Below, one piece after another: positions 1 through 64,000 of a DNA stretch of 64,000 nt; position 1 is the first letter of the stretch, and the number at the start of each line of letters is the position of its first letter. Location: the NCBI RefSeq assembly GCF_006345805.1, contig NC_043002.1, forward strand, positions 83,824,001 to 83,888,000. The letters are read 5' to 3'. The notes beneath the pieces are model-generated. The model made no database searches. It was given only the letters and a program-made list of their open reading frames with translations, and was not told where the DNA came from. The DNA is from Octopus sinensis (lineage: Eukaryota). The position numbers and the translations under genes were made by a program.

Positions 1-130
1 CTATCTATATTATAATGCATTTAATGTGTCATAATATTAATTTATCGTTATAATATCTTATTGTATTTATATACACTACCCGGACCCGTTAAAACTTCAC
101 GGAAAATGTAAAAAAATGTAAGCGTTTGTA

Positions 131-1412
131 TCAGGTCATCCCATAAGTTCTGTCCGAATTTTGACTAAAGAAAACAAGTGATCAAATGTTATATTTAATT
201 GAAATTTAATCGTCAATGTACTTTCTCTGATTATCTATGACTTCCTTCCATCTATTTACAAGCTTTTTAATCCCATCAATGTAAAACTCTTTTGGTTTCA
301 AAGCGAAGAACTCTGAAATGTCAATTTCGACCTCCTCCTGGCCTGCGAAAGTTATGTCCCCCAAATGATTCTGTAAACAATGAAACAGATGGTAGTCTGA
401 AGGAGCAAGGTCTGGAGAATAAGGTGGATGAAGAATTTTTTCCCAACCAAGCTCTTCGATCTTCTGTGATGTGATCTTTGTAGTGTGGGGTCGCGCATTG
501 TCCTGATGAAACATCACTCCTTTTCGATTTACTAAAGCGGGTCTTTTTTCTTCAAATCTTGGTTCAAACGCTCTAATTGCTGACTTGAGCATTGATTGTT
601 GCATTAGGTGGTAACAATTCAAAGTGAATTACTCCTTTGCAATCCCACCAGATAATAGAGAGAAAAACCTTTTTCCCATGAAGTTCCCTTCTCGGTTGTG
701 GTTGAGCTTTTCCCCTTTTACTAGGCTGCTGTTTACGACGTTTAACATTTCGATAGACGATCCATTTTTCGTCACCAATCACATGTCTATCCAAAAAGGG
801 TGAAATGAGTTGGTGAGAATGGAGAGAAGAGCAGATGTCAACCTGGGATTTGTAGTTGCTTTCGGACAATTCCTGAGGCACCCATTTTCCAAGTTTAGGA
901 ACCTTTCCAAGTTGTTGAAGATGACGATGAACAGTTGTATGGTTTGAACTAAGCTTTATTGCCAAATCTTCAACTGGTAATGCAGGATTTTCTTCAAGTA
1001 ATGCCTAGAGGAGCTTATCATCAAACTCAACTGGACGTCCTGTTCGATCTTTATCTTCAAGGCTGAAATTTCCTTTTCTGAATATTGCAAACCATCTTCT
1101 GCAAGTTCTTTCATTCAAGCATTCTTTCCCATAAACTGAGTGTATATTTCGAGTCGCTTTGGCTGCAGAGTTTCCTTTTTTGTACTCATAAAGCATTATG
1201 TGCCTCAAATGCTCTTTGGATACTTACATGTTAAAAAGGGTTTTAATCAAAGAAATTTTAATTCTATTATTCTGTAAAATAATATTTAATTTGTTTAAAT
1301 GTACACAAATTCATAAAATGATTTTTAATTCCATTAGACATTCTAAAATGCTATTAAATTTCACTCAATTTTAAAAAAGGTAAAATCGGACAGAACTTAT
1401 GGGATGACCTGA
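131..1412 (-). mobile_element. Full-length mariner (Tc1/mariner, D,D34D type) DNA transposon with frameshifted transposase
   Basis: Perfect 27-bp TIRs tcaggtcatcccataagttctgtccga (131-157, inverted at 1386-1412) with TA on both sides. Transposase in three minus-strand fragments: 1005-1208 HTH (RTCRRWFAIFRKGNFSL), 573-965 (GKWVPQEL, GDEKWIVY), 206-622 (HQDNARPH, HPPYSPDLAPSDYHLF). Confidence 0.97.
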
Positions 1413-1617
1413 TAATTTGTGTGTTGATGCCATGAGAAATGTTTCTATATTGTGACAGTTACAGAATATAGAAAGACGTGTAAAACCGACAACTATAAAA
1501 TCCAACCAAAATATCACACTTACGCAAACATAAATAGAATTACTATTTAGCCTTAAAATACGTCACACATGTTCAAAGAACCTTCTTGGTTTAGCGGTAC
1601 GGAACGTTCTTCTGGTA

Positions 1618-1840
1618 TTCTTTTATTCTTTTACTTGTTTCAGTCAAATGACTGAGGCCATGCTGGAGCACTGCCCTTTAGTCGAAGAAAGTGACTCCTG
1701 GACTTATTCCCTGTAAGCCTGACGGTTATTCTATCAGACTCTTCTGCCGAACAGCTAAGTTACGTGGACGCAAACACACCAACATCGGTTGTCAAGCGAT
1801 GGTGGTGGAGGAACAAACACAAACATACACATACTTATAT

Positions 1841-1874
<34 letters not shown>

Positions 1875-2112
1875 CGAAATTACTACGATGATCCGGTTCT
1901 TGACTGAAGACTGAGGGTTCGAATGTCCTGTCCGTGTTTATTGTATCGTCTTCTAAGAGTTATACGTTCTTGTCCATGTTGTATTTTTCTACATACCTTA
2001 ATATATATATATATTATATATATATATATATATATGACGGGCTTCTTACAGTTTCCGTCTATGAAATCCACTTACGAGGCTTTGGTCAGCCCGAGGTGAA
2101 GGTAGAAGACAC
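1618..2112 (-). mobile_element. tRNA-derived SINE family B, 5'-truncated, with an insertion inside its central microsatellite
   Basis: Matches the reverse complement of the full copy at 36465-36872 on both sides of a (CA)n(TA)n tract. About 120 bp of unrelated sequence (1876-1998) sits inside the tract. Confidence 0.8.
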
Positions 2113-2378
2113 TCTTTAAAGCATAGAATTGAATTTCGTGAAGACACCTTCCTCCTCTTTGCCGCTTTGCCTCTCACTTCAACTATATTTCCACTGCTTC
2201 TGTCCCTCCCCTCTCTCCCGCTTTGCTACTCTCTGTCACTCTGCTTAATACATTTTATTTCTCTTTGTCTTTGTACCTCTCCCTTCAACCTTTTTACCTC
2301 TTCCTTTGAAGTAAGTGTGACATACACCACAAATACATACAATAACAAACAAAACTAAGCGTATTAATATTATTGATA

Positions 2379-2404
2379 TATGTATGTATGTATGTATATG
2401 TATG

Positions 2405-2436
<32 letters not shown>

Positions 2437-2470
2437 TGTATGTATGTATGTATGTATGTATGTATGTATT
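2379..2470. repeat. (GTAT)n tetranucleotide microsatellite
   Basis: Direct reading of the tandem gtat units. Confidence 0.95.
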
Positions 2471-2778
2471 CTTAGGTTATCTATGATATGTATTTAAAAT
2501 ATTTTAATGGTTTGGTCTGGTTGGAGAAAGGGAATGCATTATAACTTTTGTAGGCCCTTCAACTCCGATGAGGTTGATACGAATGATGCACATTTTGTTG
2601 AAAAATTGTAACCTTTGTATTTGGATCTCCTCTCTTATTTCTCGAACACTTTACGATAACAGAAAGAAATCGTTTGTTGTAATTAGATAAATAACGAGTT
2701 ACTAATATTGGAGGTAATTTCGTAAGCGATTATCTAATATTCCATTGTTTACATTCCATTTGCATTTTTCTATTCCAG

Positions 2779-2979
2779 ATCGCTATTGCTGCAACGAATA
2801 GAGTCCTGGCGAAAGCTAGACAAGATAACAGAAACCAAACTATGACATTCGATGATTATATTTACCTTATGAAGCAAAATGTACTCTTGAAATCAGATGA
2901 TGGTGATGATATTATCAGAAGTAGATTTAAAAGTTACAGCCAGACTCGTTTCGCTCAAAATTCTGTTGATGAAGAAATT
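2779..2979 (+). CDS. Gene family copy A, exon 3 (IAIAATNRVL...SVDEEI, 67 aa, phase 0-0)
   Basis: ttccag| acceptor and |gtacgt donor, 201 nt open frame. Same length as and about 39% identical to copy B exon 3 (37659-37859). Confidence 0.92.
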
Positions 2980-3028
2980 GTACGTAATTGAAATTTTTCC
3001 GGTTTTATAAATTATATAACAAATATAT

Positions 3029-3460
3029 CGGATCTTTTCGGTTTGGCCGGCAGTTTTTTAAAATAATTTCCACGTAACTAAACACTTTTAAACTTCGTAT
3101 ACTGGTAAAATGTGCTTATAAAACATCGTTTTCTCTTGGCTTTATTGAAAAAATTCTATAGTTTGTAAGATATTAGTTGTTGTTTTTCTTCAATTTCTGC
3201 AATTTCAACAATCAATGACGTCTATTGAGGTGAAAACATTCTGTACCGTATGAATATGTTCCTCGTTTAAGAAACAGATTGGGTTTATTTACATTTGTGA
3301 AGAAAAAAGATAACACCCCTAACCCTAACTAACCCAAACTCTAAAACCCTAACCCTAAAACAGATTGAAATGCAATAGATCGATACTAGGGTCATAATTA
3401 TGGGTGACAATTTCATATGACACCGCTAGAAAAAACTGCCGTTCAAACCGAAAAGATCCA
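3029..3460 (+). mobile_element. Non-autonomous DNA transposon (MITE) with ~29-bp TIRs, 6-bp TSD (ATATAT) and internal telomere-like CCCTAA repeats
   Basis: Termini cggatcttttcggtttggccggcagtttt ... aaaactgccgttcaaaccgaaaagatcca. ATATAT at 3023-3028 and 3461-3466. A second, inverted copy lies at 6448-6880. Confidence 0.9.
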
Positions 3461-4583
3461 ATATATCATAATACTCAAACCAATAATGACCGAGTTTTTA
3501 TGTATATATTCATCTGTTGAATGTCTCCAAATACCAAGAAGTAGTAATAACTGAACACTGTAAGCAGTTACAGCGCTGTGAAGTTGTGAGGTTATTGTGA
3601 TTAGTTCAACATCTCTTGTGAGATTAGCTTCAACAAAGTTGATAGATTAGATATATTTTTAGAAGGTAAAGTCTTCAGCAACGTACTTACATCAAAGTAC
3701 ATTTGAGACAGCATAAAATTTCTGTTTCTAGTATAACTGTGATTTTGGGGAAAACGTATTTCTAAAAACGATTAAACTTATCGTCTTAGTTCTTCTGTAT
3801 ATTTCAGTACACCAGTAATTAGGTCGACTAGAGATTCCCAAAGGACAGTTGCTTAAATAACTTAACATCTGGTCAAGACTCTTACCTACAGGTTTCCGGG
3901 TAGCAGACAAGAAAACGTCCTCAATACATAGGTATTGATGGCAATTATGAAAATGTATCGTTCTGGACAAAACACCAGTTGCTCTTATCAAGGCATAACA
4001 CACGTCAGTCACCCAACTTAGGGTTACAGTGAAGCCACGAGAAGCAGAACAGAGGATGTACAATCTCGGCGAAAGAGTAGCTCACAGACAAGTATCGGCA
4101 TTTTCACGATGCTGGGGTCAACGGCCAGTACTTGAAGTATATTACTGCTAACGCCCGCATCTTGGCAACCATAAACGTTATTAAGCAAACAAAAGAAAAT
4201 ATTTTAAATAACAGAACCTATTTGTCCACTGAAAGCTTAGGTAACGGTGTTCAAATTTGGTCTGATTTCTTCTGAGTAGCTAAGTACTATCAAAATTATG
4301 TAGATGCTCGACGTCTCTTCGATACATTTCAGCCAATTAATAAGTGAAAATTAGTTCCGTTGTCAGATCTCCTAAGTTACTAATCTCTTAAAAGTCTTGG
4401 ATCAAACTGGTCCAGTGTCAAATTGGTGTACACTGAAGTGTCGCATGTGAAACTCATTGATTTGCGTAACTATTTGTTATTCTTATTTTATATAATTTTA
4501 CCATTGCTCCCGTAATTCAAAAAAATCAAAATGGCAATTATTTTTCTTCTTTTTTATCATTTTCATACTTTTATATTTTTCAG

Positions 4584-4805
4584 GTTAATGAGGTTATTGA
4601 CTGGTTTAAAAATGAAGTTGTTGTTGATCCGGACGTTTTGGCAGCCACTAAAATTGATATCGTTGACTTTGCAAATTTCGTTGCTGCAACTGGTGCCGCT
4701 CTCGATAGTTTGGCAGCACTCTTCGTGAAACGAGACTACGCAGAACGTAGCGTCGTTGATCTTGGAATTATTCGTTACCCCGATCTTGATCATCCTTTCT
4801 TCAAG
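4584..4805 (+). CDS. Gene family copy A, exon 4 (VNEVIDWFKN...RYPDLDHPFFK, 74 aa, phase 0-0)
   Basis: tttcag| acceptor and |gtaaag donor, 222 nt. 44/74 aa identical to copy B exon 4 by hand count. Confidence 0.95.
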
Positions 4806-5491
4806 GTAAAGACACTCAACATCTTGTTTTTATAAATAAATATCGAACCTGTTTTGAATTGAAAATCAGCTGCTTTATTTCCGACTAAAACATCTTGATT
4901 AACTAGGCACATACCTTAGGCTACATTAATCCCAATATTAATATTCGTAGAGAAATTTAAGTGAAGCATTGTGTAATATTAAATTACACAATAACTTGTC
5001 AAGGCCGAAAGAATGCGAAATGAATTACAAAAGTAAACTACAAAAGGGAAGACAGAACAACAGTTGAAGCTTAAGCCTTGTATTTCTTCGATATTTAGGG
5101 GGTTAGAAACCCTTCATCAAGACAAGTGGAGAAATGGAAGATGGGTTAAAGCTACTATCATTGCTCGGATATGTTGGAGAGGGTAGTGACATGTGCAGAT
5201 TGATGTTGTTAAAATAGCCATTCTGTTGTTAATGCTGATTTCAGCTTATTAATTTGGTTAGCCTCTTTGATTCTAAGGTTGCCTGGGTGAGTGTCACTGA
5301 GAGGTGTTGTTCACGGTGAACGAGTGACAAGTGTTGTTCATGGTGAGAGAGAGAGTGACAGTGTGGTTCATAAAATTTATAAGTTTTGTTGTTTAGAGAT
5401 ACTTGGCTATGTTTGATGCCTAATAAACATATTACCTCGACGAAATAATTTTTTAATTGAGATCTCAATTTTCCGTTTTGTTACATTTTAG

Positions 5492-5680
5492 CTGTTCCGT
5501 ATCCAGTTGTTCGCATACAGGAAGAACACAAGAATAGCATTCGTGCAAAATGACAAGAGCGGAATTAAAGGACAATTTGAATCAAAGATTTTCAGACCCC
5601 AAACGACCGTTTTGAAGCACATGGCTGAATCAGTGAGAAGAAAGGCTATGCAAGAGGCCCAAGAAACGTTTGAGTCTTAA
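5492..5680 (+). CDS. Gene family copy A, terminal exon 5 (LFRIQLFAYR...QETFES*)
   Basis: ttttag| acceptor, 189 nt ending TAA at 5678-5680, AATAAA at 5762-5767. Same length as copy B exon 5. Confidence 0.94.
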   Translation: MFRIQLFAYRKNTRIAFVQNDKSGIKGQFESKIFRPQTTVLKHMAESVRRKAMQEAQETFES

Positions 5681-5864
5681 GCCCTGAAAGCCTCATTGTA
5701 TTTTTTCATTGTATAATTTTGTATTGTGGCGAGGATTAAGGATATATGAATGTATATACAGAATAAAACGTAAAAAGAAGTAAATATCGAATCCTTCCTT
5801 TTACCGAAATTAAAAGTAATTGTTAATTGTTATTTTTAGCTTTTCTTCTTTACATCATCAGCAG

Positions 5865-5948
5865 CACCACTTCCACCACCACCACCACCACTATCACCAC
5901 TATCACCACCACTACCGTTACCACTACTATCGTCATCGTCATCATCAT
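5865..5948. repeat. Imperfect (CAC/CAT)n trinucleotide repeat
   Basis: Direct reading. It explains the His-rich and Thr-rich ORFs in the track. Confidence 0.85.
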
Positions 5949-6369
5949 CAGAAAAAAAGGAAAGCACGTTCGGTTACTAAGTTGCTTGAAGATCCAGCAA
6001 ATGCTGCTAGATTTACAGCCAAATTTCTTTTAAATTTATACAGTACCGATTAAGAATTGTTGAAACCCTAAGAAGACATCAGATAATACAACATTAAATA
6101 ACCATATGATAACTACAAAAAAAAATCAAGAAATCAATACTAGGTGCATATACAAGATTGCCATTTGCAAGTCTATTCAGTTTCAATCAGGGTTGCGGTA
6201 GGGTTAAACAACAACAACAACAACAATATAATGCTGAAATAGATTTACTTTGAAACGTAGAAGGTACTTTATTTCTCTACTTCGTTGTCATTAAAAAAAA
6301 ACTATTTTTCATACAAGAGGATATGGTAGACACTTTGCACAATCCCAGATCTCCAATCAAAACAGATAC

Positions 6370-6439
<70 letters not shown>

Positions 6440-6447
6440 GTAACGGT

Positions 6448-6880
6448 TGGATCTTTTCGGTTTGAACGGCAGTTTTTCTAGCGGTGTCATATGAAATTGT
6501 CACCCATAATTATGACCCTAGTATCGATCTATTGCATTTCCATCTGTTTTAGGGTTAGGGTTAGTTAGGGTTAGGGTTAGGGGTGGGGGAAGGGTATCTT
6601 TTTTTCTTCAGAAATGTAAATAAACCCAATCTGTTTCTTAAACGAGGGACATATTCATACGGCACAGAATGCTTTCACCTTAATAGACGTCATTGATTGG
6701 TTGAAATTGCAGAAATTGAAGAAAAAAACAACAAATATCTTACAAACTATGGAATTTTCTCAATAAAGCCAAGAGAAAAAGATGTTTTATAAACACATTC
6801 TACCAGTATACGAAGTTTAAAAGTGTTTAGTTACGTGGAAATTATTTTTAAAAACTGCCGGTCAAACCAAAATAGAACCG
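6448..6880 (-). mobile_element. Second copy of the 6-bp-TSD MITE, inverted, carrying (TTAGGG)n
   Basis: Reverse complement of 3029-3460 along its length. TSD AACGGT at 6442-6447 and 6881-6886. ttagggttagggttagttagggttagggttaggg near 6549-6582. Confidence 0.9.
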
Positions 6881-7624
6881 AACGGTTTTTAAATTGATTA
6901 GTTGAAGTGAGAAAGCAGTTGTGACGATAATTATTTGCTGTTATAATTGCATACTGTAGGATGTGAAAGATGAACAATGCATGAAGTTTTAAGGAAATAT
7001 TTATTTACCGCTACGTTACAATTACCTTGCCTCGACGGGCAGGTTATGATAAATCCAAAAGCATGCGAAAAAAGGTTAAATGCAGTAGAATGTTTCATTA
7101 CATAGTTTGGCGTATACGAAAAGTTAGTAGTAATCCACAGATAGCGATAGAATGATGTTGTAAGAGAACAGAATTGGAGCTAGTGAGAGTGAGTGGGTGT
7201 AGGACGTTGTCTTTCTTTTACCTTCTGGCCGTTTTGTCTGCCTGCCTCCATGATTCTAGTGATCGGTTCATTAACTGATGTTAGCTCTCTTTCAACTCAC
7301 GAGTTTGTCACCAAGGTGACTAACTGATTTTTGCTTGCGGTATGCTTGCTTGTATAAAGATCCAGAAGGATAGATATATCATTGAAAACAATAGATTTAG
7401 TTGGTGGTCTTGTTATCTCTATTCTAGCTTTTGGTGAAGTAGAAGAGGTTAGAAAGGGTCAAGTGGTGAAGACATTATTTCGGCCTAGCTAAAGGCATCT
7501 GGAAAATGTAAAACTGCTGTCAGAGAAAAATCATTGTTCCATCGTGGGAAAAGTTCTATTGCAGTGTTAATTTAAATTTGGCTCTGGTGGATCGAATCCA
7601 CTTCATGCATGCAAGATCCACTAC

Positions 7625-7657
<33 letters not shown>

Positions 7658-7683
7658 ATATATATATAATATATATATATATA

Positions 7684-8690
7684 CCGTATATTCTGGCGTA
7701 AGGACTGAATTTGAACTTTACAAAATCAACCCAAAACAAGGGTTCAGGTTTTATACGGTTTTATACGGAACCATAACTTCCTGTGGTTTAGAGTAGCATC
7801 AATGCCAATGAAGAACAGTGCAAAGCACTCGCATAGGTCCTATGTTTCTACACCACAGTATTTTCTACTGATACTTGCACATGTCGATGGGGAACGTTGT
7901 ATGGCACATGCATAGATCTTCTGGTTCTACAACTCAGTATTTTCCACTGATACTTACACGCATGTTTGGAAAGCTGGATTAATAGTAAGATTATATTAAA
8001 AAACAACACAGCAAACTTAGTGGACAGACACCAGTCGCAAATGTAAACAATCAGCCGGTTCAGCCGGTTCCCAGGGTCTGATCTGTTTACACTGCCTCAT
8101 TAGAGCGCTCTCTCATACAACGCTCAACTATCCGAGGGCTTTCAGGAAAAGTGTAGTTTACGGTAACTAACTTACTTGTTGCGGCAGATTAGCAGCATGT
8201 ACCTGTACCTTCTGTGATTGGCCAATTCGTGTCAGTTAGACCAATCACAATAAACCTTACAATTACTTTTAAGTTACTTTTAAACAATCACAGACGGAGT
8301 TTCTTGAAAAGATTCAAATTGTTACTCCTTTATAAGCAGCAGTACTTTCACTGGGTGTACATTAGTTTCCAGCAACTGTAAGACCCCTTAATGGTTCCAA
8401 GAGAGTATGAAGCTGGTTTTAAGTTGAAAATGGTATCATACGTCAAGTCCCACAAAACCTGTGCTGCTGCGAGAGAAGACGGTACAACTGAGAAGATGGT
8501 AAGAGTTTGGAGATTAAAGGAAGATTTATTAAGGATTATAACCAGGACGAAAGGTGCAATGAGAGGAAACACTGCACACTGGCCGATTCTGGAGAAGCAT
8601 GTAGCAGACATGAACCATGAGCAGCGTCGAAATTGATACGTTGTTTCAAGACCAACAGTCTCGTGAAGCAAGACGAAAATGTACAAATTA
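7684..8690 (+). mobile_element. Truncated pogo/Tigger-type DNA transposon with Brinker-like DNA-binding domain fragment
   Basis: TA|ccgtatattctggcgta terminus. ORF 8391-8636 (YEAGFKLKMVSY...EKMVRVWR...HWPILE) resembles the N-terminus of POGK-type transposases. No right TIR seen. Confidence 0.75.
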
Positions 8691-8729
8691 AAGAAAATAC
8701 TGGCAGTGTGCTTTATAACATTTCTAATA

Positions 8730-9092
8730 TCTCTCTATATGTAAACGGCAAAATGTCTGTGTGTGTGTCCTTTATACAAATCCACAATTTTTCAGTTAGA
8801 GGGCTCGCACTTTCTATGGTCATTCAAAACCGTCCAAGGGTAGTGGTGCACATCTTTACATTTCTCCAGTCACCCTGCAAAGCCATTAAAAAATCAATAG
8901 AAGTGACTTTTTGTGAATTTTCTATCCAAAACCCAATCAAAATGCCCGACACTTGATACGCCAATTGAATGCCAGCTAGCTGTATGTGCTTGGTCGGAGA
9001 TTTGGACAGTACTCTTGTGTATGTGCGCATGCACGCAGCTGTATATGCATGCACTAGCACTATAACCTGGCGTTGCCGGGTCATAGTGCTAG
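8730..9092 (+). mobile_element. Non-autonomous Helitron
   Basis: Starts a|TCtctctatatgtaaa and ends in a GC-rich hairpin followed by CTAG|t (9089-9092), so it sits in an A-T dinucleotide. Confidence 0.75.
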
Positions 9093-9183
9093 TATTACAA
9101 TATAATATTATACATACCGTAAGTAAATCGGTAAATCTATTTCGAGTAAATGGTGTTATGGTATACCTGACATCATATTAGAG

Positions 9184-9920
9184 ATGCTAACAACTGTTAA
9201 AGAATTCAGCAATGGCATCGGGATGAACTTTGGCCTTGATAAGTGTGCTAAAGAAACTTTTGTAAGAGGCAAGCTCAGGCAAACAATTTCCATTAAATTA
9301 GATACCGACACTACCATCAAGGCGTTTGGCCTACAAAAAAATTACAAACACCTGGAGATAAACGAAGGAGATTGTATGCAACATGCTATTATGAAGGAAA
9401 AAATAAGAAAAGAATATTACAGGGAAATAAAACTCATACTAAAAACTGAACTCAACTTTAAAAATCGCATCGCAACTATTAACACCCTGGCAGGTCCAAT
9501 AGTCCAATCATTAACTGGAATCTTACAGAGCTCCAACGCCTGGACAGGAAGACAAGAAAAATACTAACTTCTAAGAACATGCACCACCCAAAAGCAGATG
9601 TTGGTTGTCTGTACCTAACTAGAAGTTACGGGGGAAGAGGAATGATGCAGGCAGAACTGTCCTATAAGACCTCAACGTTAGCAATGAACAGGTACTTATC
9701 TAGTACAGAGGACTGGACGCTGCGATTTGTGTGCAAACACAAAAGCAGCAAAAAGTCACATTCGATTGTCAAGGAAGCTTGTAAATTCGCAAGGAAACTT
9801 GACATTAATCCTGAAATAGTTGAAGAACCTGAAACCACTGCCACAAACCAAGCAAAATGGATCAAGCAGACTGCAAAAAAGAGCGGGCAGGAACAAATTG
9901 AGGAGTGATGGAGCCAGAAG
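9184..9920 (+). mobile_element. R4/Dong-clade non-LTR retrotransposon RT fragment (degenerate)
   Basis: GIGMNFGLDKCAK, YKHLEINE, NRIATINTLA and GCLYLTRSYGGRGM motifs, with stops and frameshifts. Confidence 0.85.
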
Positions 9921-11802
9921 CCTTGTGAATCGATTTGGTGTTACGTGGTAGCTGTTACGTGGTAGCATGGCATGCTGGAAGTAGCAGCCAAGTCTTTCCT
10001 GCGCCTGATTTCGATATCACATTCGTTGAAAGCATGCAAAATAATCTGGAAAAGAAAAAAGATCCGCCAAGCAGAACTCCCTTGGTAGGAAACTTCGAAG
10101 TCTCCGTAATCCCTCCCACCTTCCTTTTCCGGATAAAATGTCTTGCGGTGGATTTTGAGGTCAGATACGTTGAATGCACCTGAAAAAAAAACTATGGAAA
10201 AAAATTATTCCACACCGAGGTACAAAATATTTATCGAAAGAATAAAATCTTGTACTGATTATTTTGTCGGTTGCTATCTGGGATAATTTTAGTAACAAAT
10301 CAAACAGGTAAGATGCATTAAGAATTTCAGTTTTAGTGCTCATCCATAATGTTAATTAAATTTACCTGCCCATAAAAGTCAAATTTACTCAGCAAGATCA
10401 GCTAAAAGTATATAAAGCACCTACTGACAAAATTTCAAATCTGTATGTAAAAAATTTAGAAAGTTACAAGCAAATATTGTGAACATGCCTCTTAAACCTG
10501 AATAATTCAAAATAATGTGAACAAATAAGCATTACATTTGACAGATTAATATGAACACTAAAGATGTTTTTAGGTGTGTTTTTTTTCTTTCTTACACACA
10601 CACACATAACACGGCCTCGATCGGTTGGGACTACACGTGTGTCAATTTGACATCTTGACATCGTCATTCCATAAAATTTGTTTATGGAGAGAAAAATATT
10701 GAAAAATATCAATTGATATGTGAGTGAGAAAGAAACTAGAGGGGAGGTTTGGGGATGTGCTAGAAAGAACAGCCAGATCTCCCTTAAATCACACATTTTC
10801 CTCTGAAATTATTAACACATTTTTTAAAAACGAAAATGTTTCTCTCGCGAGTTTTAAAGTGCGTAGTGAAAAAAATGGCCAAAATCGTTTCGGACTGGGG
10901 TAGTGAAGGGGCGATGGGAATGGCAAAAAAAGTTTTAATTTTTTTTTTTCTTGAAAAGATACCTTCCGTCATTCTGAAGACTTTGGTGAAAAACATTGGA
11001 AAAATCCCCGTCAAAACGGAGAAATTCCAACTAATGTGGGCCGTCTGATCCGAAATACCGTTTCCCAGAAACAATCCCTTCCGCCCCCTTCCAAAAGTAT
11101 TCATTTTTCTGGAAGTTATGAGGCACAAAGTCGGTAGGGTATTAAACGGTAGTTATGCCTTTTTCAGGGGCGGCTCCTAGATATGATTAGTTGGGGTGCT
11201 GTTTCAGAAAATTTGTAGCCGTTGTTTTAATATTGTGTAAAAGGAAACAAACATATAAAAAGAAAATTTATACATAAACTTCATCTGTTCGCGCTTTAGC
11301 TACTGCCGGATAGCATGTGTAATTTGCTCACTGAACATCGCCGTGAATTCCCCCTTGGTTTTCAAACCACCACCCCCTATATCATGCCCTGTTTTTCAAA
11401 TCCTGGCAGCAATACTGAAGCTGGAAGCAGGATAATCTAATTCTACACTTGATCACATTCAAGATTATAAACACGTTTTTAAGCACAACACACGTGGAGT
11501 AAAAAAGAAACACTACCTTTCACCGGCAATGCCTGAATGACAGTGTTGTCTCTCCCTAGCGCGAAGCTTCTTATCTCGGACATGTGAGCATAGCACAAGA
11601 GCCAAACACTGCGTCACTGGAACTGTGAAGCGCACAGTTCTATGCAAGGATTTTTGTATTGTTTTCACAAACTAGGAGATGGCTACTGACATTAAGCTTA
11701 AGGATTATATAATGTACAAGTATAAAGAAAGAATTAAAGAAAACAGAACTCATTATATTGAATGTTATAATATAATATTGAGTTGAAATAGGGGTGCTGC
11801 AG

Positions 11803-11804
<2 letters not shown>

Positions 11805-11840
<36 letters not shown>

Positions 11841-12070
11841 TGTGTGTGCGTGTGTGCGTTTATATGTTTGTGTGTCTGTGTTTGTCGCCCAAACATCGCT
11901 TGACAACCGATGCTGGTGTGCTTACATCCCCGTAACTTAGTGGTTTGCCAAAAGAGACCGATAGAATAAGTACTAGGCTTACAAAGAATAAATCCTGGGG
12001 TCGATTTGCTTGACTAAAGGCCGTACTCCAGCATAGCCACAGTAAAATGTATGAAACAAGTAGAACTGTA
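11805..12070 (+). mobile_element. SINE family B, 3' half
   Basis: cttgacaaccgatgctggtg...gaccgatagaataagtactaggcttacaaagaataa, matching 36690-36860. Confidence 0.8.
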
Positions 12071-12089
12071 AGGAGAGAAGTATTGTTCA

Positions 12090-13117
12090 TCTAACGGGAG
12101 TTCCCTATCACCCTTCAACGGACGGGGCTACTGAGCGCTTGATTCAAACTTTCAAGCAAGCGTTACAAAAGTCTTCCAAAACACCTAAAGAAGCTTTGCT
12201 AGAATTCTCGATGCAATCCAGGAGAACACCTACCACTAGTGGCTACTCACCAAGTGAATTACTCAACAGTCGTCAATTACGCACAAGATTGACGTCTTGC
12301 TTCCATCTCCAGTTCACTTGACCCAATCCAAATTGAAAAGGACTACTGAGAGAGATGTACTTAAAACTTCCAATCGATTTCAAGTCGGTGATCCATGCTA
12401 TGCTCTGTATTTTGGACCAAGGGGAAACCAAGATCCACGTTGGGTTCCAGCTATAGTTGTGAAGAAACAAGGAACACGAATGTTTCATGTTCAAGTTGTA
12501 CTTAGAGGTCCCAATTGGGGACGTTATCTAGAACAATTGCAACCCCGATATTCTTCGGAAGATGACCAAGAGCCGGGAGATACACCTTCTTTCCGTGATT
12601 CAGAACCTCAAGTTATAGACGAGTCTGCTCCTAAAGAACCTGTTAGCTCATCGTTACCACCTAGCGACAATAACTCAACTCCAGAATACAGCCGTCAACA
12701 TCCTAGAAGATCAACGAGACGAAGAAAACCGGATTATTATGTATCACAATACTGATTCATTTGTACTCAATTTTGTTGTGATACTGTGTAACTTGCGTTT
12801 TATATTCCATACTAGTTGGGGAGGTGTTATATTGCTCTAATTCAGTTCTGTTCTGACTAGGTATCGAACTAAATTTGGTGACTTTTGCCTTGTTTAGTAA
12901 ATGTATTTGTATTTTGTTAATTTGCACAAATAATTTACATACTACTTTGTTTTGCATGTTGATTTTCTGCATGTTGATTTTGGGGTTCTGCTTTAATCAG
13001 CGTGTATTTTTTAGTATATATTGCTCAGATGTTCACTCCGTTATAGCTGAACTGGCTGGAAGAGTTAAACAGGTTAGACGAGTTTTCACATAGATAAGTC
13101 TGTATTAAAACATAACA
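12090..13117 (+). mobile_element. Ty3/Gypsy LTR retrotransposon 3' remnant: integrase C-terminus, PPT and 3' LTR
   Basis: QTFKQAL...RTP...SPSELLNSRQLRTRL and FQVGDPCYA...RWVPAIV (K02A2.6-like pol end). Purine tract ggggagg at 12818-12824. LTR 12825-13117 bounded by TGTTAT...ATAACA. Confidence 0.88.
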
Positions 13118-13198
13118 ATATGCATATTATATAAAATTTATGGGTAAGGCCAGAACAATGCGAGATAATCCAAGGCAAATCACAAGAAAACAGACATG

Positions 13199-13438
13199 TG
13201 AATTAATGGTGACTTACCCTGCATTCAGTATTTCATGGTTATGACCTCCTTCTTCAGAAATTAGCGAATTTTGCAAATGTAAACCTCCTCAGGAATTAAC
13301 GAAAATTAGAGATGTACATGTGTATGAGTATGTGAGCCCATAACCTCACACGCATGTACATCTGCAACATTCGCTAATTTATGAAGAAGGGGTCATAAAC
13401 CTGAATTATTGAATGCAGGCTAAGTCACCATTAATTCA
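13199..13438. repeat. Fold-back inverted repeat (~85-bp imperfect arms) with an inner hairpin
   Basis: tgaattaatggtgacttaccctgcattca... pairs with ...tgaatgcaggctaagtcaccattaattca. Confidence 0.85.
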
Positions 13439-13510
13439 TATAGCTGTTTTTATATAATATATTCCACACAATGCTTTATGCTAACTATTCCATATATATA
13501 TATATGTGTG

Positions 13511-14112
13511 TGTTTAAATTTTAATGTCTAAAAAAAAGAAAAGAGACGATGTGCCGTTGAAATGAAAAAAAGAGAGAGGCTCCGACGTAACCGTTGAAAA
13601 GAAAAAAAAGAGCGTGTTGTTGGCTGTTTTTAAGAGAAAAGAAAAGGAAGAAAAAAAAGAACTTGGAAATGTTTTTAAAAGTAAAAGGAACTTATTGAGA
13701 ACTGTCGTGTTGAGAAAAAAAAAGAGGAAAGTGAAGCTCTTAGAGACTGTTGATTGTGAAATGTGTGTTAAATGTAAAATGATTTGTCGTGAAAAATCGA
13801 ACTGTATTGTGTCAAATGTTAAATGGTTTGTTTTTCGAACTCTGTATTATGTTTAAATGCAAATGATTTGTTCTTCGAACTCTGTACACGATTTGTTAAC
13901 CTTTGTTGTGAATGCTTTGGTTTTGTTTTTAAAATAAATTGTTTGAATTACGCAACTTCCGCCTGTGTCTCTTCTTTTGTTGTTGTGTTGTTTCCTGGCT
14001 CCGTTCGCCGCCTTCCCCACTTCGTGTGATGGATTTCCGGTTTACTGAGTGTCATCGTCGCTACTTAGGGCCCGTGGTGGAATCGGAAGGCCTTGGGTCT
14101 GAGTGGGGGCGT

Positions 14113-14116
<4 letters not shown>
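13511..14116 (-). mobile_element. Possible solo LTR
   Basis: Ends gggggcgtaaca (TGTTACG on the minus strand), begins with tgt, and is flanked by TA microsatellites. No internal domain or clear TSD. Confidence 0.35.
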
Positions 14117-14169
<53 letters not shown>

Positions 14170-14170
<1 letters not shown>

Positions 14171-14470
14171 CCTTTTCAAGCCCAACCAGGCTCATGGGCC
14201 CGGTTTTCCGGTTTCTGTGGCGTATGTGTTCCCCCCAGCTGGACGGGACGCCAGTCCATCGCAGCGTTACTCAAGAAACTAGAAGAAAGAGTGAGAGAAA
14301 TTTGGGGCGAAAGAGTACAACAGGGGTCACCACCACCCCCTGCCGAAGACTCGTGGAGCTTTAGGTGTTTTCGCCCAATAAACGCACACAACGCGCGGTC
14401 TGGGAATCGAAACCGCGATCATCCGACTGCGAGTCCGCTACCCTAACCACTGGGCCATTGCGCCTCCACA
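14170..14470 (-). mobile_element. tRNA-derived SINE family C
   Basis: The minus strand reads ggcgcaatggcccagtggttagggtagcggactcgcagtcgg...ggtttcgattcccag (A and B boxes). Related copies at 47030-47220 and 54960-55335. Confidence 0.85.
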
Positions 14471-14505
14471 CACACACACACACACACACATATATACATA
14501 TATAT

Positions 14506-14650
<145 letters not shown>

Positions 14651-14748
14651 TAATCCAAACAAGAAAACAAAAACAAAAAAAACACAACGCAAGACCGTGG
14701 AACAAATAAAGTATTATTGGACGCTCAGGAAAGAAGGGAAGAAGGAGG

Positions 14749-14783
14749 GTTTGACGTTTCGAGCAGAGCTCTTCGTCGGAAAC
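14749..14783 (-). ncRNA. Minimal type I hammerhead-like motif with C at core position 4
   Basis: Minus strand GUUU-CCGACGA-A-GAGC-UCU-GCUC-GAAA-CG-UC-AAAC: 4-bp helix I, 4-bp helix II, palindromic ACGU helix III. Confidence 0.5.
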
Positions 14784-14876
14784 ATAGGAGAAGGGAAGAC
14801 AGGGGAAAAAAATCGCTAGTGATACAGACGAGGTCACATACTAAAAGACAACTTTTCCATAGTATATATATATATA

Positions 14877-17800
14877 CTATCTGACGTTCCCGGTAATTCC
14901 CGGAAAAGCGGGGCTTATCCCTTGGTTCTGTTCTCATAATTGTTTCGCTAATCCAATAACAAGAATACAAGATATGTAGCCCTTAAAATGGTTTTTGTGC
15001 ATTTACAGAGAATACCGAACTGTCTTACACAGAATCTTGTTTTAAGGAATTCCCAATAAGTTATGAATACCCAAATTGTGAAGTCAGTTATGTAGTAACA
15101 TGAAATTAGTTACCCGATAGTAAGAATTCGAATAAAGCGTTCCCAGAGTATATAGAACTCAAGAGTAAATAGCAATAAGGTACGTATACTAAAATCGTGA
15201 AGTATGTTACGTAATAATAGGCTAATCAGATATAAGATAATAACAATTCAAAGTAAATAACCCTGAAAAGGGCTTTTGTGCGTTCCCAGAGAATATTACC
15301 CCCAGGGGCACTAATGTTGAAATAGATTTACAATGAATGTAGTAACAGACTGACATTAGTTTTACAGTAGGCATACAAATAAATTTGTATATAGATTTAA
15401 AAATAAAATAACATGTAGATTATCAATACACTTACAATACTTACAAATATTACAGTTAAATAATAAATACCTGATGGTTTGGTGAATCTTATTAAAGTTT
15501 GCAGAGCTTCTTGATAAACATCATCTTTGGTTTTCCCTTGAGGGGCATAAATAAACAAATGATTAGGATTGCCGACTCTTGAGCATCCCACATAAAGTTG
15601 GCCATGGCAGAAAACTGGTTCCGCAAGGTTCAGACCTACCACATTCAAGGACTGTTCCTGAACCTTGTTAATGCTCATTGCAAAGCTCAATTTCAACGGG
15701 AATTGCAGGCGCTTGTACTGGAAAGGCATATCCAAGGGAATAAGTGAAATTCTTGGAAGGAATACAGGCTCACCGCTTGCTTTACCAGTAAAAAATTGTT
15801 ATCTCCAGAATTGTTGGAATCATCTTTATTATAAGTCGTGTATCATTGCAACATTTTGGTGGATCGAGGTTTCGAAGCAGCATAGCTGGTGCCCCAATCT
15901 TGAGGTGCAAGTTGTGAGGTGGGATGCTAGGTGGTGTTAGACTATTCAAGAATTCAACTGGATAATTCATAGCTTCATCGATGTTCAGTATAGTGTCAAT
16001 GGAATTGTTGATGTGACGCTCGCCTGGCAAATTTTCTAGAAGTTTAAAGTTCAAATCATCAACTCCCACATTCTTTAGCACTAAAATGGCACGGATTTTC
16101 AGCTAGTTGTGGTATATAAACTGGTTCCTCTGGTTAGGAAACACCTTGTTCATTAGTTCCTTTAAATCAGATACCATATGTCCAAAAGGCAAGTTTACCC
16201 ATCCATCAGTATCTCGTCAACCGAAGTGCCATCACCAACGTCCAACAGTTGCTTTGAAAAGGTTTTGTCTGCATCATCACCACTGAGTTGCACTTTCATG
16301 TTGGTTGTGAGTCTTAGATTTTGCACACTGCTCCATAGGTAGAATGACTTTATGCTGGCATTTACTTATCAGTTCTTGTCCCCTTTGAAACCACCGGAAG
16401 AATTTGTATAAAGTCTCATGCAAGCAAGACTGTGGCACTTCCCATGAGCCTGGTGTTGTATCTCAGATCCTGTAGGGACATGTCAAGAGCTTCAAAGGAA
16501 ACCTTATGGTACATTGTCGCTTCATCCCAGATGACCAACCTGCATTCACCCAGAAGTTTGCCTTTTATAGAACCCCGACTGATGTTGCAGTTTGCGTTCT
16601 TTTTCTTGGAAAGGTCTAAAAGGAGTTTGAAATAGGAATGAGCTGTGGTGCCACCACTTAGCAGAGTTGCAGCCATGCCACTTGACGCCACTGCTATGGT
16701 AATGTGTTTCATTTAGCGCAGTTTAGCCAGAAGGTTGATGACTAATGTTTTGCCAGTTTCACATGGAGCATCAAGAAAGAAAAGACCTCTTTCATTTTCA
16801 ATGCTCGAAATAATGGTGTTATAAACACCCAGTTGTGTTCTTTGTCAGCGATATACGCCGTCATTTCCTCGATGTCATAGCTGATTTCTCGCAGTTACTC
16901 AATTGCGAGATTGTTTGCTGTCTGCTCCGATTAAGGCATACCAAATGTGGCAATGCCTTGACCTCCCATAGCTTGCACTCGGGCGTCCAGGTCAAGTAAT
17001 GCTTCATTGTAAATGGCGTTACTGAACGTGCAATTTCCGCTGAGGCTTGCCTTTGAATCCTTTCTAGATGTCCTCTGCCATGCTGGTCTTGTGGATCAGC
17101 CAAAGCTTGTGAAGTTCACGCAAGCCACATGTCATCAACATGATAGAAAATAGCGGGTGCAGTTGACTTAGTGCTGTGCTGACTACTGACTGCTGCCTCT
17201 TCCAGTGTCTGGTCATAGTGAACATCGTCCTCCAGTAGTCCATGTTTGGCGCAGGCTTCTCTATAGGTTGTGCACACTTTCCATTGTGTCTTCGAAAGTC
17301 TGTGAATGATGTAGGACCTCTGACAGTGTGTAGGTAGTAGTAGATGCAGAAAGAAACACTCCTGCTGATTAGGGTGCCCAGTGTGCACCCCCTCACGATG
17401 GCCTCACTTCTGAAGACAGCATCTTCTTCCCAGCCCTCAATGCATGTTCCTTGCTTGCGCCTGTTCCATCCATTGTGTGCCCAGGTATAGTACACGGGGA
17501 CCTCTACATACAACAGTGTTCGGGAAAACAGATCACATTGGCATAATTTGAAGAAAGATGTTAAAATGGTTTCTGGTGGATTCAGAAATACGTTTCGAAC
17601 ATTGTCTTCTATGAAATATATATGGTGGCATTTTCAAGATGTACAGATAGATTTTAAGGTGTTCCTACATGTAAACAGAGTGTGACCTTTGTATTGACAG
17701 TGCATTTGTCTAAAAGCAGAACAGTTCTTCATGCAGTGCTTGTCAATTGGCTGAAGTGACATCAAAGGCATCGTCATCCATGGTATATACGTGAATAAGT

Positions 17801-18150
17801 CAGCAACCTAAATAAGTGGATCAATTGTTTAGGAAAATACTATTTATTTGTTTAATGGTTGTACTGGATAAATTGTGAAATAACTCTAACAGTTCAAATG
17901 CTAAAAAATAAGCATACTCAATTTAATTTGTACCAAATAATATAGGAAAACGATTTGGTTATTTCCCTTGGCTGTTAAAATAAAATATATTAGTTATAGA
18001 AAAGGATCCCTTCCAGGGGCCCTGTTATCGATTTTTTTCAACAATCTGAATATGCCATCAGGTTTCCAAATATGATAAAACGATGTAGGAGGAGTTAGCT
18101 AACAAACACACTCATAGACAGAATTTCCCACATATGTAGTTGATGTGTGG
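14877..18150 (-). mobile_element. Decayed autonomous-type Helitron with Pif1-family helicase fragments
   Basis: ORFs 15397-15735 (FQYKRLQFPLKLSFAMSINKVQEQSL...HGQLYVGCSRV), 15782-16081 (PPHNLHLKIGAPAMLLRNL), 16416-16712 (VASSGMAATLLSGGTTAHS...IWDEATM) and 16861-17513. Hairpin-like 3' end near 14877-14907. 5' boundary approximate. Confidence 0.92.
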
Positions 18151-18191
18151 TATGTTTATTTATTTATATATATATATATATTTGTTTATAT

Positions 18192-18252
<61 letters not shown>

Positions 18253-18278
18253 AATACATATATATATGTATATGTGTA

Positions 18279-18316
<38 letters not shown>

Positions 18317-18669
18317 ATATATATTAATAAATAAAACTATCATATATATAAACATATATGTACTACCTACCTCTACATACATATACACGCATATAGAGTA
18401 CAGGACACCAAAAAGACGTCGAACACAATGAGAAACGAAAACATAGACACAAACCCAAGGAACTGGACATTTTTTTAAACAACAAAAATAGAGTACAGGA
18501 CAATTAACACAAAGAAAAAAACCCTTCTTCAGTCGCTATGGTTTCATCTACTCTACGTTTCGAAGGTGAAAGCGAGACGTATCTTCGACAAGAAACTTTC
18601 CTTCCTGCGAAAAGCAAATCAATTAAAATTCTGAGATCTTTTCGCAGAGGGGTAAAAAATGGTAATGTT

Positions 18670-18720
<51 letters not shown>

Positions 18721-18810
18721 TTGTGTGTGTGTTGTGTGTGTGTGTATGTATGTTATGTATTATATATATGTATGTATGTATATATGTATGTATATATATG
18801 TATATATATG

Positions 18811-18865
<55 letters not shown>

Positions 18866-18878
18866 TATATATATATTT

Positions 18879-18995
18879 ATTTATTTTATAGAAGGAGCTT
18901 CTACAGGACTAGAACTGTTTCATTCAAAAGAAATCGATGATTTCTTTTGAATGAAACAGTTCTAGTCCTGTAGAAGCTCCTTCTATAAAATAAAT
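18879..18995. repeat. Perfect palindrome, 57-bp arms, 3-nt loop
   Basis: 18879-18935 is the exact reverse complement of 18939-18995. Confidence 0.95.
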
Positions 18996-19060
18996 TAATT
19001 TACTCTGCTATGTATTGAGTACCTTATCTACTGTGGTTAACCCCGACTCAACCCGGGACC

Positions 19061-19099
<39 letters not shown>

Positions 19100-19351
19100 T
19101 TTATATATATGTGTTTATATATACATATATATAGGTTATTAGAGTTAGAGGTTGGAATAACGGTCTAAGGGATAAAAATATCCGTTATACTACCGGTATA
19201 ATTACATATGTTAATCTTGGACATACATGTGTAAGCGTATTATGCTCATAGGTCACAGACAGTGACAAAGATAAACATGAGTTTATCAAGAATCAAATTA
19301 AATGTACACAGAAAATAGAGAAATATTGATCAAACAACAATTGACTAACAT

Positions 19352-19833
19352 CAATTATTACTTTTTAATTCACTACAAATACACTGTATCCCATCTAACA
19401 GCTGTTTCTGCTTCCAATGTTATACGGTATTGCCACTGAAAACTCTAAAAATAAGATTCATCATATTTGGTAATACATCCGATCTGGAACATGGAGCTTC
19501 GTCATACTGAAGAAAAATACATACAGAAAAGAAAGGAAAGAAAAGAAAAGCCTCGAGAAAAAGATGAAAGGCTTAATTCTTTTAAATATATTAAGTCTTT
19601 TATCGTCTTCTCGGGGCTTCTCTTCTTTTCTTTTCTTTTCTTTTTTTCTTTTCTTTTATGTATGTATTTTTCTTCACTCTGATGAAGCTCCATGTTCCAG
19701 ATCGGCTGTAATACAAAATATAATGAATATTATTTTCACCATTTTTCAGTGGTAATACCGTATAACACTGGAAGCAGAAACAGCTGTTAGATGGGATACA
19801 GCTTAGTTATAGTGAATTAAAAAGTAATAATTG
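19352..19833. repeat. ~480-bp imperfect fold-back, probably inverted Penelope-type termini
   Basis: Arms pair from caattattactttttaattcacta to tagtgaattaaaaagtaataattg. Contains CTGATGAA (19679) and GAAACAGCTGTT (19777). Confidence 0.85.
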
Positions 19834-20443
19834 GTATTAGTTATATATATGTACTATGTATGCTTATATACATATATGTATGTTTATGTATGTATGTATG
19901 CATGCATGCATGTTTGTATGTGTGTGTGTGTGTATGCATGCATGAATACAATTACACTAATTCAGTTCTGTTACATCTATGTAATACACCGACTTGTCAA
20001 ATATTCCAATATTCTGGAAACTCAGCCCTATAAAACAGCATTTACGCGTTACAATGCAGTTAATTGTATTTTGAAACAAACGTTGTAAGACTACCTTCAT
20101 TCAGTTTCAATCCAGTAGAAATTACTTCATTTTCACTAGTTAAAGTTCCACGTGGGAACAAAATAGCCCGTTTCCTTCAACATTATAAATCAGCAAAATA
20201 ATTCTGTTTTGTGAGTTTTTTTTCTTTTTTTATAGGTCATTAAACATCTACATATATTTCTCAATAGCTTCACAGAATATCATGCAACCTTCCACAATAT
20301 CCATATTTTCGTAACTTTGTGAAATTGTTTGGCTACGTGTCTCTGAATCAATCCCTTAAATACCATATACATTATTACTTCTTGCCTGTAAATCAACCAC
20401 CTAAACTACACACACACACACACACACACACACCACACACACA

Positions 20444-20516
<73 letters not shown>

Positions 20517-21754
20517 TACCTCTTCTTGTCACCAAATCACACATTCACACGCGCGTCTACACACATCAGCACCTCCACTTCTCTGAGAATCAATCATCAA
20601 TTGTTCTGACTTGGTTATGGCTTCGGAATGCTTTCACTTACAAACTATGTTGAAACTATAGTTTACAACTAGAATAGATGACCTAATTTATTTATACATT
20701 ACATTATACATTTCTGAAAGGACAAAAGCCTCCTAGGACAGAAGACCCATAGCTGAGGTGTAAAAGTAGACAAAAGCCCCACGGTTATATTTTTCAGTTG
20801 AAGAATTTTTAGTTGAACGTACCGACGCCAGAATTTTTTTTTTATTTTACTTGCTGCAGTTATTAGACTGCGGCCATGCTGGGGCAACACCTTGAAGAAT
20901 TCTTAGTCGAATGTTTCGATGCCAGAATTTTTTTTACATCTTTACTTGTGGCTGCAGTTATTAGACTGCGGCCATGCTGGGGCACCGACTTGAAGAATTT
21001 TTAGTCGCAGAAAAATCGGCATTTTGAAATTCAAATTTAAAGTCTTTTGTTTTCTTCTCTGCACTTACATATCAATGAGAATGAGCTGACCTTTTGAACT
21101 TTCTCTGGCCGTTGAAGGTCCAAGAGAATTATGGCGCCGAAGGCTAGTCATTCAAACGTACTTCTTATCCTTTTTATGTTTCTACACATTTCTTGAAGTA
21201 AATGCTTTCAATTTTGTTAGAATTCAGACAATGTGTACATTGAGCGTGAAGAGTCTTGTGTTCTGTTATTCTATTCTGTTTATTTATTTTCGATTGAATA
21301 TATTTTGTTTACTTAAAAATGGGAATTTTGGAAAATAAGTTTTTTTTTGTTTTGTATTCTATAAGAGCTTGGTACATCATATATTACATTTCATATACTT
21401 TGGATTTAAATTTATCTTTTATTTTTTACTCCCTTCGGTCATTAGACGGCGGCCATGCTGGAGCACAACCTTGAAGGTTTTTTGGTCCACAAATCGACTT
21501 CAGTTCTTGTTTTTTTTTATAAGTCTCGGTACATATTCTATCTGTCTCTCAGACTGAATTGCTAAGTTACAAGGGCGTAGACAGACTAACGCTGGCCGTC
21601 AAACTGTGAGGAAACAAACACATAAACTCACATATATTTCCTGAGCGCCATACTAATACAATTGTTTGTTTGTATTCCACCTGCCTTCGTCTTTTGTTTA
21701 TTTCCGTAAACCTGCCTTCGTCTTTTGTCTATTTTCATAAAGCTTACCGTATAT

Positions 21755-21802
<48 letters not shown>

Positions 21803-21810
21803 AAATACAT

Positions 21811-22705
<895 letters not shown>

Positions 22706-22713
22706 TTTTCATT

Positions 22714-23225
22714 ATGTATGTATGTATGTATGCATGCATGCATGTATGTATGTATGTATGTATGTATGTATGTATGTATGTATGCATGTATGTATGCATG
22801 TATATATGTATGTATGTATGCATGTATGTATGTATGTATGTATGTATGTATGTATGTATGCATGCATGCATGTATGTATATATGTATGTATGTATGTATG
22901 TATGTTGTATGTATGTATGCATGTATATATGTATGTATGTATGCATGTATGTATGTATGCATGTATGTATGTATGCATGCATGTATGTATGTATGTATGT
23001 ATGCATGTATGCATGTATGTATGTATGTATGTATGTATGTATGCATGTATGTATATATGCATGTATGCATGTATGCGTGTATGTATGTATATATGTATGT
23101 ATGCATGTATGCATGTATATATGTATGTATATATGTAAGTATGTATGTATGTATGCGTGTATGTATGTATGTATGTATGTATGTATGTATGTATGCATGT
23201 ATGCGTGTATGTATGTATAAGTATG
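22714..23225. repeat. ~510-bp compound (ATGT/ATGC)n microsatellite
   Basis: Direct reading. It is the source of the MYVC/HTYI ORFs. Confidence 0.97.
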
Positions 23226-24479
23226 CATGCGCGTGTGTGTGTATGTATGTGTGTGTGTGTGCGAGGGGGTGCTGAAAAGTTCCTGACTTTAAGGGGCGAA
23301 AGACCTGGTTATAGGCCTTAACCATCAGAGTTCTTTTACAGAGCATAGAGAAACTGAAGGACCACTGCAATAAGTGTGTGAATCTGAGAGGCGAATATGA
23401 AGAATAAAATTATAATTAATTGATCCTCCTGTATTTTTTTAACCCAAAGCTAGGAACGGTGTGTGCTCAACGGACTTGCACACGGTTTCCATCAACAAAA
23501 TTCTCTTTAAAAGCATTACTTGGCCAGAGGCTATAGTTGGAGACACTTGCCCAAGGTGCTGCGCAGTGGAACTGAATCCGAAACCACGTCGTTGGAAAGG
23601 GAGCTGCTTAACCACCCAACCATGGATTAAAGATATGTTGAATACAATGTGCTATTATTTCCCATTGCAGTGGGACAATTGAAGAGCAAATGATATCCAC
23701 ATCTACTACTACTTATTTATCCAAATTCACTATAGCGTAAATTTGAATAAAGAAGTTGAGGAAGGAGGTACCAAATACCATTTGCAAAATTTAAATTAAT
23801 AAATTAATTATAATGACTCTCTTTAGATGAGAAAGGAAATTTGAACCTTGTACAAGTTTCTGGCAACGCTCAGAGAAAAGGGGAGACAATTTCAAAGCGT
23901 CAAGAATTACTCTCACGAAATTTATTTACATGCTTAGAGGAAAGAAAGTATGATTTTAGCTTGCCCGTAAGGGATAAACATGAACATGTTTCAGTCTATT
24001 AGCTCTCATCAACATAATATAAGTTTAACTAAGTCGGCGTAATTAGATAGTGAAGATCTTTATACAGAAGGAGAGTTGCCCAAAGACCAGACAGATTAAT
24101 ACATCACCTGGTCTTTGTGTGCCTGCAGCATAAATTAAGCTGTTGCACGTATTGAAGCCAAGTTTTCTGTTTGGGGATAATTTATTCTCCTCTTCCTACT
24201 AGTCATAGACGTCCGGAAAAATATCATGGGCAGAGCCCTTCCTCATCTAACTAAGCCGTTACAAAATCTTCTCCATCACAGAAAAAGAATTTATTCCACT
24301 TTTAAACTGTTTGGCGTTTGCAGTCTTACAATATAGCTACAGATTTGTACCCAATTTGCACCACAATATACCCATAACATTATCACACAGAGCTGTTCTT
24401 GTGATTTCTACGGCTTTAATGCTCTTTGGAAATGCTTGATGAACAGTCGTGTCTTCATTTTCATAACCCACTATTTCCT

Positions 24480-24700
24480 GTAAGGATCGTGGGGTAGAGG
24501 CCTTCACACACGCTCTCCAGAGGGTCCTATCAAAAGTAACCGACAGAAAATCATCTGGCTGCATCCCCAAGTGAGATAAACTGGTTATGGATATCCAACC
24601 ATCTCGCTGGTTATCTACCCACAAGGTCTCCCTAGAATCTGACCTACAAGTCTTTCCTCGGACACTCCAGCCACAAGCTTGCAGTACTATGTTGTCATCT
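24480..24700 (-). mobile_element. RTE-like LINE 3' fragment
   Basis: WVDNQRD...DRTLWRACVKASTPRSLQ resembles the RTE C-terminal W.D...DR..WR motif. Confidence 0.55.
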
Positions 24701-24705
24701 CTTAT

Positions 24706-24935
24706 GGCGGCGAGCTGGCAGAAACGTTAGCACGCCGGGCGAAATGCTTAGTGGTATTTCGTCTGCCGCTACGTTCTGAGTTCAAATTCCGCCTTTCATC
24801 CTTTCGGGGTCGATAAATTAAGTACCAGTTAAGTACCAATTAAGTACTGGGGTCGATATAATCGGCTTAATCCGTTTGTCTGTCCTTGTTTGTCCCCTCT
24901 GTGTTTAGCCCCTTGTGGGTAATAAAGAAATATAT
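24706..24935 (+). mobile_element. tRNA-derived SINE family A with 11-bp TSD
   Basis: ggcggcgagctggcagaaacgttagc...gagttcaaattcc. TSD gtcatctctta at 24694-24704 and 24939-24949. Confidence 0.92.
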
Positions 24936-25177
24936 GCCGTCATCTCTTAAGGTGAAGTGACTTCTTGATTTCCGAGGTACAAACGTTATTAAGTAACGTT
25001 ACTCCAATGACCTTCAAAGGAACATCATTTCAGTCGCTTGCTTTCGTATTAATACTCTTTCGGTCACTACCCAAAATTCTTGACCGAAATGAAGATAGCG
25101 GGTTTGGATTTTCACCTGCTTTGCTTAACCGGATGAGCGAATGTTGAAGTTAGCATTTAATGATTATGACTTACTGC

Positions 25178-25402
25178 GAGCTGGCAGAAACGTTAGCACG
25201 CCGGGCGAAATGCATAGCCGTATTTCGTCTGCCGCTACGTTCTGAGTTCAAATTCCGCCGAGGTCGACTTTGCCTTTCATCCTTTCGGGGTCGATAAATT
25301 AAGTACCAGTTACGCACTGGGGTCGATGTAATCGACTTAATCCGTTTGTCTGTCCTTGTTTGTCCCCTCTGTGTTTAGCCCCATGTGGGTAATAAAGAAA
25401 TA
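25178..25402 (+). mobile_element. SINE family A with 16-bp TSD
   Basis: TSD gattatgacttactgc at 25162-25177 and 25403-25418. Confidence 0.93.
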
Positions 25403-26916
25403 GATTATGACTTACTGCTTTCTTTTTTCTATAAGTACCATTATCTGGAAATATATATGAAACACAGTGATCACATGAATAGGATATGTGATTTCTGGTT
25501 CGTATCTTCCCGATCTGCTACCGACACGTGTTGCATTGAAGCCATAAACAAAAAGACTCCTTCACTATCTGTTAAAATACCCAAACCTAGCTAAATAATC
25601 GTTATTTTTCCTTTTCCTGTTAACAACGTCTGAGCTTTCAGAAGTGTTGGTATTTGTGAGTCTATGGCCGATACCTTCTTATTTCGACTTTAAAGTAGAA
25701 TGGATTCGAATTTTCCGCTCCTCTCTGTTGAGACAGCAAAATGTTTATTTCAATCAATACGAATTCGGTGTTTCTATAAAAGCTGTGATTATTTGAACAG
25801 AACAAGAAGTGAAGAAAGGACTTTGGTCCCTGTTTTAAAATCCGATTTACTTCAGTGAAATAAATTCGTGTAAGATATTCTGTCATTGGTTATAGAAGAA
25901 TCTTTATAAAAAATTGCTTTGTTTTTTTGTAAAAGACGTTGTAGTTTTTTTTTTTTTTTTTTGTAAGCTTACAGTTTCGTATAACTCTTAAAGTTCACTA
26001 AATATTACACACTGGACATCTAGTGCAAGCTTACAATAAACCGTAGTTCTCCGGGATGTACACATACGAAGGATTTAGTTTATGATAATATAATGCTAAC
26101 CATGATCGGTATCCCTTGAAGTCCCTTTTTACTGCTATGGAGTGATTGGTCCACTTTTTGTTGCTAACTTTGTGATATAAACACTCGGCGAAGCTTTTTG
26201 CCAATAGTCTAGTTCAGTCATGAGCAAACTACGATCCGCAAGACATTGTGAGTGGCACGCCTAACGAAAAATCACCATAAAATCATTTAGTAGTTCGGCC
26301 CGCTTAATGATGAGCCATATCTTACGTGGTCCGCTTCTCGAAAAAGGTTTTCCATGCCTGGTCTAGTCTAATATCTTATCGTTTCGGATAGCTGTCATTC
26401 TTCTGTGGCATTTTTCAACTCGCATTAATATAGCCCACCTATTTTTATTGACGTTTACTTTTAGCTAAAGCTGATAGAATAGAGTATCTTGAAGAGGATA
26501 AAAATAGAAGATAAAATACGTTAGTACGTTCTCTTATAACAATCCTTTAAACTAAAACTAATACATTATCTAAATTTTCCCGTGCAACAAAAAAGTAACA
26601 TTTATCGATGAAACTATGTACAAACAATTTTAATGGATAAAATAATTAATTTTGCTCGAATGTTACGTTAAAAGTGCTGCGTATAATGCACTCTATGTGA
26701 CAATAAACACATGCCAGTTAGTCTTCTATACAATGTCGTTAAGGTAATTTTATTTCTAAACTTGACTAATATATTGTTGTTGTTATTATTATGAAGCCCC
26801 ACATCCTCCCTCATCTAACATGTCTCTAAATATATTGTTTATGTCTAACAGTGTTATTACTAGCATCTTTGTTCTCGGTTAAAACATTCTTGAGAAATAA
26901 CCATCTGTCTAAATAA

Positions 26917-26944
26917 TATAAACGGATAAAAATAACGTTCAGTT
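26917..26944 (+). promoter_or_regulatory. Candidate core promoter of copy B: TATAAA plus TCAGTT initiator
   Basis: TATAAA at 26917-26922 and TCAGTT at 26939-26944, about 40 nt upstream of the ATG at 26981. Spacing is slightly shorter than canonical. Confidence 0.55.
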
Positions 26945-26980
26945 TCATTACTGAAAACATACGCGATACTGAAGGCAAAC

Positions 26981-27032
26981 ATGAAGCTCATAGTTGCTCT
27001 GTTACTGTTGTGGTCCTTTGCCTATTCAAATG
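26981..27032 (+). CDS. Gene family copy B, exon 1: signal peptide MKLIVALLLLWSFAYSN(A)
   Basis: ATG in caaacATG context, basic residue plus hydrophobic core plus small residues, strong donor G|gtaagt. Phase 1 matches exon 2. Confidence 0.85.
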
Positions 27033-27964
27033 GTAAGTACATGATGAGCAAAAAAAAAAACTATTAATATCCTTTGTAATAACTAACAATCCTTTGTAAT
27101 AACTTTAAAATACGTGGCAAATGCTGTTCAAAAATTAACATTATGATTATTTTTGTTGCTGTTGAATAACCCCTCGATCAATCCTGTTCCAGCAGCCTTA
27201 TGAAAACCCAGGTTGTCGTCCCACCGATAGGCACCCCATCGATCTTTTGTTCCAATCATATCATAACTCGTACTGTGATGAATCATATAGTATTGTTTTA
27301 TAAAGTCTTCCTGTAAGGCGTTTCGTTTATACCTATAATTGCTTACTTTGTTTTTGTTTTTTTTTATTATTAAAAAAAAATCCAATTCTGTCCACGTTGT
27401 AATCAAGTGAAAACATAAAAATGTATTTCCATCAAAAGCCAAAGGAATTTCTTGTTTCGTCCATTCTTTTCCTATTGCACATGGGATTTTTTCGCGTTTG
27501 CTCCTTATGTGACACATGTAAAATATTACCTAGTGGCCGAAAGGAACAGGGAAGTCAATGATCAGCTGCATAACACCAGCAAGACATCCAGTACTGGACA
27601 GGCTTAAATAAACTATTGCACTCTACAGTTTTTTACTTAGCAACAGCATTTGTGTATGTGCGTATACGTACGTACGTGAGTGAGTGCGTGCGTGTATGCG
27701 TGTGAATGCATGTGTGTTGTGTGGTGTGTGGGTGACGGTAAAGTCCCACATATGTAATATAGTGAAATTAACTTTAAACTGGTTTGTCTTCAAATGCTGA
27801 GATGTAACTTCAAAGTTCACTGCCTCTTCAAAGTCGTAATCACGATAACATTATCAGCAAAGCCCCTTTGTTGAAACTAGGTCTTTCGATTCAGTGAAGT
27901 AACTTAACTTCTTATTTTCTTCCTAACACTTCTTTAACTAAAGTAGATCTAGTATTGTAAAGTA

Positions 27965-28486
27965 CCGTAAATCCTCGAGTATAATCCGCACTTTTTTCAC
28001 AAAATTTAATGGTCAAAATCCCTAGAGCGTACTATATACGAGGTTAAAAATGAAAATTATTTTCTAAGCAATGTCCTAGTCTCTATTTGCTGTCCGGCAA
28101 TGTTTATTCAGATGCATTTTGTGATGTCGGACGCGAAAATACCTTAAGCTAAGCCTGAAAGCAATGAAGTCATAAAAAAATTATCCATAACTTGCAGTAA
28201 GCAACATTTATTACAATAAAAGTATTCAGAACACAGAATAACATGTAGCAAAAACAATTTGCAAACATATTTACATTCCCATATAACAGTCAAGAACATC
28301 ACCATTATTGTATTACGCATGCGCGGAAGTGTTTGTTCGACTAGGTGCTGCTGGCTTTATTACGCACGGCTCAAGTTAGAGAAGGGGTAGGTATCATACA
28401 CAAGGTTTAGATTTTTCAGCAGTAAAGCCCCCTAAAAATCCCCTGCGTGTTATACTCAAAGGCGGACTATACTCGAAGATTTACGG
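27965..28486. mobile_element. pogo/Tigger-like MITE in intron 1
   Basis: TA|ccgtaaatcctcgagtata ... tatactcgaagatttacgg|TA. Confidence 0.9.
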
Positions 28487-28944
28487 TATGTCTTTATTTT
28501 TGACTGCTTTATTTTATTTATATGTTGCTTAGTCAAAGACACGAAGTGTTAAGACAGAAGAAATGGTAGATGAAGATGTACATAGAGACAGCAGCAAATA
28601 TTGTGAGGATGACGAAGACAACGAACCATAGCTCAGAAAACGTACATTCTTGTTACATAAATATCCATCGATAATGACATTTCGTGTAATAACCCTCTCA
28701 ATTTCCTCCTTTGCCCTTGTTTTCCTCGCAAGTATCAACTTGTAGCTGTTTTAGTTGTCCATTAACTAAATCGATCTCAACAGTTCCTTTGAATGAGAAG
28801 CTGCAAAGGCTATTGGAGAAGTCTTTTGGTGTGGACACCAAACCTTTCAAAAAAGAAAGAAATTCCTCCCGAGGTCGAATTCATCACTCATTGCTCTAGG
28901 CTTGACTCAATAGCTATCAAAAAATATTCGGTTCAGAAAATATT

Positions 28945-29465
28945 CGCCGGGTGAAATGCGTAGCCGTATTTCGTCTGCCGTTACCTTCTGAGTTCAAATT
29001 CCGCCGAGGTCGACTTTGCCTTTCATCCTGTCGGGGTCGATAAATTGAGTACCAGTTACACACTAGGGTCGATATAATCGACTTAATCCGTTTGTCTGTC
29101 CTTGTTTGTCTCCTCTGAGTTTAGCCCCTTGTGGGTAGTAAAGAAATAGGTATTTCGTTTGCTTCTACGTTCTGAGTTCAAATTCCGCCGAGGTCGACTT
29201 TGACTTTCATCCTTTCGGGGTCGATTAAATAAGTACCAGTTACGCACTGGGGTCGATATAATCGACTTAATCTGTTTGTCTGTCCTTGTTTGTCCTCTCT
29301 GTGTTTAGCCCCTTGTGGGTAGTAAAGAAATAGGTATTTCGTCTGCCGTTACGTTCTGAGTTCAAATTCCGCCGAGGTCGACTTTGCTTTTTATCCTTTC
29401 GGGTCAATTAAATAAGTATCAGTTGCGTACTGGGGTCGATTTAATCGACTGGCCCCCTCCCTCAA
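28945..29465 (+). repeat. Head-to-tail tandem array of SINE-A units, period 184 bp
   Basis: gtatttcgt recurs at 28966, 29150 and 29334. Confidence 0.92.
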
Positions 29466-30025
29466 AATTTCGGGCTTTGTGCCTAGAGTAGTAAACAATA
29501 TTCGGTCCGGAATGTGACAAGCTGACAGAACTATCACTGCGTAGCAACATTTCGTCAGAGCCCAAATGTTGCCGAGGTCGACTTTGCGTTTCATCCATCG
29601 GAGTCGATAAAATATATACCAGTTGAGCACTTGGGTCCATGTAATCGACAAACCACACCTCACAAAAATTCAGGCCTTGCGTTTTTAGTAGAAAGGATTA
29701 TTTTAACAATATAGGACAGTGAGCCAGCAAAATCGTTAACATGCCGGACTAAATGCTTAACGTAATTTCTTTCGGCTTTATGTTCTAGGTTCAAGTTCCA
29801 CCGATGTTGACTTTGCCCTTCATCCTTTCAGGTTCGATAAAATAAGTACAAATTGAGCACTTAATTCGATGTAATCGAATATCTCCTCCTATCACAATTA
29901 CTGGCCTTGTGCCAAAAATTAAAAGTATTATTTTAACATGGTTCAGCCAAACGAATATATCCATTTACATAGTTTTAATAAACATACGTTATTAAATAAA
30001 ACATTCTCTTGCTCCTTTCATACAG

Positions 30026-30204
30026 CTTCGTCTGCAGGTCTCAGCACAACTGGTGCTGTGGTTGCCCTGGCTCGTAGAATGATACAATCGTCAAAAACAG
30101 AAGATGTAGAGGACATGGCCATACTTCCTTACCACTGTGACTTGGCAGCTAGTTATGGACAGCTTAATAATGAAACCATAAAAAATATGGACAGAAATTT
30201 ACTG
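30026..30204 (+). CDS. Gene family copy B, exon 2 (ASSAGLSTTG...LPYHCDL...KNMDRNLL)
   Basis: catacag| acceptor and CTG|gtaagc donor, 179 nt. Phase 1 in and phase 0 out join exons 1 and 3 in frame. Confidence 0.88.
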
Positions 30205-30269
30205 GTAAGCGTCTTTTATCTCATTATGATATTGATTTGTCCTTTTTAATGTTGTTGATAATATATAAA

Positions 30270-30990
30270 GCGGCGAGCTGGCAGAATCGTTACTGCGCTG
30301 GGCAAAAATGCTTAGCGGCATTTCATCCGTCTCTGAACGTTCTTAGTTCAAATTCCGCCGAGGTCGACTCTGCCTTTCATTCTTTTGGGGGTCGATGAAA
30401 AAAGTTCTAGTTGAGGAGTGGGGTCGATGTAAACGATTTACCCCCTCCCCCGAAATTGCTGGCCATATGCCAAAATTTGAAAACGATATTGTGATTAATA
30501 AATGTAAATGGAACGATGAAGGCAGCGAGCTGGCAGAATCGTTTGCGTGCTGAACAGAATGCTTAACGGAATTTTTTTCTGGCACTTTACCTTCAGAGTA
30601 CAAAACCCGCTGAACTCAACTTCATCATTCAACCCTTCAGAGGTCGATAAAATAAAGTACTAGTTAAGTACTGGATGTAATAGGCTTGTCCCCTCCCTTC
30701 AAAATTGCCCACTTTGAACCCTGCAATGAATCAGTGTCCCATTAAAGAGGGAATGTTGTGATCTCGGTTACTTATATGCCCTGGAAACCGGGTAGCCGGC
30801 CCTATGACTCCTAGCATTCAAGAAAAATTAAAATTATTAAAAATATTGAGCGATGAATTCGCAGAATCGTTAAAGAGTTGGACAAAATACTCATAACACT
30901 TTAGGTTCGAAGCTCAAACCCCGCAAAGGTCAACTTTGTCTTTCATCCTTTTGGCTTCGATGAAATAAAATACGTGTCAAGGATTAGGGG
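30270..30990 (+). mobile_element. Three further degenerate SINE-A copies just downstream of exon 2
   Basis: gcgagctggcagaatcgtt heads at about 30273 and 30525, gcagaatcgtt at about 30861. Confidence 0.8.
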
Positions 30991-31799
30991 CGATTTATAT
31001 GACTATACCTTTCTTCTCTAAAAGTATAGTGTTATCCATCGTGAAAATTCAAAAATGTCTGAAGCATATAGAAAGCGCCCTTAATACTAGAACTGCAAAA
31101 CTGGGTGAGTTTAATATGGCAAATATTCAATTTGAAATATTGAAAGTAAGTATTTAGAGAAGAGAACTGAATCGGTTGATTACGAAGGGACTGAGTAACA
31201 GAGAGATGTTGGTCAGAGATGGTGGAGTAGAGGAAAGAATAAAAGCAAGCCCATTAAAAGGACCTAGAGGTAGGCGGTCATGAGTCTTCCATTCAGAGGA
31301 ACAAATTTCATTGTTGTATAGTTACTGGGGCATAAAGGAGTAAACATTGCAGTATAGTGAGCCAGTGGTTGAACTATCGTTCATTAAAGTTTTGTCTCTA
31401 AGTGATGTAGACGAGGTAGGGAGAAAGTGAGCTGTTGTAGTCAAACGCAAAAACCCTGTGGTCTGAATTGTACTCTGATGTAAGCGCAAAGAATTCGTTG
31501 TTGCACGGATCTTAACTATCTCGTGTCTCTAAAGAAGGATCAATGATTTCGTGATATAATCTTGATTGCGTACGTGAGAATCGATAGAGTGCCGAACAAG
31601 CTAGCAATTTGATAGTTTGTATCCAGTCACCACCACTTCGTTGTGTGGCCAACTTAATTAACTTTCATTTGGCCAAGTTTACATGCCTGTAAAGTTAGAA
31701 TATCTCCTCTAGGTAATCAGCTGTATCAGTGTAAATTTTAAATTGTTTTATAGGTTACGAGTGTTATATTTTAAGGTTCTTTCCTTGGTGAAACGGGAT

Positions 31800-32060
31800 G
31801 TCCAAGCTCCGCTGCTCATCATGCTGAGAAAAACAAACTCTCAAGTTATCGGTCGCTCTCCGACAGGTTTATAGTCGAGCCTGTGGCTGTTGAGACCTCC
31901 GGTGTTCTTGGTTCTCGGATCATATCCCTGTTCACTCACCGCTACCGGGGCGGAATTTGCTGTCCACTATTGCGAGCCCCGTGAGTCAGAGTGGTTGTTC
32001 CAGCGCATCTTCCTTGACATCCTGGGCAACGCCTTTTCCATTTTGTCGGTTTGTGCCATG
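31800..32060 (+). mobile_element. CRE-like non-LTR retrotransposon C-terminal (restriction-like endonuclease) fragment
   Basis: Conceptual AAAHHAEKNKLSSY...PVAVETSGVLG...EPRESEWLFQRI...GNAFSIL. Confidence 0.7.
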
Positions 32061-32179
32061 AGAAATGTTTCTTTATTGTGAGAAGCGAGATCCAAAATGG
32101 CGTTCCACTTTATGTATGGTGCCATCATCAATGGCGGAATGTGGCCGTCCAGGAATAGGAGTAGCTTCCACGGATGTCC

Positions 32180-32790
32180 GACCACATTTGAACTGGCGAT
32201 GCCTGAGCTTGACTACGTTGTATAACGGTGCATCGTCATCATAAACTTCTTTCACTTCGTCGATAGTCTCTTTTGGTGCACGACCTTTCAGGTATAAGAA
32301 CCTGATCACGGACTTGCATTCAACTGCCTCCATTATAACACCTTAGTCCATCTTAGCAGCAGCCGTAAAAGACATACGAATACTAGTGGAGAGCTGCGAT
32401 TTACAATGTGACATGTAGACATGTATGATTATAACTAAACATAGACACACGTAGAGGTATACGCATGCGCAAATGAAGACACATACAATAGGAATACAAA
32501 ATACAAAATGGCTGACCGTTAGTAAGGAGAGACACACAGATAAGAAAGAAGAAAGCAAAGGACCACTGATGCAGTCACAGGAGTGTGACGAAAGAACTCT
32601 GGCCGAAATAAAATTAAGATTAATGTAAAAAATTAATAATGCTGAAGCAAAGTAATACCAAATATATAGTGCGTGTGTTTTTATTGGCTAAACTGGTAAA
32701 ATGACCATTCCTAAACACAATAATATTCAAGTTCCGTTTCCTGCAATAATCGGAAGTGGGTCAGGGAAAATCTTTAATGAACACCCCTCG
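32180..32790 (-). mobile_element. mariner 5' fragment (TIR plus HTH), interrupted
   Basis: ORF 32073-32333 (SVIRFLYLKG...FKCGRTSVE...GRP). tacgaggggtgttc-type terminus near 32790 on the minus strand. Confidence 0.75.
32560..32604 (+). ncRNA. Slightly degenerate minimal hammerhead motif
   Basis: GG(A)CCA-CUGAUGCA-GUCAC-AGGAGU-GUGAC-GAAA-GAAC-UC-UGGCC: 5-bp helix II, but A9 is replaced and helix III is one base off a palindrome. Confidence 0.45.
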
Positions 32791-34330
32791 TATATATGTG
32801 TGTGTGTATACAAACATCCATAAATGTATGTATATATCAATATATATGTGTGTGTGAGAGAGAGAATATCTGTATATGTTATGTGTGTGTCCTCCCACCG
32901 CTTGACAACCGGTATTGGATTGTTTACCTCTCCGTAACTTAGTCATTCAGCAAATGAATCCCGATAGAATAAGTTGCCAGATTTAAGAAAAGTCCTGGGG
33001 TCTATTTGTTCGACTAAATCCTTCAAAGCGGTGTCCCAGCATGACCGTCGTCTAGTGACTGAAACAAGTACAAGTTTTAACTTAATCCCAAAATCTGCTG
33101 AATTATACCAATACAAAATTTAAAAAAAGGAAAGGGATAAATGATTTAGTTAAATATATTTTTCTTCTTAAAACGTGAAGGGTTTCTATCAGTCTTCTGT
33201 CGCCACTGATCATCCAAGTTCACGAGATGTGAACAAGTGGCTCTTTAAATGACCACGTATACTCGTTTGAGATATCAAAAAAAAAAACTGAAGAGGTGGC
33301 GGTTGTTAGATATTTAAACACCACGTCTGTTATTGGGGTTGAGGAGTGGGGAGAAAACAATGAAAGCAAAGGGCAGTTGAATGCATGAGAAACTTAACAA
33401 TAGTCACACAAGTCCAAAGTTTGAAAACATGATTTCCTCACACACTAAAAAGACAATGAACCAAGATATAAGAGAATTAATTATTTTATACATCAAACTG
33501 ACACTAATTAGGCCAATGATGGAAGATTCTTTTCCTTTATTTGTTTGTCATTGAACAGCGGCCATGCTGGAACACCATATGCAATGGTTTAGTCCAGCCA
33601 TGGGCAAACAGTGGCTCGTGGGACTTTCTCAGTAGCACGCCCAACGAAAATTACCTCGAAAATTTTTTGTTGTGCGGCTCGCCTGATGATGAGCCATGTC
33701 TCATGCAGCTCGCCAGTCGAGAAAGAATGCCCATGCCCGGTTTGTTCATCAAAATTTACTCCACCTCCCAGTACTGTGCTTATTCTACCAATCTCTTTTT
33801 TCTTATCGTTAAGAAGACACTTGCTCGAGGTGCCATGCAGTAGGTTTCGAAGCGAACTTCTTAATTGTACAGCCACACCGCCAACACCTCCAGGATTTAT
33901 AAAATTTGATTTTCAAGAGTTGTAGGGTGATTGCGTCAGTGACTAGACGACATAGACGCGACGAAACTTTTATACACACTTCGTAGTTGACAGCACTACA
34001 AGGATAATAAATGAAAACAGTGTAACAACATTTGTGTGATCTGAAATGGTTAAAATGATTCTTTCACGATGTAATTATTTCTACAATTATTCAGCTACAA
34101 TGGAATAAGGACGGTGGAGTGCCAGAATCGTTAGAAAAAAATCATTTCGCAGTATTTCTTTCGACTTTTTACGTTCCAAGTTCAAATCCCGCTGAGGTTC
34201 AACTTTACCCTTCATTCTTCCTGAGTTGATAAAATAAAGTACCAGTTCTGTACTTGGGTCGATAGTGTCGACTGACTACTGCTCTCAGAATTGTTCGCCC
34301 TTGTATATAGATTATATAACGGATGTTTAC

Positions 34331-34427
34331 CACATTATTTACATTATTGACATTTGACGGATATTTGTCCACGGGCATATGGCGTGGACTAACCCCAAGA
34401 TTCCGAGTTCGATTCCAGGCAGTGACC

Positions 34428-34472
<45 letters not shown>

Positions 34473-35017
34473 GCCCTGATGCAGTACCAGGCAGTGGCTT
34501 CTGATCTTAACTGATTGGAAGTGTTATCATGTACATTGTTTTGTCTTGGTATAAAAAATGGGCTACCGCAAATATTCTGCTCCATACCACAGATTTGCTT
34601 GTCAGTTGTTTGACCTTAACCAGTTGAGCATGTCCCTTAGTGGCTGACAATATGTGCATCTCTGATCACGAGCAGAAGTAGTGGGGGAGCATCATAGCCA
34701 TGTGTTGAGAGGAATTCTTTGGGGTTTGAATAATTCACCTCTGGAAACATGGGTGTTTCGTTCAACATCCTTAAACAACCCTTATTCAGGGACCTTTTGA
34801 GTGGGATGGGCTACTCGACCTGAAGAAAATTCTAACTGGGCCCCACCTGCAAGGTCATGCGCTGTCTATCTTGATATAAGATCACCATGTCGCGCACATA
34901 TGGTTGTGATGCATGTGCCTGGTGTACCCTTATCAGACGGGTAGTCATGATGGGTATACTGGGCTTCGTATATTTTACCCCAGTGTCACTTTGATGGCAT
35001 GCACTGCTCCCTCACTC

Positions 35018-35067
<50 letters not shown>

Positions 35068-35255
35068 CAACAACATCGAAAAATACCTTAGAAATGAGAA
35101 CTTAGGTTCGAAATTTTCCCAAGACACCTGATGAAGGCTGGTGGGTATATCAGACGAAACGTTGTGTTAACAACAAACAAGATGAGGACAAATATCCGTC
35201 GAATGTAAATAATGTAAATAAGGTACATAATTCCTCATCTCTTAAATATAGAACT
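34331..35255 (+). mobile_element. Composite element: inverted Penelope-type end, tRNA-like head, (AAT)n, unique body, (AAT)n, Penelope-type terminus with hammerhead
   Basis: TSD-like ggatgtttac (34321-34330) and ggatatttac (35256-35265). B box gagttcgattcc near 34405. The body recurs at 53085-53400. Confidence 0.8.
35123..35168 (+). ncRNA. Minimal type I hammerhead ribozyme motif (Penelope-type)
   Basis: GACAC-CUGAUGA-A-GGCUG-(10 nt)-CAGAC-GAAA-CG-UU-GUGUU, with one mismatch in helix II. Confidence 0.7.
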
Positions 35256-36177
35256 GGATATTTACTAAACTGCAAATGTGTTTTACGAAGTAATTTCAGG
35301 AAAATGTTTGCTGTATTACTAAGATGTCATAGAAAACCCGAGATAGCGAAACTTTGGGGCTTATATACAAACGTTGGTACATGAACATTATCATCATGTT
35401 CGTGTTGTTATTGTTGTTTTGCCCCGAGTTGTTCCTGACTAGACACATCCATGATCGAAGAAATCCAAAATATGACCAGCTCGTCTATTTTTTCCCTTTT
35501 ATTTATTTATTTATTTATTTATTTATTTTTCAGGAATAGTGTAACCTAGGAAACGTTATCTATGTCCTTACTTAAAAGAAGTCAGTTGCAGTTTGAAAGA
35601 AATTTAGTTGCTCTCTCTTGCAATTCAAGCCGGCACGTCATGTAGACGTTTCCTCATTGGCTAGTTTTGATAGATGTACAATAAATCATCTTCCTCTTCC
35701 GAGAGAATTAAGGGAGATTATTACATCTCCATTGTTTTTGGTTTTTGTTTTTTTTTTTTTGTTTTTTTAACTACGGATACTATTCATTAGTTACATCTGA
35801 CAGAATTATCGTTTTCCGTGACGGAGTGGGATTTGAGCTCAAAATGCACAGAGCCAGAGTAGTTACCGCTAGGCATCCTAACCGACTTTCTCACAACTCC
35901 GTTAATCCACTACCCCCGGAGTGGTACCTTCTTTTTTTCTTTTTCATTGTTCTAATTGTGCTCCGAAAGGATGAAAGATAATGTTGACCTCAGCGGGATT
36001 TGAACTCACAGTAGTAAGAGTCGGAGCAAATAACGTGTTTCTATACAACACCTCTCCCGACTCTGGTTATGGCGGAAAAGTAACAGACTTGCTAACCTTT
36101 ATCTTCTTTTATAATTATTATTATTATTATTATTATTATTGTTGTTGTTGTTGTTGTTATTGTTGTTGTTGTTGTTG

Positions 36178-36216
<39 letters not shown>

Positions 36217-36464
36217 TTGTTGTTCCTCTCAGTTTAACTGAGTTTTTGCAGACAGTCAAAAAATTAACCTCTATGTGGACATTTGATCTGTTAGAAATAA
36301 CAACCAAATTTCTCTTACGATCTTAAAAAAGAGGGCGCATTTAACAACTGACGTCTTGATATTTAAAAAGAAAGTAGTGATCATAACCGGAATTATTATT
36401 ATCAGAAGATCAATGTATTAGATCAGGTTTGGTCAGGAAATTAACATAAAAATAAACAAATATA

Positions 36465-36872
36465 GGCGCAGGAGTGGCTGTGTGGTAAGTAGCTTGCTAA
36501 CCAACCACATGGTTCCGGGTTCAGTCCCACTGCGTGGCATCTTGGGCAAGTGTCTTCTGCTATAGCCCCGGGCCGACCAATGCCTTCTGAGTGGATTTGG
36601 TCGACGGAAACTGAAAGAAGCCTGTCGTATATATGTATATATATGTATATGTGTGTATGTGTTTGTGTGTCTGTGTTTGTCCCCCTAGCATTGCTTGACA
36701 ACCGATGCTGGTGTGTTTACGTCCCCGTAACTTAGCGGTTCGGCAAAAGAGACCGATAGAATAAGTACTGGGCTTACAAAAGAATAAGTCCCGGGGTCGA
36801 TTTGCTCGACTAAAGGCGGTGCTCCAGCACGGCCGCAGTCAAATGACTGAAACAAGTAAAAGAGTTAAAGAG
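36465..36872 (+). mobile_element. Full-length SINE family B
   Basis: ggcgcaggagtggctgtgtggt (A box), gggttcagtccc (B box), central TA/TG microsatellite, aagag-type tail. Further copies at 36920-37560, 48880-49310 and 54110-54370. Confidence 0.92.
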
Positions 36873-37011
36873 TAAATAGACAAGAACAAAGAACCAACTT
36901 TTATTGATTTAGCTCTACTGCGTGGCACCCTTGAGCAAGTGGCTTTTACGAATTAATTATAGTCTTGAGTCGACGGAAGCTTTGTGAGTGAATTTGGTTG
37001 ACGGAAACCAG

Positions 37012-37052
<41 letters not shown>

Positions 37053-37279
37053 CGCGTTGTGCGTGTGTGTGTGTGTGTGCATGTGTGTGCGCGTAGGTAT
37101 ATCTATGTATATACGTGTGTATCTGTGTGTATGTATACAGCTATATATATGTATATATATATGTATATATATATATATATGTATGAATATATATGTATAT
37201 ATATATATGTATATGCATATCTATGTATATACGTATGTATGTATATATATATCTATATATATATATGCATGTATACATG

Positions 37280-37352
<73 letters not shown>

Positions 37353-37658
37353 CCTGTTTGTATGTGTATGTCTATGTGTTTGTTCCCAACCACCGCTTGA
37401 CAACTGGTGTTGGTTTGTTTACGTACCTGTAACTTAGCGGTTCAGCAAAACAAACCAACAGATAAGAACAAAGCTTTAAAAAAAAAGTCCTGGAGTCGAT
37501 TTGACTAACCCTTCAAGGCGGTGCCCCGGGATAGTCGCAGTCTTAAAACTAGAACCAATAAATGATGAAAGATAAAACATAAAAAGATGATATTGAGATT
37601 TATTGATACATAACCATTGGTAACCTCTGTTTTTGTCTTAACTGTCTCTATTCTACAG

Positions 37659-37859
37659 ATCGCCATAGCTGGACTCAACAAACGCATAGTAGCTGTGAGA
37701 AGAAACTTGGGCAACACTATAATTACTTTCAGAGATTACGTCTCTCTCTTGAATCAAAATGTCCTTCTGGTTCCTGACAATTCCACTGAAATTTTCAGAG
37801 AGAAATTCTTAGGCTATGAAGACTACCGTCTAGCTACCACTGACAAGCAGGAAGAAGTT
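37659..37859 (+). CDS. Gene family copy B, exon 3 (IAIAGLNKRI...DKQEEV)
   Basis: ctacag| acceptor and |gtaagt donor, 201 nt. Homologous to 2779-2979. Confidence 0.94.
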
Positions 37860-38169
37860 GTAAGTCTTCTCATAACTTAAAAGCGATCTGCCTATATTTT
37901 TTGCTTCATACTTATGCATACACATATAGAGACACACACACACATATATATATATATATACACACACGCAGGCATGCACGCAAAAAGATACGCACGCACA
38001 CACGTACAGCCATATGCATGCGCGCGCACAGACACACGCACGCACAAACACACACACACGCATACACATACAGGAATATGCACGCACTCACTCACACTCT
38101 CTCACTATGTATGTATGTCTCTTCAAACAGGATTGGCATAAATGTCTCTTCACATCTGACATCGATATG

Positions 38170-38790
38170 AAACTTGAACAATTCAAATTTGTAATGCAAG
38201 CTATATACTACATATCAGCTCCGGGGAGAAAGGCCACTGTGCACAAGAACAGAATTCCCTGGGGAAGGAAAGTTCTAATGAGACAATGTACAAAGATTGC
38301 AAAAGCACCTAATCAAACGATTCAAAAGCAATTAAAGATCCCGCCTGAAAATAACTACAGGAGATTGAGAAAAATCTGCAACCCTCCCCCCAAAAAGAAA
38401 GAGCAGACAAAGAAACATGGATTATGGGCGATAAAATCAAATCCTAAAGCCTTCTTCAAATTTGTCACAGAAACTGCTTCGGTGTAATGCAGGGTAGGAC
38501 CACTCTTCCAAAAGACAACTCCCTCACAGGAAACCTTACGAGTAATGAAATATTCAAAATCATTTTGACATCCTCCACTTCTAGAGTTCATGCAAGTGAG
38601 CAAACCAGCTGAGTTCTTTGTCACTATACCCACAAAAGGGAGGCACTGGAGTTTGCTTACATAGACAAAAAAGATGTCATACTGGCATTAGATGAGAAAA
38701 GCCTGAATTCAGTTACTGGCCCTGATGGATTCCCAACAAGCCTTCTAAAATCATGCAAATGAGCTGTAGCAAAGCCACCGCTGTCTCTCT
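38170..38790 (+). mobile_element. CR1/L2-like LINE fragment
   Basis: AIKSNPKAFFKF...CRVGPL and ...NSVTGPDGFPTSLLKSC motifs. Confidence 0.75.
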
Positions 38791-39651
38791 TCTAGGGAGA
38801 AGATAAAAATAAAAGAAAGTTGGAATTAAAAGGAAGCGCCAATCCAGCTCCGTGTTGTGTATACGTCTGTCTGTTAGTCGAGCTTATGAAATTGTCGGAA
38901 GTCAGCTAGTGTGTAGAAGCTTGGCGGCCTGTGTACAAGGTTTAGAGAAGGATGCAAAGGAAGATGGTAGCTGAAGTTATTCTAATTAGTGAAGGGAAAA
39001 TAAAGAGGTGGCAGAAGAAGTAATCATGTGACTAATTAACAGTTAATAATCACGCAGATAGATAAATATATTGAATAAGGTCTTGAGAACATAAACGTGT
39101 ATATTTATAAGGTATGAATAGAAAGAATGCAATGGGTAAAGTTTAAGAATTAGAGGTCCCCACCAAAGCAGGTGCGCAAAATGTAGTACGTACGTAGATC
39201 TAACTCAGGTAGAATATTTCGATCTATGACGCAAAAAATAAAGAATCGATAGCAGCAAAAAGCTATAGCCTCCCTTTTTGGCGGTTCAGAAGACAGTGTG
39301 AACTTCATCTGAAGATCTCGATGGATCGATCCTTTGCTACAGTTAATGCATGAAGTTCTACCATTCTGATTGGACCTTTTCGTTTTGCTAATGGACCAGG
39401 TAACATTGTAATGGGTGTTATACTATTCCTAAGATGGTGCAGGTAATTAGTTTGTGACTATTAGTTGTTTTGAGCTTTTACTTCAAGCTAAGCTGATACC
39501 ATTTAGTACCCTCTGTCACTTACTTGACGCTTCAAATTTGCCTTTAGGTTGTTAAAATGTAAATAAACCACCATATATATATATTATATATATATATATA
39601 TATATACATACACACACACGCACACACACACACACACACACACAACACACA

Positions 39652-39682
<31 letters not shown>

Positions 39683-40900
39683 CTAGCAATGCATCCCGGC
39701 GTTGCTCGGGTGTTATGACATACAGCCATATTGTATTATTTGTTCCTTTCTTATGGGCAGAATCAACACAGCTGATATATAGTGAACTGGATTACTGACG
39801 TAATGGAAGTAATTGTTTGTTTGAAAGTGAAGTGGGGGAGGGGTACAATTTACATGGGTCTGCATGAAAGTGCTTTAAGAAGGAACACAAACTATGCATT
39901 GTTTCAATGTATAAAAGGGGGTTAATACGATTTTGCCCAGAAATAACGTTTTCAAAATTTTAGTTTTACTCGTACCCACTGCAATTTCTTAATTTGTAAC
40001 TTTTTTTACGATTTTTTTTATCTATGTAGAAAAATACAGAGATCACGAATCTGAGAAATATTTTTTCTTCCAAAGTTTAATTTTTCTTAAAGAAACTTTC
40101 AATGCCCCTTCCCCCACCTCACACACCCATCACCTACCCGCTTTCGAAAACTAAAAACACCTAGTGTTTCACTTTCGTCTGATGTTTCTCGCATGCGTAG
40201 AATTGCACTGAAATAGCAGATGTAAAAAATATTAGAGCACCACCAGAAAACTCCGTATGCTAGAAACAACAGGTAAACGACATTATTTCTGAAGAAATTT
40301 CCCCGCTTTCCAAAAAGCTAAAAATGAAACATTCGGAGTTTGTAGCTTTTTGAAAGTGGTGAGGTGATGGGTGGGTGTCTGGGAAGGAGATTTTAGAAGA
40401 AAATTCTTAAAGATTTCTCCATGGATTACTAAGAAAAATATTCGAAAAAAGTTTTAAAAATTAAGAAATTGGAATGGGGAAGGGGAAGATTAAAATATTG
40501 AGAACGTGTTTTAGGGCGAAATACTTATCTCCTGTATTAAAAACATAGGAATAGGAAGAAATTTAGGAAAAAAATCAGGTGGTGGGAGAAAATTTCACCT
40601 CGGACATGCTAGAAACAACAGGTAAAGGACAGGATTTCTGGGAGAACTTCCTTTTAAATTTGTATCGAAGATCAGGCTTTTAAACACGCTCATCATAAAC
40701 ACGAATTACAGAATAGAAAAAGTTGATTTCAGTTGGATTTGAGCTGTAATTTTTCGAGTGCACATAACAAGAAATAACATAATTCATACAGAAGTTTTAC
40801 CTAGAGTGTGTGTGTATGTCCGTGCGTGCGTGCGTGCGTGCGTGCGTGTGTATGTATGAGTGTGCGTACGTGCGTGCGTGCGTGCGTGTGTGTGTGTGTA

Positions 40901-40933
<33 letters not shown>

Positions 40934-40958
40934 ACCAAAGGAAGTTATTTTATAGCAT
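39683..40958 (-). mobile_element. Non-autonomous Helitron
   Basis: The minus strand ends cccgagcaacgccggg (hairpin) atgcattgCTAG. 5' boundary approximate. Confidence 0.65.
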
Positions 40959-41730
40959 TCCTTCGTTTGAAGTTGTCAACTCGATCATATGGTCGACCAT
41001 ATGTGATCATATGATAGTTCGTTAATTTCCGTAAGAAAATTATTTCCTTATGCTTTGAAGAGAGCAGAAATTGAAAGGGATGAGAAAGTGAAAAGGCGAC
41101 ATTTGCTTTCAAGTGAGAGCAGAAAGTGAAAGATATATGTACGTATAAAATATATATGTACGTGTAAAAGATATATGTACGTGAAAAAAGAGAAGCAAAA
41201 GTAAAAGAAATATGTACGTGTAAAATATAGAACAGTATTATCTAATCGGTACGGAGCCGAAATTAGACCTCAATGGAGACATACAGAGAAACTCCATCAG
41301 AAACTTGCCGGTCTTTCAAACGATCTAACCTTCTTGTGTAGATGTAGAGACTCAAAGCTAATACCCCTGGCTTATTTGTTCTCATCTTGACACCAGTTGA
41401 TTCAAAAAAGCTCGAAGAGTAGCGGAAAGGGCAAGGCACGTCCTCGTCCGTGAGAGGATCCATTATAACCGTTGGAAAATCATCAACTAAATAACGAAAT
41501 CAAAGACAGGTTATCTTCATTAACTGGGAGAATAATCAGAGATGTTGAAAGAAAAAGAATCCAATGTAAATAATGTATAGAACTCCTCATCTCTAAAATA
41601 TAGAACATATGTACATGTATATGAAATGGACGTGTGTGTGAATGTGTGCGTATGTGTGAAAGAGAAAGAGTGAGTGAGTGAAGGTGTATGTTGTCATGTA
41701 TGTATCTTTTGCATCTATGTGTAAGTGGCA

Positions 41731-41768
<38 letters not shown>

Positions 41769-42248
41769 TTATCTTTCATATACACGTACATAAACACATA
41801 TGCATACATCTTTTTTGTATGCTTGTGTGCGAAAATGTGAGTGACTGTATTCCCCCGTAACATATAGAGAAATGGATGTCTTTTAAGGTACACACTCATA
41901 TAGAAAATGTGACGTCCTCGTCATGGTATAAAATGTCGTTTAGGATAGTTGAATTATATAAAGATAATAATGTTAAATTTTTGGAATGCAAATTTATAAA
42001 TGAAAATAAAGTTCATTTGTTAGCCGAAAGATTACTGAATCTTTTGATACCCCATACGTCAAAATCGGCAACTCAGTTTTCGAATGTATTCGCTAATTTC
42101 TGTAAGAACTTTTTAATTTTTTTATGCTTTCAAGAGTGCAGAAATTGAAAGAGAAGAGAAAGTAAAACCGCAACATTTGCTTTGAAGTGAGGGCAGAAAG
42201 TGAAAGATGTATGTATGTGCATATGAAATGGACGTGTGTGTGTGTGTG

Positions 42249-42289
<41 letters not shown>

Positions 42290-42737
42290 CATGTACTAGA
42301 GAGAGAAGGAAAGAGAGAGTGAATGAGTGAAGGTGTGTGTTGTCATGTATGAGTGGCATTCACTCGGTCTCTCTATATCTCCCACACACATATCTTTCGT
42401 ATACACATACATAAATACATATGCATACATCTTTTTTGTATATATGTGTGCGTGCGCGAGTGCATGTGAGAGAATGAGAGAGACTGTATTTCCTCTTAAC
42501 ATACAGAGAAATGGATGTCATTTAAGGTACACACAGAAAATGTGACGTCGTCGTCGTTGAATTGTGGTATAAAATTTTTACGATAGTTGACTTATAGCAA
42601 AGATTATAATGTAAAATTTTTGTAATGCAAATATGTAAATGAAAATAAAGTTTATTTGCAGTTCTATATTTAAGAGATGAGGAATTATGTACATTATTTA
42701 CATTCCACGGATATTTGTTCTCATCTTGTTTGTTGTT

Positions 42738-42783
42738 AACACAACGTTTCGGCTGATATGCCCTCCAGCCTTCTTCAGGTGTC
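42738..42783 (-). ncRNA. Minimal type I hammerhead ribozyme motif
   Basis: Minus strand GACAC-CUGAAGA-A-GGCUG-(10 nt)-CAGCC-GAAA-CG-UU-GUGUU. Confidence 0.75.
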
Positions 42784-43152
42784 TTGGTGAAATTTACTTC
42801 GCAGACGAACATCGCAAAGCTGTGACACAAGGAGGTATTGATAAATCGGGTATAGCTGATCATGTATGGAAGAATGGAGACCACCTCCTCCTGTGGGATG
42901 AAGTTAAAACAATAGATAGAGAACACCACTGAAAAATACGAGTACTAAAAGAAGCAGCACATATGCTAGGACACAACAACCTCCTAAGCAGACCGAGTGC
43001 AGATATGAGTAGCATATGGGAACCGATATTAAGGAAGGATAGAAAAATATTAAATTTATAAGCCCTAAAATTTACTCCATAAATGCCCACGGGCATATGG
43101 CGTAGTGGTTAAGAGCGCGGGCTACTAACCCCAAGGTTCGAAATTTTCCCAA

Positions 43153-43198
43153 GACACCTGAAGAAGGCTGGCAGGTATATCAGCCGAAACGTTGTGTT
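43153..43198 (+). ncRNA. Minimal type I hammerhead ribozyme motif
   Basis: GACAC-CUGAAGA-A-GGCUG-GCAGGUAUAU-CAGCC-GAAA-CG-UU-GUGUU, with intact core and helices. Confidence 0.78.
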
Positions 43199-43834
43199 GA
43201 TGAACACAAATATCCGTCGAATGTAAATAATGTAAATAAAGTTTATTTGGCAGACGTAAGATTACTGAGTCTTTTCATACCCCATACGTCAAAATGGCAA
43301 CTCAGTTTTCGAACGCATAAGGAAGATACACACACACACACATATACAAACTCTCTTTTATGTATATGGAAGTGTCCCTGTCTGTCTCTCACATTCCCTG
43401 TGTGTCTATCTCTTTCTGTCTCCTCCCCTTCACTGATATCAGCCACCTTCATTATGCCATATTTTCCTGAGCCAAACACTTTTGCACTCCTCTCATTTTA
43501 TCATGTAATAGCCCAACCTCCATAGTCGGTCAATTATCGATTTTTATTGAAATCCAATCAGTCTATACTTGAGCTGGATGTTAATTCAACATATATACAA
43601 AGTTTGGTGAAGATTGGTTCTCTGGTTTGGGCACCAGGATAATAACAGACAGACGGAAATTGCCATTTATATATAAGATGTATGTATTATGAATATGTAT
43701 GCATGTATGTCGCCACTGATATAGGAAGAAAGTGATTGAAAACTTACTGTTGTTGCAATTAGCCGGTCGGCAGAATAAAAATATATTATATATGAATATA
43801 AACACACTTAATTATGTATGCTACTCTCTTACAG

Positions 43835-44056
43835 GTAGAAGAAGTTACTAACTGGTTTACAAATGAACTTATTAATGACCCAGACGTATTAGCTGACACG
43901 AAGATCGAAATTGTTGACTATGCAAATATCGTAGCAGCTACTGGCGCAAAGATCAAAGGCTTTCGTACTCTTATTCTCCGAAATCATTACGTTGAACGCA
44001 GTGTCGTTGATATGGGTGTCCTTCGTTACCCTGATTTAAATAAGCCCTACTTCAAG
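43835..44056 (+). CDS. Gene family copy B, exon 4 (VEEVTNWFTN...RYPDLNKPYFK)
   Basis: ttacag| acceptor and AAG|gtaata donor, 222 nt. Homologous to 4584-4805. Confidence 0.95.
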
Positions 44057-44277
44057 GTAATATTTAAAACCACAAATACTCCCCCATTTTATTTATTAAT
44101 TTTAAAATTTTATTTACTCATTCTTATTTTTTATTTTTCATGGAAAGTGCCAAATTTCATACCTCATAGTACTTAAGATTCGTTGATCCGGGTTCTGATT
44201 ACAAATCTCAACTAGTTGGAGATAACTTTACATTTTATTCTATCTATTTCTCTCTCTCTCCCTCTCTCCCTCTCCCT

Positions 44278-44319
<42 letters not shown>

Positions 44320-45561
44320 AGAGATAGAGACATGATGATCACGATTTTTAAATCCACCATACTCATCAATTCTTGTCAGACACAAAGAATTAGTTTAATG
44401 TTTGATTTTTATATCTTCTATTACTCATTTGTCTGTATCACTCTCTTAACTCCTCTCAACAATCAAAATCTATAACATTCAGTAACTTACTCTTTATGCG
44501 AAGAAAGACTGTCTGCGAAGGATGAGAAAAGATGTTGCTAAAAAATTGTCGGAAGCCGCTGGAAAATCAAGTCACAACATCTTACTCAAAAGAGTTGAGT
44601 GGTGCAGCACGAACAAGCAATGAGGATAGTAGAAACATCTGACTCAAAGGTGCGGTATTTGACTCATCAAAGCACGAGCTACTATGCGGGAGTTTTGTTG
44701 CTTATATTAGTAGACGGTCATGGTCCGAAACACCTAGAGCTGTTTCACCGCCTGATGAGACACTGATCAATGCATTCGGAAACGGAGTAAAGCAGCACGC
44801 TCAGCACACAAGTGTGGTATTGATAGTTTCAATTTTTGCAGATCTTAAGCCAGTTCGTGTTGATGCTTTAAATACGATGTCTTGAGTTCGACCCCACTAG
44901 CATATTGGATAGATATCATTTTCCTGAATCGGCCCATATTTTGTGACTGAAATTGGCTAGAATTAACATTTATAGAAGTCAGTCAGTTGGATTGTATCCG
45001 TAATTCATCGGTACACCCTTGTTACACACTGTGTTACACTGATTCTACTAACAAATTACGCTATGGGTACATATGTCTGAAGAAGGTTCAGGCGCTAACA
45101 CTTCAATTCAATGAACAGGTAGTTCAGTTGATCAAACAATTGATTCCTCGTCAACGACAGAGATACATCCATCAACTTATTTACAGTACACACATGCACG
45201 GAAACCCTTTTATTCTATAAATGCATTGAATACTTGCCCTCAACAAAACATACTCTATGTAGCACTCTCATTCAAAAGAAAGAAAATCAATAAGCCACTT
45301 CCTGCATATTCTGATCATTAACCTTTATCAATTGATTAGAATTTCTGAAACACACGCTAATTTGCCAAGGAAACAGAAGTAGTTATCATCTGATTCCATC
45401 AATATTACCTATGAACTGTGACTTCTTCCAAACATTGAAGAACATGCTATTGGTTTTTAAACAATGATCAGCGCTCTAGCCAACTACATAATTAAAAGAT
45501 GTCTCCATTCCATACCAAACCAAGAAATTCTGCCACTGTTCATTGTGGTTTCTTGCAAAAC

Positions 45562-45873
45562 TTATTCTATGAATCTGCCTTCAGCTTCGTAGACTGATTC
45601 AATGTGAGACAAGAATCGTTGACGTGCTTGCACTAAATGGTCCTCCTTCATTTCGGACACCACCTGTACAATGGCGGCCTTCAGTGAAGCTATGGTATTA
45701 TGAAGATGTCGGTTAGTCTTTCTTTCAACAACGCTCCAAACGTAGTTCATATGACTTAAATTTGACGAGTTTGGTGTTACATGATCGTAAAGATTATCTA
45801 GCATCTGTTTTTTAGTTACGTGGGCTCTGGTGAGACGGTGCTGAATTTTGTCGAAACACATATGACCTTCCAC
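45562..45873 (-). mobile_element. Tc1/mariner maT-like transposase C-terminal fragment
   Basis: YVWSVVERKTN...NTIASLKAAI...EAEGRFIE*. Confidence 0.8.
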
Positions 45874-47948
45874 TGTGCATTCGAAATATCTATTCGTCGA
45901 AACGGTGCTCGTCTAATGTGAAGAGTGGACATTACACATGGATGGCACTTGTATGTAGAAAGTCAGAGAAGCGTGATGGATGATATCATCCTTCTAGAAG
46001 TGTATGTAGTTAGATACTAGTAATGGCATTAATGTGAGAAGGAAACGCTGGGAATACGTAATCTCTGACAGGTACAAGAGTATCAACGTACTGTATATTA
46101 GTTAAAATACAGACGAAGAGAATTTATATCGTAGTGATTCGATTTGGATAGAAGATTCAGATGAAAGAAATGGGAAACTGAGCTTATCGACGAAAAACTT
46201 TGCTAATAAATTCTTGTGTCAGATAAAAAAAAATGAAATTAAACATTGGGAAATGTATACTTAGATATACTATGTCAGAAAATTGAAGATTTGATTGCCA
46301 TGGATGGCATGTCTTTAATCATATAGGTTTGTAGGCTCATAACCTTCTTGGAAATAAACAGGAAGAACATGAGATTCAAAAGTATTTAACGCACTCACTT
46401 ATCTAAAGACGTTAAACCCATACTCCTTATTTAAGAAAACTTTGAATTAGAAACAAAATCATTTTATTCTGGCTATCAAAATTATCAGAAATTACCTCCG
46501 CGGTAAAGTTCACACCCTCAACAAAGATAAAATTACATTGATGAGCTCAAATTTTGTTTCCAGCTCATGAAAAATTATTGAACATACTTTAATCACCTTT
46601 ATCTACTGATCTTTTACAATGCTTCTTACAAACTTCTAAGAGTTTATCATAATTTGGACTGTTGTACATGTCAAAGTCGTCATGATGTCTGGTAGTTATA
46701 CATTACAGGATGTTTTACTTGGTGTAGATAAACTATATAAAGCGTCACTCTGAGTGATTAACATGAAGTCGCTTGCCAAAAACTGATAGGCACCGACGCA
46801 CAAATATGCTGTACTATTTTATTTTATCTGTCTTTTGCTACTGCTGCTGTTGCTGTTACTGTTGAGCGAACGGTCTTCGTCCCAGAGCTCACAAGATGGG
46901 AGAAGTCCGAAACGTAGTCCTTTGCTATTCGTAATACCCGCAGAAGAGAAAGCAGGTCAACCCCCGACACCGAGAGCATCGACGGATGGATGAATGCGCA
47001 TCCAAGCTCAGCGGTTGCGTAGGAAGTCGGGGACAAGAAGCAGGAAGAAAGAGTGGGAGAAAGTTGGGGCGAAAGAGTACAACAGGGGTCGCCGGAGCCT
47101 CATGGAGCTTTAGGTGTTTTCGCTCAATAAACACACACAACGCCCGGTCTGGGAATCGAAACCGCAATCCTCCGACCGCGAGTCCGCTGCCCTAACCTTT
47201 GGGCCATTGCGCCTACACGTTTTTGCTGCTGCTAATGCAATAGCTTCTACTTCTCAGAACTGGCTGGTCACATGTCATTTACATTCACTCACTTTCGATA
47301 TACTCGTCTCTATTCTTCTCCGTAACCCGTATTATGTGTCCATTAACAATTACTCACACTCCTTCCTATTCAGAACCTCAGCTCTCTGGTATTCCTTCTT
47401 AGCCTATATTTTTCCTGCAGCAGTCGACTCATACTGTTGAAGAAGAACATTAATCGCGTCATGGGTTTGTGGGGCTATGTAAGGCCATAAATACAACCTC
47501 TTCCTTCAATCTCTCAGTAGAATTTTATCTTTTCCTGCTTCATTTTTCTATCGATGTTACATGATCACTGGACGTTAAAAGACCATAGGTTGGAACTATC
47601 CAAATTTTGAGAGGCTATTTTTTATGACTGAGATAGAGGAGAGGAGCAATGCTCAAGCCCTTTTTTAATTTGTTAGGGCTTCCGAAACTGGTGGGAGGGA
47701 AGGAGAAAAATATCCTCAAACCGGAGACCTGATCTGAAGGCTTACAACAGAGTGGGACTCTGCTAAAAATACTCAAGGGTCAGAATATGGTATTAAACTG
47801 GACGACGGATTAAATTCCATGTCCCATTGTTTAATTTTGGTCGTTTGACAAAATATTTTCAAAAACTAAATCTTTCATGTTGTTTTCCCAAGAATTTTTA
47901 TCAATATTTTACATTTCATTAAAAGTTTTTTTTAATTATTTCTTGCAG

Positions 47949-48137
47949 TTATTCCGTATCCAGTTGTTTGCTTACAGACAATCTAAGGCAGTGTTATTTA
48001 TGCAAAAGGATACAAGCGGAATCAGAGGACAGTATCAATCAATGGTTTTCGTACCTAATGAAGCAGTTATTGCGAAATTAAAACAAGCAACCAAAATTAG
48101 AGCAGCAAACGAAGCTTTAGAAATGTTTAATGAATAA
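47949..48137 (+). CDS. Gene family copy B, terminal exon 5 (LFRIQLFAYR...LEMFNE*)
   Basis: ttgcag| acceptor, 189 nt, TAA at 48135-48137. The spliced CDS is 52+179+201+222+189 = 843 nt, or 280 aa. Confidence 0.95.
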   Translation, partial: LFRIQLFAYRQSKAVLFMQKDTSGIRGQYQSMVFVPNEAVIAKLKQATKIRAANEALEMFNE

Positions 48138-49019
48138 AACTATATATCATACATCATGTTAGGTTCTACTTTACAGTAGAAAATAAAAAGAGGTCGATTT
48201 GCAGAATCGGAGAGAGGAAAGATAAAACGGCATGCAATATTTAATTACATACTTTCACGTTCTGGGTTCAGAACCTGACAAAATAAATACCAGTTAAATA
48301 CTAGGGTCGACTGAATCGATTGTTCTCTTCTCCACAAATTCATATTGCATTAGAGTAGTTAAATATCGAAATGAATAGTAATCTTTTCTTACGTAGGTAC
48401 GGAGTTAAAAATCGGAGGGGGGGAGGCAACGAAATCGACCTCAATATTTGACTGGTACGTTATTTTATCGACTCGAAGGATTATTAGGCAAAGTTGACCT
48501 CGGTGGGGTTCGAACTCAGAACGTTATGATCTGGAAAGTATCACATACGCAATCTGTCCGAAGATCTAACGAGTCTGCTAATCTACTGTCCGCAAATTAC
48601 TCATAAATAAGAACATTAGTATTTACTTGATGTGATTAATAAGAATAAACTGAGCGCTTGAGTTTAGATTGGTTTTATACAATAGTTGGGTTATATATTT
48701 CCAAATTGTTTACGCGATTGTTGACGGTTGGAAAACAATAAAATGTAGATACAAGGTATCTACAAACTGTTACTTGCAGAATTTATAGAGCTACGTATAC
48801 ATTTTAAGGCATTTATTAGGTCACGTTCTGAATTCAATCCCTCCTGGTGCCGACTTTGTCTTTTAATCTTTCCTGGGACAGACGCAGGTGTGGCTGCACG
48901 ATAAGAAGTTTCCTTCCCAATCACAAGGTTCCGGGTTCAGTCCCACAGCGTGGCACTTTGGGCAATCGTCTTGGTAGACGGAAACTGAAAGAGCGTCACA
49001 CACGCATACACATATATAC

Positions 49020-49103
<84 letters not shown>

Positions 49104-50249
49104 AAAGTGTGTTTGTCCCCCAACCACTGCTTGACACCTGGTGTTGGTTTGTTTACGTCCCCATACCGTAGTAGTTCAGCAAAAGATTCCGATAGAATAA
49201 ATACCAGGTTTATAATAAAAAAAACAATCAGTGGTGGAGTCGATTTGTTCGACTAAACTCTTCAAGGTGGAACCCCAGTATGGCCGCAGTCTAATGACTA
49301 AAAAGGTAAAAGGTAAGCCATGTGCTGAATTGAGGAGCCCCAGTATGGCCGCAGTCTAATGACTAAAAAGGTAAAAGGTAAGCCATGTGCTGAATTGATT
49401 TCATTCGCTAAATGCCTTCCTTTGAGCCTGTTATGGAAATAGAAATTTTGATGATTATTAATAGACATATAATCAAAGGTGTTTCAGTCGTGACCATTAC
49501 GACTTTTAGAGGTATGTAGAACTGCATTATCTAATGTGCCCTGTGGTTTGTAAGACGGCGGGATGCGGTTTGAATGACATTTGACTGCTCGTACTAGAAG
49601 TTCGAAATATCACTACCGCGTATATGAGGTTAGAGCCCGCAAATTCACGTTATTAGAAAACGTTCTAATTCACTGAGTTAGCCTCTGCTTTTATTCATAG
49701 ACGGCAGTGTTAACAAGCTTATCATCACTACTTGGTCCTCTGGATGCTTCTAGCTGAGTTTACTCTGCTACAAACATTTGGACCATATGTCCTGCACTCG
49801 TTGACTTTTTGGTATTCTGGATGAATATCAACCGCATCAGTTTCCCCTACGTGAGAGGGTTTGCAAAAGTATATGGCCGCTATCCCACTCTTTCTCCTCC
49901 TCCTCCCCCTCCTCTTCCTCTGACTAGCATATATCAAAAACAGTTAAACAGATAATAAGGATGCCTCTTTGTAGTTACTCGACTTGGTGGAAACAGAAGC
50001 CAAATCCTCCTCAAATTACACACAATCTTTGTAAAAACACATTCGTTACTGATAATAATAGATTCAGTGTAATCCGATAATCTATCTAGATGTCTGCGTC
50101 AGCGTGGTAAGTAAGGCCGGGTTAAGGGTATCAGGACCGAAAGCGAAACATTTGAAAAGCAGCGAACTCGAGTACACAAACTTTGTACTCTTATACACAG
50201 TCCATATCCGTTTCCATCATTCATGCATGCACATATAAACACATAGACA

Positions 50250-50965
50250 ACTGTCACTCCGTCGGTTACGACGACGAGGGTTCCACTTAATCCGATCAAC
50301 AGATTCAGCCTGCTTCTGAAATTAACGTGAAAGTGGCTGAGCACTCAACAGACACGCACACCCTTAACGTAGTTCTCAGGGAGATTCAGCATCACACAGA
50401 ATGTGACAAGGCTGGCCTTTTAAATACAGATACTACTTATTTTTTACCAGCTGAGTGGACCAGAACAATGTGAAATAAAGTGTCTTGCTCAAGGTCATAA
50501 CCCGCCGCGCAGGACCGGTGGCATCACCTCCAGTCCAAAGGATTTTACCCATGCGGCATTAGTTATGCGAGAAAAAAAATAAAGTCACTTTCTGAATGCA
50601 CCGCATATTATCTAATGTATGATCAAGCATTAACTGGCTTGGTTCTCCGTCGGTTACGACGACGTTGTTTCCAGTTAATCTGATTAACGGAACGGCCTAT
50701 TCGTGAAATTAACGTGCAAGTGGCTGAGCACTCTACAGACAAGCGTACACTTAATGTAGTTCTCGGGGAGATTCAGCGTCACAACAGAATATGACAAGGC
50801 TGGCCCTTTGAATTACAAGTACAACTCATTTTTGTCAGCTGAGTGGACTGATGCAACGTGAAATGAAGTGTCTTAATCAAGGACATAACTCTTGCTAGGA
50901 ATCGAACTCATGATCTTACGATCGTGAGCCGAATACCTTAAACACTAAACCACGTACCTTAACAA
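50250..50965 (-). mobile_element. Two SINE family C bodies in tandem
   Basis: ccgtcggttacgacgacg...gaaattaacgtg...gagattcagc appears twice, and again at 54960-55335. Confidence 0.8.
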
Positions 50966-51898
50966 ACATGAACCGAATTCGTAGAAAAATGGCTGGGTGT
51001 TCACAGTTGGAACATTATCGACTTAAGGCTCCTACGATCGGTACTTACGGAAGATTAAACGAAGACGACATATAAATAGTAATATTTCTTAACTTTAATT
51101 TCTTACAGTCATTGGACTGCGGCTATGCTTGGACATCTCCTTGAAGGCTTTAATCTAAGAAATTGATCCAAACATATTCAAAAGCATTTGTATATCTTCG
51201 GTTTAAAAACTTCAGTATTTTGGATCAATATATTTGAATTTTTGAACAAATAATAGATCACAGAAAGAAGTGAAGATTAAAGAAACATTTTAAAGTCTGA
51301 AATACAAAAAAAAATATCTTAATTTGAATTAAATATAATTAACTTTTAGCTCAAAGAAGATGAAATAAAAAAGCATAATAATAAAAAAACACCAAAGAAT
51401 TAAGAATTATTGCTTATTTTGAAAAATACACTGAAGATAACTAAGACACTTTCACTGAATTTTTCAGCTGAAAAAAATGTTTGAAATTTTTTAAATATGA
51501 AAAATTTCTTACTCTAAAATTTCTGACTCTAAAATCAGTAGAAAGAAACAAAAGACTCTCGCGTCAAACTGAATAATGGATCTGGAGAATGCTTGCATGC
51601 ATGCATGTATGTATGTATGTATGTATGTATGTATGTATGTATGTATGTATGTATGTATGTATGTATGTATGTATGTATGTATGTATGTATGTATGTATGC
51701 GTGTGTGCATGTTTGTGAGTGTGTATATTTATGTATGTGTGCTTATATGTATGCGTGTGCGTGTATACGTATTTTCACCAAAAATTTTCACACGAAATCA
51801 GGAATAAAAACAAAAACAATCCAAATATGCGTATTTTTTTTTTGTCTTAAATTCTTAATGTGAACTCAAATACTTATGATAAAGTAATAATAATAATA

Positions 51899-51933
<35 letters not shown>

Positions 51934-52069
51934 TGGTGATAATTTTAGCATGCATAGCAAAACAAAAGTGCCCCTTGTTACTCTTGGCCCCCGGGGGATG
52001 CCCGGTACTAAGGCAGCTGAAATAAAGTTATACTGAAAAGAAACCATAAAGGATAATGATAATAATGGT

Positions 52070-52500
52070 TTCAAATGTTTAACACAAGGGCAGCTTGGGA
52101 GAGGGGATTAAGTCGATTATATCGACTCCAGTACGTAACTGATACTTATTTAATCGACCCCGAAAGGATAAAAGGCAAAGTCGACATCGGCGGAATTTGA
52201 ACTTAGAACGCAACGGCAGACGATATACCGCTAATCATTTCACTCGGCGTGCTAACTATTCTGCCAGCTCGTTGTCTTTGATAATATCAAAATAATATTA
52301 ATCCTTTCTACTAAAGTCACAAGGCCTGAACTTTTTAGGGGGGGGGGGGTATTAGTCGAACGTAATGCCGGACGAAATGCTGCTAAGCATTTCGTCCGGC
52401 GTGCTAACGATTCTGCCAGCTCGCCGCCTTTAATAAAACGTCCTACGATAAGCACAAGGCCTGAAATTTTGTAGCAGGGTGCTAGGCGATTACGTAAACC
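52070..52500 (-). mobile_element. Cluster of SINE-A copies
   Basis: Reverse-complement heads ctaacgattctgccagctcgccgcc and cggcggaatttgaac. Confidence 0.8.
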
Positions 52501-52539
52501 CCAACAACAACATTAATAATGATACACTTTTCTGTAGAT

Positions 52540-52830
52540 CATATGAAAAATCGTCTGAGACAGACATGATTAACGGATGTTCAAAACTGACCCAAAAGGA
52601 GTACAAAAAAACACCATGACAAAATCGTAGTGAGAATACACTGGGATTAGGAAGTGTAGGTTAGAATGTTGCAACAAGTGGTATGAGCACCAACCTTCGC
52701 CAGTGGCAGAGAATAATCAGAATGAGACTCGCATGGTTTACGCCAATCTACATAGATAAGATGTTGCAACATAACCGACCAGATATTATTCTTCTACGGA
52801 AGGAGGCCAAGGAATGGGCTCCTTTCTGAA
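52540..52830 (+). mobile_element. R4/Dong-like LINE C-terminal (CCHC / restriction-like endonuclease) fragment
   Basis: Conceptual GCSKLTQKEYKK...HD...IHW...KWYEHQP...HNRPDII. Confidence 0.75.
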
Positions 52831-53419
52831 CTGTCCGACACTATTACAATGACGTTGTACGCATATGCCGACACGAACCTTTCACATCCTAGATCACATT
52901 GGGTGCCCCTTGAAGTATCCAACTTCCCCTGTAATGGCTCAAAGGCCAGCACGTACGGAAGGGGAGAGAATGGACATCCTTGACGGACTGAGCGACCGAA
53001 AGATGGCCGTTAATTCTGACCACCGAACAAATGCCGCTATACATTGCAGCGATCCAGCCTCTGAAAACAGGACCAGTTCTTTGGGGTTTAAATAATTCAC
53101 CTCTGGAAACATGGGTGTTTTGTTCGTCATCATTAAACAACCTTCATTCAGGGGCCTTTTGAGCAGGATTGGCTATTCAACCTGATGAAAATTCTAACAG
53201 GGCCCCAACTGCAAAGTCATGCGCTGTTTATCTTGACACAACACCATCATGTCTTGCACTTAAGGTTGTGATGCATATGTTTGGTGTACCCTTATCAGGC
53301 AGGTAGCCACGATGGGTATATTGGGCTTCGTACCCATCGTATTGGGTATTTGTACCCCAGTGTCACTTTTGATGGCATGCATTGATCTCTTGCTCAATAA
53401 TGATACTAATAATAGTATT

Positions 53420-54060
53420 TTCTTTATTAGCCATTAAGGGTTCACAAAATCATGGGGTGGGGGATATAGGACAATACAATGTAGGGCTAGAAAAGGGAGT
53501 ATGTAAAAAGAAAACAGAAATACTATCAATTCCAACAAAGAATAATCCCCCAGATGTCGGAGACCTCCGACGGCTGCTCGTGAAAACCCCTCAAAACCAC
53601 GGTCACCACGCTTTTCTTTCATCTACAGGCGCAAGTATAGAGCTAGCCCGTTCACTTGGACCATTCTCATCACATTCACCTGCCTTTCAATAAAATTACT
53701 AGAAGGCAGCACGTCCTTCTCGGCGCTCATTTTCCTTCTCAAATTGATGAGGGCTTGATCAAAAGGGCAAAGTGTCTACCTTGGCCCTTTCAATCTGGTC
53801 CCCTTCACAACCTCTTTCGCTAAGGCCACCAAACAGAAAAAGACTGCCTGTCCTTCCCGGTCAAAGGAAGAAGCAGAACGATCTTCACAATGGACTCAGC
53901 CAATAGCCGGTTCCATCCCACACATGACAGCAGGTTTTCGATATAAGCCCGAAAGTCATCAATACTGGAACACTGGACGATTGCGTGCAAAACAGTTTCA
54001 TCGCTCTGTGTGCATCTCGAACAGGCCCAAATGGCGGCACTTTCATACATCCAGAGTTTA
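53420..54060 (-). mobile_element. L1/Tx1-like LINE 3' fragment
   Basis: CSRCTQSDETVLHAIVQC zinc-knuckle motif. Confidence 0.65.
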
Positions 54061-55480
54061 TCTTGAACAGGTAATGGTGCTTTCGTAAAATTTAGAAATC
54101 AAGCATATTTACACGTATAGTGTAGGCGTGGCTGTGTGGTAAGAAGCTTGCTTCCGAACCACATGGTTCCAGTTTCATTCGCAATGCGTGGCACCTTGAA
54201 CAAGTGTCTTCTACTATAGCCCCGGGCCGACAAAAGCCTAGTGAGTGGATTTGATAGACGGAAACTGAAAGAAGCCCATTTTATATAGGTGTGTGTATAT
54301 GAGTGTGTGTGCGCGCGTGCAGTGTGCATGTGTGTATCGTGCGTGTGTGAATGTGTCTGTGTTTGTTTCCCTAACATTCCCTAACATCAACGAAAAAGGA
54401 AGACAGTATCCAGTACCTGTTACTGAGTATATATTATTTATTCCGACTGAAATTCTTTTTCTTACAATTTATATATGGAAATAATCGTATAAATGCACCG
54501 AAGGGGAAACAGGTAATGGTGCTTTCAAACAATCAGAGCATACAAACCAACAGACTATAGTTAATACCTAACGAATCATAACTAAAAAAAGAATAAACTA
54601 CAGGTAAACAATTTACGCCATAAGCAAATTCCTTTCATAGACAGAATAACCTTTAGGAACTCTGTAACTAAGAACCAGCGATGCATTACTAACAAAAAGG
54701 AGAAACAGTGACAGAAAAACAATTTAAGTGACGAGAAAATAAACAAATGGCAAAAAAATATTTAAACGTGAAAATAAGTGAAACGAAGCAAGTTAAAACA
54801 AGTTATCATAAATAGGGTAAATACTGAATCGCAAATTAATATGCAGAAAAATTTCAAAACAACAAAACGATACATAGATAAACAACACTGACCACTGAAA
54901 GTATAGCACGAACAACGAATTACATAATGAGCCAACAACTATAGTTAGCTTTTCGTGGCACTCCGTCGGTTACGACGACGAGGGTTCCAGTTGATCCGAT
55001 CAACGGAACAGCCTGCTCGTGAAATTAACGTGCAAGTGACTGAGCACTCCACAGACACGTGTACCCTTAGCAGTATTCTTGGGGGAGATTCAGCGTGACA
55101 CAGAGTGTGACAAGGCTGGCCCTTTGAAATACAGGTACAACAGAAACAGGAAAAAAGAGTGAAAGAAAGTTGTAGTGAAAGAATACAGCAGGGTTCGTCA
55201 CCCTGCCCCCTGCCGGAGCCTTGTGGAACTTTAGGTGTTTTCGCTCAATAAACACTCACAACACCCAGTCCGGAAATCGAAACCGCGATCCTATGACCGC
55301 AAGTTCGCTGCCCTAATCACTGGTCCATTGCGCCTTTTACCGTTAGCTATAGCCACCTTGACAAAATCAGACATCGGAAATCAATCAATTAAAAATGTAA
55401 CCAGAGACAACGCCCCCAAAACATGAAAAACATAAAAACAACCTTAAAAACCAACCAATACGAGTGAACCTATTCCAGCA

Positions 55481-55511
<31 letters not shown>

Positions 55512-56327
55512 ATGTATGTATGTATGTATGTTTGTTTGTATGTATATATAATCAAATATAAGCAACAGGATATCAAGATTTGATGCAGTACCACCGTTTC
55601 AAGCAACTCCATTTAATTGAATAATGCAATCATTACATCAAGTTAAATGAAGGGCTATCCTCAGCTGCATAAATAAATAAATAGAATTTTTAATCAGTTA
55701 GACACACTAATATAATTTTACTCAAATGCTCTAATAGACCAAGAAGACGGAAAGAGTCCATGTTGCCACTAATGTAGCTAAGAATATACTATACTTCTAA
55801 GAACTGTATGAAGTTTGTTGGGGTCATAGCTTGTAAAGGATTGTGGCACATTTTTAATTTATTAGTCTTTTTATCAATTACCAAATCTAAGACTAGAGAA
55901 CTGTGTCTGTTTAGAATGGAGGGCAGGAGTGAGTTGACAGCACATAGCTGGGTATGGTCATAAATATTGTCAATATTTCTAGGATTAATATAAAGTAACT
56001 GTCTATAAAGGGGGCTGGGTGGGGGAAGACCCCCAAATCAAGATGTTAATTACCAGTTAAAGAGGCACGACGCTAATAAAACCTATGATGTTAATACAGA
56101 GAAAATTATCATGGAGTACTATGGGTGATTGTATATAAACAATATTGTATAAAGATAACATTTTAGATTATTAAAAATGATATTATAACCGGAGATGTAC
56201 TCGCATAGCAAGTGATTTGATCTGAGATCGTGTGCTGGAACGAAAACAATTGCAGCGTGGAAGGTGTTTGTAAGCCATTTAAGAAACACACAAAAGCCGT
56301 TCGATTCACTTCAACATTTAAGTTTAA

Positions 56328-56377
56328 TTTGTCAAAATATTTTCGTCGCTAAAATCCGCGACCTGTTCACTGACAAA
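56328..56377 (-). ncRNA. Minimal type I hammerhead motif with swapped G3:C8 core pair
   Basis: Minus strand UUUGUCA-GUGAACA-G-GUCGC-GGAUUUUA-GCGAC-GAAA-AUAU-UU-UGACAAA: 7-bp helix I, 5-bp helix II, palindromic AAUAUU helix III. Confidence 0.65.
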
Positions 56378-57499
56378 AACCGAAATAGATAAAATGTGTA
56401 TATATATATACCATTTTTCTAACATTAGAAAGGGAAGATTACATAGAATTAGTTTAATATTCATTCATGTACTTAATTATTTACTTGTAAGGTGGTTTCT
56501 ATAAAGACTGCTCTGGATATGTTCTTATGGAATACTGGGGCGATAAATCATGTTACTTATATATTAATTATAAGCTAAGAATCAGAAAAAAAAAACGGAA
56601 AAAAATGATAAATTGTGTACAGATATACACACATATTTAACTATGTGCACACATGCAAATATACACAACTATTTATGCTTTATTATGGATATGTTATAAT
56701 CAAATCCCATAGACTTAAGTAACTAGAAAGTTTATGTCTCTATTTAAGAACAATAACAACTTATAAGGGATAACAGGTTAATAGGTAAAGATATCAAAAT
56801 AAGAAAAAAATAAGAAGAAATTATAAAGAATAGTAAGAAAATATATATAACTTACATTTTAAAGAAACAGAGTATTAAAATTTGAGGTAGTGGGGAGATA
56901 AAGATAACCTCACAGAAGAAGCAATAGGTATGTTAGTAGTGAGGGCTATTTGCTATTACATACATTATTTTATAGTTTCACAGGGGTATATAATTAGGTG
57001 GCTTACTTACATAAAAGCCATTACAAAATACATAATATGATTAGTAGGGTAGAACATCATAGAAAGGAACAAATAGTTTAATCATCAAAAACATAATTAG
57101 GCAGAATTATTCATATGATAGTAACTATATATAGCATACCACATACGATACCATATAGCTTATAACATATGCAATGCACTTTAATTCATCATATAACTCA
57201 ATATCCTATTATTTTATTATATATAATACTGGTGGGGTAAGTTCACATCAGATACAACACAAAAATTTATTTCCCTCATCCAGTTTCAAGTACAACACCT
57301 TTAAACGCTAATTTCGAAAATATTTAAATGTACGGGTGACACTATGTACGCAAGATACCCTTAGGTCTTATCTATCATTGATCAGGTTGCTCTTGTCCCT
57401 ATACTTAAAACTCTCATAAGTTTCCATAGAGCACAGCTCGCACCCGTATCGACTATTTGTACAAGGCTGCGCTTTCCTTATTATGTCCCATTTTAGGCT

Positions 57500-57554
<55 letters not shown>

Positions 57555-59364
57555 CATATATAAACTGTACACGAATACTAAAGGTAGAACAATACTTGTC
57601 TAAAGATTTCAAAGGCGTCAAGTATGAATTAGTTCTTACCTGATCCAAACGCTTTCTTAATGCCATTATACATCCCTCTGATGCTGTCAGATGTGGTAAA
57701 TTCAGAAAGCGTTGTGCGTCTACAAATACGACATGATAATTATTGCCATGTGGAGTAACTATAATTAGCTTGGTTCTAGTTTAGGTGGTGGATACCATCG
57801 AATGTAGCTACTGCAATATCTAGCCTTATTACGTTTTCCATTTCTCTTATACATGAATTTGTGATTGACGGACCTTCTAGAATCCCTGTCATGTTGGTTA
57901 GATGATGGTCAAATGTCTGCGTAAAATTGTTGTATACACCCGCCTATAGTTGATGGGGACGTCATGACAATAAATAGGGTCCTTAACATTTAAAAAAGAA
58001 GTCGAAAAAGAAGTAATGAAACTTGGATGAAGAAGTTGTTGAGAAACATACAGAATATGAGCTTTCAAACGTACAAAATCAACGAGATCTTGTATGGTTG
58101 GCTGCTGCCATATGAACTACGGAACTGTATCTGACTTAATTGCCTCCCAGTATTAGACTGGTATCCAGCTGATACTCTCCTTTCTGTTATTTTATTCTGC
58201 ACCAGCTTATATTAGTACTCACTTGGCTCAAAATACCGTTGATGACACTATTGTGAATTTTTATTGTGTTTTAGAAACGAACAAACGAATTGTCTTGTAA
58301 ATGTTAGCTTATACTATCAAAAATTTAAGAAACTACTTTGAAAATATTTCAGATTAATGCAAATTTTGGATGGTAGCGTCCAATTGACTTGAAAAGGAAG
58401 ATTTGACTGTGAATAAGTTCGTTGATAGTAGGTGTAGTATGGACGAATTATTAAGAACATTTGCTTGGCAAGTACGAAATCCCAGATTCGATCTTATTGC
58501 GAGGCATCTTGAGTAAATATTATTTTCAATAGTTTTGCGTTGATCTATCCCTTTTGAGAGACAGTGAACCGACGGAAACTATAGCTGTCCATCGAGTGGA
58601 TTGTAGCTGTAATTCTGCCCGAGAATTATGTAAAGGATACACGTATCCGTAGAATGCTCAGACTCTTTACACATTAATTCAAGAGTAGGTAACTCGGTTG
58701 AACGTATAACAGCTTCCTCAGTGTCGAAAGATGGAGATTCATTGACACCAATTCACTGAAAGTGTTTTGTGATCACGTATTGAAATAACATTACGATCAA
58801 CAGATGCTAGCATGAAACTGATTTCAAATATGAGCTTAAAAACATAGATGTCAACTGTACTGAATATTATTCGGCTGTAAGTTTATGTTCATCTTGATAA
58901 TCATAAATTCTTTATAGCAGAATTTTATATTAATATATACACTAACAAGTATATAAATTTAAAATATTATGTTCAATGATACCTTCCTTCTGGAACACGT
59001 TGTAATTCCCAACATTTTGTACTTCTTGTTTTGTTACACACACACACATAAACACACACACACACACACAAACACACGCACGCACACACATACATACACA
59101 CACACAGCTATGGATTTCTATAAGGAAACTTTATCGCTTGACTGGTGTTAGCACCGTGTCAGTCCTGTCTTCTCATCTAATATCATATTATATCCAAGCG
59201 TACATAATCCAGTATATTTAATTATTTCAAGACAGTACTTTGAGGAAGATATGGCTAATCTTTCTTGCATGTAAAATAAAGGCGTCCTAGTATTGCTAAA
59301 TAAGTAGCTGCCATTAGAAAAAAGCTATCTGTTTATACTTATTACTATAAATCAATTTATTAAT

Positions 59365-59500
59365 TCGTGACGTATATTTGCCATTTAAATATGGCTAACC
59401 CCTAAGGGTGGATGCTACTGTAATTTGTAGCCCCAGGAGGACTACAGTAGCATCCACCCTTAGGGGTTAGCCATATTTAAATGGCAAATATACGTCACGA
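59365..59500. repeat. Perfect 58-bp inverted repeat with 20-nt loop
   Basis: 59365-59422 is the exact reverse complement of 59443-59500. Confidence 0.95.
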
Positions 59501-59641
59501 TGTGTTGCAGCTACTGTTTATAACTCGCTCTAAGATTTATTATTAATTTATTAATTATATCATGTTAAATAATAAATTCAATTAAGCAATTATAATGCCA
59601 GAGACAAATTTTAACAAAATTTCTCTCGTTTATTCTCTTAG

Positions 59642-59863
59642 ATAAACAATGTAGTTGAATGGTTTACAAAAGAACTCGTCTAAAACCCAAACGTTTTAGC
59701 AACCACCAGAATCGACATAGTTGACTTTGGAAATAGCGTAGAGCTCACTGTTGCGACAGTTAACAGTTTGGAATCTCTACTCTTCAAAGAGGATTATGCT
59801 GAACGTAGTGTTGTTGATGTTGGTGTTCTTTGCTATCCTCATCTAGACCAACCTTTCTTCAAG
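59642..59863 (+). pseudogene. Gene family copy C, exon 4 homolog with in-frame TAA
   Basis: cttag| acceptor and AAG|gtgtat donor, 222 nt. INNVVEWFTKELV*NPNVLATTRIDIVDF...DYAERSVVDVGVLCYPHLDQPFFK, with TAA at 59681-59683. Confidence 0.92.
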
Positions 59864-60430
59864 GTGTATTTTTCACTGCTGGTAATATGGACGTAGTGCT
59901 GCATGCTTACCTTCTCATGCACGCCACCATCTCTGAACCAAAACAATGGAATTCTACACTTCATAGCCTGCTGCTATCTTAGCGCGCTCCTGGACAGTCA
60001 AATGACCGGCCATCTGGAAAATAAAAAATAAGAAATAAGATAATAAGAAAATAAGAATCCTCATTAATGTTGTCTGTTTAAAAAATATTTTCATCGTGAC
60101 TTCAGTGATACTAAAAGTTCTATAAACAATTTCTAATGCTTAGTTACTTTCCACCCACCCTGTATATAAATTCTTGTCTATATTCCCAGTGGATTTTTGT
60201 AAGCGAGATATGAAAAACAATATAAAAGCGTTAGTGCACGAATTAGAAAACTAGTATTCAACTCGAGATTCAGTAGAATTTAGCAGGTTAAAAATAAATC
60301 TATCCTTGGACAGAGTGTTAGTCAATCGCGTATGACAGTCCAGTATCCGTTTTATATTTTCTGTAACTCAGTAAACTGAGTTAAGCAATAATAAATCTCT
60401 GAACGAGGTATAGACAGTAACTGCACGACA

Positions 60431-60765
60431 ATGTGAAGTATATTTGCCATCTAAATATGGCTAACCACTAAGGGTGGATGTTACTGTGGCTTGTAGCCCC
60501 AGGAGAACATCTTCTCCAGCTGGCTATTGACACACTTTGTGCCCGGTGATTGTCGTGCACTGATGACGGGTCAATACCCAGAAACTGCAGTCCGTGCGTA
60601 TCACTTAGGTTGACGAGGGAAGGATAACCTCCCTTTGCAAATACCGATAGAGCACAGAAAGTGTGTCAATAGCCAGCTGGAGAAGATGTTCTCCTGGGGC
60701 TACAAGCTACATTAACATCCACCCTTAGTGGTTAGCCATATTTAGATGGCAAATATACTTCACAT
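60431..60765. repeat. 108-bp inverted repeat, same family as 59365-59500, with a degenerate hammerhead-like spacer
   Basis: Arms 60431-60538 and 60658-60765 differ at 2 positions. The spacer contains ctgatga...gggtcaataccc...gaaactgcagtc. Confidence 0.9.
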
Positions 60766-61109
60766 CAGTGAACTGAGTTAAGCAAAATTAAAAACACTTT
60801 CCTGAGATACGGGACAAAGTCTACCTTAAAATTAATATAACCAAATTTTATGCTCTCTGCAATTTGGCCTGTACATAACTATACGATAAAACTGTGTCAG
60901 GAAAACAAAATACGTTTCCTTGAGTGAGCAGAGTCAAAATATTTTCTGAACTTCAATTAGAACGATTCTGTTGTGATGTACTGCTATTCTTGAAATTAGT
61001 TTGACGGTCATTTTGAAACCTCCGAATCTTAGACGCAATATTTTTAAATGCTGAAAATGTACAATTCTAAGCGTTTACTTAATATTTACCAGAGTATTAT
61101 TTTGCTCAA

Positions 61110-61560
61110 AAGAAAGGCGGTCATTTAACAGAATCGTTAGCACGCTAGAAAAAGAGCTTAACGTCATTTTTTCCGACTTTGCGATCTTAGTTCAAGTTCC
61201 ACCGAGTCGAACTTTCCTTTTCTTTCCTCCCTTCAGGGTTAATATGATAAAAGTACCATGTGTGAACTATTGTAGATGTAATCGACTAGCCTTCTCCCTT
61301 GTGCCGTAAGTAGAAAGGATTATTTTTTCAAGTAAAAAGCAATGGATTGACAGAATCGTTAGAGCGTCGGTCAAAATGTCTTGCGGTATGTAATTACACT
61401 TCTTTACGATCTGAGTTCAAATCCGGCATGGATCAACTGTGCGTTCATCCCTCTGAGGTTGATAAAATAGAGTACCAGTCAAGTAGTGGAGTCGATTTAA
61501 TCGGAAAAATTCCTTCTACAAATTTCTCGCACAACCATTTATACAAGAGATATTTTACTA
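61110..61560 (+). mobile_element. Two degenerate SINE-A copies
   Basis: cagaatcgttag heads near 61129 and 61350, followed by gttcaa and gtacca motifs. Confidence 0.7.
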
Positions 61561-62109
61561 TGGCGAGCATTGTACTTGAAAATTCAGTGGATTAATCAGG
61601 CCGAATGATTTGTTTTTCTTTTGTAGTTCAAATTCTTGCAAAGAAACCAAACTCCTTGCTGGGACGAGAGTTAACCCGACGATAGAACTGACTCTTGTAC
61701 TCAAAGTCTCCGAGCAAAGACACCTAATTTTGTTTGACACTTTATAATATAATTAATGCTTCGTCAGATAACATTTCTGATTTTAAGTCTTCTAATGATC
61801 AACTGCAAGCGTAATGACAGTATTACGGCACTGACCCCAATCTAGGGGGACATTCAGATTGGACCGAAAAACACGAAAAACTCTCAAGTTAATGTCCTAG
61901 TGTATTTATCACTTATAAACTTATTAAGAACATGCAAAATTATTTTAGTGGTAAAAATGTAGCTCATAGGTTTTTTATTGAAAATTTTACCATGTTTGTC
62001 AAGGACTGACGGCAAACAAGCCTGCAATTCTTTACTGATGAGCTTCAAAGTAAAGAAAATAAGTCCTGTTTTTAAAATTTTCTGTTCTTTTTACTTTCTT
62101 CTGTTTTAG

Positions 62110-62484
62110 CTTTTCCGTATCCAGTTGTTTGCCTTCGGGAGAAGCAGCAGAGTGATTTTTGTGCAAAAAGACACCTGTAGAATCAAAGGACAGAACGAAG
62201 CAAAAATGTTCAAAGCCAGTAAAACGGTTTTGAGCAAACTGAGGGAAACTGTACGACAGAAGACTAGAAATGCAGCAGAGGGAACGTTCGAGACTGAACC
62301 TTGGAATTTGTGGCGGATTATATTTGTATGTTGCTTAAAGCCGAATACTGATAGAAATAAATTGACTAGAAACCACATTTTGAGTACCTATTATTATTTT
62401 ATTTTCCTGAATAAAGTCGAAACGATATACTTTCTAGTGGTGGGTAAGATTAGCTTTCTGAAAACGACCCCACCGAAAATATAA
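62110..62484 (+). pseudogene. Gene family copy C, exon 5 homolog with stop-loss
   Basis: ttttag| acceptor, LFRIQLFAFGR...GTFET. The codon at the paralogous stop position (62296-62298) is GAA instead of TAA, so the frame runs on to 62484. Confidence 0.9.
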
Positions 62485-62799
62485 TTAGATATATCGGACA
62501 AATTCTGTTTCCAGCCTACAGTTTCATTAAGCCGAAATTTATTCTGATTCCCATGATATTTAACTCTTTGAACCGTATATATATATATACATATATTTGT
62601 AGTAGATCACTAATAATATAATGGTAGGTCTCTCACAGAAATACATTTATCTTTCTCACTAAGCTCAGTTAACTGCTAACACTTGCCTATCTATCTATCT
62701 ATCGTGTTGTCCGCAGCCGAACACTATCAACCATTTGTCACCAAAATTGCCTCTCCTGCATTGCTTTTGGTTGGTAGCTCTTCATTAGACCAGAGTCTT

Positions 62800-63120
62800 C
62801 AGCCATGAATGGCAAAGTCAGCCTCGGCGAAATTTGAGCAAAGAATATAAAGACCCGAAAAAACACACATACACACACACGTGTGTGTGTGTGAATGTAA
62901 AGGCACACCAACGATTTTTTGAACAAAACAAGCAATTTGATTCCAACTCAAAACGATTGTACCAAGAACTGATTAAATTAAAATACAGATCAATGCAGTA
63001 CCAACAGCAAGAGATGTAGAAGAATGTTAGGAAGGGTCATGGGCTGCGAAAGAATCGCCCTGGAAAAGATTGAACAAATAGCAAAAACAGCACCTGAACA
63101 ACTTTGGACATCTGCAACAA
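62800..63120 (+). mobile_element. R4/Dong-like LINE fragment interrupted by a microsatellite
   Basis: FFEQNKQFDSNSKRLYQEL motif. Confidence 0.6.
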
Positions 63121-64000
63121 TAGAAGTAACTTAGGTATTTACTCTATGGTGAGTAAAATGTCACTGGAAGTCATTGGTTATAAGTCCCTTTCAGGTCCTA
63201 GAGATACCATTTGGTGGAATGAGGCTTATTCTGTAGACTACTGCATTGAAAAGTTAGAATCCTCTCAATGTGCAAATGGTATGATCCAGAAATCGCATAT
63301 AAATACTTAAGATAAAGCTTGCGTGGATGTAGGTGTGTTAGTGTGTGTGAGTGTATGTGTGGGTGTGCGCGCGCATATACACATACATATACATATATAT
63401 ATTGGTGTGATGTGAGATGCTGAAGGCAGTACTGTTTATGCAAGACTGTCTCACCTTGATAACATGCACATTAAAAACTTGCAGTATTTATATGTGCTTG
63501 GCTGATCAACGCCTCTAAAAGTGAACTACGCATACTAAGAATCCTCAGGACCATCAATTCTGATGTCAAAAGAGCGACTGGATTAGTACAATAGAAGCGA
63601 AGCTTATCTGTTATCAACTAGTTCCGCGGTATCTACGACAAACCAACCTGAAGATTAACCCAGTGTAATATCGTGTGGATTTTTATTTTTTCACATTGAA
63701 ACCTCTCTTCATTAAAGCCCTGGATCTCCGGAGACAATTCACTAAGATAAACGACCTTGATATTTGAATAGTCTTGGACGGTAGGAAATCACTTTTATAT
63801 TAGAATGACTTTTACTAGACCAAAATGGAAAGTGATCTGCTGTTCGACGCCTTCATGGGGAGTTACAACGGAACTAAGGTCGCAGACTTCGTTGAACTGT
63901 TCTTGATACTTTCAAAAAGGTACATCTACTACCAACTCAAATGTGAACGGAGACGATGGTCTAACAATTTTAAGTCAAGTTATAGATAGATACAAGAACT

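Follow-up and report, generated by a model that had tools for sequence, protein, structure and literature searches.

A tandem array of paralogous genes that evolves by birth and death lies in the window, by which we mean the whole stretch of 64,000 nucleotides from Octopus sinensis that was analysed (chromosome CM016864.1, ~83.824-83.888 Mb, 100% identity to CM016864.1). Its members combine tandem position with a shared architecture, they have evolved independently of each other, and pseudogenisation and loss have taken place. That the array and its pseudogene are real is practically certain. As an explanation for the locus as a whole, we favor with moderate confidence a birth-and-death array of secreted effectors with a cytolysin fold.

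Layout of the array and its flanks

The window contains two intact genes, A (exons 3-5) and B (all five exons), and one dead copy, C (Table 1). Together with gene D, which is located beyond the 3' edge, they form a series of four tandem paralogs on the same (+) strand in the order A, B, C, D. The exon sizes are 52/188/201/222/189 nt for A, 52/179/201/222/189 nt for B and 52/191/195/231/195 nt for D, and the exon phases are preserved among the paralogs as well. The tandem cluster with conserved exon architecture described in the initial annotation was recovered, including the 201/222/189 nt of exons 3-5 in A and B. A six-frame scan of the whole window with the family HMM detected no copies in addition to the A, B and C exons listed.

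Table 1. Exons of the array within the window (positions count from its first nucleotide)
Feature	Position	Length (nt)	Strand	Evidence and remarks
Gene A exon 3	2779..2979	201	+	AG acceptor, GT donor, translation
Gene A exon 4	4584..4805	222	+	AG/GT sites; HMM E 2e-42
Gene A exon 5	5492..5680	189 incl. TAA	+	AG acceptor, translation, HMM scan
Gene B exon 1 (CDS)	26981..27032	52	+	ATG and signal peptide MKLIVALLLLWSFAYSN; ends in phase 1
Gene B exon 2	30026..30204	179	+	Spliced reconstruction of P0007
Gene B exon 3	37659..37859	201	+	AG/GT; spliced reconstruction of P0007
Gene B exon 4	43835..44056	222	+	AG/GT; spliced reconstruction of P0007
Gene B exon 5	47949..48137	189 incl. TAA	+	AG acceptor; spliced reconstruction of P0007
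Pseudogene C exon 3 stub	58202..58252		+	PAYISTHLAQNTVDDTI; tblastn E 0.14, HMM E 1.4, both weak
Pseudogene C exon 4	59642..59863	222	+	AG/GT intact; in-frame TAA 59681-59683
Pseudogene C exon 5	62110..62484		+	Homologous acceptor at 62110; homologous stretch 62110-62298

Gene A corresponds to P0001, a hypothetical protein of O. vulgaris, with which it shares 202/203 residues. Exons 1-2 of this gene lie outside the window; the O. vulgaris exon map and the alignment of the window with L002 place them ~19.4 kb and 2.4 kb upstream of its first nucleotide. An AATAAA/ATTAAA-type motif was found at position 5762, 3' of exon 5, in a pattern scan. Gene B corresponds to O. sinensis LOC115213439 (280 aa), and translation of its five exons reproduced P0007 exactly; exons 1 and 2 had been absent from the initial exon list, although they are located inside the window.

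The array had been expected to continue past both edges of the window, which is true for the downstream side. Here, gene D occupies 83,899,237-83,915,644 on the same strand as A, B and C, 11.2 kb beyond the window end, and in O. bimaculoides a sarcosine/dimethylglycine-dehydrogenase-like gene (DAO/FAO_M/GCV_T) marks the downstream limit of the array. Upstream, in contrast, only exons 1-2 of gene A itself follow. No more family exons were detected within 10 kb of A, and an OPA3-like gene bounds the array on this side in O. bimaculoides.

Divergence of the paralogs and decay of copy C

A and B share 97 of 203 residues in an ungapped alignment with zero stops, exactly as counted by hand before, and the per-exon tblastn E-values of 1e-12 to 1e-29 are well past chance. 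The introns of A, B and C show no mutual similarity in blastn searches (word size 7, E <= 1e-3), again in agreement with the earlier observation. Synonymous divergence between A and B is saturated (dS ~1.7-1.9) and omega is 0.25, clearly not near 1, indicating long-term constraint. The proposed old duplication under purifying selection is thus supported as a long-term average only, since the omega values of orthologs (O. sinensis/vulgaris versus O. bimaculoides) are much higher: A has 0.69 (0.41-1.14) and B 0.89 (0.51-1.86), with 95% bootstrap intervals in parentheses. These intervals are wide because just 15-23 synonymous differences were available. Values close to 1 are compatible with weak constraint as well as with diversifying selection. 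Based on the intron rates of this locus, ~3 stops and ~8 indels would be expected per coding sequence under neutrality, but none were observed (P ~2e-5). The reading frames are much too intact for neutral drift.

In the gene tree, bootstrap support is 99-100% for each of the ortholog pairs of A, B and D and 85% for the clade uniting (A,B,C,D,III). Orthologs cluster by gene rather than by species, so that evolution of the array is not concerted. The array goes back to old tandem duplications inside octopods, followed by birth and death with orthologs persisting as distinct lineages. Copy C is 55% identical to A and 45% to B, and it falls into a clade with A and the off-locus paralog LOC115232471. 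A grouping of C with B was found in none of 500 bootstraps, while support for its sister is divided between A (46%) and group III (27-37%). The closer relationship of C to A than to its neighbor B, as suggested previously, was therefore confirmed, but two of the motifs on which it had been based, IDIVDF and DYAERSVVD, are not diagnostic: they also occur in LOC115232471 and represent retained ancestral states.

C had been recognized as a pseudogene, and we came to the same result. It is 5'-truncated and lacks exons 1-2 together with the larger part of exon 3. Of the latter, only the last ~17 codons remain, and a GT donor follows them at the codon boundary that is homologous to that of the intact copies; position, order, strand and this donor site back the assignment of the stub. 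Exon 4 retains the length seen in A and B, and its in-frame TAA sits 13 codons into the exon. C had also been thought to match the stop position of exon 5, which is not the case: the codon aligned with the TAA of A and B is GAA (62296-62298), so that the frame extends over 61 sense codons to a TAA at 62482-62484. Moreover, C is altered at 10 of 44 positions that are invariant in its intact relatives, compared to 0-1 in each intact octopod member. The changes include R->C and D->H in the RYPD motif (now CYPH) as well as S->C and G->R in the SGI motif. No C exons were detected in the B-D interval of O. bimaculoides (17.85 kb, completely covered). The history of C thus comprises the loss of its 5' exons, the gain of a stop codon and the loss of the terminator and of conserved residues.

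Some features of C could still be expected from a living gene, whose exons 4-5 might either be used by B as alternative 3' exons or form a truncated gene in their own right. Exon 4 retains both splice sites and exon 5 its acceptor, the frame continues without a shift over 408 nt, and omega between A and C is only 0.18. However, this low value mainly reflects divergence that predates the inactivation of C. In addition to the stop, the missing terminator, the absent 5' exons and the altered invariant positions, the O. sinensis record, covered up to window position 58137, has no gene call there, and no entry in the protein databases matched. We consider a functional C very improbable.

Predicted fold and relatives of the family

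Intact members of the family have five exons and a product composed of a signal peptide and a mature protein of ~30 kDa. A hydrophobic N-terminal leader is present in every cephalopod member. Judged from their sequences, the A, B and D proteins are predicted to be secreted and belong to an apparently undescribed family without a curated name, for which we found no match in Pfam, NCBIfam or the literature. Searches for expression, proteomic or activity data on family members likewise returned none.

We compared an AlphaFold2 model based on 89 sequences (pLDDT 87.1, pTM 0.85) with the PDB, using Foldseek. All 12 best matches were Cyt2Aa, Cyt1Aa, Cyt2Ba, volvatoxin A2 or Evf (E 8.5e-5 to 1.3e-3, probability 0.87-1.00, 177-256 alignment columns), and the remaining ones fall to E values of at least 0.015. 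Global superposition is poor, with TM-scores of 0.22-0.35 and an rmsd of 7.5-14 A to these structures; the assignment is based on the local-structure alphabet of Foldseek and on the order of elements. The latter is b1-a1-a2-b-a3-a4-a5-b5-b6-b7-a6 in the model (E53-60, H74-94, H101-110, E114-131, H138-157, H160-166, H170-183, E194-208, E217-233, E236-254, H264-279). It agrees with the alpha/beta topology published for Cyt proteins (PMC4179158, PMC5390079), a comparison of order alone and not of packing. According to the model, exon 4 of gene A, which contains the RYPD motif, would cover alpha3-alpha5 plus the first of the long C-terminal strands, and exon 5 would supply the other two together with the C-terminal helix. 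The three long strands comprise 15, 17 and 19 residues; their hydrophobic alternation is unremarkable and they are not markedly amphipathic. Overall, the family probably adopts the cytolysin fold.

At the sequence level, none of the 89 family members matched the Pfam Cyt model PF01338 (Bac_thur_toxin), even at E <= 10, and family profiles run against the PDB sequences found no Cyt, volvatoxin A2 or Evf chain. An assignment to the Cyt delta-endotoxin family by sequence was therefore rejected. Aerolysin/ETX-MTX2, MACPF and actinoporin were also discarded, as no such Pfam domain was detected and none of the 50 listed fold matches in the PDB belongs to them, and so was the START/Bet v 1 helix-grip fold, for which E was at least 0.024, the probability at most 0.15 and TM at most 0.18.

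These results leave room for the view that the Cyt-like match is misleading, and that the proteins have an alpha/beta fold of their own with an unrelated extracellular role (e.g. as matrix, egg-coat or sucker protein) in an ordinary lineage-specific expansion. TM stays below 0.5 for all PDB matches, the sequence signal is missing as described, and alpha/beta/alpha sandwiches are common, resembling pilins and killer toxins too (PMC13211469). But the 12 best matches represent one fold from three independent clades, aligned over most of the target chain and followed by a sharp drop, and the secondary-structure elements agree one by one with the topology published for Cyt proteins. The distribution over fungi, giant viruses, a cyanobacterium and one animal class would also be unusual for a structural animal protein. 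We therefore regard a misleading match as rather improbable.

The Bacillus thuringiensis toxins Cyt1Aa, Cyt2Aa and Cyt2Ba (PF01338) resemble the octopus model in their single alpha/beta domain, in which an antiparallel sheet lies between two helical layers, alpha1-alpha2 and alpha3-alpha5 (PMC4179158), in their element order with three long C-terminal strands, and in their size of roughly 190-260 residues. Like the octopus genes, they form small paralog clusters in some genomes, e.g. four cyt genes in Dickeya (PMC5390079). In contrast, sequence similarity is undetectable and TM reaches only 0.22-0.30. Unlike Cyt toxins, the octopus proteins carry a eukaryotic signal peptide and are encoded by five-exon genes, their model has an extra N-terminal helix and no final beta8 strand, and crystal/protoxin biology is not applicable. 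Volvatoxin A2 from the agaricomycete Volvariella volvacea is likewise eukaryotic and shares the predicted fold, with the highest TM of all PDB matches (TMt 0.33-0.35, probability 0.99-1.00) but no sequence similarity. Volvatoxin presumably falls under PF01338. The fungal members of the octopus family, which do not match this model, are a separate sequence family. A beta2-beta3 hairpin between alpha1 and alpha2 of volvatoxin A2 (PMC4179158) is missing from the octopus model. The third relative, Evf of Erwinia carotovora (PDB 2W3Y), matches over ~250/267 residues (E 1.8e-4) and shares with the mature octopus proteins a similar length and a lipid-interaction theme, again with no sequence similarity. 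In contrast to them, it is a bacterial virulence factor with covalent palmitate in a lipid-binding pocket (PMC5390079).

Occurrence of the family is patchy and covers cephalopods, fungi, a fern, an alga, an amoebozoan, one cyanobacterium and probable chlorovirus-type viruses, with high abundance in Agaricomycetes. Such a spread is typical of transferable toxins. Cephalopod and non-cephalopod sequences are separated at 90% bootstrap, consistent with a single origin. Mature cephalopod proteins contain one conserved Cys in a PYHC motif, which is not invariant outside cephalopods. The cyanobacterial member is flanked by an alpha/beta-hydrolase gene and a class-3 lipase gene. Among the family clusters with a readable source organism, cephalopods are the sole animals, and our literature search found no report of the cytolysin fold in animals. 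If the assignment is correct, this fold would be known for the first time from an animal lineage, the cephalopods.

Proposed function of the array proteins

The predicted fold lends indirect support to the suggestion that the array is a toxin or immune-effector locus. The protein would leave the cell as a soluble monomer and directly bind lipid membranes. The helical layers would then swing off, and the long C-terminal strands could insert or oligomerise, thereby permeabilising or disrupting the target membrane. Its biological role may be that of a defence or predation effector, which fits near-neutral protein evolution combined with strictly kept reading frames. For cytolytic activity as such, however, we see slightly less than an even chance. 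Evf is reported to have a lipid-binding cavity and a covalently bound palmitate, and the available text of PMC5390079 attributes no cytolytic activity to it, indicating that the cytolysin fold does not dictate lysis.

With the same genes and fold, the proteins could instead be non-lytic secreted lipid binders or carriers (Evf-like or START/Bet v 1-type) that transport lipids, take part in signalling or coat surfaces and do not damage membranes. Evf is one of the best structural matches, a lipid-binding cavity has been proposed to be conserved across the whole Cyt/Evf fold (PMC5390079), and the single PYHC cysteine recalls the acylated cysteine of Evf. Weak START/Bet v 1 matches come next in the fold search, and the hydrolase and lipase neighbors of the cyanobacterial member as well as the limited amphipathicity of the long strands point in the same direction. 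But these START/Bet v 1 matches have probabilities of at most 0.35 and E values of at least 0.015, the majority of the top matches are lytic proteins, and the cysteine varies outside cephalopods. Furthermore, fast evolution, tandem expansion and pseudogenisation suit conflict genes more than housekeeping carriers. A carrier role is therefore unlikely, if less so than a misleading fold match.

Returning to the effector reading, its most far-reaching version is a new multi-locus secreted Cyt/volvatoxin-like family of coleoid cephalopods, derived from one horizontal acquisition (possibly via giant viruses) with subsequent intron gain and tandem expansion into fast-evolving membrane-attacking effectors of immunity or venom. 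We put this forward as a speculative scenario that may well prove wrong. Parallels are known from the biomphalysins of snails, which are aerolysin-like, and from centipede venom families, both of them pore-forming toxins horizontally acquired by animals according to the titles and abstracts of PMC8047071, PMC3424411 and PMC7864903. They resemble the octopus family in combining a toxin fold of microbial type and a patchy distribution across kingdoms with subsequent tandem expansion and diversification inside a single animal lineage, but they have the aerolysin beta-PFT fold in place of the cytolysin fold predicted here.

Gene models and extent of the array

The initial annotation described a tandem cluster of three paralogs (A, B and C). 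This cluster is real and largely as described, with corrections to the stop of C, its sister group, the extent of the array and the degree of recent constraint, and the locus is an ordinary, textbook birth-and-death tandem array of annotated but uncharacterised genes. A fourth member, D, lies past the 3' edge of the window, and the gene models are already listed at NCBI as 'uncharacterized proteins'. Gene B is complete inside the window, and its five spliced exons give exactly the O. sinensis protein LOC115213439 (280 aa). Exons 1 and 2 of A lie outside; in O. vulgaris they are found ∼19.4 kb and 2.4 kb upstream of the equivalent of window base 1. The lengths first reported for exons 3 to 5 of A and B were obtained again by direct reading and with scripts. 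Complete exon sizes are 52/188/201/222/189 for A, 52/179/201/222/189 for B and 52/191/195/231/195 for D (the latter taken from the O. bimaculoides model), and the phases are also conserved. Exon-by-exon tblastn gave E values of 1e-12 to 1e-29. The hand count of 97/203 identical, ungapped positions between A and B was reproduced, and the introns of A, B and C are as unrelated as had been noted, without similarity at E<=1e-3 (word size 7). A search of all stop-to-stop pieces on both strands with a family HMM detected no further family exons in the window.

Features of the locus (window positions, except for D, which is given in chromosome positions)
Feature	Position	Strand	Remarks
A exon 3	2779-2979	+	201 nt; AG acceptor, GT donor
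A exon 4	4584-4805	+	222 nt; AG/GT sites
A exon 5	5492-5680	+	189 nt with TAA; AG acceptor
B exon 1	26981-27032	+	ATG and signal peptide; phase 1
B exon 2	30026-30204	+	part of exact LOC115213439 translation
B exon 3	37659-37859	+	201 nt; AG/GT sites
B exon 4	43835-44056	+	222 nt; AG/GT sites
B exon 5	47949-48137	+	189 nt with TAA; AG acceptor
C exon 3 stub	58202-58252	+	last ∼17 codons, followed by gt donor
C exon 4	59642-59863	+	222 nt; AG/GT kept; in-frame TAA at 59681-59683
C exon 5	62110 onward	+	homologous acceptor; GAA (62296-62298) at the A/B stop position
D (LOC115213384)	83,899,237-83,915,644	same	starts 11.2 kb past the 3' end of the window
Decayed transposon remnants	206-1208, 15397-17513, 32073-32333	-	broken by stops
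Tandem repeat, (CATA/TGTA)-type	22644-23370		∼700 nt, imperfect
Similar repeat arrays	18140-18950, 36988-37437, 51576-51863
Dispersed repeats, C intron 4	60383-60764, 61129-61503		probably SINE-like
Dispersed repeat, B-C intergenic	52061-52301		probably SINE-like

The array had been expected to continue beyond both window edges. This holds downstream, where gene D follows; upstream only A itself continues. Since the 10 kb preceding A contain no family exon in either O. vulgaris or O. bimaculoides, the array runs past the 3' edge only. The O. bimaculoides orthologs carry consecutive identifiers (LOC106875294 for A, LOC106875293 for B, LOC106875292 for D) and are flanked by an OPA3-like gene upstream and a DAO/FAO_M/GCV_T gene downstream. 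Over 41,157 nt the window is identical (100%) to chromosome CM016864.1 of the O. sinensis assembly GCA_006345805.1, which puts it at ∼83,824,001-83,888,000 on the + strand. The O. vulgaris sequence is 98.8% identical to the window over the stretch compared. Contamination or misassembly was considered and rejected on account of spliceosomal introns, chromosome-scale scaffolds and a syntenic position among animal genes that three Octopus genomes share.

Gene B takes up 21.2 kb of the O. sinensis sequence (26981-48137), compared with 10.8 kb in O. bimaculoides (10001-20830 of the extracted locus L003); its exon sizes are identical in both species and the O. sinensis introns are roughly doubled. 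The O. bimaculoides model of A contains a 15-nt micro-exon (13428-13442 of locus L004) and a 49-nt first exon, unlike O. vulgaris A with its one 52-nt first exon, and because of this the predicted protein has 287 instead of 283 aa. The micro-exon may reflect an annotation error or genuinely different splicing.

Copy C, paralog relationships and selection

Copy C is a pseudogene fragment. The stub of exon 3 ends in ...LAQNTVDDTI before gt, where A reads ...FAQNSVDEEI before gt; it is statistically weak (E 0.14 and 1.4) and has the correct order, strand and donor site. The claimed match of C to A and B stands for the length of exon 4, but not for the stop position of exon 5: as this codon reads GAA, the frame continues to 62482-62484. 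Neither exon 1 nor exon 2 of C was found between B and C. Exons 4 and 5 of C are changed at 10 of 44 positions that are invariant in the intact A, B, group III and cuttlefish proteins (group III being the off-locus paralog LOC115232471), whereas intact octopod members break 0-1 of them each. Among the changes are R to C and D to H within the RYPD motif. Six positions are the same in all cephalopod, fungal and fern sequences, and C has altered three of these. C is free of frameshifts and omega between A and C is 0.18, which suggests that most of the A-C divergence predates the inactivation. The B-D interval of O. bimaculoides (17.85 kb, fully covered) is syntenic with the window up to ∼55,260 and contains no trace of C exons by tblastn or blastn; C is deleted or otherwise missing there.

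Relationships were analysed with a neighbour-joining tree of the 136 columns covered by the C pieces, using 500 bootstraps scored as bipartitions. In the first tree, the exon 4 and exon 5 translations of C were placed side by side with an X at the stop; later analyses treated the pieces as separate fragments, and the bases of C were left unaltered throughout. The ortholog pairs of A, B and D each received 99-100%, a cluster of A, B, C, D and group III 85%, and one of A, group III and C 70%. C joined A in 46% and group III or subsets in 27-37%. A grouping of C with B was seen in none of the 500 bootstraps, so the proposal that C is nearer to A than to B stands, as does the remark that gene order (A-B-C-D) departs from relatedness, C grouping with A/group III and never with its neighbour B. 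The 'diagnostic' residues cited for this proposal are indeed shared by C and A, but they also occur in group III, a gene located alone on another chromosome (CM016860.1), and are thus ancestral states. Over exons 4 and 5, C shares 55% of its residues with A, 55-58% with group III and 43-45% with B; at the DNA level, its exon 4 is closer to group III (73.6% identity) than to A (69.7%). B itself is just the lineage that has diverged more.

Substitution rates between paralogs and orthologs
Comparison	Codons	dN	dS	Omega	95% bootstrap interval
A vs B	203	0.44	1.72	0.26
A vs B	280	0.49	1.92	0.25	0.14-0.40
A, O. vulgaris vs O. bimaculoides	282	0.097	0.142	0.69	0.41-1.14
B, O. sinensis vs O. bimaculoides	280	0.078	0.088	0.89	0.51-1.86

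Purifying selection, as originally proposed, holds over the long term, where omega is not near 1 and, because dS is saturated, is if anything below the tabulated 0.25; in the recent ortholog comparisons omega is high. In the aligned introns of B, 8.2% of sites carry substitutions and indel events amount to 0.92% per site. At these rates, a neutral coding sequence of ∼840 nt is expected to have acquired ∼3 stops and ∼8 indels, but none were seen in B (chance ∼2e-5). Given this intact frame and the high ortholog omega, the genes are therefore kept in working order even though protein change is nearly as fast as under neutrality. Such a combination is common among effector, immune and venom genes. 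The high ortholog omega, which is based on few synonymous differences, may fit either diversifying selection or weak constraint.

Protein features and predicted fold

What is new here is not the array but the identity of its proteins, which belong to an uncurated, patchily distributed family with a predicted cytolysin fold. The cephalopod members are 280-309 aa long. They begin with a hydrophobic leader, followed by a mature portion of ∼30 kDa that has a near-neutral pI and a single cysteine. All of them are named 'uncharacterized' or 'hypothetical'. Searches of Pfam, NCBIfam and PDB sequences with single proteins and with 8- and 89-member profiles returned no relevant match, even at E<=10; a match to 7rdr, a designed repeat protein, covered 28 residues only and was rejected as compositional. 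Literature searches with LOC, XP and UniProt identifiers and fold terms found nothing on these genes or on an animal Cyt-like protein. The family has hundreds of members, yet no Pfam, NCBIfam or literature record that we could find.

The single cysteine was seen in the mature forms of A, B, D and group III, the four that were checked. In B it is residue 55, part of a PYHC motif (window ∼30138-30149) in predicted strand b1 of the model, and a cysteine at this position is kept in 6/7 full-length cephalopod sequences aligned.

A first AlphaFold2 model built from 8 sequences had a pLDDT of 44 and was discarded as unreliable, whereas the model from 89 sequences reached a pLDDT of 87.1 and a pTM of 0.85. 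The 12 best Foldseek matches of this model in the PDB were only to Cyt2Aa (1CBY), Cyt1Aa (6T14, 6T1A, 6T1C, 3RON), Cyt2Ba (2RCI), volvatoxin A2 (1VCY, 1PP0) and Evf (2W3Y), with E values of 8.5e-5 to 1.3e-3, probabilities of 0.87-1.00 and 177-256 alignment columns; the next matches started at E 0.015 with probabilities <=0.35. Against the match stand the TM-scores to the Cyt, volvatoxin A2 and Evf structures, which are only 0.22-0.35. The elements of the model follow the order b1, a1, a2, b, a3-a4-a5, three long strands (15, 17 and 19 residues) and a C-terminal helix, which is that of the published Cyt fold (PMC4179158, PMC5390079). For the Cyt fold, entry into the membrane has been proposed for the three long strands (PMC4179158; PMC5390079). 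The three long strands of the octopus model show no marked amphipathicity. On the basis of this model, we consider a cytolysin fold likely. By sequence, the octopus proteins did not qualify as members of the Cyt family; they would at most be a separate sequence family with a common fold.

If the proteins act like Cyt toxins and volvatoxin A2, the secreted monomer would attach directly to lipid, the helical layers would then open, and the C-terminal strands could form pores, or detergent-like or filamentous assemblies; pore and detergent-like models are both debated for the Cyt fold (PMC13211469). The main rival explanation is that the proteins bind lipid, as Evf does, without lysing membranes. 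In Evf a cysteine bears a fatty acid, and the single octopus cysteine may be reminiscent of it. The literature yielded no expression or activity data for family members.

Apart from this prediction, the fold is known solely from virulence proteins of microbes that damage membranes or bind lipid; according to a published phylogeny of the Cyt fold, the family occurs only in various microbial taxa (PMC5390079), and we found no report of such a putative cytolysin fold in animals. If the prediction is correct, a secreted, tandemly expanded and fast-evolving animal branch would represent a new candidate effector class in cephalopod immunity or venom, and could provide a non-bacterial model for the unsettled pore-versus-detergent mechanism. 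It would also be a new case of cross-kingdom gene sharing between fungi, algae, a fern, a cyanobacterium and chlorovirus-type giant viruses. Should the fold assignment be wrong, the family would still merit a Pfam entry, being scattered widely and as yet unannotated.

Distribution, probable giant-virus relatives and other window features

A profile search of 1.84 billion representative proteins gave 389 clusters at E<=1e-3, of which 245 also passed E<=1e-10. Among 30 clusters looked up, 8 were Octopus paralogs on at least four chromosomes, 13 were fungal (mostly Agaricomycetes plus Orbilia) and 5 came from metagenome or read-archive assemblies; a fern (Ceratopteris), an oak record, an Acetabularia transcriptome and Mastigamoeba contributed one each, and no animals besides Octopus were found. 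An LDL-receptor class A domain (E 8e-15) is present in one distant member of the family and a weak SUEL-lectin match in another, and the Acetabularia member has a long N-terminal extension, which suggests fusions to binding modules in some lineages.

The single prokaryotic match in 185,579 genomes scanned was from the marine cyanobacterium Okeania sp. SIO2F4 (a MAG). It is an intronless gene of 284 aa (NZ_JAAHGT010000108.1, 1785-2639 of the extracted contig L007) without an obvious signal peptide, located on a gene-dense contig between alpha/beta-hydrolase (Abhydrolase_1) and class-3 lipase genes, with a TPR gene beyond. This neighbourhood hints at a lipid-related function.

Family members also appear to be encoded by giant viruses. 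In BFVD, the octopus B model matched M1I283 (TM 0.80, rmsd 2.6 A, 29% identity, E 2e-22) and M1HBT0 (TM 0.59), accessions of a series that we take to be from chloroviruses. Independently, two tandem members adjoin a DUF1390 gene on L008 (946-2632), a compact contig from a read archive with 34% GC and spacing of 20-90 nt between genes. DUF1390 corresponds to the giant-virus orthologous group GVOGm0199, which is characteristic of viruses of Trebouxiophyceae (PMC13501317). Because scans of IMG/VR gave no confirmed relative, the link is based on the BFVD matches and this contig. The scattered distribution, together with a 90% bootstrap for the split between cephalopod and non-cephalopod sequences, would fit one ancient acquisition event in coleoids.

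The window itself has a eukaryotic composition, with ∼37% GC, dense microsatellites and decayed transposons. The transposon remnants include a mariner/Tc1-type DDE transposase fragment, a Mos1-type HTH_48 fragment and Helitron-type PIF1-like helicase pieces (PF05970 E 8e-24, PF21530 E 1e-14). The (CATA/TGTA)-type repeat yields long spurious ORFs on both strands (HTYIHTY... and CMYVCMY...). When the source of C was sought by comparing its non-coding sequence with the A, D and group III loci, only dispersed repeats matched. These repeats, ∼150-220 nt long and mostly 70-90% identical, are the sole non-coding similarity among the paralog loci; many copies of them are found at the A, D and group III loci as well as in O. 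bimaculoides.

What the first reader, a model, noticed from the sequence alone, without database searches (positions are those of the whole stretch)
26981..48137. Complete 5-exon gene for an unnamed secreted 280-aa protein, candidate Cyt/volvatoxin-like pore-forming toxin
Seen in sequence: five small exons over 21 kb of repeats splice in frame (GT-AG, phases 1,0,0,0) into MKLIVALLLLWSFAYSNASSAGLSTTGAVVALARRMIQSSKTEDVEDMAILPYHCDLAASYGQLNNETIKNMDRNLL-IAIAGLNKRIVAVRRNLGNTIITFRDYVSLLNQNVLLVPDNSTEIFREKFLGYEDYRLATTDKQEEV-VEEVTNWFTNELINDPDVLADTKIEIVDYANIVAATGAKIKGFRTLILRNHYVERSVVDMGVLRYPDLNKPYFK-LFRIQLFAYRQSKAVLFMQKDTSGIRGQYQSMVFVPNEAVIAKLKQATKIRAANEALEMFNE. It has a signal peptide, one Cys, two N-glycosylation sequons (NET, NST), an RR site near the N-terminus and no transmembrane helix. 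Established: Bacillus Cyt toxins and volvatoxin A2 are about 200-250 aa alpha/beta cytolysins with long C-terminal beta-strands and a hydrophobic hairpin tip, and Cyt toxins are activated by N-terminal proteolysis. Inference: SKAVLFMQKDTSGIRGQYQSMVF resembles the Cyt1Aa segment [24 protein letters not shown] as I recall it, and YEDYRLATTDKQEEVVEEVTNWF resembles [23 protein letters not shown]. The helix-then-four-strand order also matches. I know of no described Cyt-fold toxin family in cephalopods. It could be a venom, skin/egg-defence or immune effector.
Basis: partly seen in the sequence, partly recalled or inferred. Interest (0 to 1): 0.92.

Follow-up and report, generated by a model that had tools for sequence, protein, structure and literature searches.

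The report
Octopus venom-gland protein, possibly Cyt-toxin-like fold
This is a real five-exon Octopus sinensis gene for a secreted 280-residue protein whose near-identical O. vulgaris counterpart is abundant in the venom (posterior salivary) gland; it belongs to a large unnamed family found patchily across eukaryotes, and its predicted structure most resembles the Cyt/volvatoxin membrane-damaging toxins, though that link rests on a modest structural match and no function has been tested.

Summary
The gene model is confirmed exactly. It has five + strand exons with GT-AG introns in phases 1,0,0,0 and an 843-nt CDS. It is identical to NCBI LOC115213439 (Octopus sinensis, "uncharacterized"), and the O. 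bimaculoides ortholog has the same exon sizes. It sits in a tandem array, between the 3' part of paralog LOC115213512 and a decayed pseudocopy. No Pfam family, including PF01338, matches it, and neither does any PDB sequence. Profile searches instead reveal an unnamed family of at least 614 clusters in octopods, a chiton, many fungi, green and brown algae, a fern, Selaginella, an amoebozoan (fused to a ricin-B lectin) and a virus. An AlphaFold2 model (pLDDT 79) gives Foldseek PDB hits 1-8 that are all Cyt1Aa, Cyt2 or volvatoxin A2 (probability 0.87-0.99), and the secondary-structure order is the same. However, TM-scores are only 0.24-0.37. Published proteomics detected the 280-aa O. vulgaris ortholog in the posterior salivary gland with 13 peptides and 49% coverage, left unclassified. 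dN/dS is 0.89, with conserved core positions spared. Verdict: a secreted venom-gland protein of a new family, probably cytolysin-fold; membrane-damaging activity is inferred, not shown.

The parts
26981..27032 (+). Exon 1 of LOC115213439: ATG plus 17 1/3 codons, essentially the signal peptide (MKLIVALLLLWSFAYSNA; likely cleavage after A18). Donor GT; phase-1 intron.
   Evidence: A signal-peptide exon with a phase-1 intron is typical of secreted proteins (established knowledge). The cleavage site is inferred by the -3/-1 rule, not by SignalP.
30026..30204 (+). Exon 2: low-confidence N-terminal segment (residues 19-52), then the first conserved strand and the LA[AP]S[YF]G motif, Cys55 and sequon N66.
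37659..37859 (+). Exon 3: first helix pair (74-94, 101-110) and the strand 114-132 region; sequon N118.
43835..44056 (+). Exon 4: second helix layer (142-190), the first long strand (193-208) and the most conserved family motif G-V-L-R-Y-P-D-x3-P-Y-F-K (P210 invariant in 131 sequences).
   Evidence: (best HMM exon hit, 7e-34)
47949..48137 (+). Exon 5: two long amphipathic strands (217-233, 236-254) and the C-terminal helix (264-277); stop TAA at 48135-48137.
2779..5680 (+). 3' part of the tandem paralog LOC115213512 (288 aa). Its exons 3-5 lie at 2779-2979, 4584-4805 and 5492-5680, with the same sizes (201/222/189 nt) as the focal gene. Exons 1-2 lie upstream of the window.
59642..62300 (+). 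Decayed third copy (pseudogene remnant). The exon-4-like piece (about 59642-59866) has an in-frame stop, and LRYPD has become LCYPH. The exon-5-like piece starts at 62110, lacks the normal stop and has lost conserved P254. No exon 1-3 equivalents were found.

Best explanation
LOC115213439 encodes a signal-peptide-bearing protein of about 29.7 kDa when mature, probably N-glycosylated, that octopods make in the posterior salivary (venom) gland. It is one of at least seven octopod paralogs of an unnamed family that is widespread but patchy among eukaryotes. The family's single alpha/beta domain is predicted to be a cytolysin-type fold: a sheet of long amphipathic strands sandwiched between two helix hairpins, in the order beta-alpha-alpha-beta-alpha-alpha-beta-beta-beta-alpha. 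By analogy with Cyt toxins and volvatoxin A2, the most likely mechanism is as follows. The soluble monomer is secreted in saliva and binds lipid of prey or microbial membranes. The helix layers then swing off the sheet, and the three long C-terminal strands insert and oligomerise, making the membrane leaky. Shown: the gene, its splicing pattern, the family, the tandem array, and protein expression of the ortholog in the gland. Predicted: the fold. Inferred only: secretion into saliva, lipid binding and lysis.
For: The gene model equals the NCBI model and is conserved in O. bimaculoides. The O. vulgaris ortholog is proteinGroup 255 in the posterior salivary gland proteome: 280 aa, 31.748 kDa, 13 peptides, 49.3% coverage, intensity 1.0e10. 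Two paralogs were also detected, as groups 701 and 725/726 (PMC7693380 Tables S1 and S5). The AF2 model has pLDDT 78.8 and pTM 0.72, and an independently predicted viral homolog superposes on it at TM 0.74. Foldseek PDB hits 1-8 are exclusively Cyt1Aa, Cyt2Aa, Cyt2Ba and volvatoxin A2 (E 2e-4 to 3e-3, probability 0.87-0.99), whereas the next fold scores probability <=0.21. The element order matches the published cytolysin fold (PMC5390079; PMC7052140). The long strands alternate hydrophobic and polar residues across 131 homologs. Coevolution recovers the b5-b6 and b6-b7 hairpins and couples both helix pairs to that sheet (underpowered). Two family members carry targeting-type fusions, a C-terminal ricin-B lectin in Mastigamoeba and an N-terminal LDLa domain, as in several lectin-guided pore formers (established knowledge). 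Paralog expansion with a pseudogene, and dN/dS 0.89 with substitutions avoiding conserved positions (3/66 against 37/202, p=0.005), fit an effector under arms-race-like evolution.
Against: No sequence similarity to Cyt or volvatoxin is detectable. TM-scores of 0.24-0.37 and rmsd of 10-17 A are below the usual same-fold range. The cytolysin-fold relatives Evf and Dickeya CytC are not among the top 50 hits. In the viral library, a surely unrelated RNA-phage maturation protein reaches E 9.5e-4, so the E-values alone are weak. The family has many nearly invariant charged residues (D73, D159, D161, D203, R208, D211, K218, R221), which is unusual for pore formers and could mark a ligand or catalytic site. 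Most fungal members lack a signal peptide. The gland proteome is a tissue proteome, not milked saliva, and its authors did not class the protein as venom-like. dN/dS near 1 could also reflect relaxed constraint. No activity data exist.
Confidence: 0.5

Rival explanations
1. It is a secreted lipid- or small-molecule-binding protein that does not lyse membranes. The alpha/beta sandwich would enclose a hydrophobic pocket, as in Evf (which shares the Cyt fold) or in START/Bet v 1 proteins, and would carry or sequester a ligand in saliva or in secretory granules.
For: The cytolysin fold includes the non-lytic, palmitate-binding Evf, and a conserved lipid pocket has been proposed for all Cyt proteins (PMC5390079). 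The second tier of Foldseek hits are START, PYL and norcoclaurine-synthase helix-grip ligand binders. The family's many invariant polar residues clustered around the b5-b6 hairpin and the aC-aD loop suggest a specific binding site. The cytosolic fungal, algal and plant members fit a cellular ligand-binding role as well as they fit a toxin role.
Against: The START-type hits have probability <=0.21 and TM <=0.21, well below the Cyt hits. The ricin-B and LDLa fusions, the paralog birth and death, and dN/dS of 0.89 are more typical of effectors than of carriers.
Confidence: 0.25
2. It is a protein of unrelated function, such as an enzyme, a granule-packaging or matrix protein of the gland, or an antimicrobial/immune factor, and the Cyt resemblance is a convergent or spurious match of a generic two-layer alpha/beta sandwich.
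For: TM-scores are low, and comparably scored noise hits appear in the viral library. Sequence searches find no link to any known family. The invariant D/R/K residues could be catalytic. The proteome paper emphasises immune functions of the gland.
Against: All eight top PDB hits belong to one fold family that spans three divergent subfamilies, and the element-by-element order is the same over the whole domain. No enzyme or other fold scores comparably.
Confidence: 0.2
3. The gene is no longer functional (relaxed constraint, on the way to becoming a pseudogene like its downstream neighbour), or the model is an annotation artefact.
For: dN/dS is 0.89 between O. sinensis and O. bimaculoides, and a decayed copy lies 11 kb downstream.
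Against: The ORF and all splice sites are intact in two species. Substitutions avoid family-conserved positions (p=0.005), and none falls in residues 192-228. The ortholog was detected with 13 peptides at high intensity.
Confidence: 0.03

Closest known systems
Bacillus thuringiensis Cyt1/Cyt2 delta-endotoxins (Pfam PF01338; PDB 3RON, 6T14, 1CBY, 2RCI)
   Same: Both are single alpha/beta domains of similar size. The predicted element order is the same: N-terminal strand, helix hairpin, strand, helix hairpin, three long amphipathic strands, C-terminal helix. These are the best Foldseek PDB matches (probability 0.87-0.99). Both have an N-terminal extension ahead of the core.
   Different: There is no detectable sequence similarity and PF01338 is not matched. 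TM is only 0.25-0.37. The octopus protein's strands are longer (16-19 residues) and it carries a strongly conserved charged motif (LRYPD...PYFK) with no known Cyt counterpart. It is eukaryotic, intron-containing, signal-peptide secreted and glycosylatable, not a bacterial crystal protoxin. No proteolytic activation site is conserved.
Volvatoxin A2 of Volvariella volvacea and fungal Cyt-like proteins such as CytCo of Conidiobolus obscurus
   Same: They are eukaryotic proteins with the cytolysin fold. Volvatoxin A2 is Foldseek hit 6 (probability 0.93). Like them, most fungal members of the new family lack signal peptides.
   Different: Those proteins are recognisable members of the Cyt/volvatoxin sequence family; this family is not. 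No haemolysis or cardiotoxicity data exist here.
Evf (Erwinia virulence factor, PDB 2W3Y)
   Same: It shows that very divergent sequences (about 15% identity) can share the cytolysin fold and bind lipid, which is a precedent for a further sequence-unrecognisable clade.
   Different: Evf is not among the top 50 Foldseek hits, and it is a bacterial, palmitoylated and non-lytic protein.
Other patchily distributed eukaryotic pore-former families recruited to mollusc venoms or defence (actinoporin-like coluporins and conoporins, aerolysin-like biomphalysins)
   Same: These families show a patchy, transfer-like distribution, lineage-specific tandem expansions, signal-peptide secretion and use in a venom or defence gland.
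   Different: They have unrelated folds and have demonstrated lytic activity.

Membership tests
Cyt/volvatoxin family (Pfam PF01338 Bac_thur_toxin) | Significant match to the family's sequence profile | tested here: not met
   hmmscan finds 0 families at E<=10 for the focal protein, and none of 57 homologs hits PF01338 at E<=1. PDB sequence and profile searches find no Cyt chain.
Cytolysin fold (Cyt, volvatoxin and Evf structural superfamily) | Single alpha/beta domain with a beta-sheet between two alpha-helical hairpin layers, in the order (b)-aA-aB-b-aC-aD-b-b-b-(a) | tested here: met
   AF2 elements are E53-60, H74-94, H101-110, E114-132, H142-157, H160-179, E193-208, E217-233, E236-254 and H264-277. 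They match the published descriptions.
Cytolysin fold (Cyt, volvatoxin and Evf structural superfamily) | Structure search retrieves family members as best hits with a same-fold superposition (TM about 0.5 or more) | tested here: inconclusive
   PDB hits 1-8 are all Cyt1Aa, Cyt2 or volvatoxin A2 with probability 0.87-0.99, but TMq is 0.24-0.30, TMt 0.29-0.37 and rmsd 10-17 A. Evf and CytC are absent from the top 50. Noise hits of similar E-value occur in the viral library.
Cytolysin fold (Cyt, volvatoxin and Evf structural superfamily) | Three long amphipathic C-terminal strands able to span a bilayer | tested here: met
   The strands are 16, 17 and 19 residues long, with alternating hydrophobic and polar conservation across 131 homologs. 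The hairpin registers are supported by coevolution.
Cyt-type toxins (function) | Direct lipid binding, oligomerisation in membranes and cytolysis; activation by proteolytic trimming | not testable with these tools
The R34-R35 site is RK in O. bimaculoides and not dibasic in the paralogs, so a conserved activation site is not evident.
Unnamed eukaryotic family defined here (motif G-V-L-R-Y-P-D-x3-P-[YF]-F-K) | Full-length profile match and conserved motif residues | tested here: met
   Profile E-values run from 1e-133 to 1e-18. The exhaustive search finds 614 clusters at E<=1e-3 and 177 at <=1e-30. The focal protein keeps 29 of the 34 positions that are >=75% conserved.
Octopod venom / posterior-salivary-gland secretome | Signal peptide, and protein detected in the venom gland or saliva | tested here: met
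   A signal-like N-terminus is present. The O. vulgaris ortholog is in the posterior salivary gland proteome.
START / Bet v 1 helix-grip ligand binders | Structure search retrieves the fold with high probability | tested here: not met
   Foldseek probability <=0.21 and TM <=0.21.

The most novel reading that the evidence does not exclude
This family is a previously unrecognised, sequence-orphan clade of the cytolysin (Cyt/volvatoxin/Evf) superfamily. It has spread among fungi, algae, early-diverging plants, amoebozoans, molluscs and large DNA viruses, partly by horizontal transfer. Octopods expanded it in tandem and recruited it into venom as a membrane-damaging toxin. A more speculative extension, resting only on my memory of the 1970s literature, is that a 29.7-kDa chain with two N-glycans would be close to the roughly 34-kDa glycoprotein 'beta-cephalotoxin' of Octopus vulgaris salivary glands, whose sequence was never determined.
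Probability: 0.35. Interest if true: 0.85.

Novelty: new variant of a known kind. Interest (0 to 1): 0.66.

Why it matters
Octopus venom is mostly described in terms of proteases, CAP proteins, chitinases and small molecules. A 2026 preprint notes that only one cephalopod venom protein with proven paralytic activity has a known sequence. An abundant, secreted, fast-evolving and tandemly duplicated gland protein that was detected by proteomics but left unclassified is therefore a concrete new candidate toxin. If the fold assignment holds, it extends the Cyt/volvatoxin fold from bacteria and a few fungi to animals. It also gives a first functional hypothesis for more than 600 clusters of 'hypothetical' proteins in fungi, algae, plants, protists and a virus, none of which Pfam covers. 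The patchy distribution, together with a viral member, makes the family a good case for studying eukaryote-to-eukaryote or virus-mediated gene transfer of effector genes.

Tried and rejected
1. The first AF2 run, with a 7-sequence alignment, gave pLDDT 45 and was discarded.
2. Pfam, PDB-sequence and PDB-profile searches gave nothing usable. The weak EF-hand, DUF4062 and similar hits in a few members are noise.
Bacterial members are therefore not evident, and the viral homolog seen in BFVD could not be placed on a contig. These scans need exact short motifs and can miss divergent members.
4. No transcript contig encoding exactly the focal protein is in the contig index; only the genome record is.
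5. Literature searches by LOC, XP and UniProt identifiers in main texts found nothing. The octopus skin-mucus proteome, the blue-ringed octopus genome paper and the Paroctopus gland transcriptome supplements do not list these genes.
6. No paper links volvatoxin or Cyt with octopus.
7. Mean-field DCA (Neff 167) recovers hairpins and helix-sheet couplings but is too noisy to fix the sheet order.
8. The NJ tree puts all octopod sequences in one clade next to a chiton and a fern sequence. It has no support values, so I draw no conclusion about the direction of transfer.
9. I considered START/Bet v 1 and rejected it on scores.

Full report
**Observation.** Reading the junctions gives these exons: 26981-27032, 30026-30204, 37659-37859, 43835-44056 and 47949-48137. 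Each intron begins GT and ends AG after a pyrimidine tract, and the phases are 1,0,0,0. The product is 100% identical to NCBI's LOC115213439 of Octopus sinensis, named only 'uncharacterized protein'. The locus is CM016864.1:83.85 Mb of GCA_006345805.1. Exon 1 is essentially a signal-peptide exon. The precursor is 31.75 kDa. The mature chain, assuming cleavage after A18, is 262 aa, 29.7 kDa, pI 6.75. It has one Cys (C55), sequons at N66 and N118, and no hydrophobic segment of transmembrane strength outside the signal peptide.

**Surroundings.** tblastn and a family HMM show three copies in the same orientation.
- At 2779-2979, 4584-4805 and 5492-5680 lie exons 3-5 of paralog LOC115213512 (288 aa). 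Their sizes (201/222/189 nt) equal those of the focal gene, and exons 1-2 lie upstream of the window.
- At about 59642-59866 and from 62110 lies a decayed copy. It has an in-frame stop, LRYPD mutated to LCYPH, the conserved Pro lost and no proper stop. No exon 1-3 equivalents were found.

The introns are full of microsatellites and repeats, and a frameshifted mariner transposase remnant lies at 206-965 on the minus strand. The O. bimaculoides ortholog (85% identity) has identical exon sizes in a gene half as long, 10.8 kb against 21.2 kb.

**What family.** Pfam finds nothing for the protein at E<=10, and nothing consistent for 57 homologs. In particular, PF01338 is not hit. PDB sequences are not hit by the protein, by a 57-sequence profile or by the C-terminal 94 residues. 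Iterated searches reveal a substantial unnamed family.
- In octopods (O. sinensis, O. bimaculoides, O. vulgaris, Argonauta hians) there are at least seven paralog groups. Four O. sinensis genes lie on the same 120-Mb chromosome.
- Other members occur in a chiton (Liolophura sinensis) and in many fungi (Mortierellomycetes, Agaricomycetes, Sordariomycetes, Orbiliomycetes and others).
- Further members occur in the green alga Acetabularia, brown algae (Ectocarpus, Choristocarpus), a chrysophyte, the fern Ceratopteris, Selaginella, and Mastigamoeba.
- An exhaustive HMM search counts 614 clusters (at 50% identity) with E<=1e-3 and 177 with E<=1e-30.
- A motif scan of one genome per bacterial and archaeal species found none (limited sensitivity).
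- Octopod and Acetabularia members have signal peptides; most fungal ones do not.
- The Mastigamoeba protein carries a C-terminal ricin-B lectin, and a metagenomic member carries an N-terminal LDLa domain.
- The hallmark motif is G-V-L-R-Y-P-D-x3-P-[YF]-F-K-[LV]-[FY]-R-I, at the hairpin between the first two long strands. P210 is invariant and R208 is 96% conserved.

**Fold.** With seven sequences AlphaFold2 failed (pLDDT 45). With 57 it gave pLDDT 78.8 and pTM 0.72. The core after residue 60 is mostly above 85, although confidence dips in blocks 131-140 (56), 171-200 (53-74) and 231-240 (70). The elements are E53-60, H74-94, H101-110, E114-132, H142-157, H160-179, E193-208, E217-233, E236-254 and H264-277.

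Foldseek against the PDB returns, as hits 1 to 8, Cyt1Aa protoxin (6T14, 6T1A, 6T1C), activated Cyt1Aa (3RON), volvatoxin A2 (1PP0), Cyt2Aa (1CBY) and Cyt2Ba (2RCI). Their E-values are 2e-4 to 3e-3 and probabilities 0.87-0.99. The next hits are START/PYL-type proteins with probability <=0.21. The published description of the cytolysin fold is a sheet flanked by the helix hairpins aA/aB and aC/aD, with three long C-terminal strands and a C-terminal helix. That has the same element order as the model (PMC5390079; PMC7052140).

Across 131 homologs the long strands show alternating hydrophobic and polar conservation. A small DCA recovers the two hairpin registers, a b3-b7 coupling and couplings of both helix pairs to the b5-b7 sheet.

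Against this stand several points.
- TM-scores are only 0.24-0.37, with rmsd of 10-17 A.
- Evf and CytC are not retrieved.
- In the viral library an RNA-phage maturation protein reaches E 9.5e-4, so the E-values are not compelling on their own.
- I had no access to coordinates and could not check the sheet order.

I therefore rate 'cytolysin-type fold' as probable (about 0.6), not established.

**A viral relative.** The BFVD search gave an unexpected true homolog. Viral protein M1I283 (367 aa) matches at E 5e-23, 30% identity and TM 0.74, and M1HBT0 matches at E 5e-11. This independently supports the predicted fold of the family and adds a virus to its distribution. I recall this accession series as belonging to chloroviruses, but that is from memory and unverified. 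IMG/VR scans did not find a locus.

**Expression.** Supplementary Table S5 of Almeida et al. 2020 (PMC7693380) annotates the leading proteins of an O. vulgaris posterior-salivary-gland shotgun proteome. ProteinGroup 255 is TRINITY_DN11676_c0_g1_i1, a 280-aa ORF from the gland transcriptome. Its best hit is XP_014778869.1, the O. bimaculoides ortholog of the focal gene, at 84.3% identity and 99.6% coverage. Table S1 gives 13 peptides (10 unique), 49.3% coverage, 31.748 kDa, intensity 1.03e10 and iBAQ 8.6e8. That is at or above the neighbouring entries displayed. The focal O. sinensis precursor calculates to 31,749 Da, so the two proteins are essentially the same. ORFs from other cephalopod gland transcriptomes fall in the same group, and two paralogs are separate groups (701 and 725/726). 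The ORF is absent from Table S3, which lists proteins not seen by Fingerhut et al. 2018. I infer that the earlier study also detected it. It is also absent from the venom-family tables, so nobody has classified it.

**Evolutionary rate.** Between O. sinensis and O. bimaculoides, dN is 0.078, dS is 0.088 and dN/dS is 0.89. The 42 replacements avoid family-conserved positions (3 of 66 against 37 of 202; Fisher p=0.005). None falls in residues 192-228. This means a constrained core with a fast-evolving remainder, as in many effector genes. Partial relaxation cannot be excluded.

**Mechanism.** The best-supported reading is a secreted gland protein that acts on membranes in the manner proposed for Cyt toxins and volvatoxin A2. 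In that model the helix layers swing away, and the sheet binds and inserts with oligomerisation (PMC5390079). Only the gene, the family and gland expression are shown. The fold is predicted, and the activity is inferred. The nearly invariant D/R/K network (D159/D161, D203, R208, D211, K218, R221; D161-K218 is among the higher coevolving pairs) may be a latch holding the second helix hairpin on the sheet. It could equally be a ligand site, which keeps a non-lytic lipid-binding role alive as the main rival.

**Comparison and novelty.** The protein fails the sequence definition of the Cyt/volvatoxin family, so I do not file it there. It may belong to the same fold superfamily as a new, sequence-orphan clade. 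I found no paper connecting Cyt or volvatoxin with cephalopods. The gene itself is already annotated, and its protein has already been seen by mass spectrometry. What is new is the family, its breadth, the probable fold and the link to the venom gland.

Noticed in passing
window 2779-5680 (+): These are exons 3-5 of a second, intact family member, LOC115213512 (288 aa). Its exon sizes (201/222/189 nt) are identical to the focal gene's, and the gene starts upstream of the window.
   Followed up: yes
window 59642-59866 and 62110-62300 (+): This is a pseudogene remnant of a third tandem copy. It has an in-frame stop in the exon-4-like piece, mutated motif residues and no recognisable exons 1-3.
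   Followed up: yes
window 206-965 (-): This is a frameshifted mariner-type transposase remnant (PF01359, E 5e-15; DDE_3 weak). It probably lies inside an intron of LOC115213512.
   Followed up: partly
BFVD entries M1I283 and M1HBT0: Two viral proteins of 367 and 371 aa are clear structural and sequence homologs of the family (TM 0.74, 30% identity; TM 0.56). The virus is not named in the tables at hand, and no locus was found in IMG/VR. They may bear on how the family spread.
   Followed up: partly
P0139 (Mastigamoeba balamuthi, 468 aa) and P0087 (metagenome, 322 aa): The family domain is fused to a C-terminal ricin-B lectin in P0139 and to an N-terminal LDL-receptor class A domain in P0087. 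Such architectures are typical of targeted effectors.
   Followed up: partly
P0018/P0209 (Liolophura sinensis LOC135476491): A chiton carries a family member that groups next to the octopod clade in an NJ tree. No squid, cuttlefish, gastropod or bivalve member surfaced among the named hits.
   Followed up: no
focal gene against L002 (O. bimaculoides): The same five exons span 21.2 kb in O. sinensis but 10.8 kb in O. bimaculoides. The difference is intronic, and the introns here carry many microsatellites and a 184-bp tandem repeat at 28966-29450.
   Followed up: no
window 22713-23258: A roughly 550-bp (TATG)n microsatellite generates several long spurious ORFs on both strands.
   Followed up: no
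PMC7693380 Table S1, proteinGroup 255: The group also contains ORFs from other cephalopod gland transcriptomes (SRR680047_c85_g78 and SRR3105558_c552_g640, both 280 aa; SRR725937_c12_g27). Orthologs are therefore transcribed in the venom glands of further species, which I could not identify from the text.
   Followed up: no
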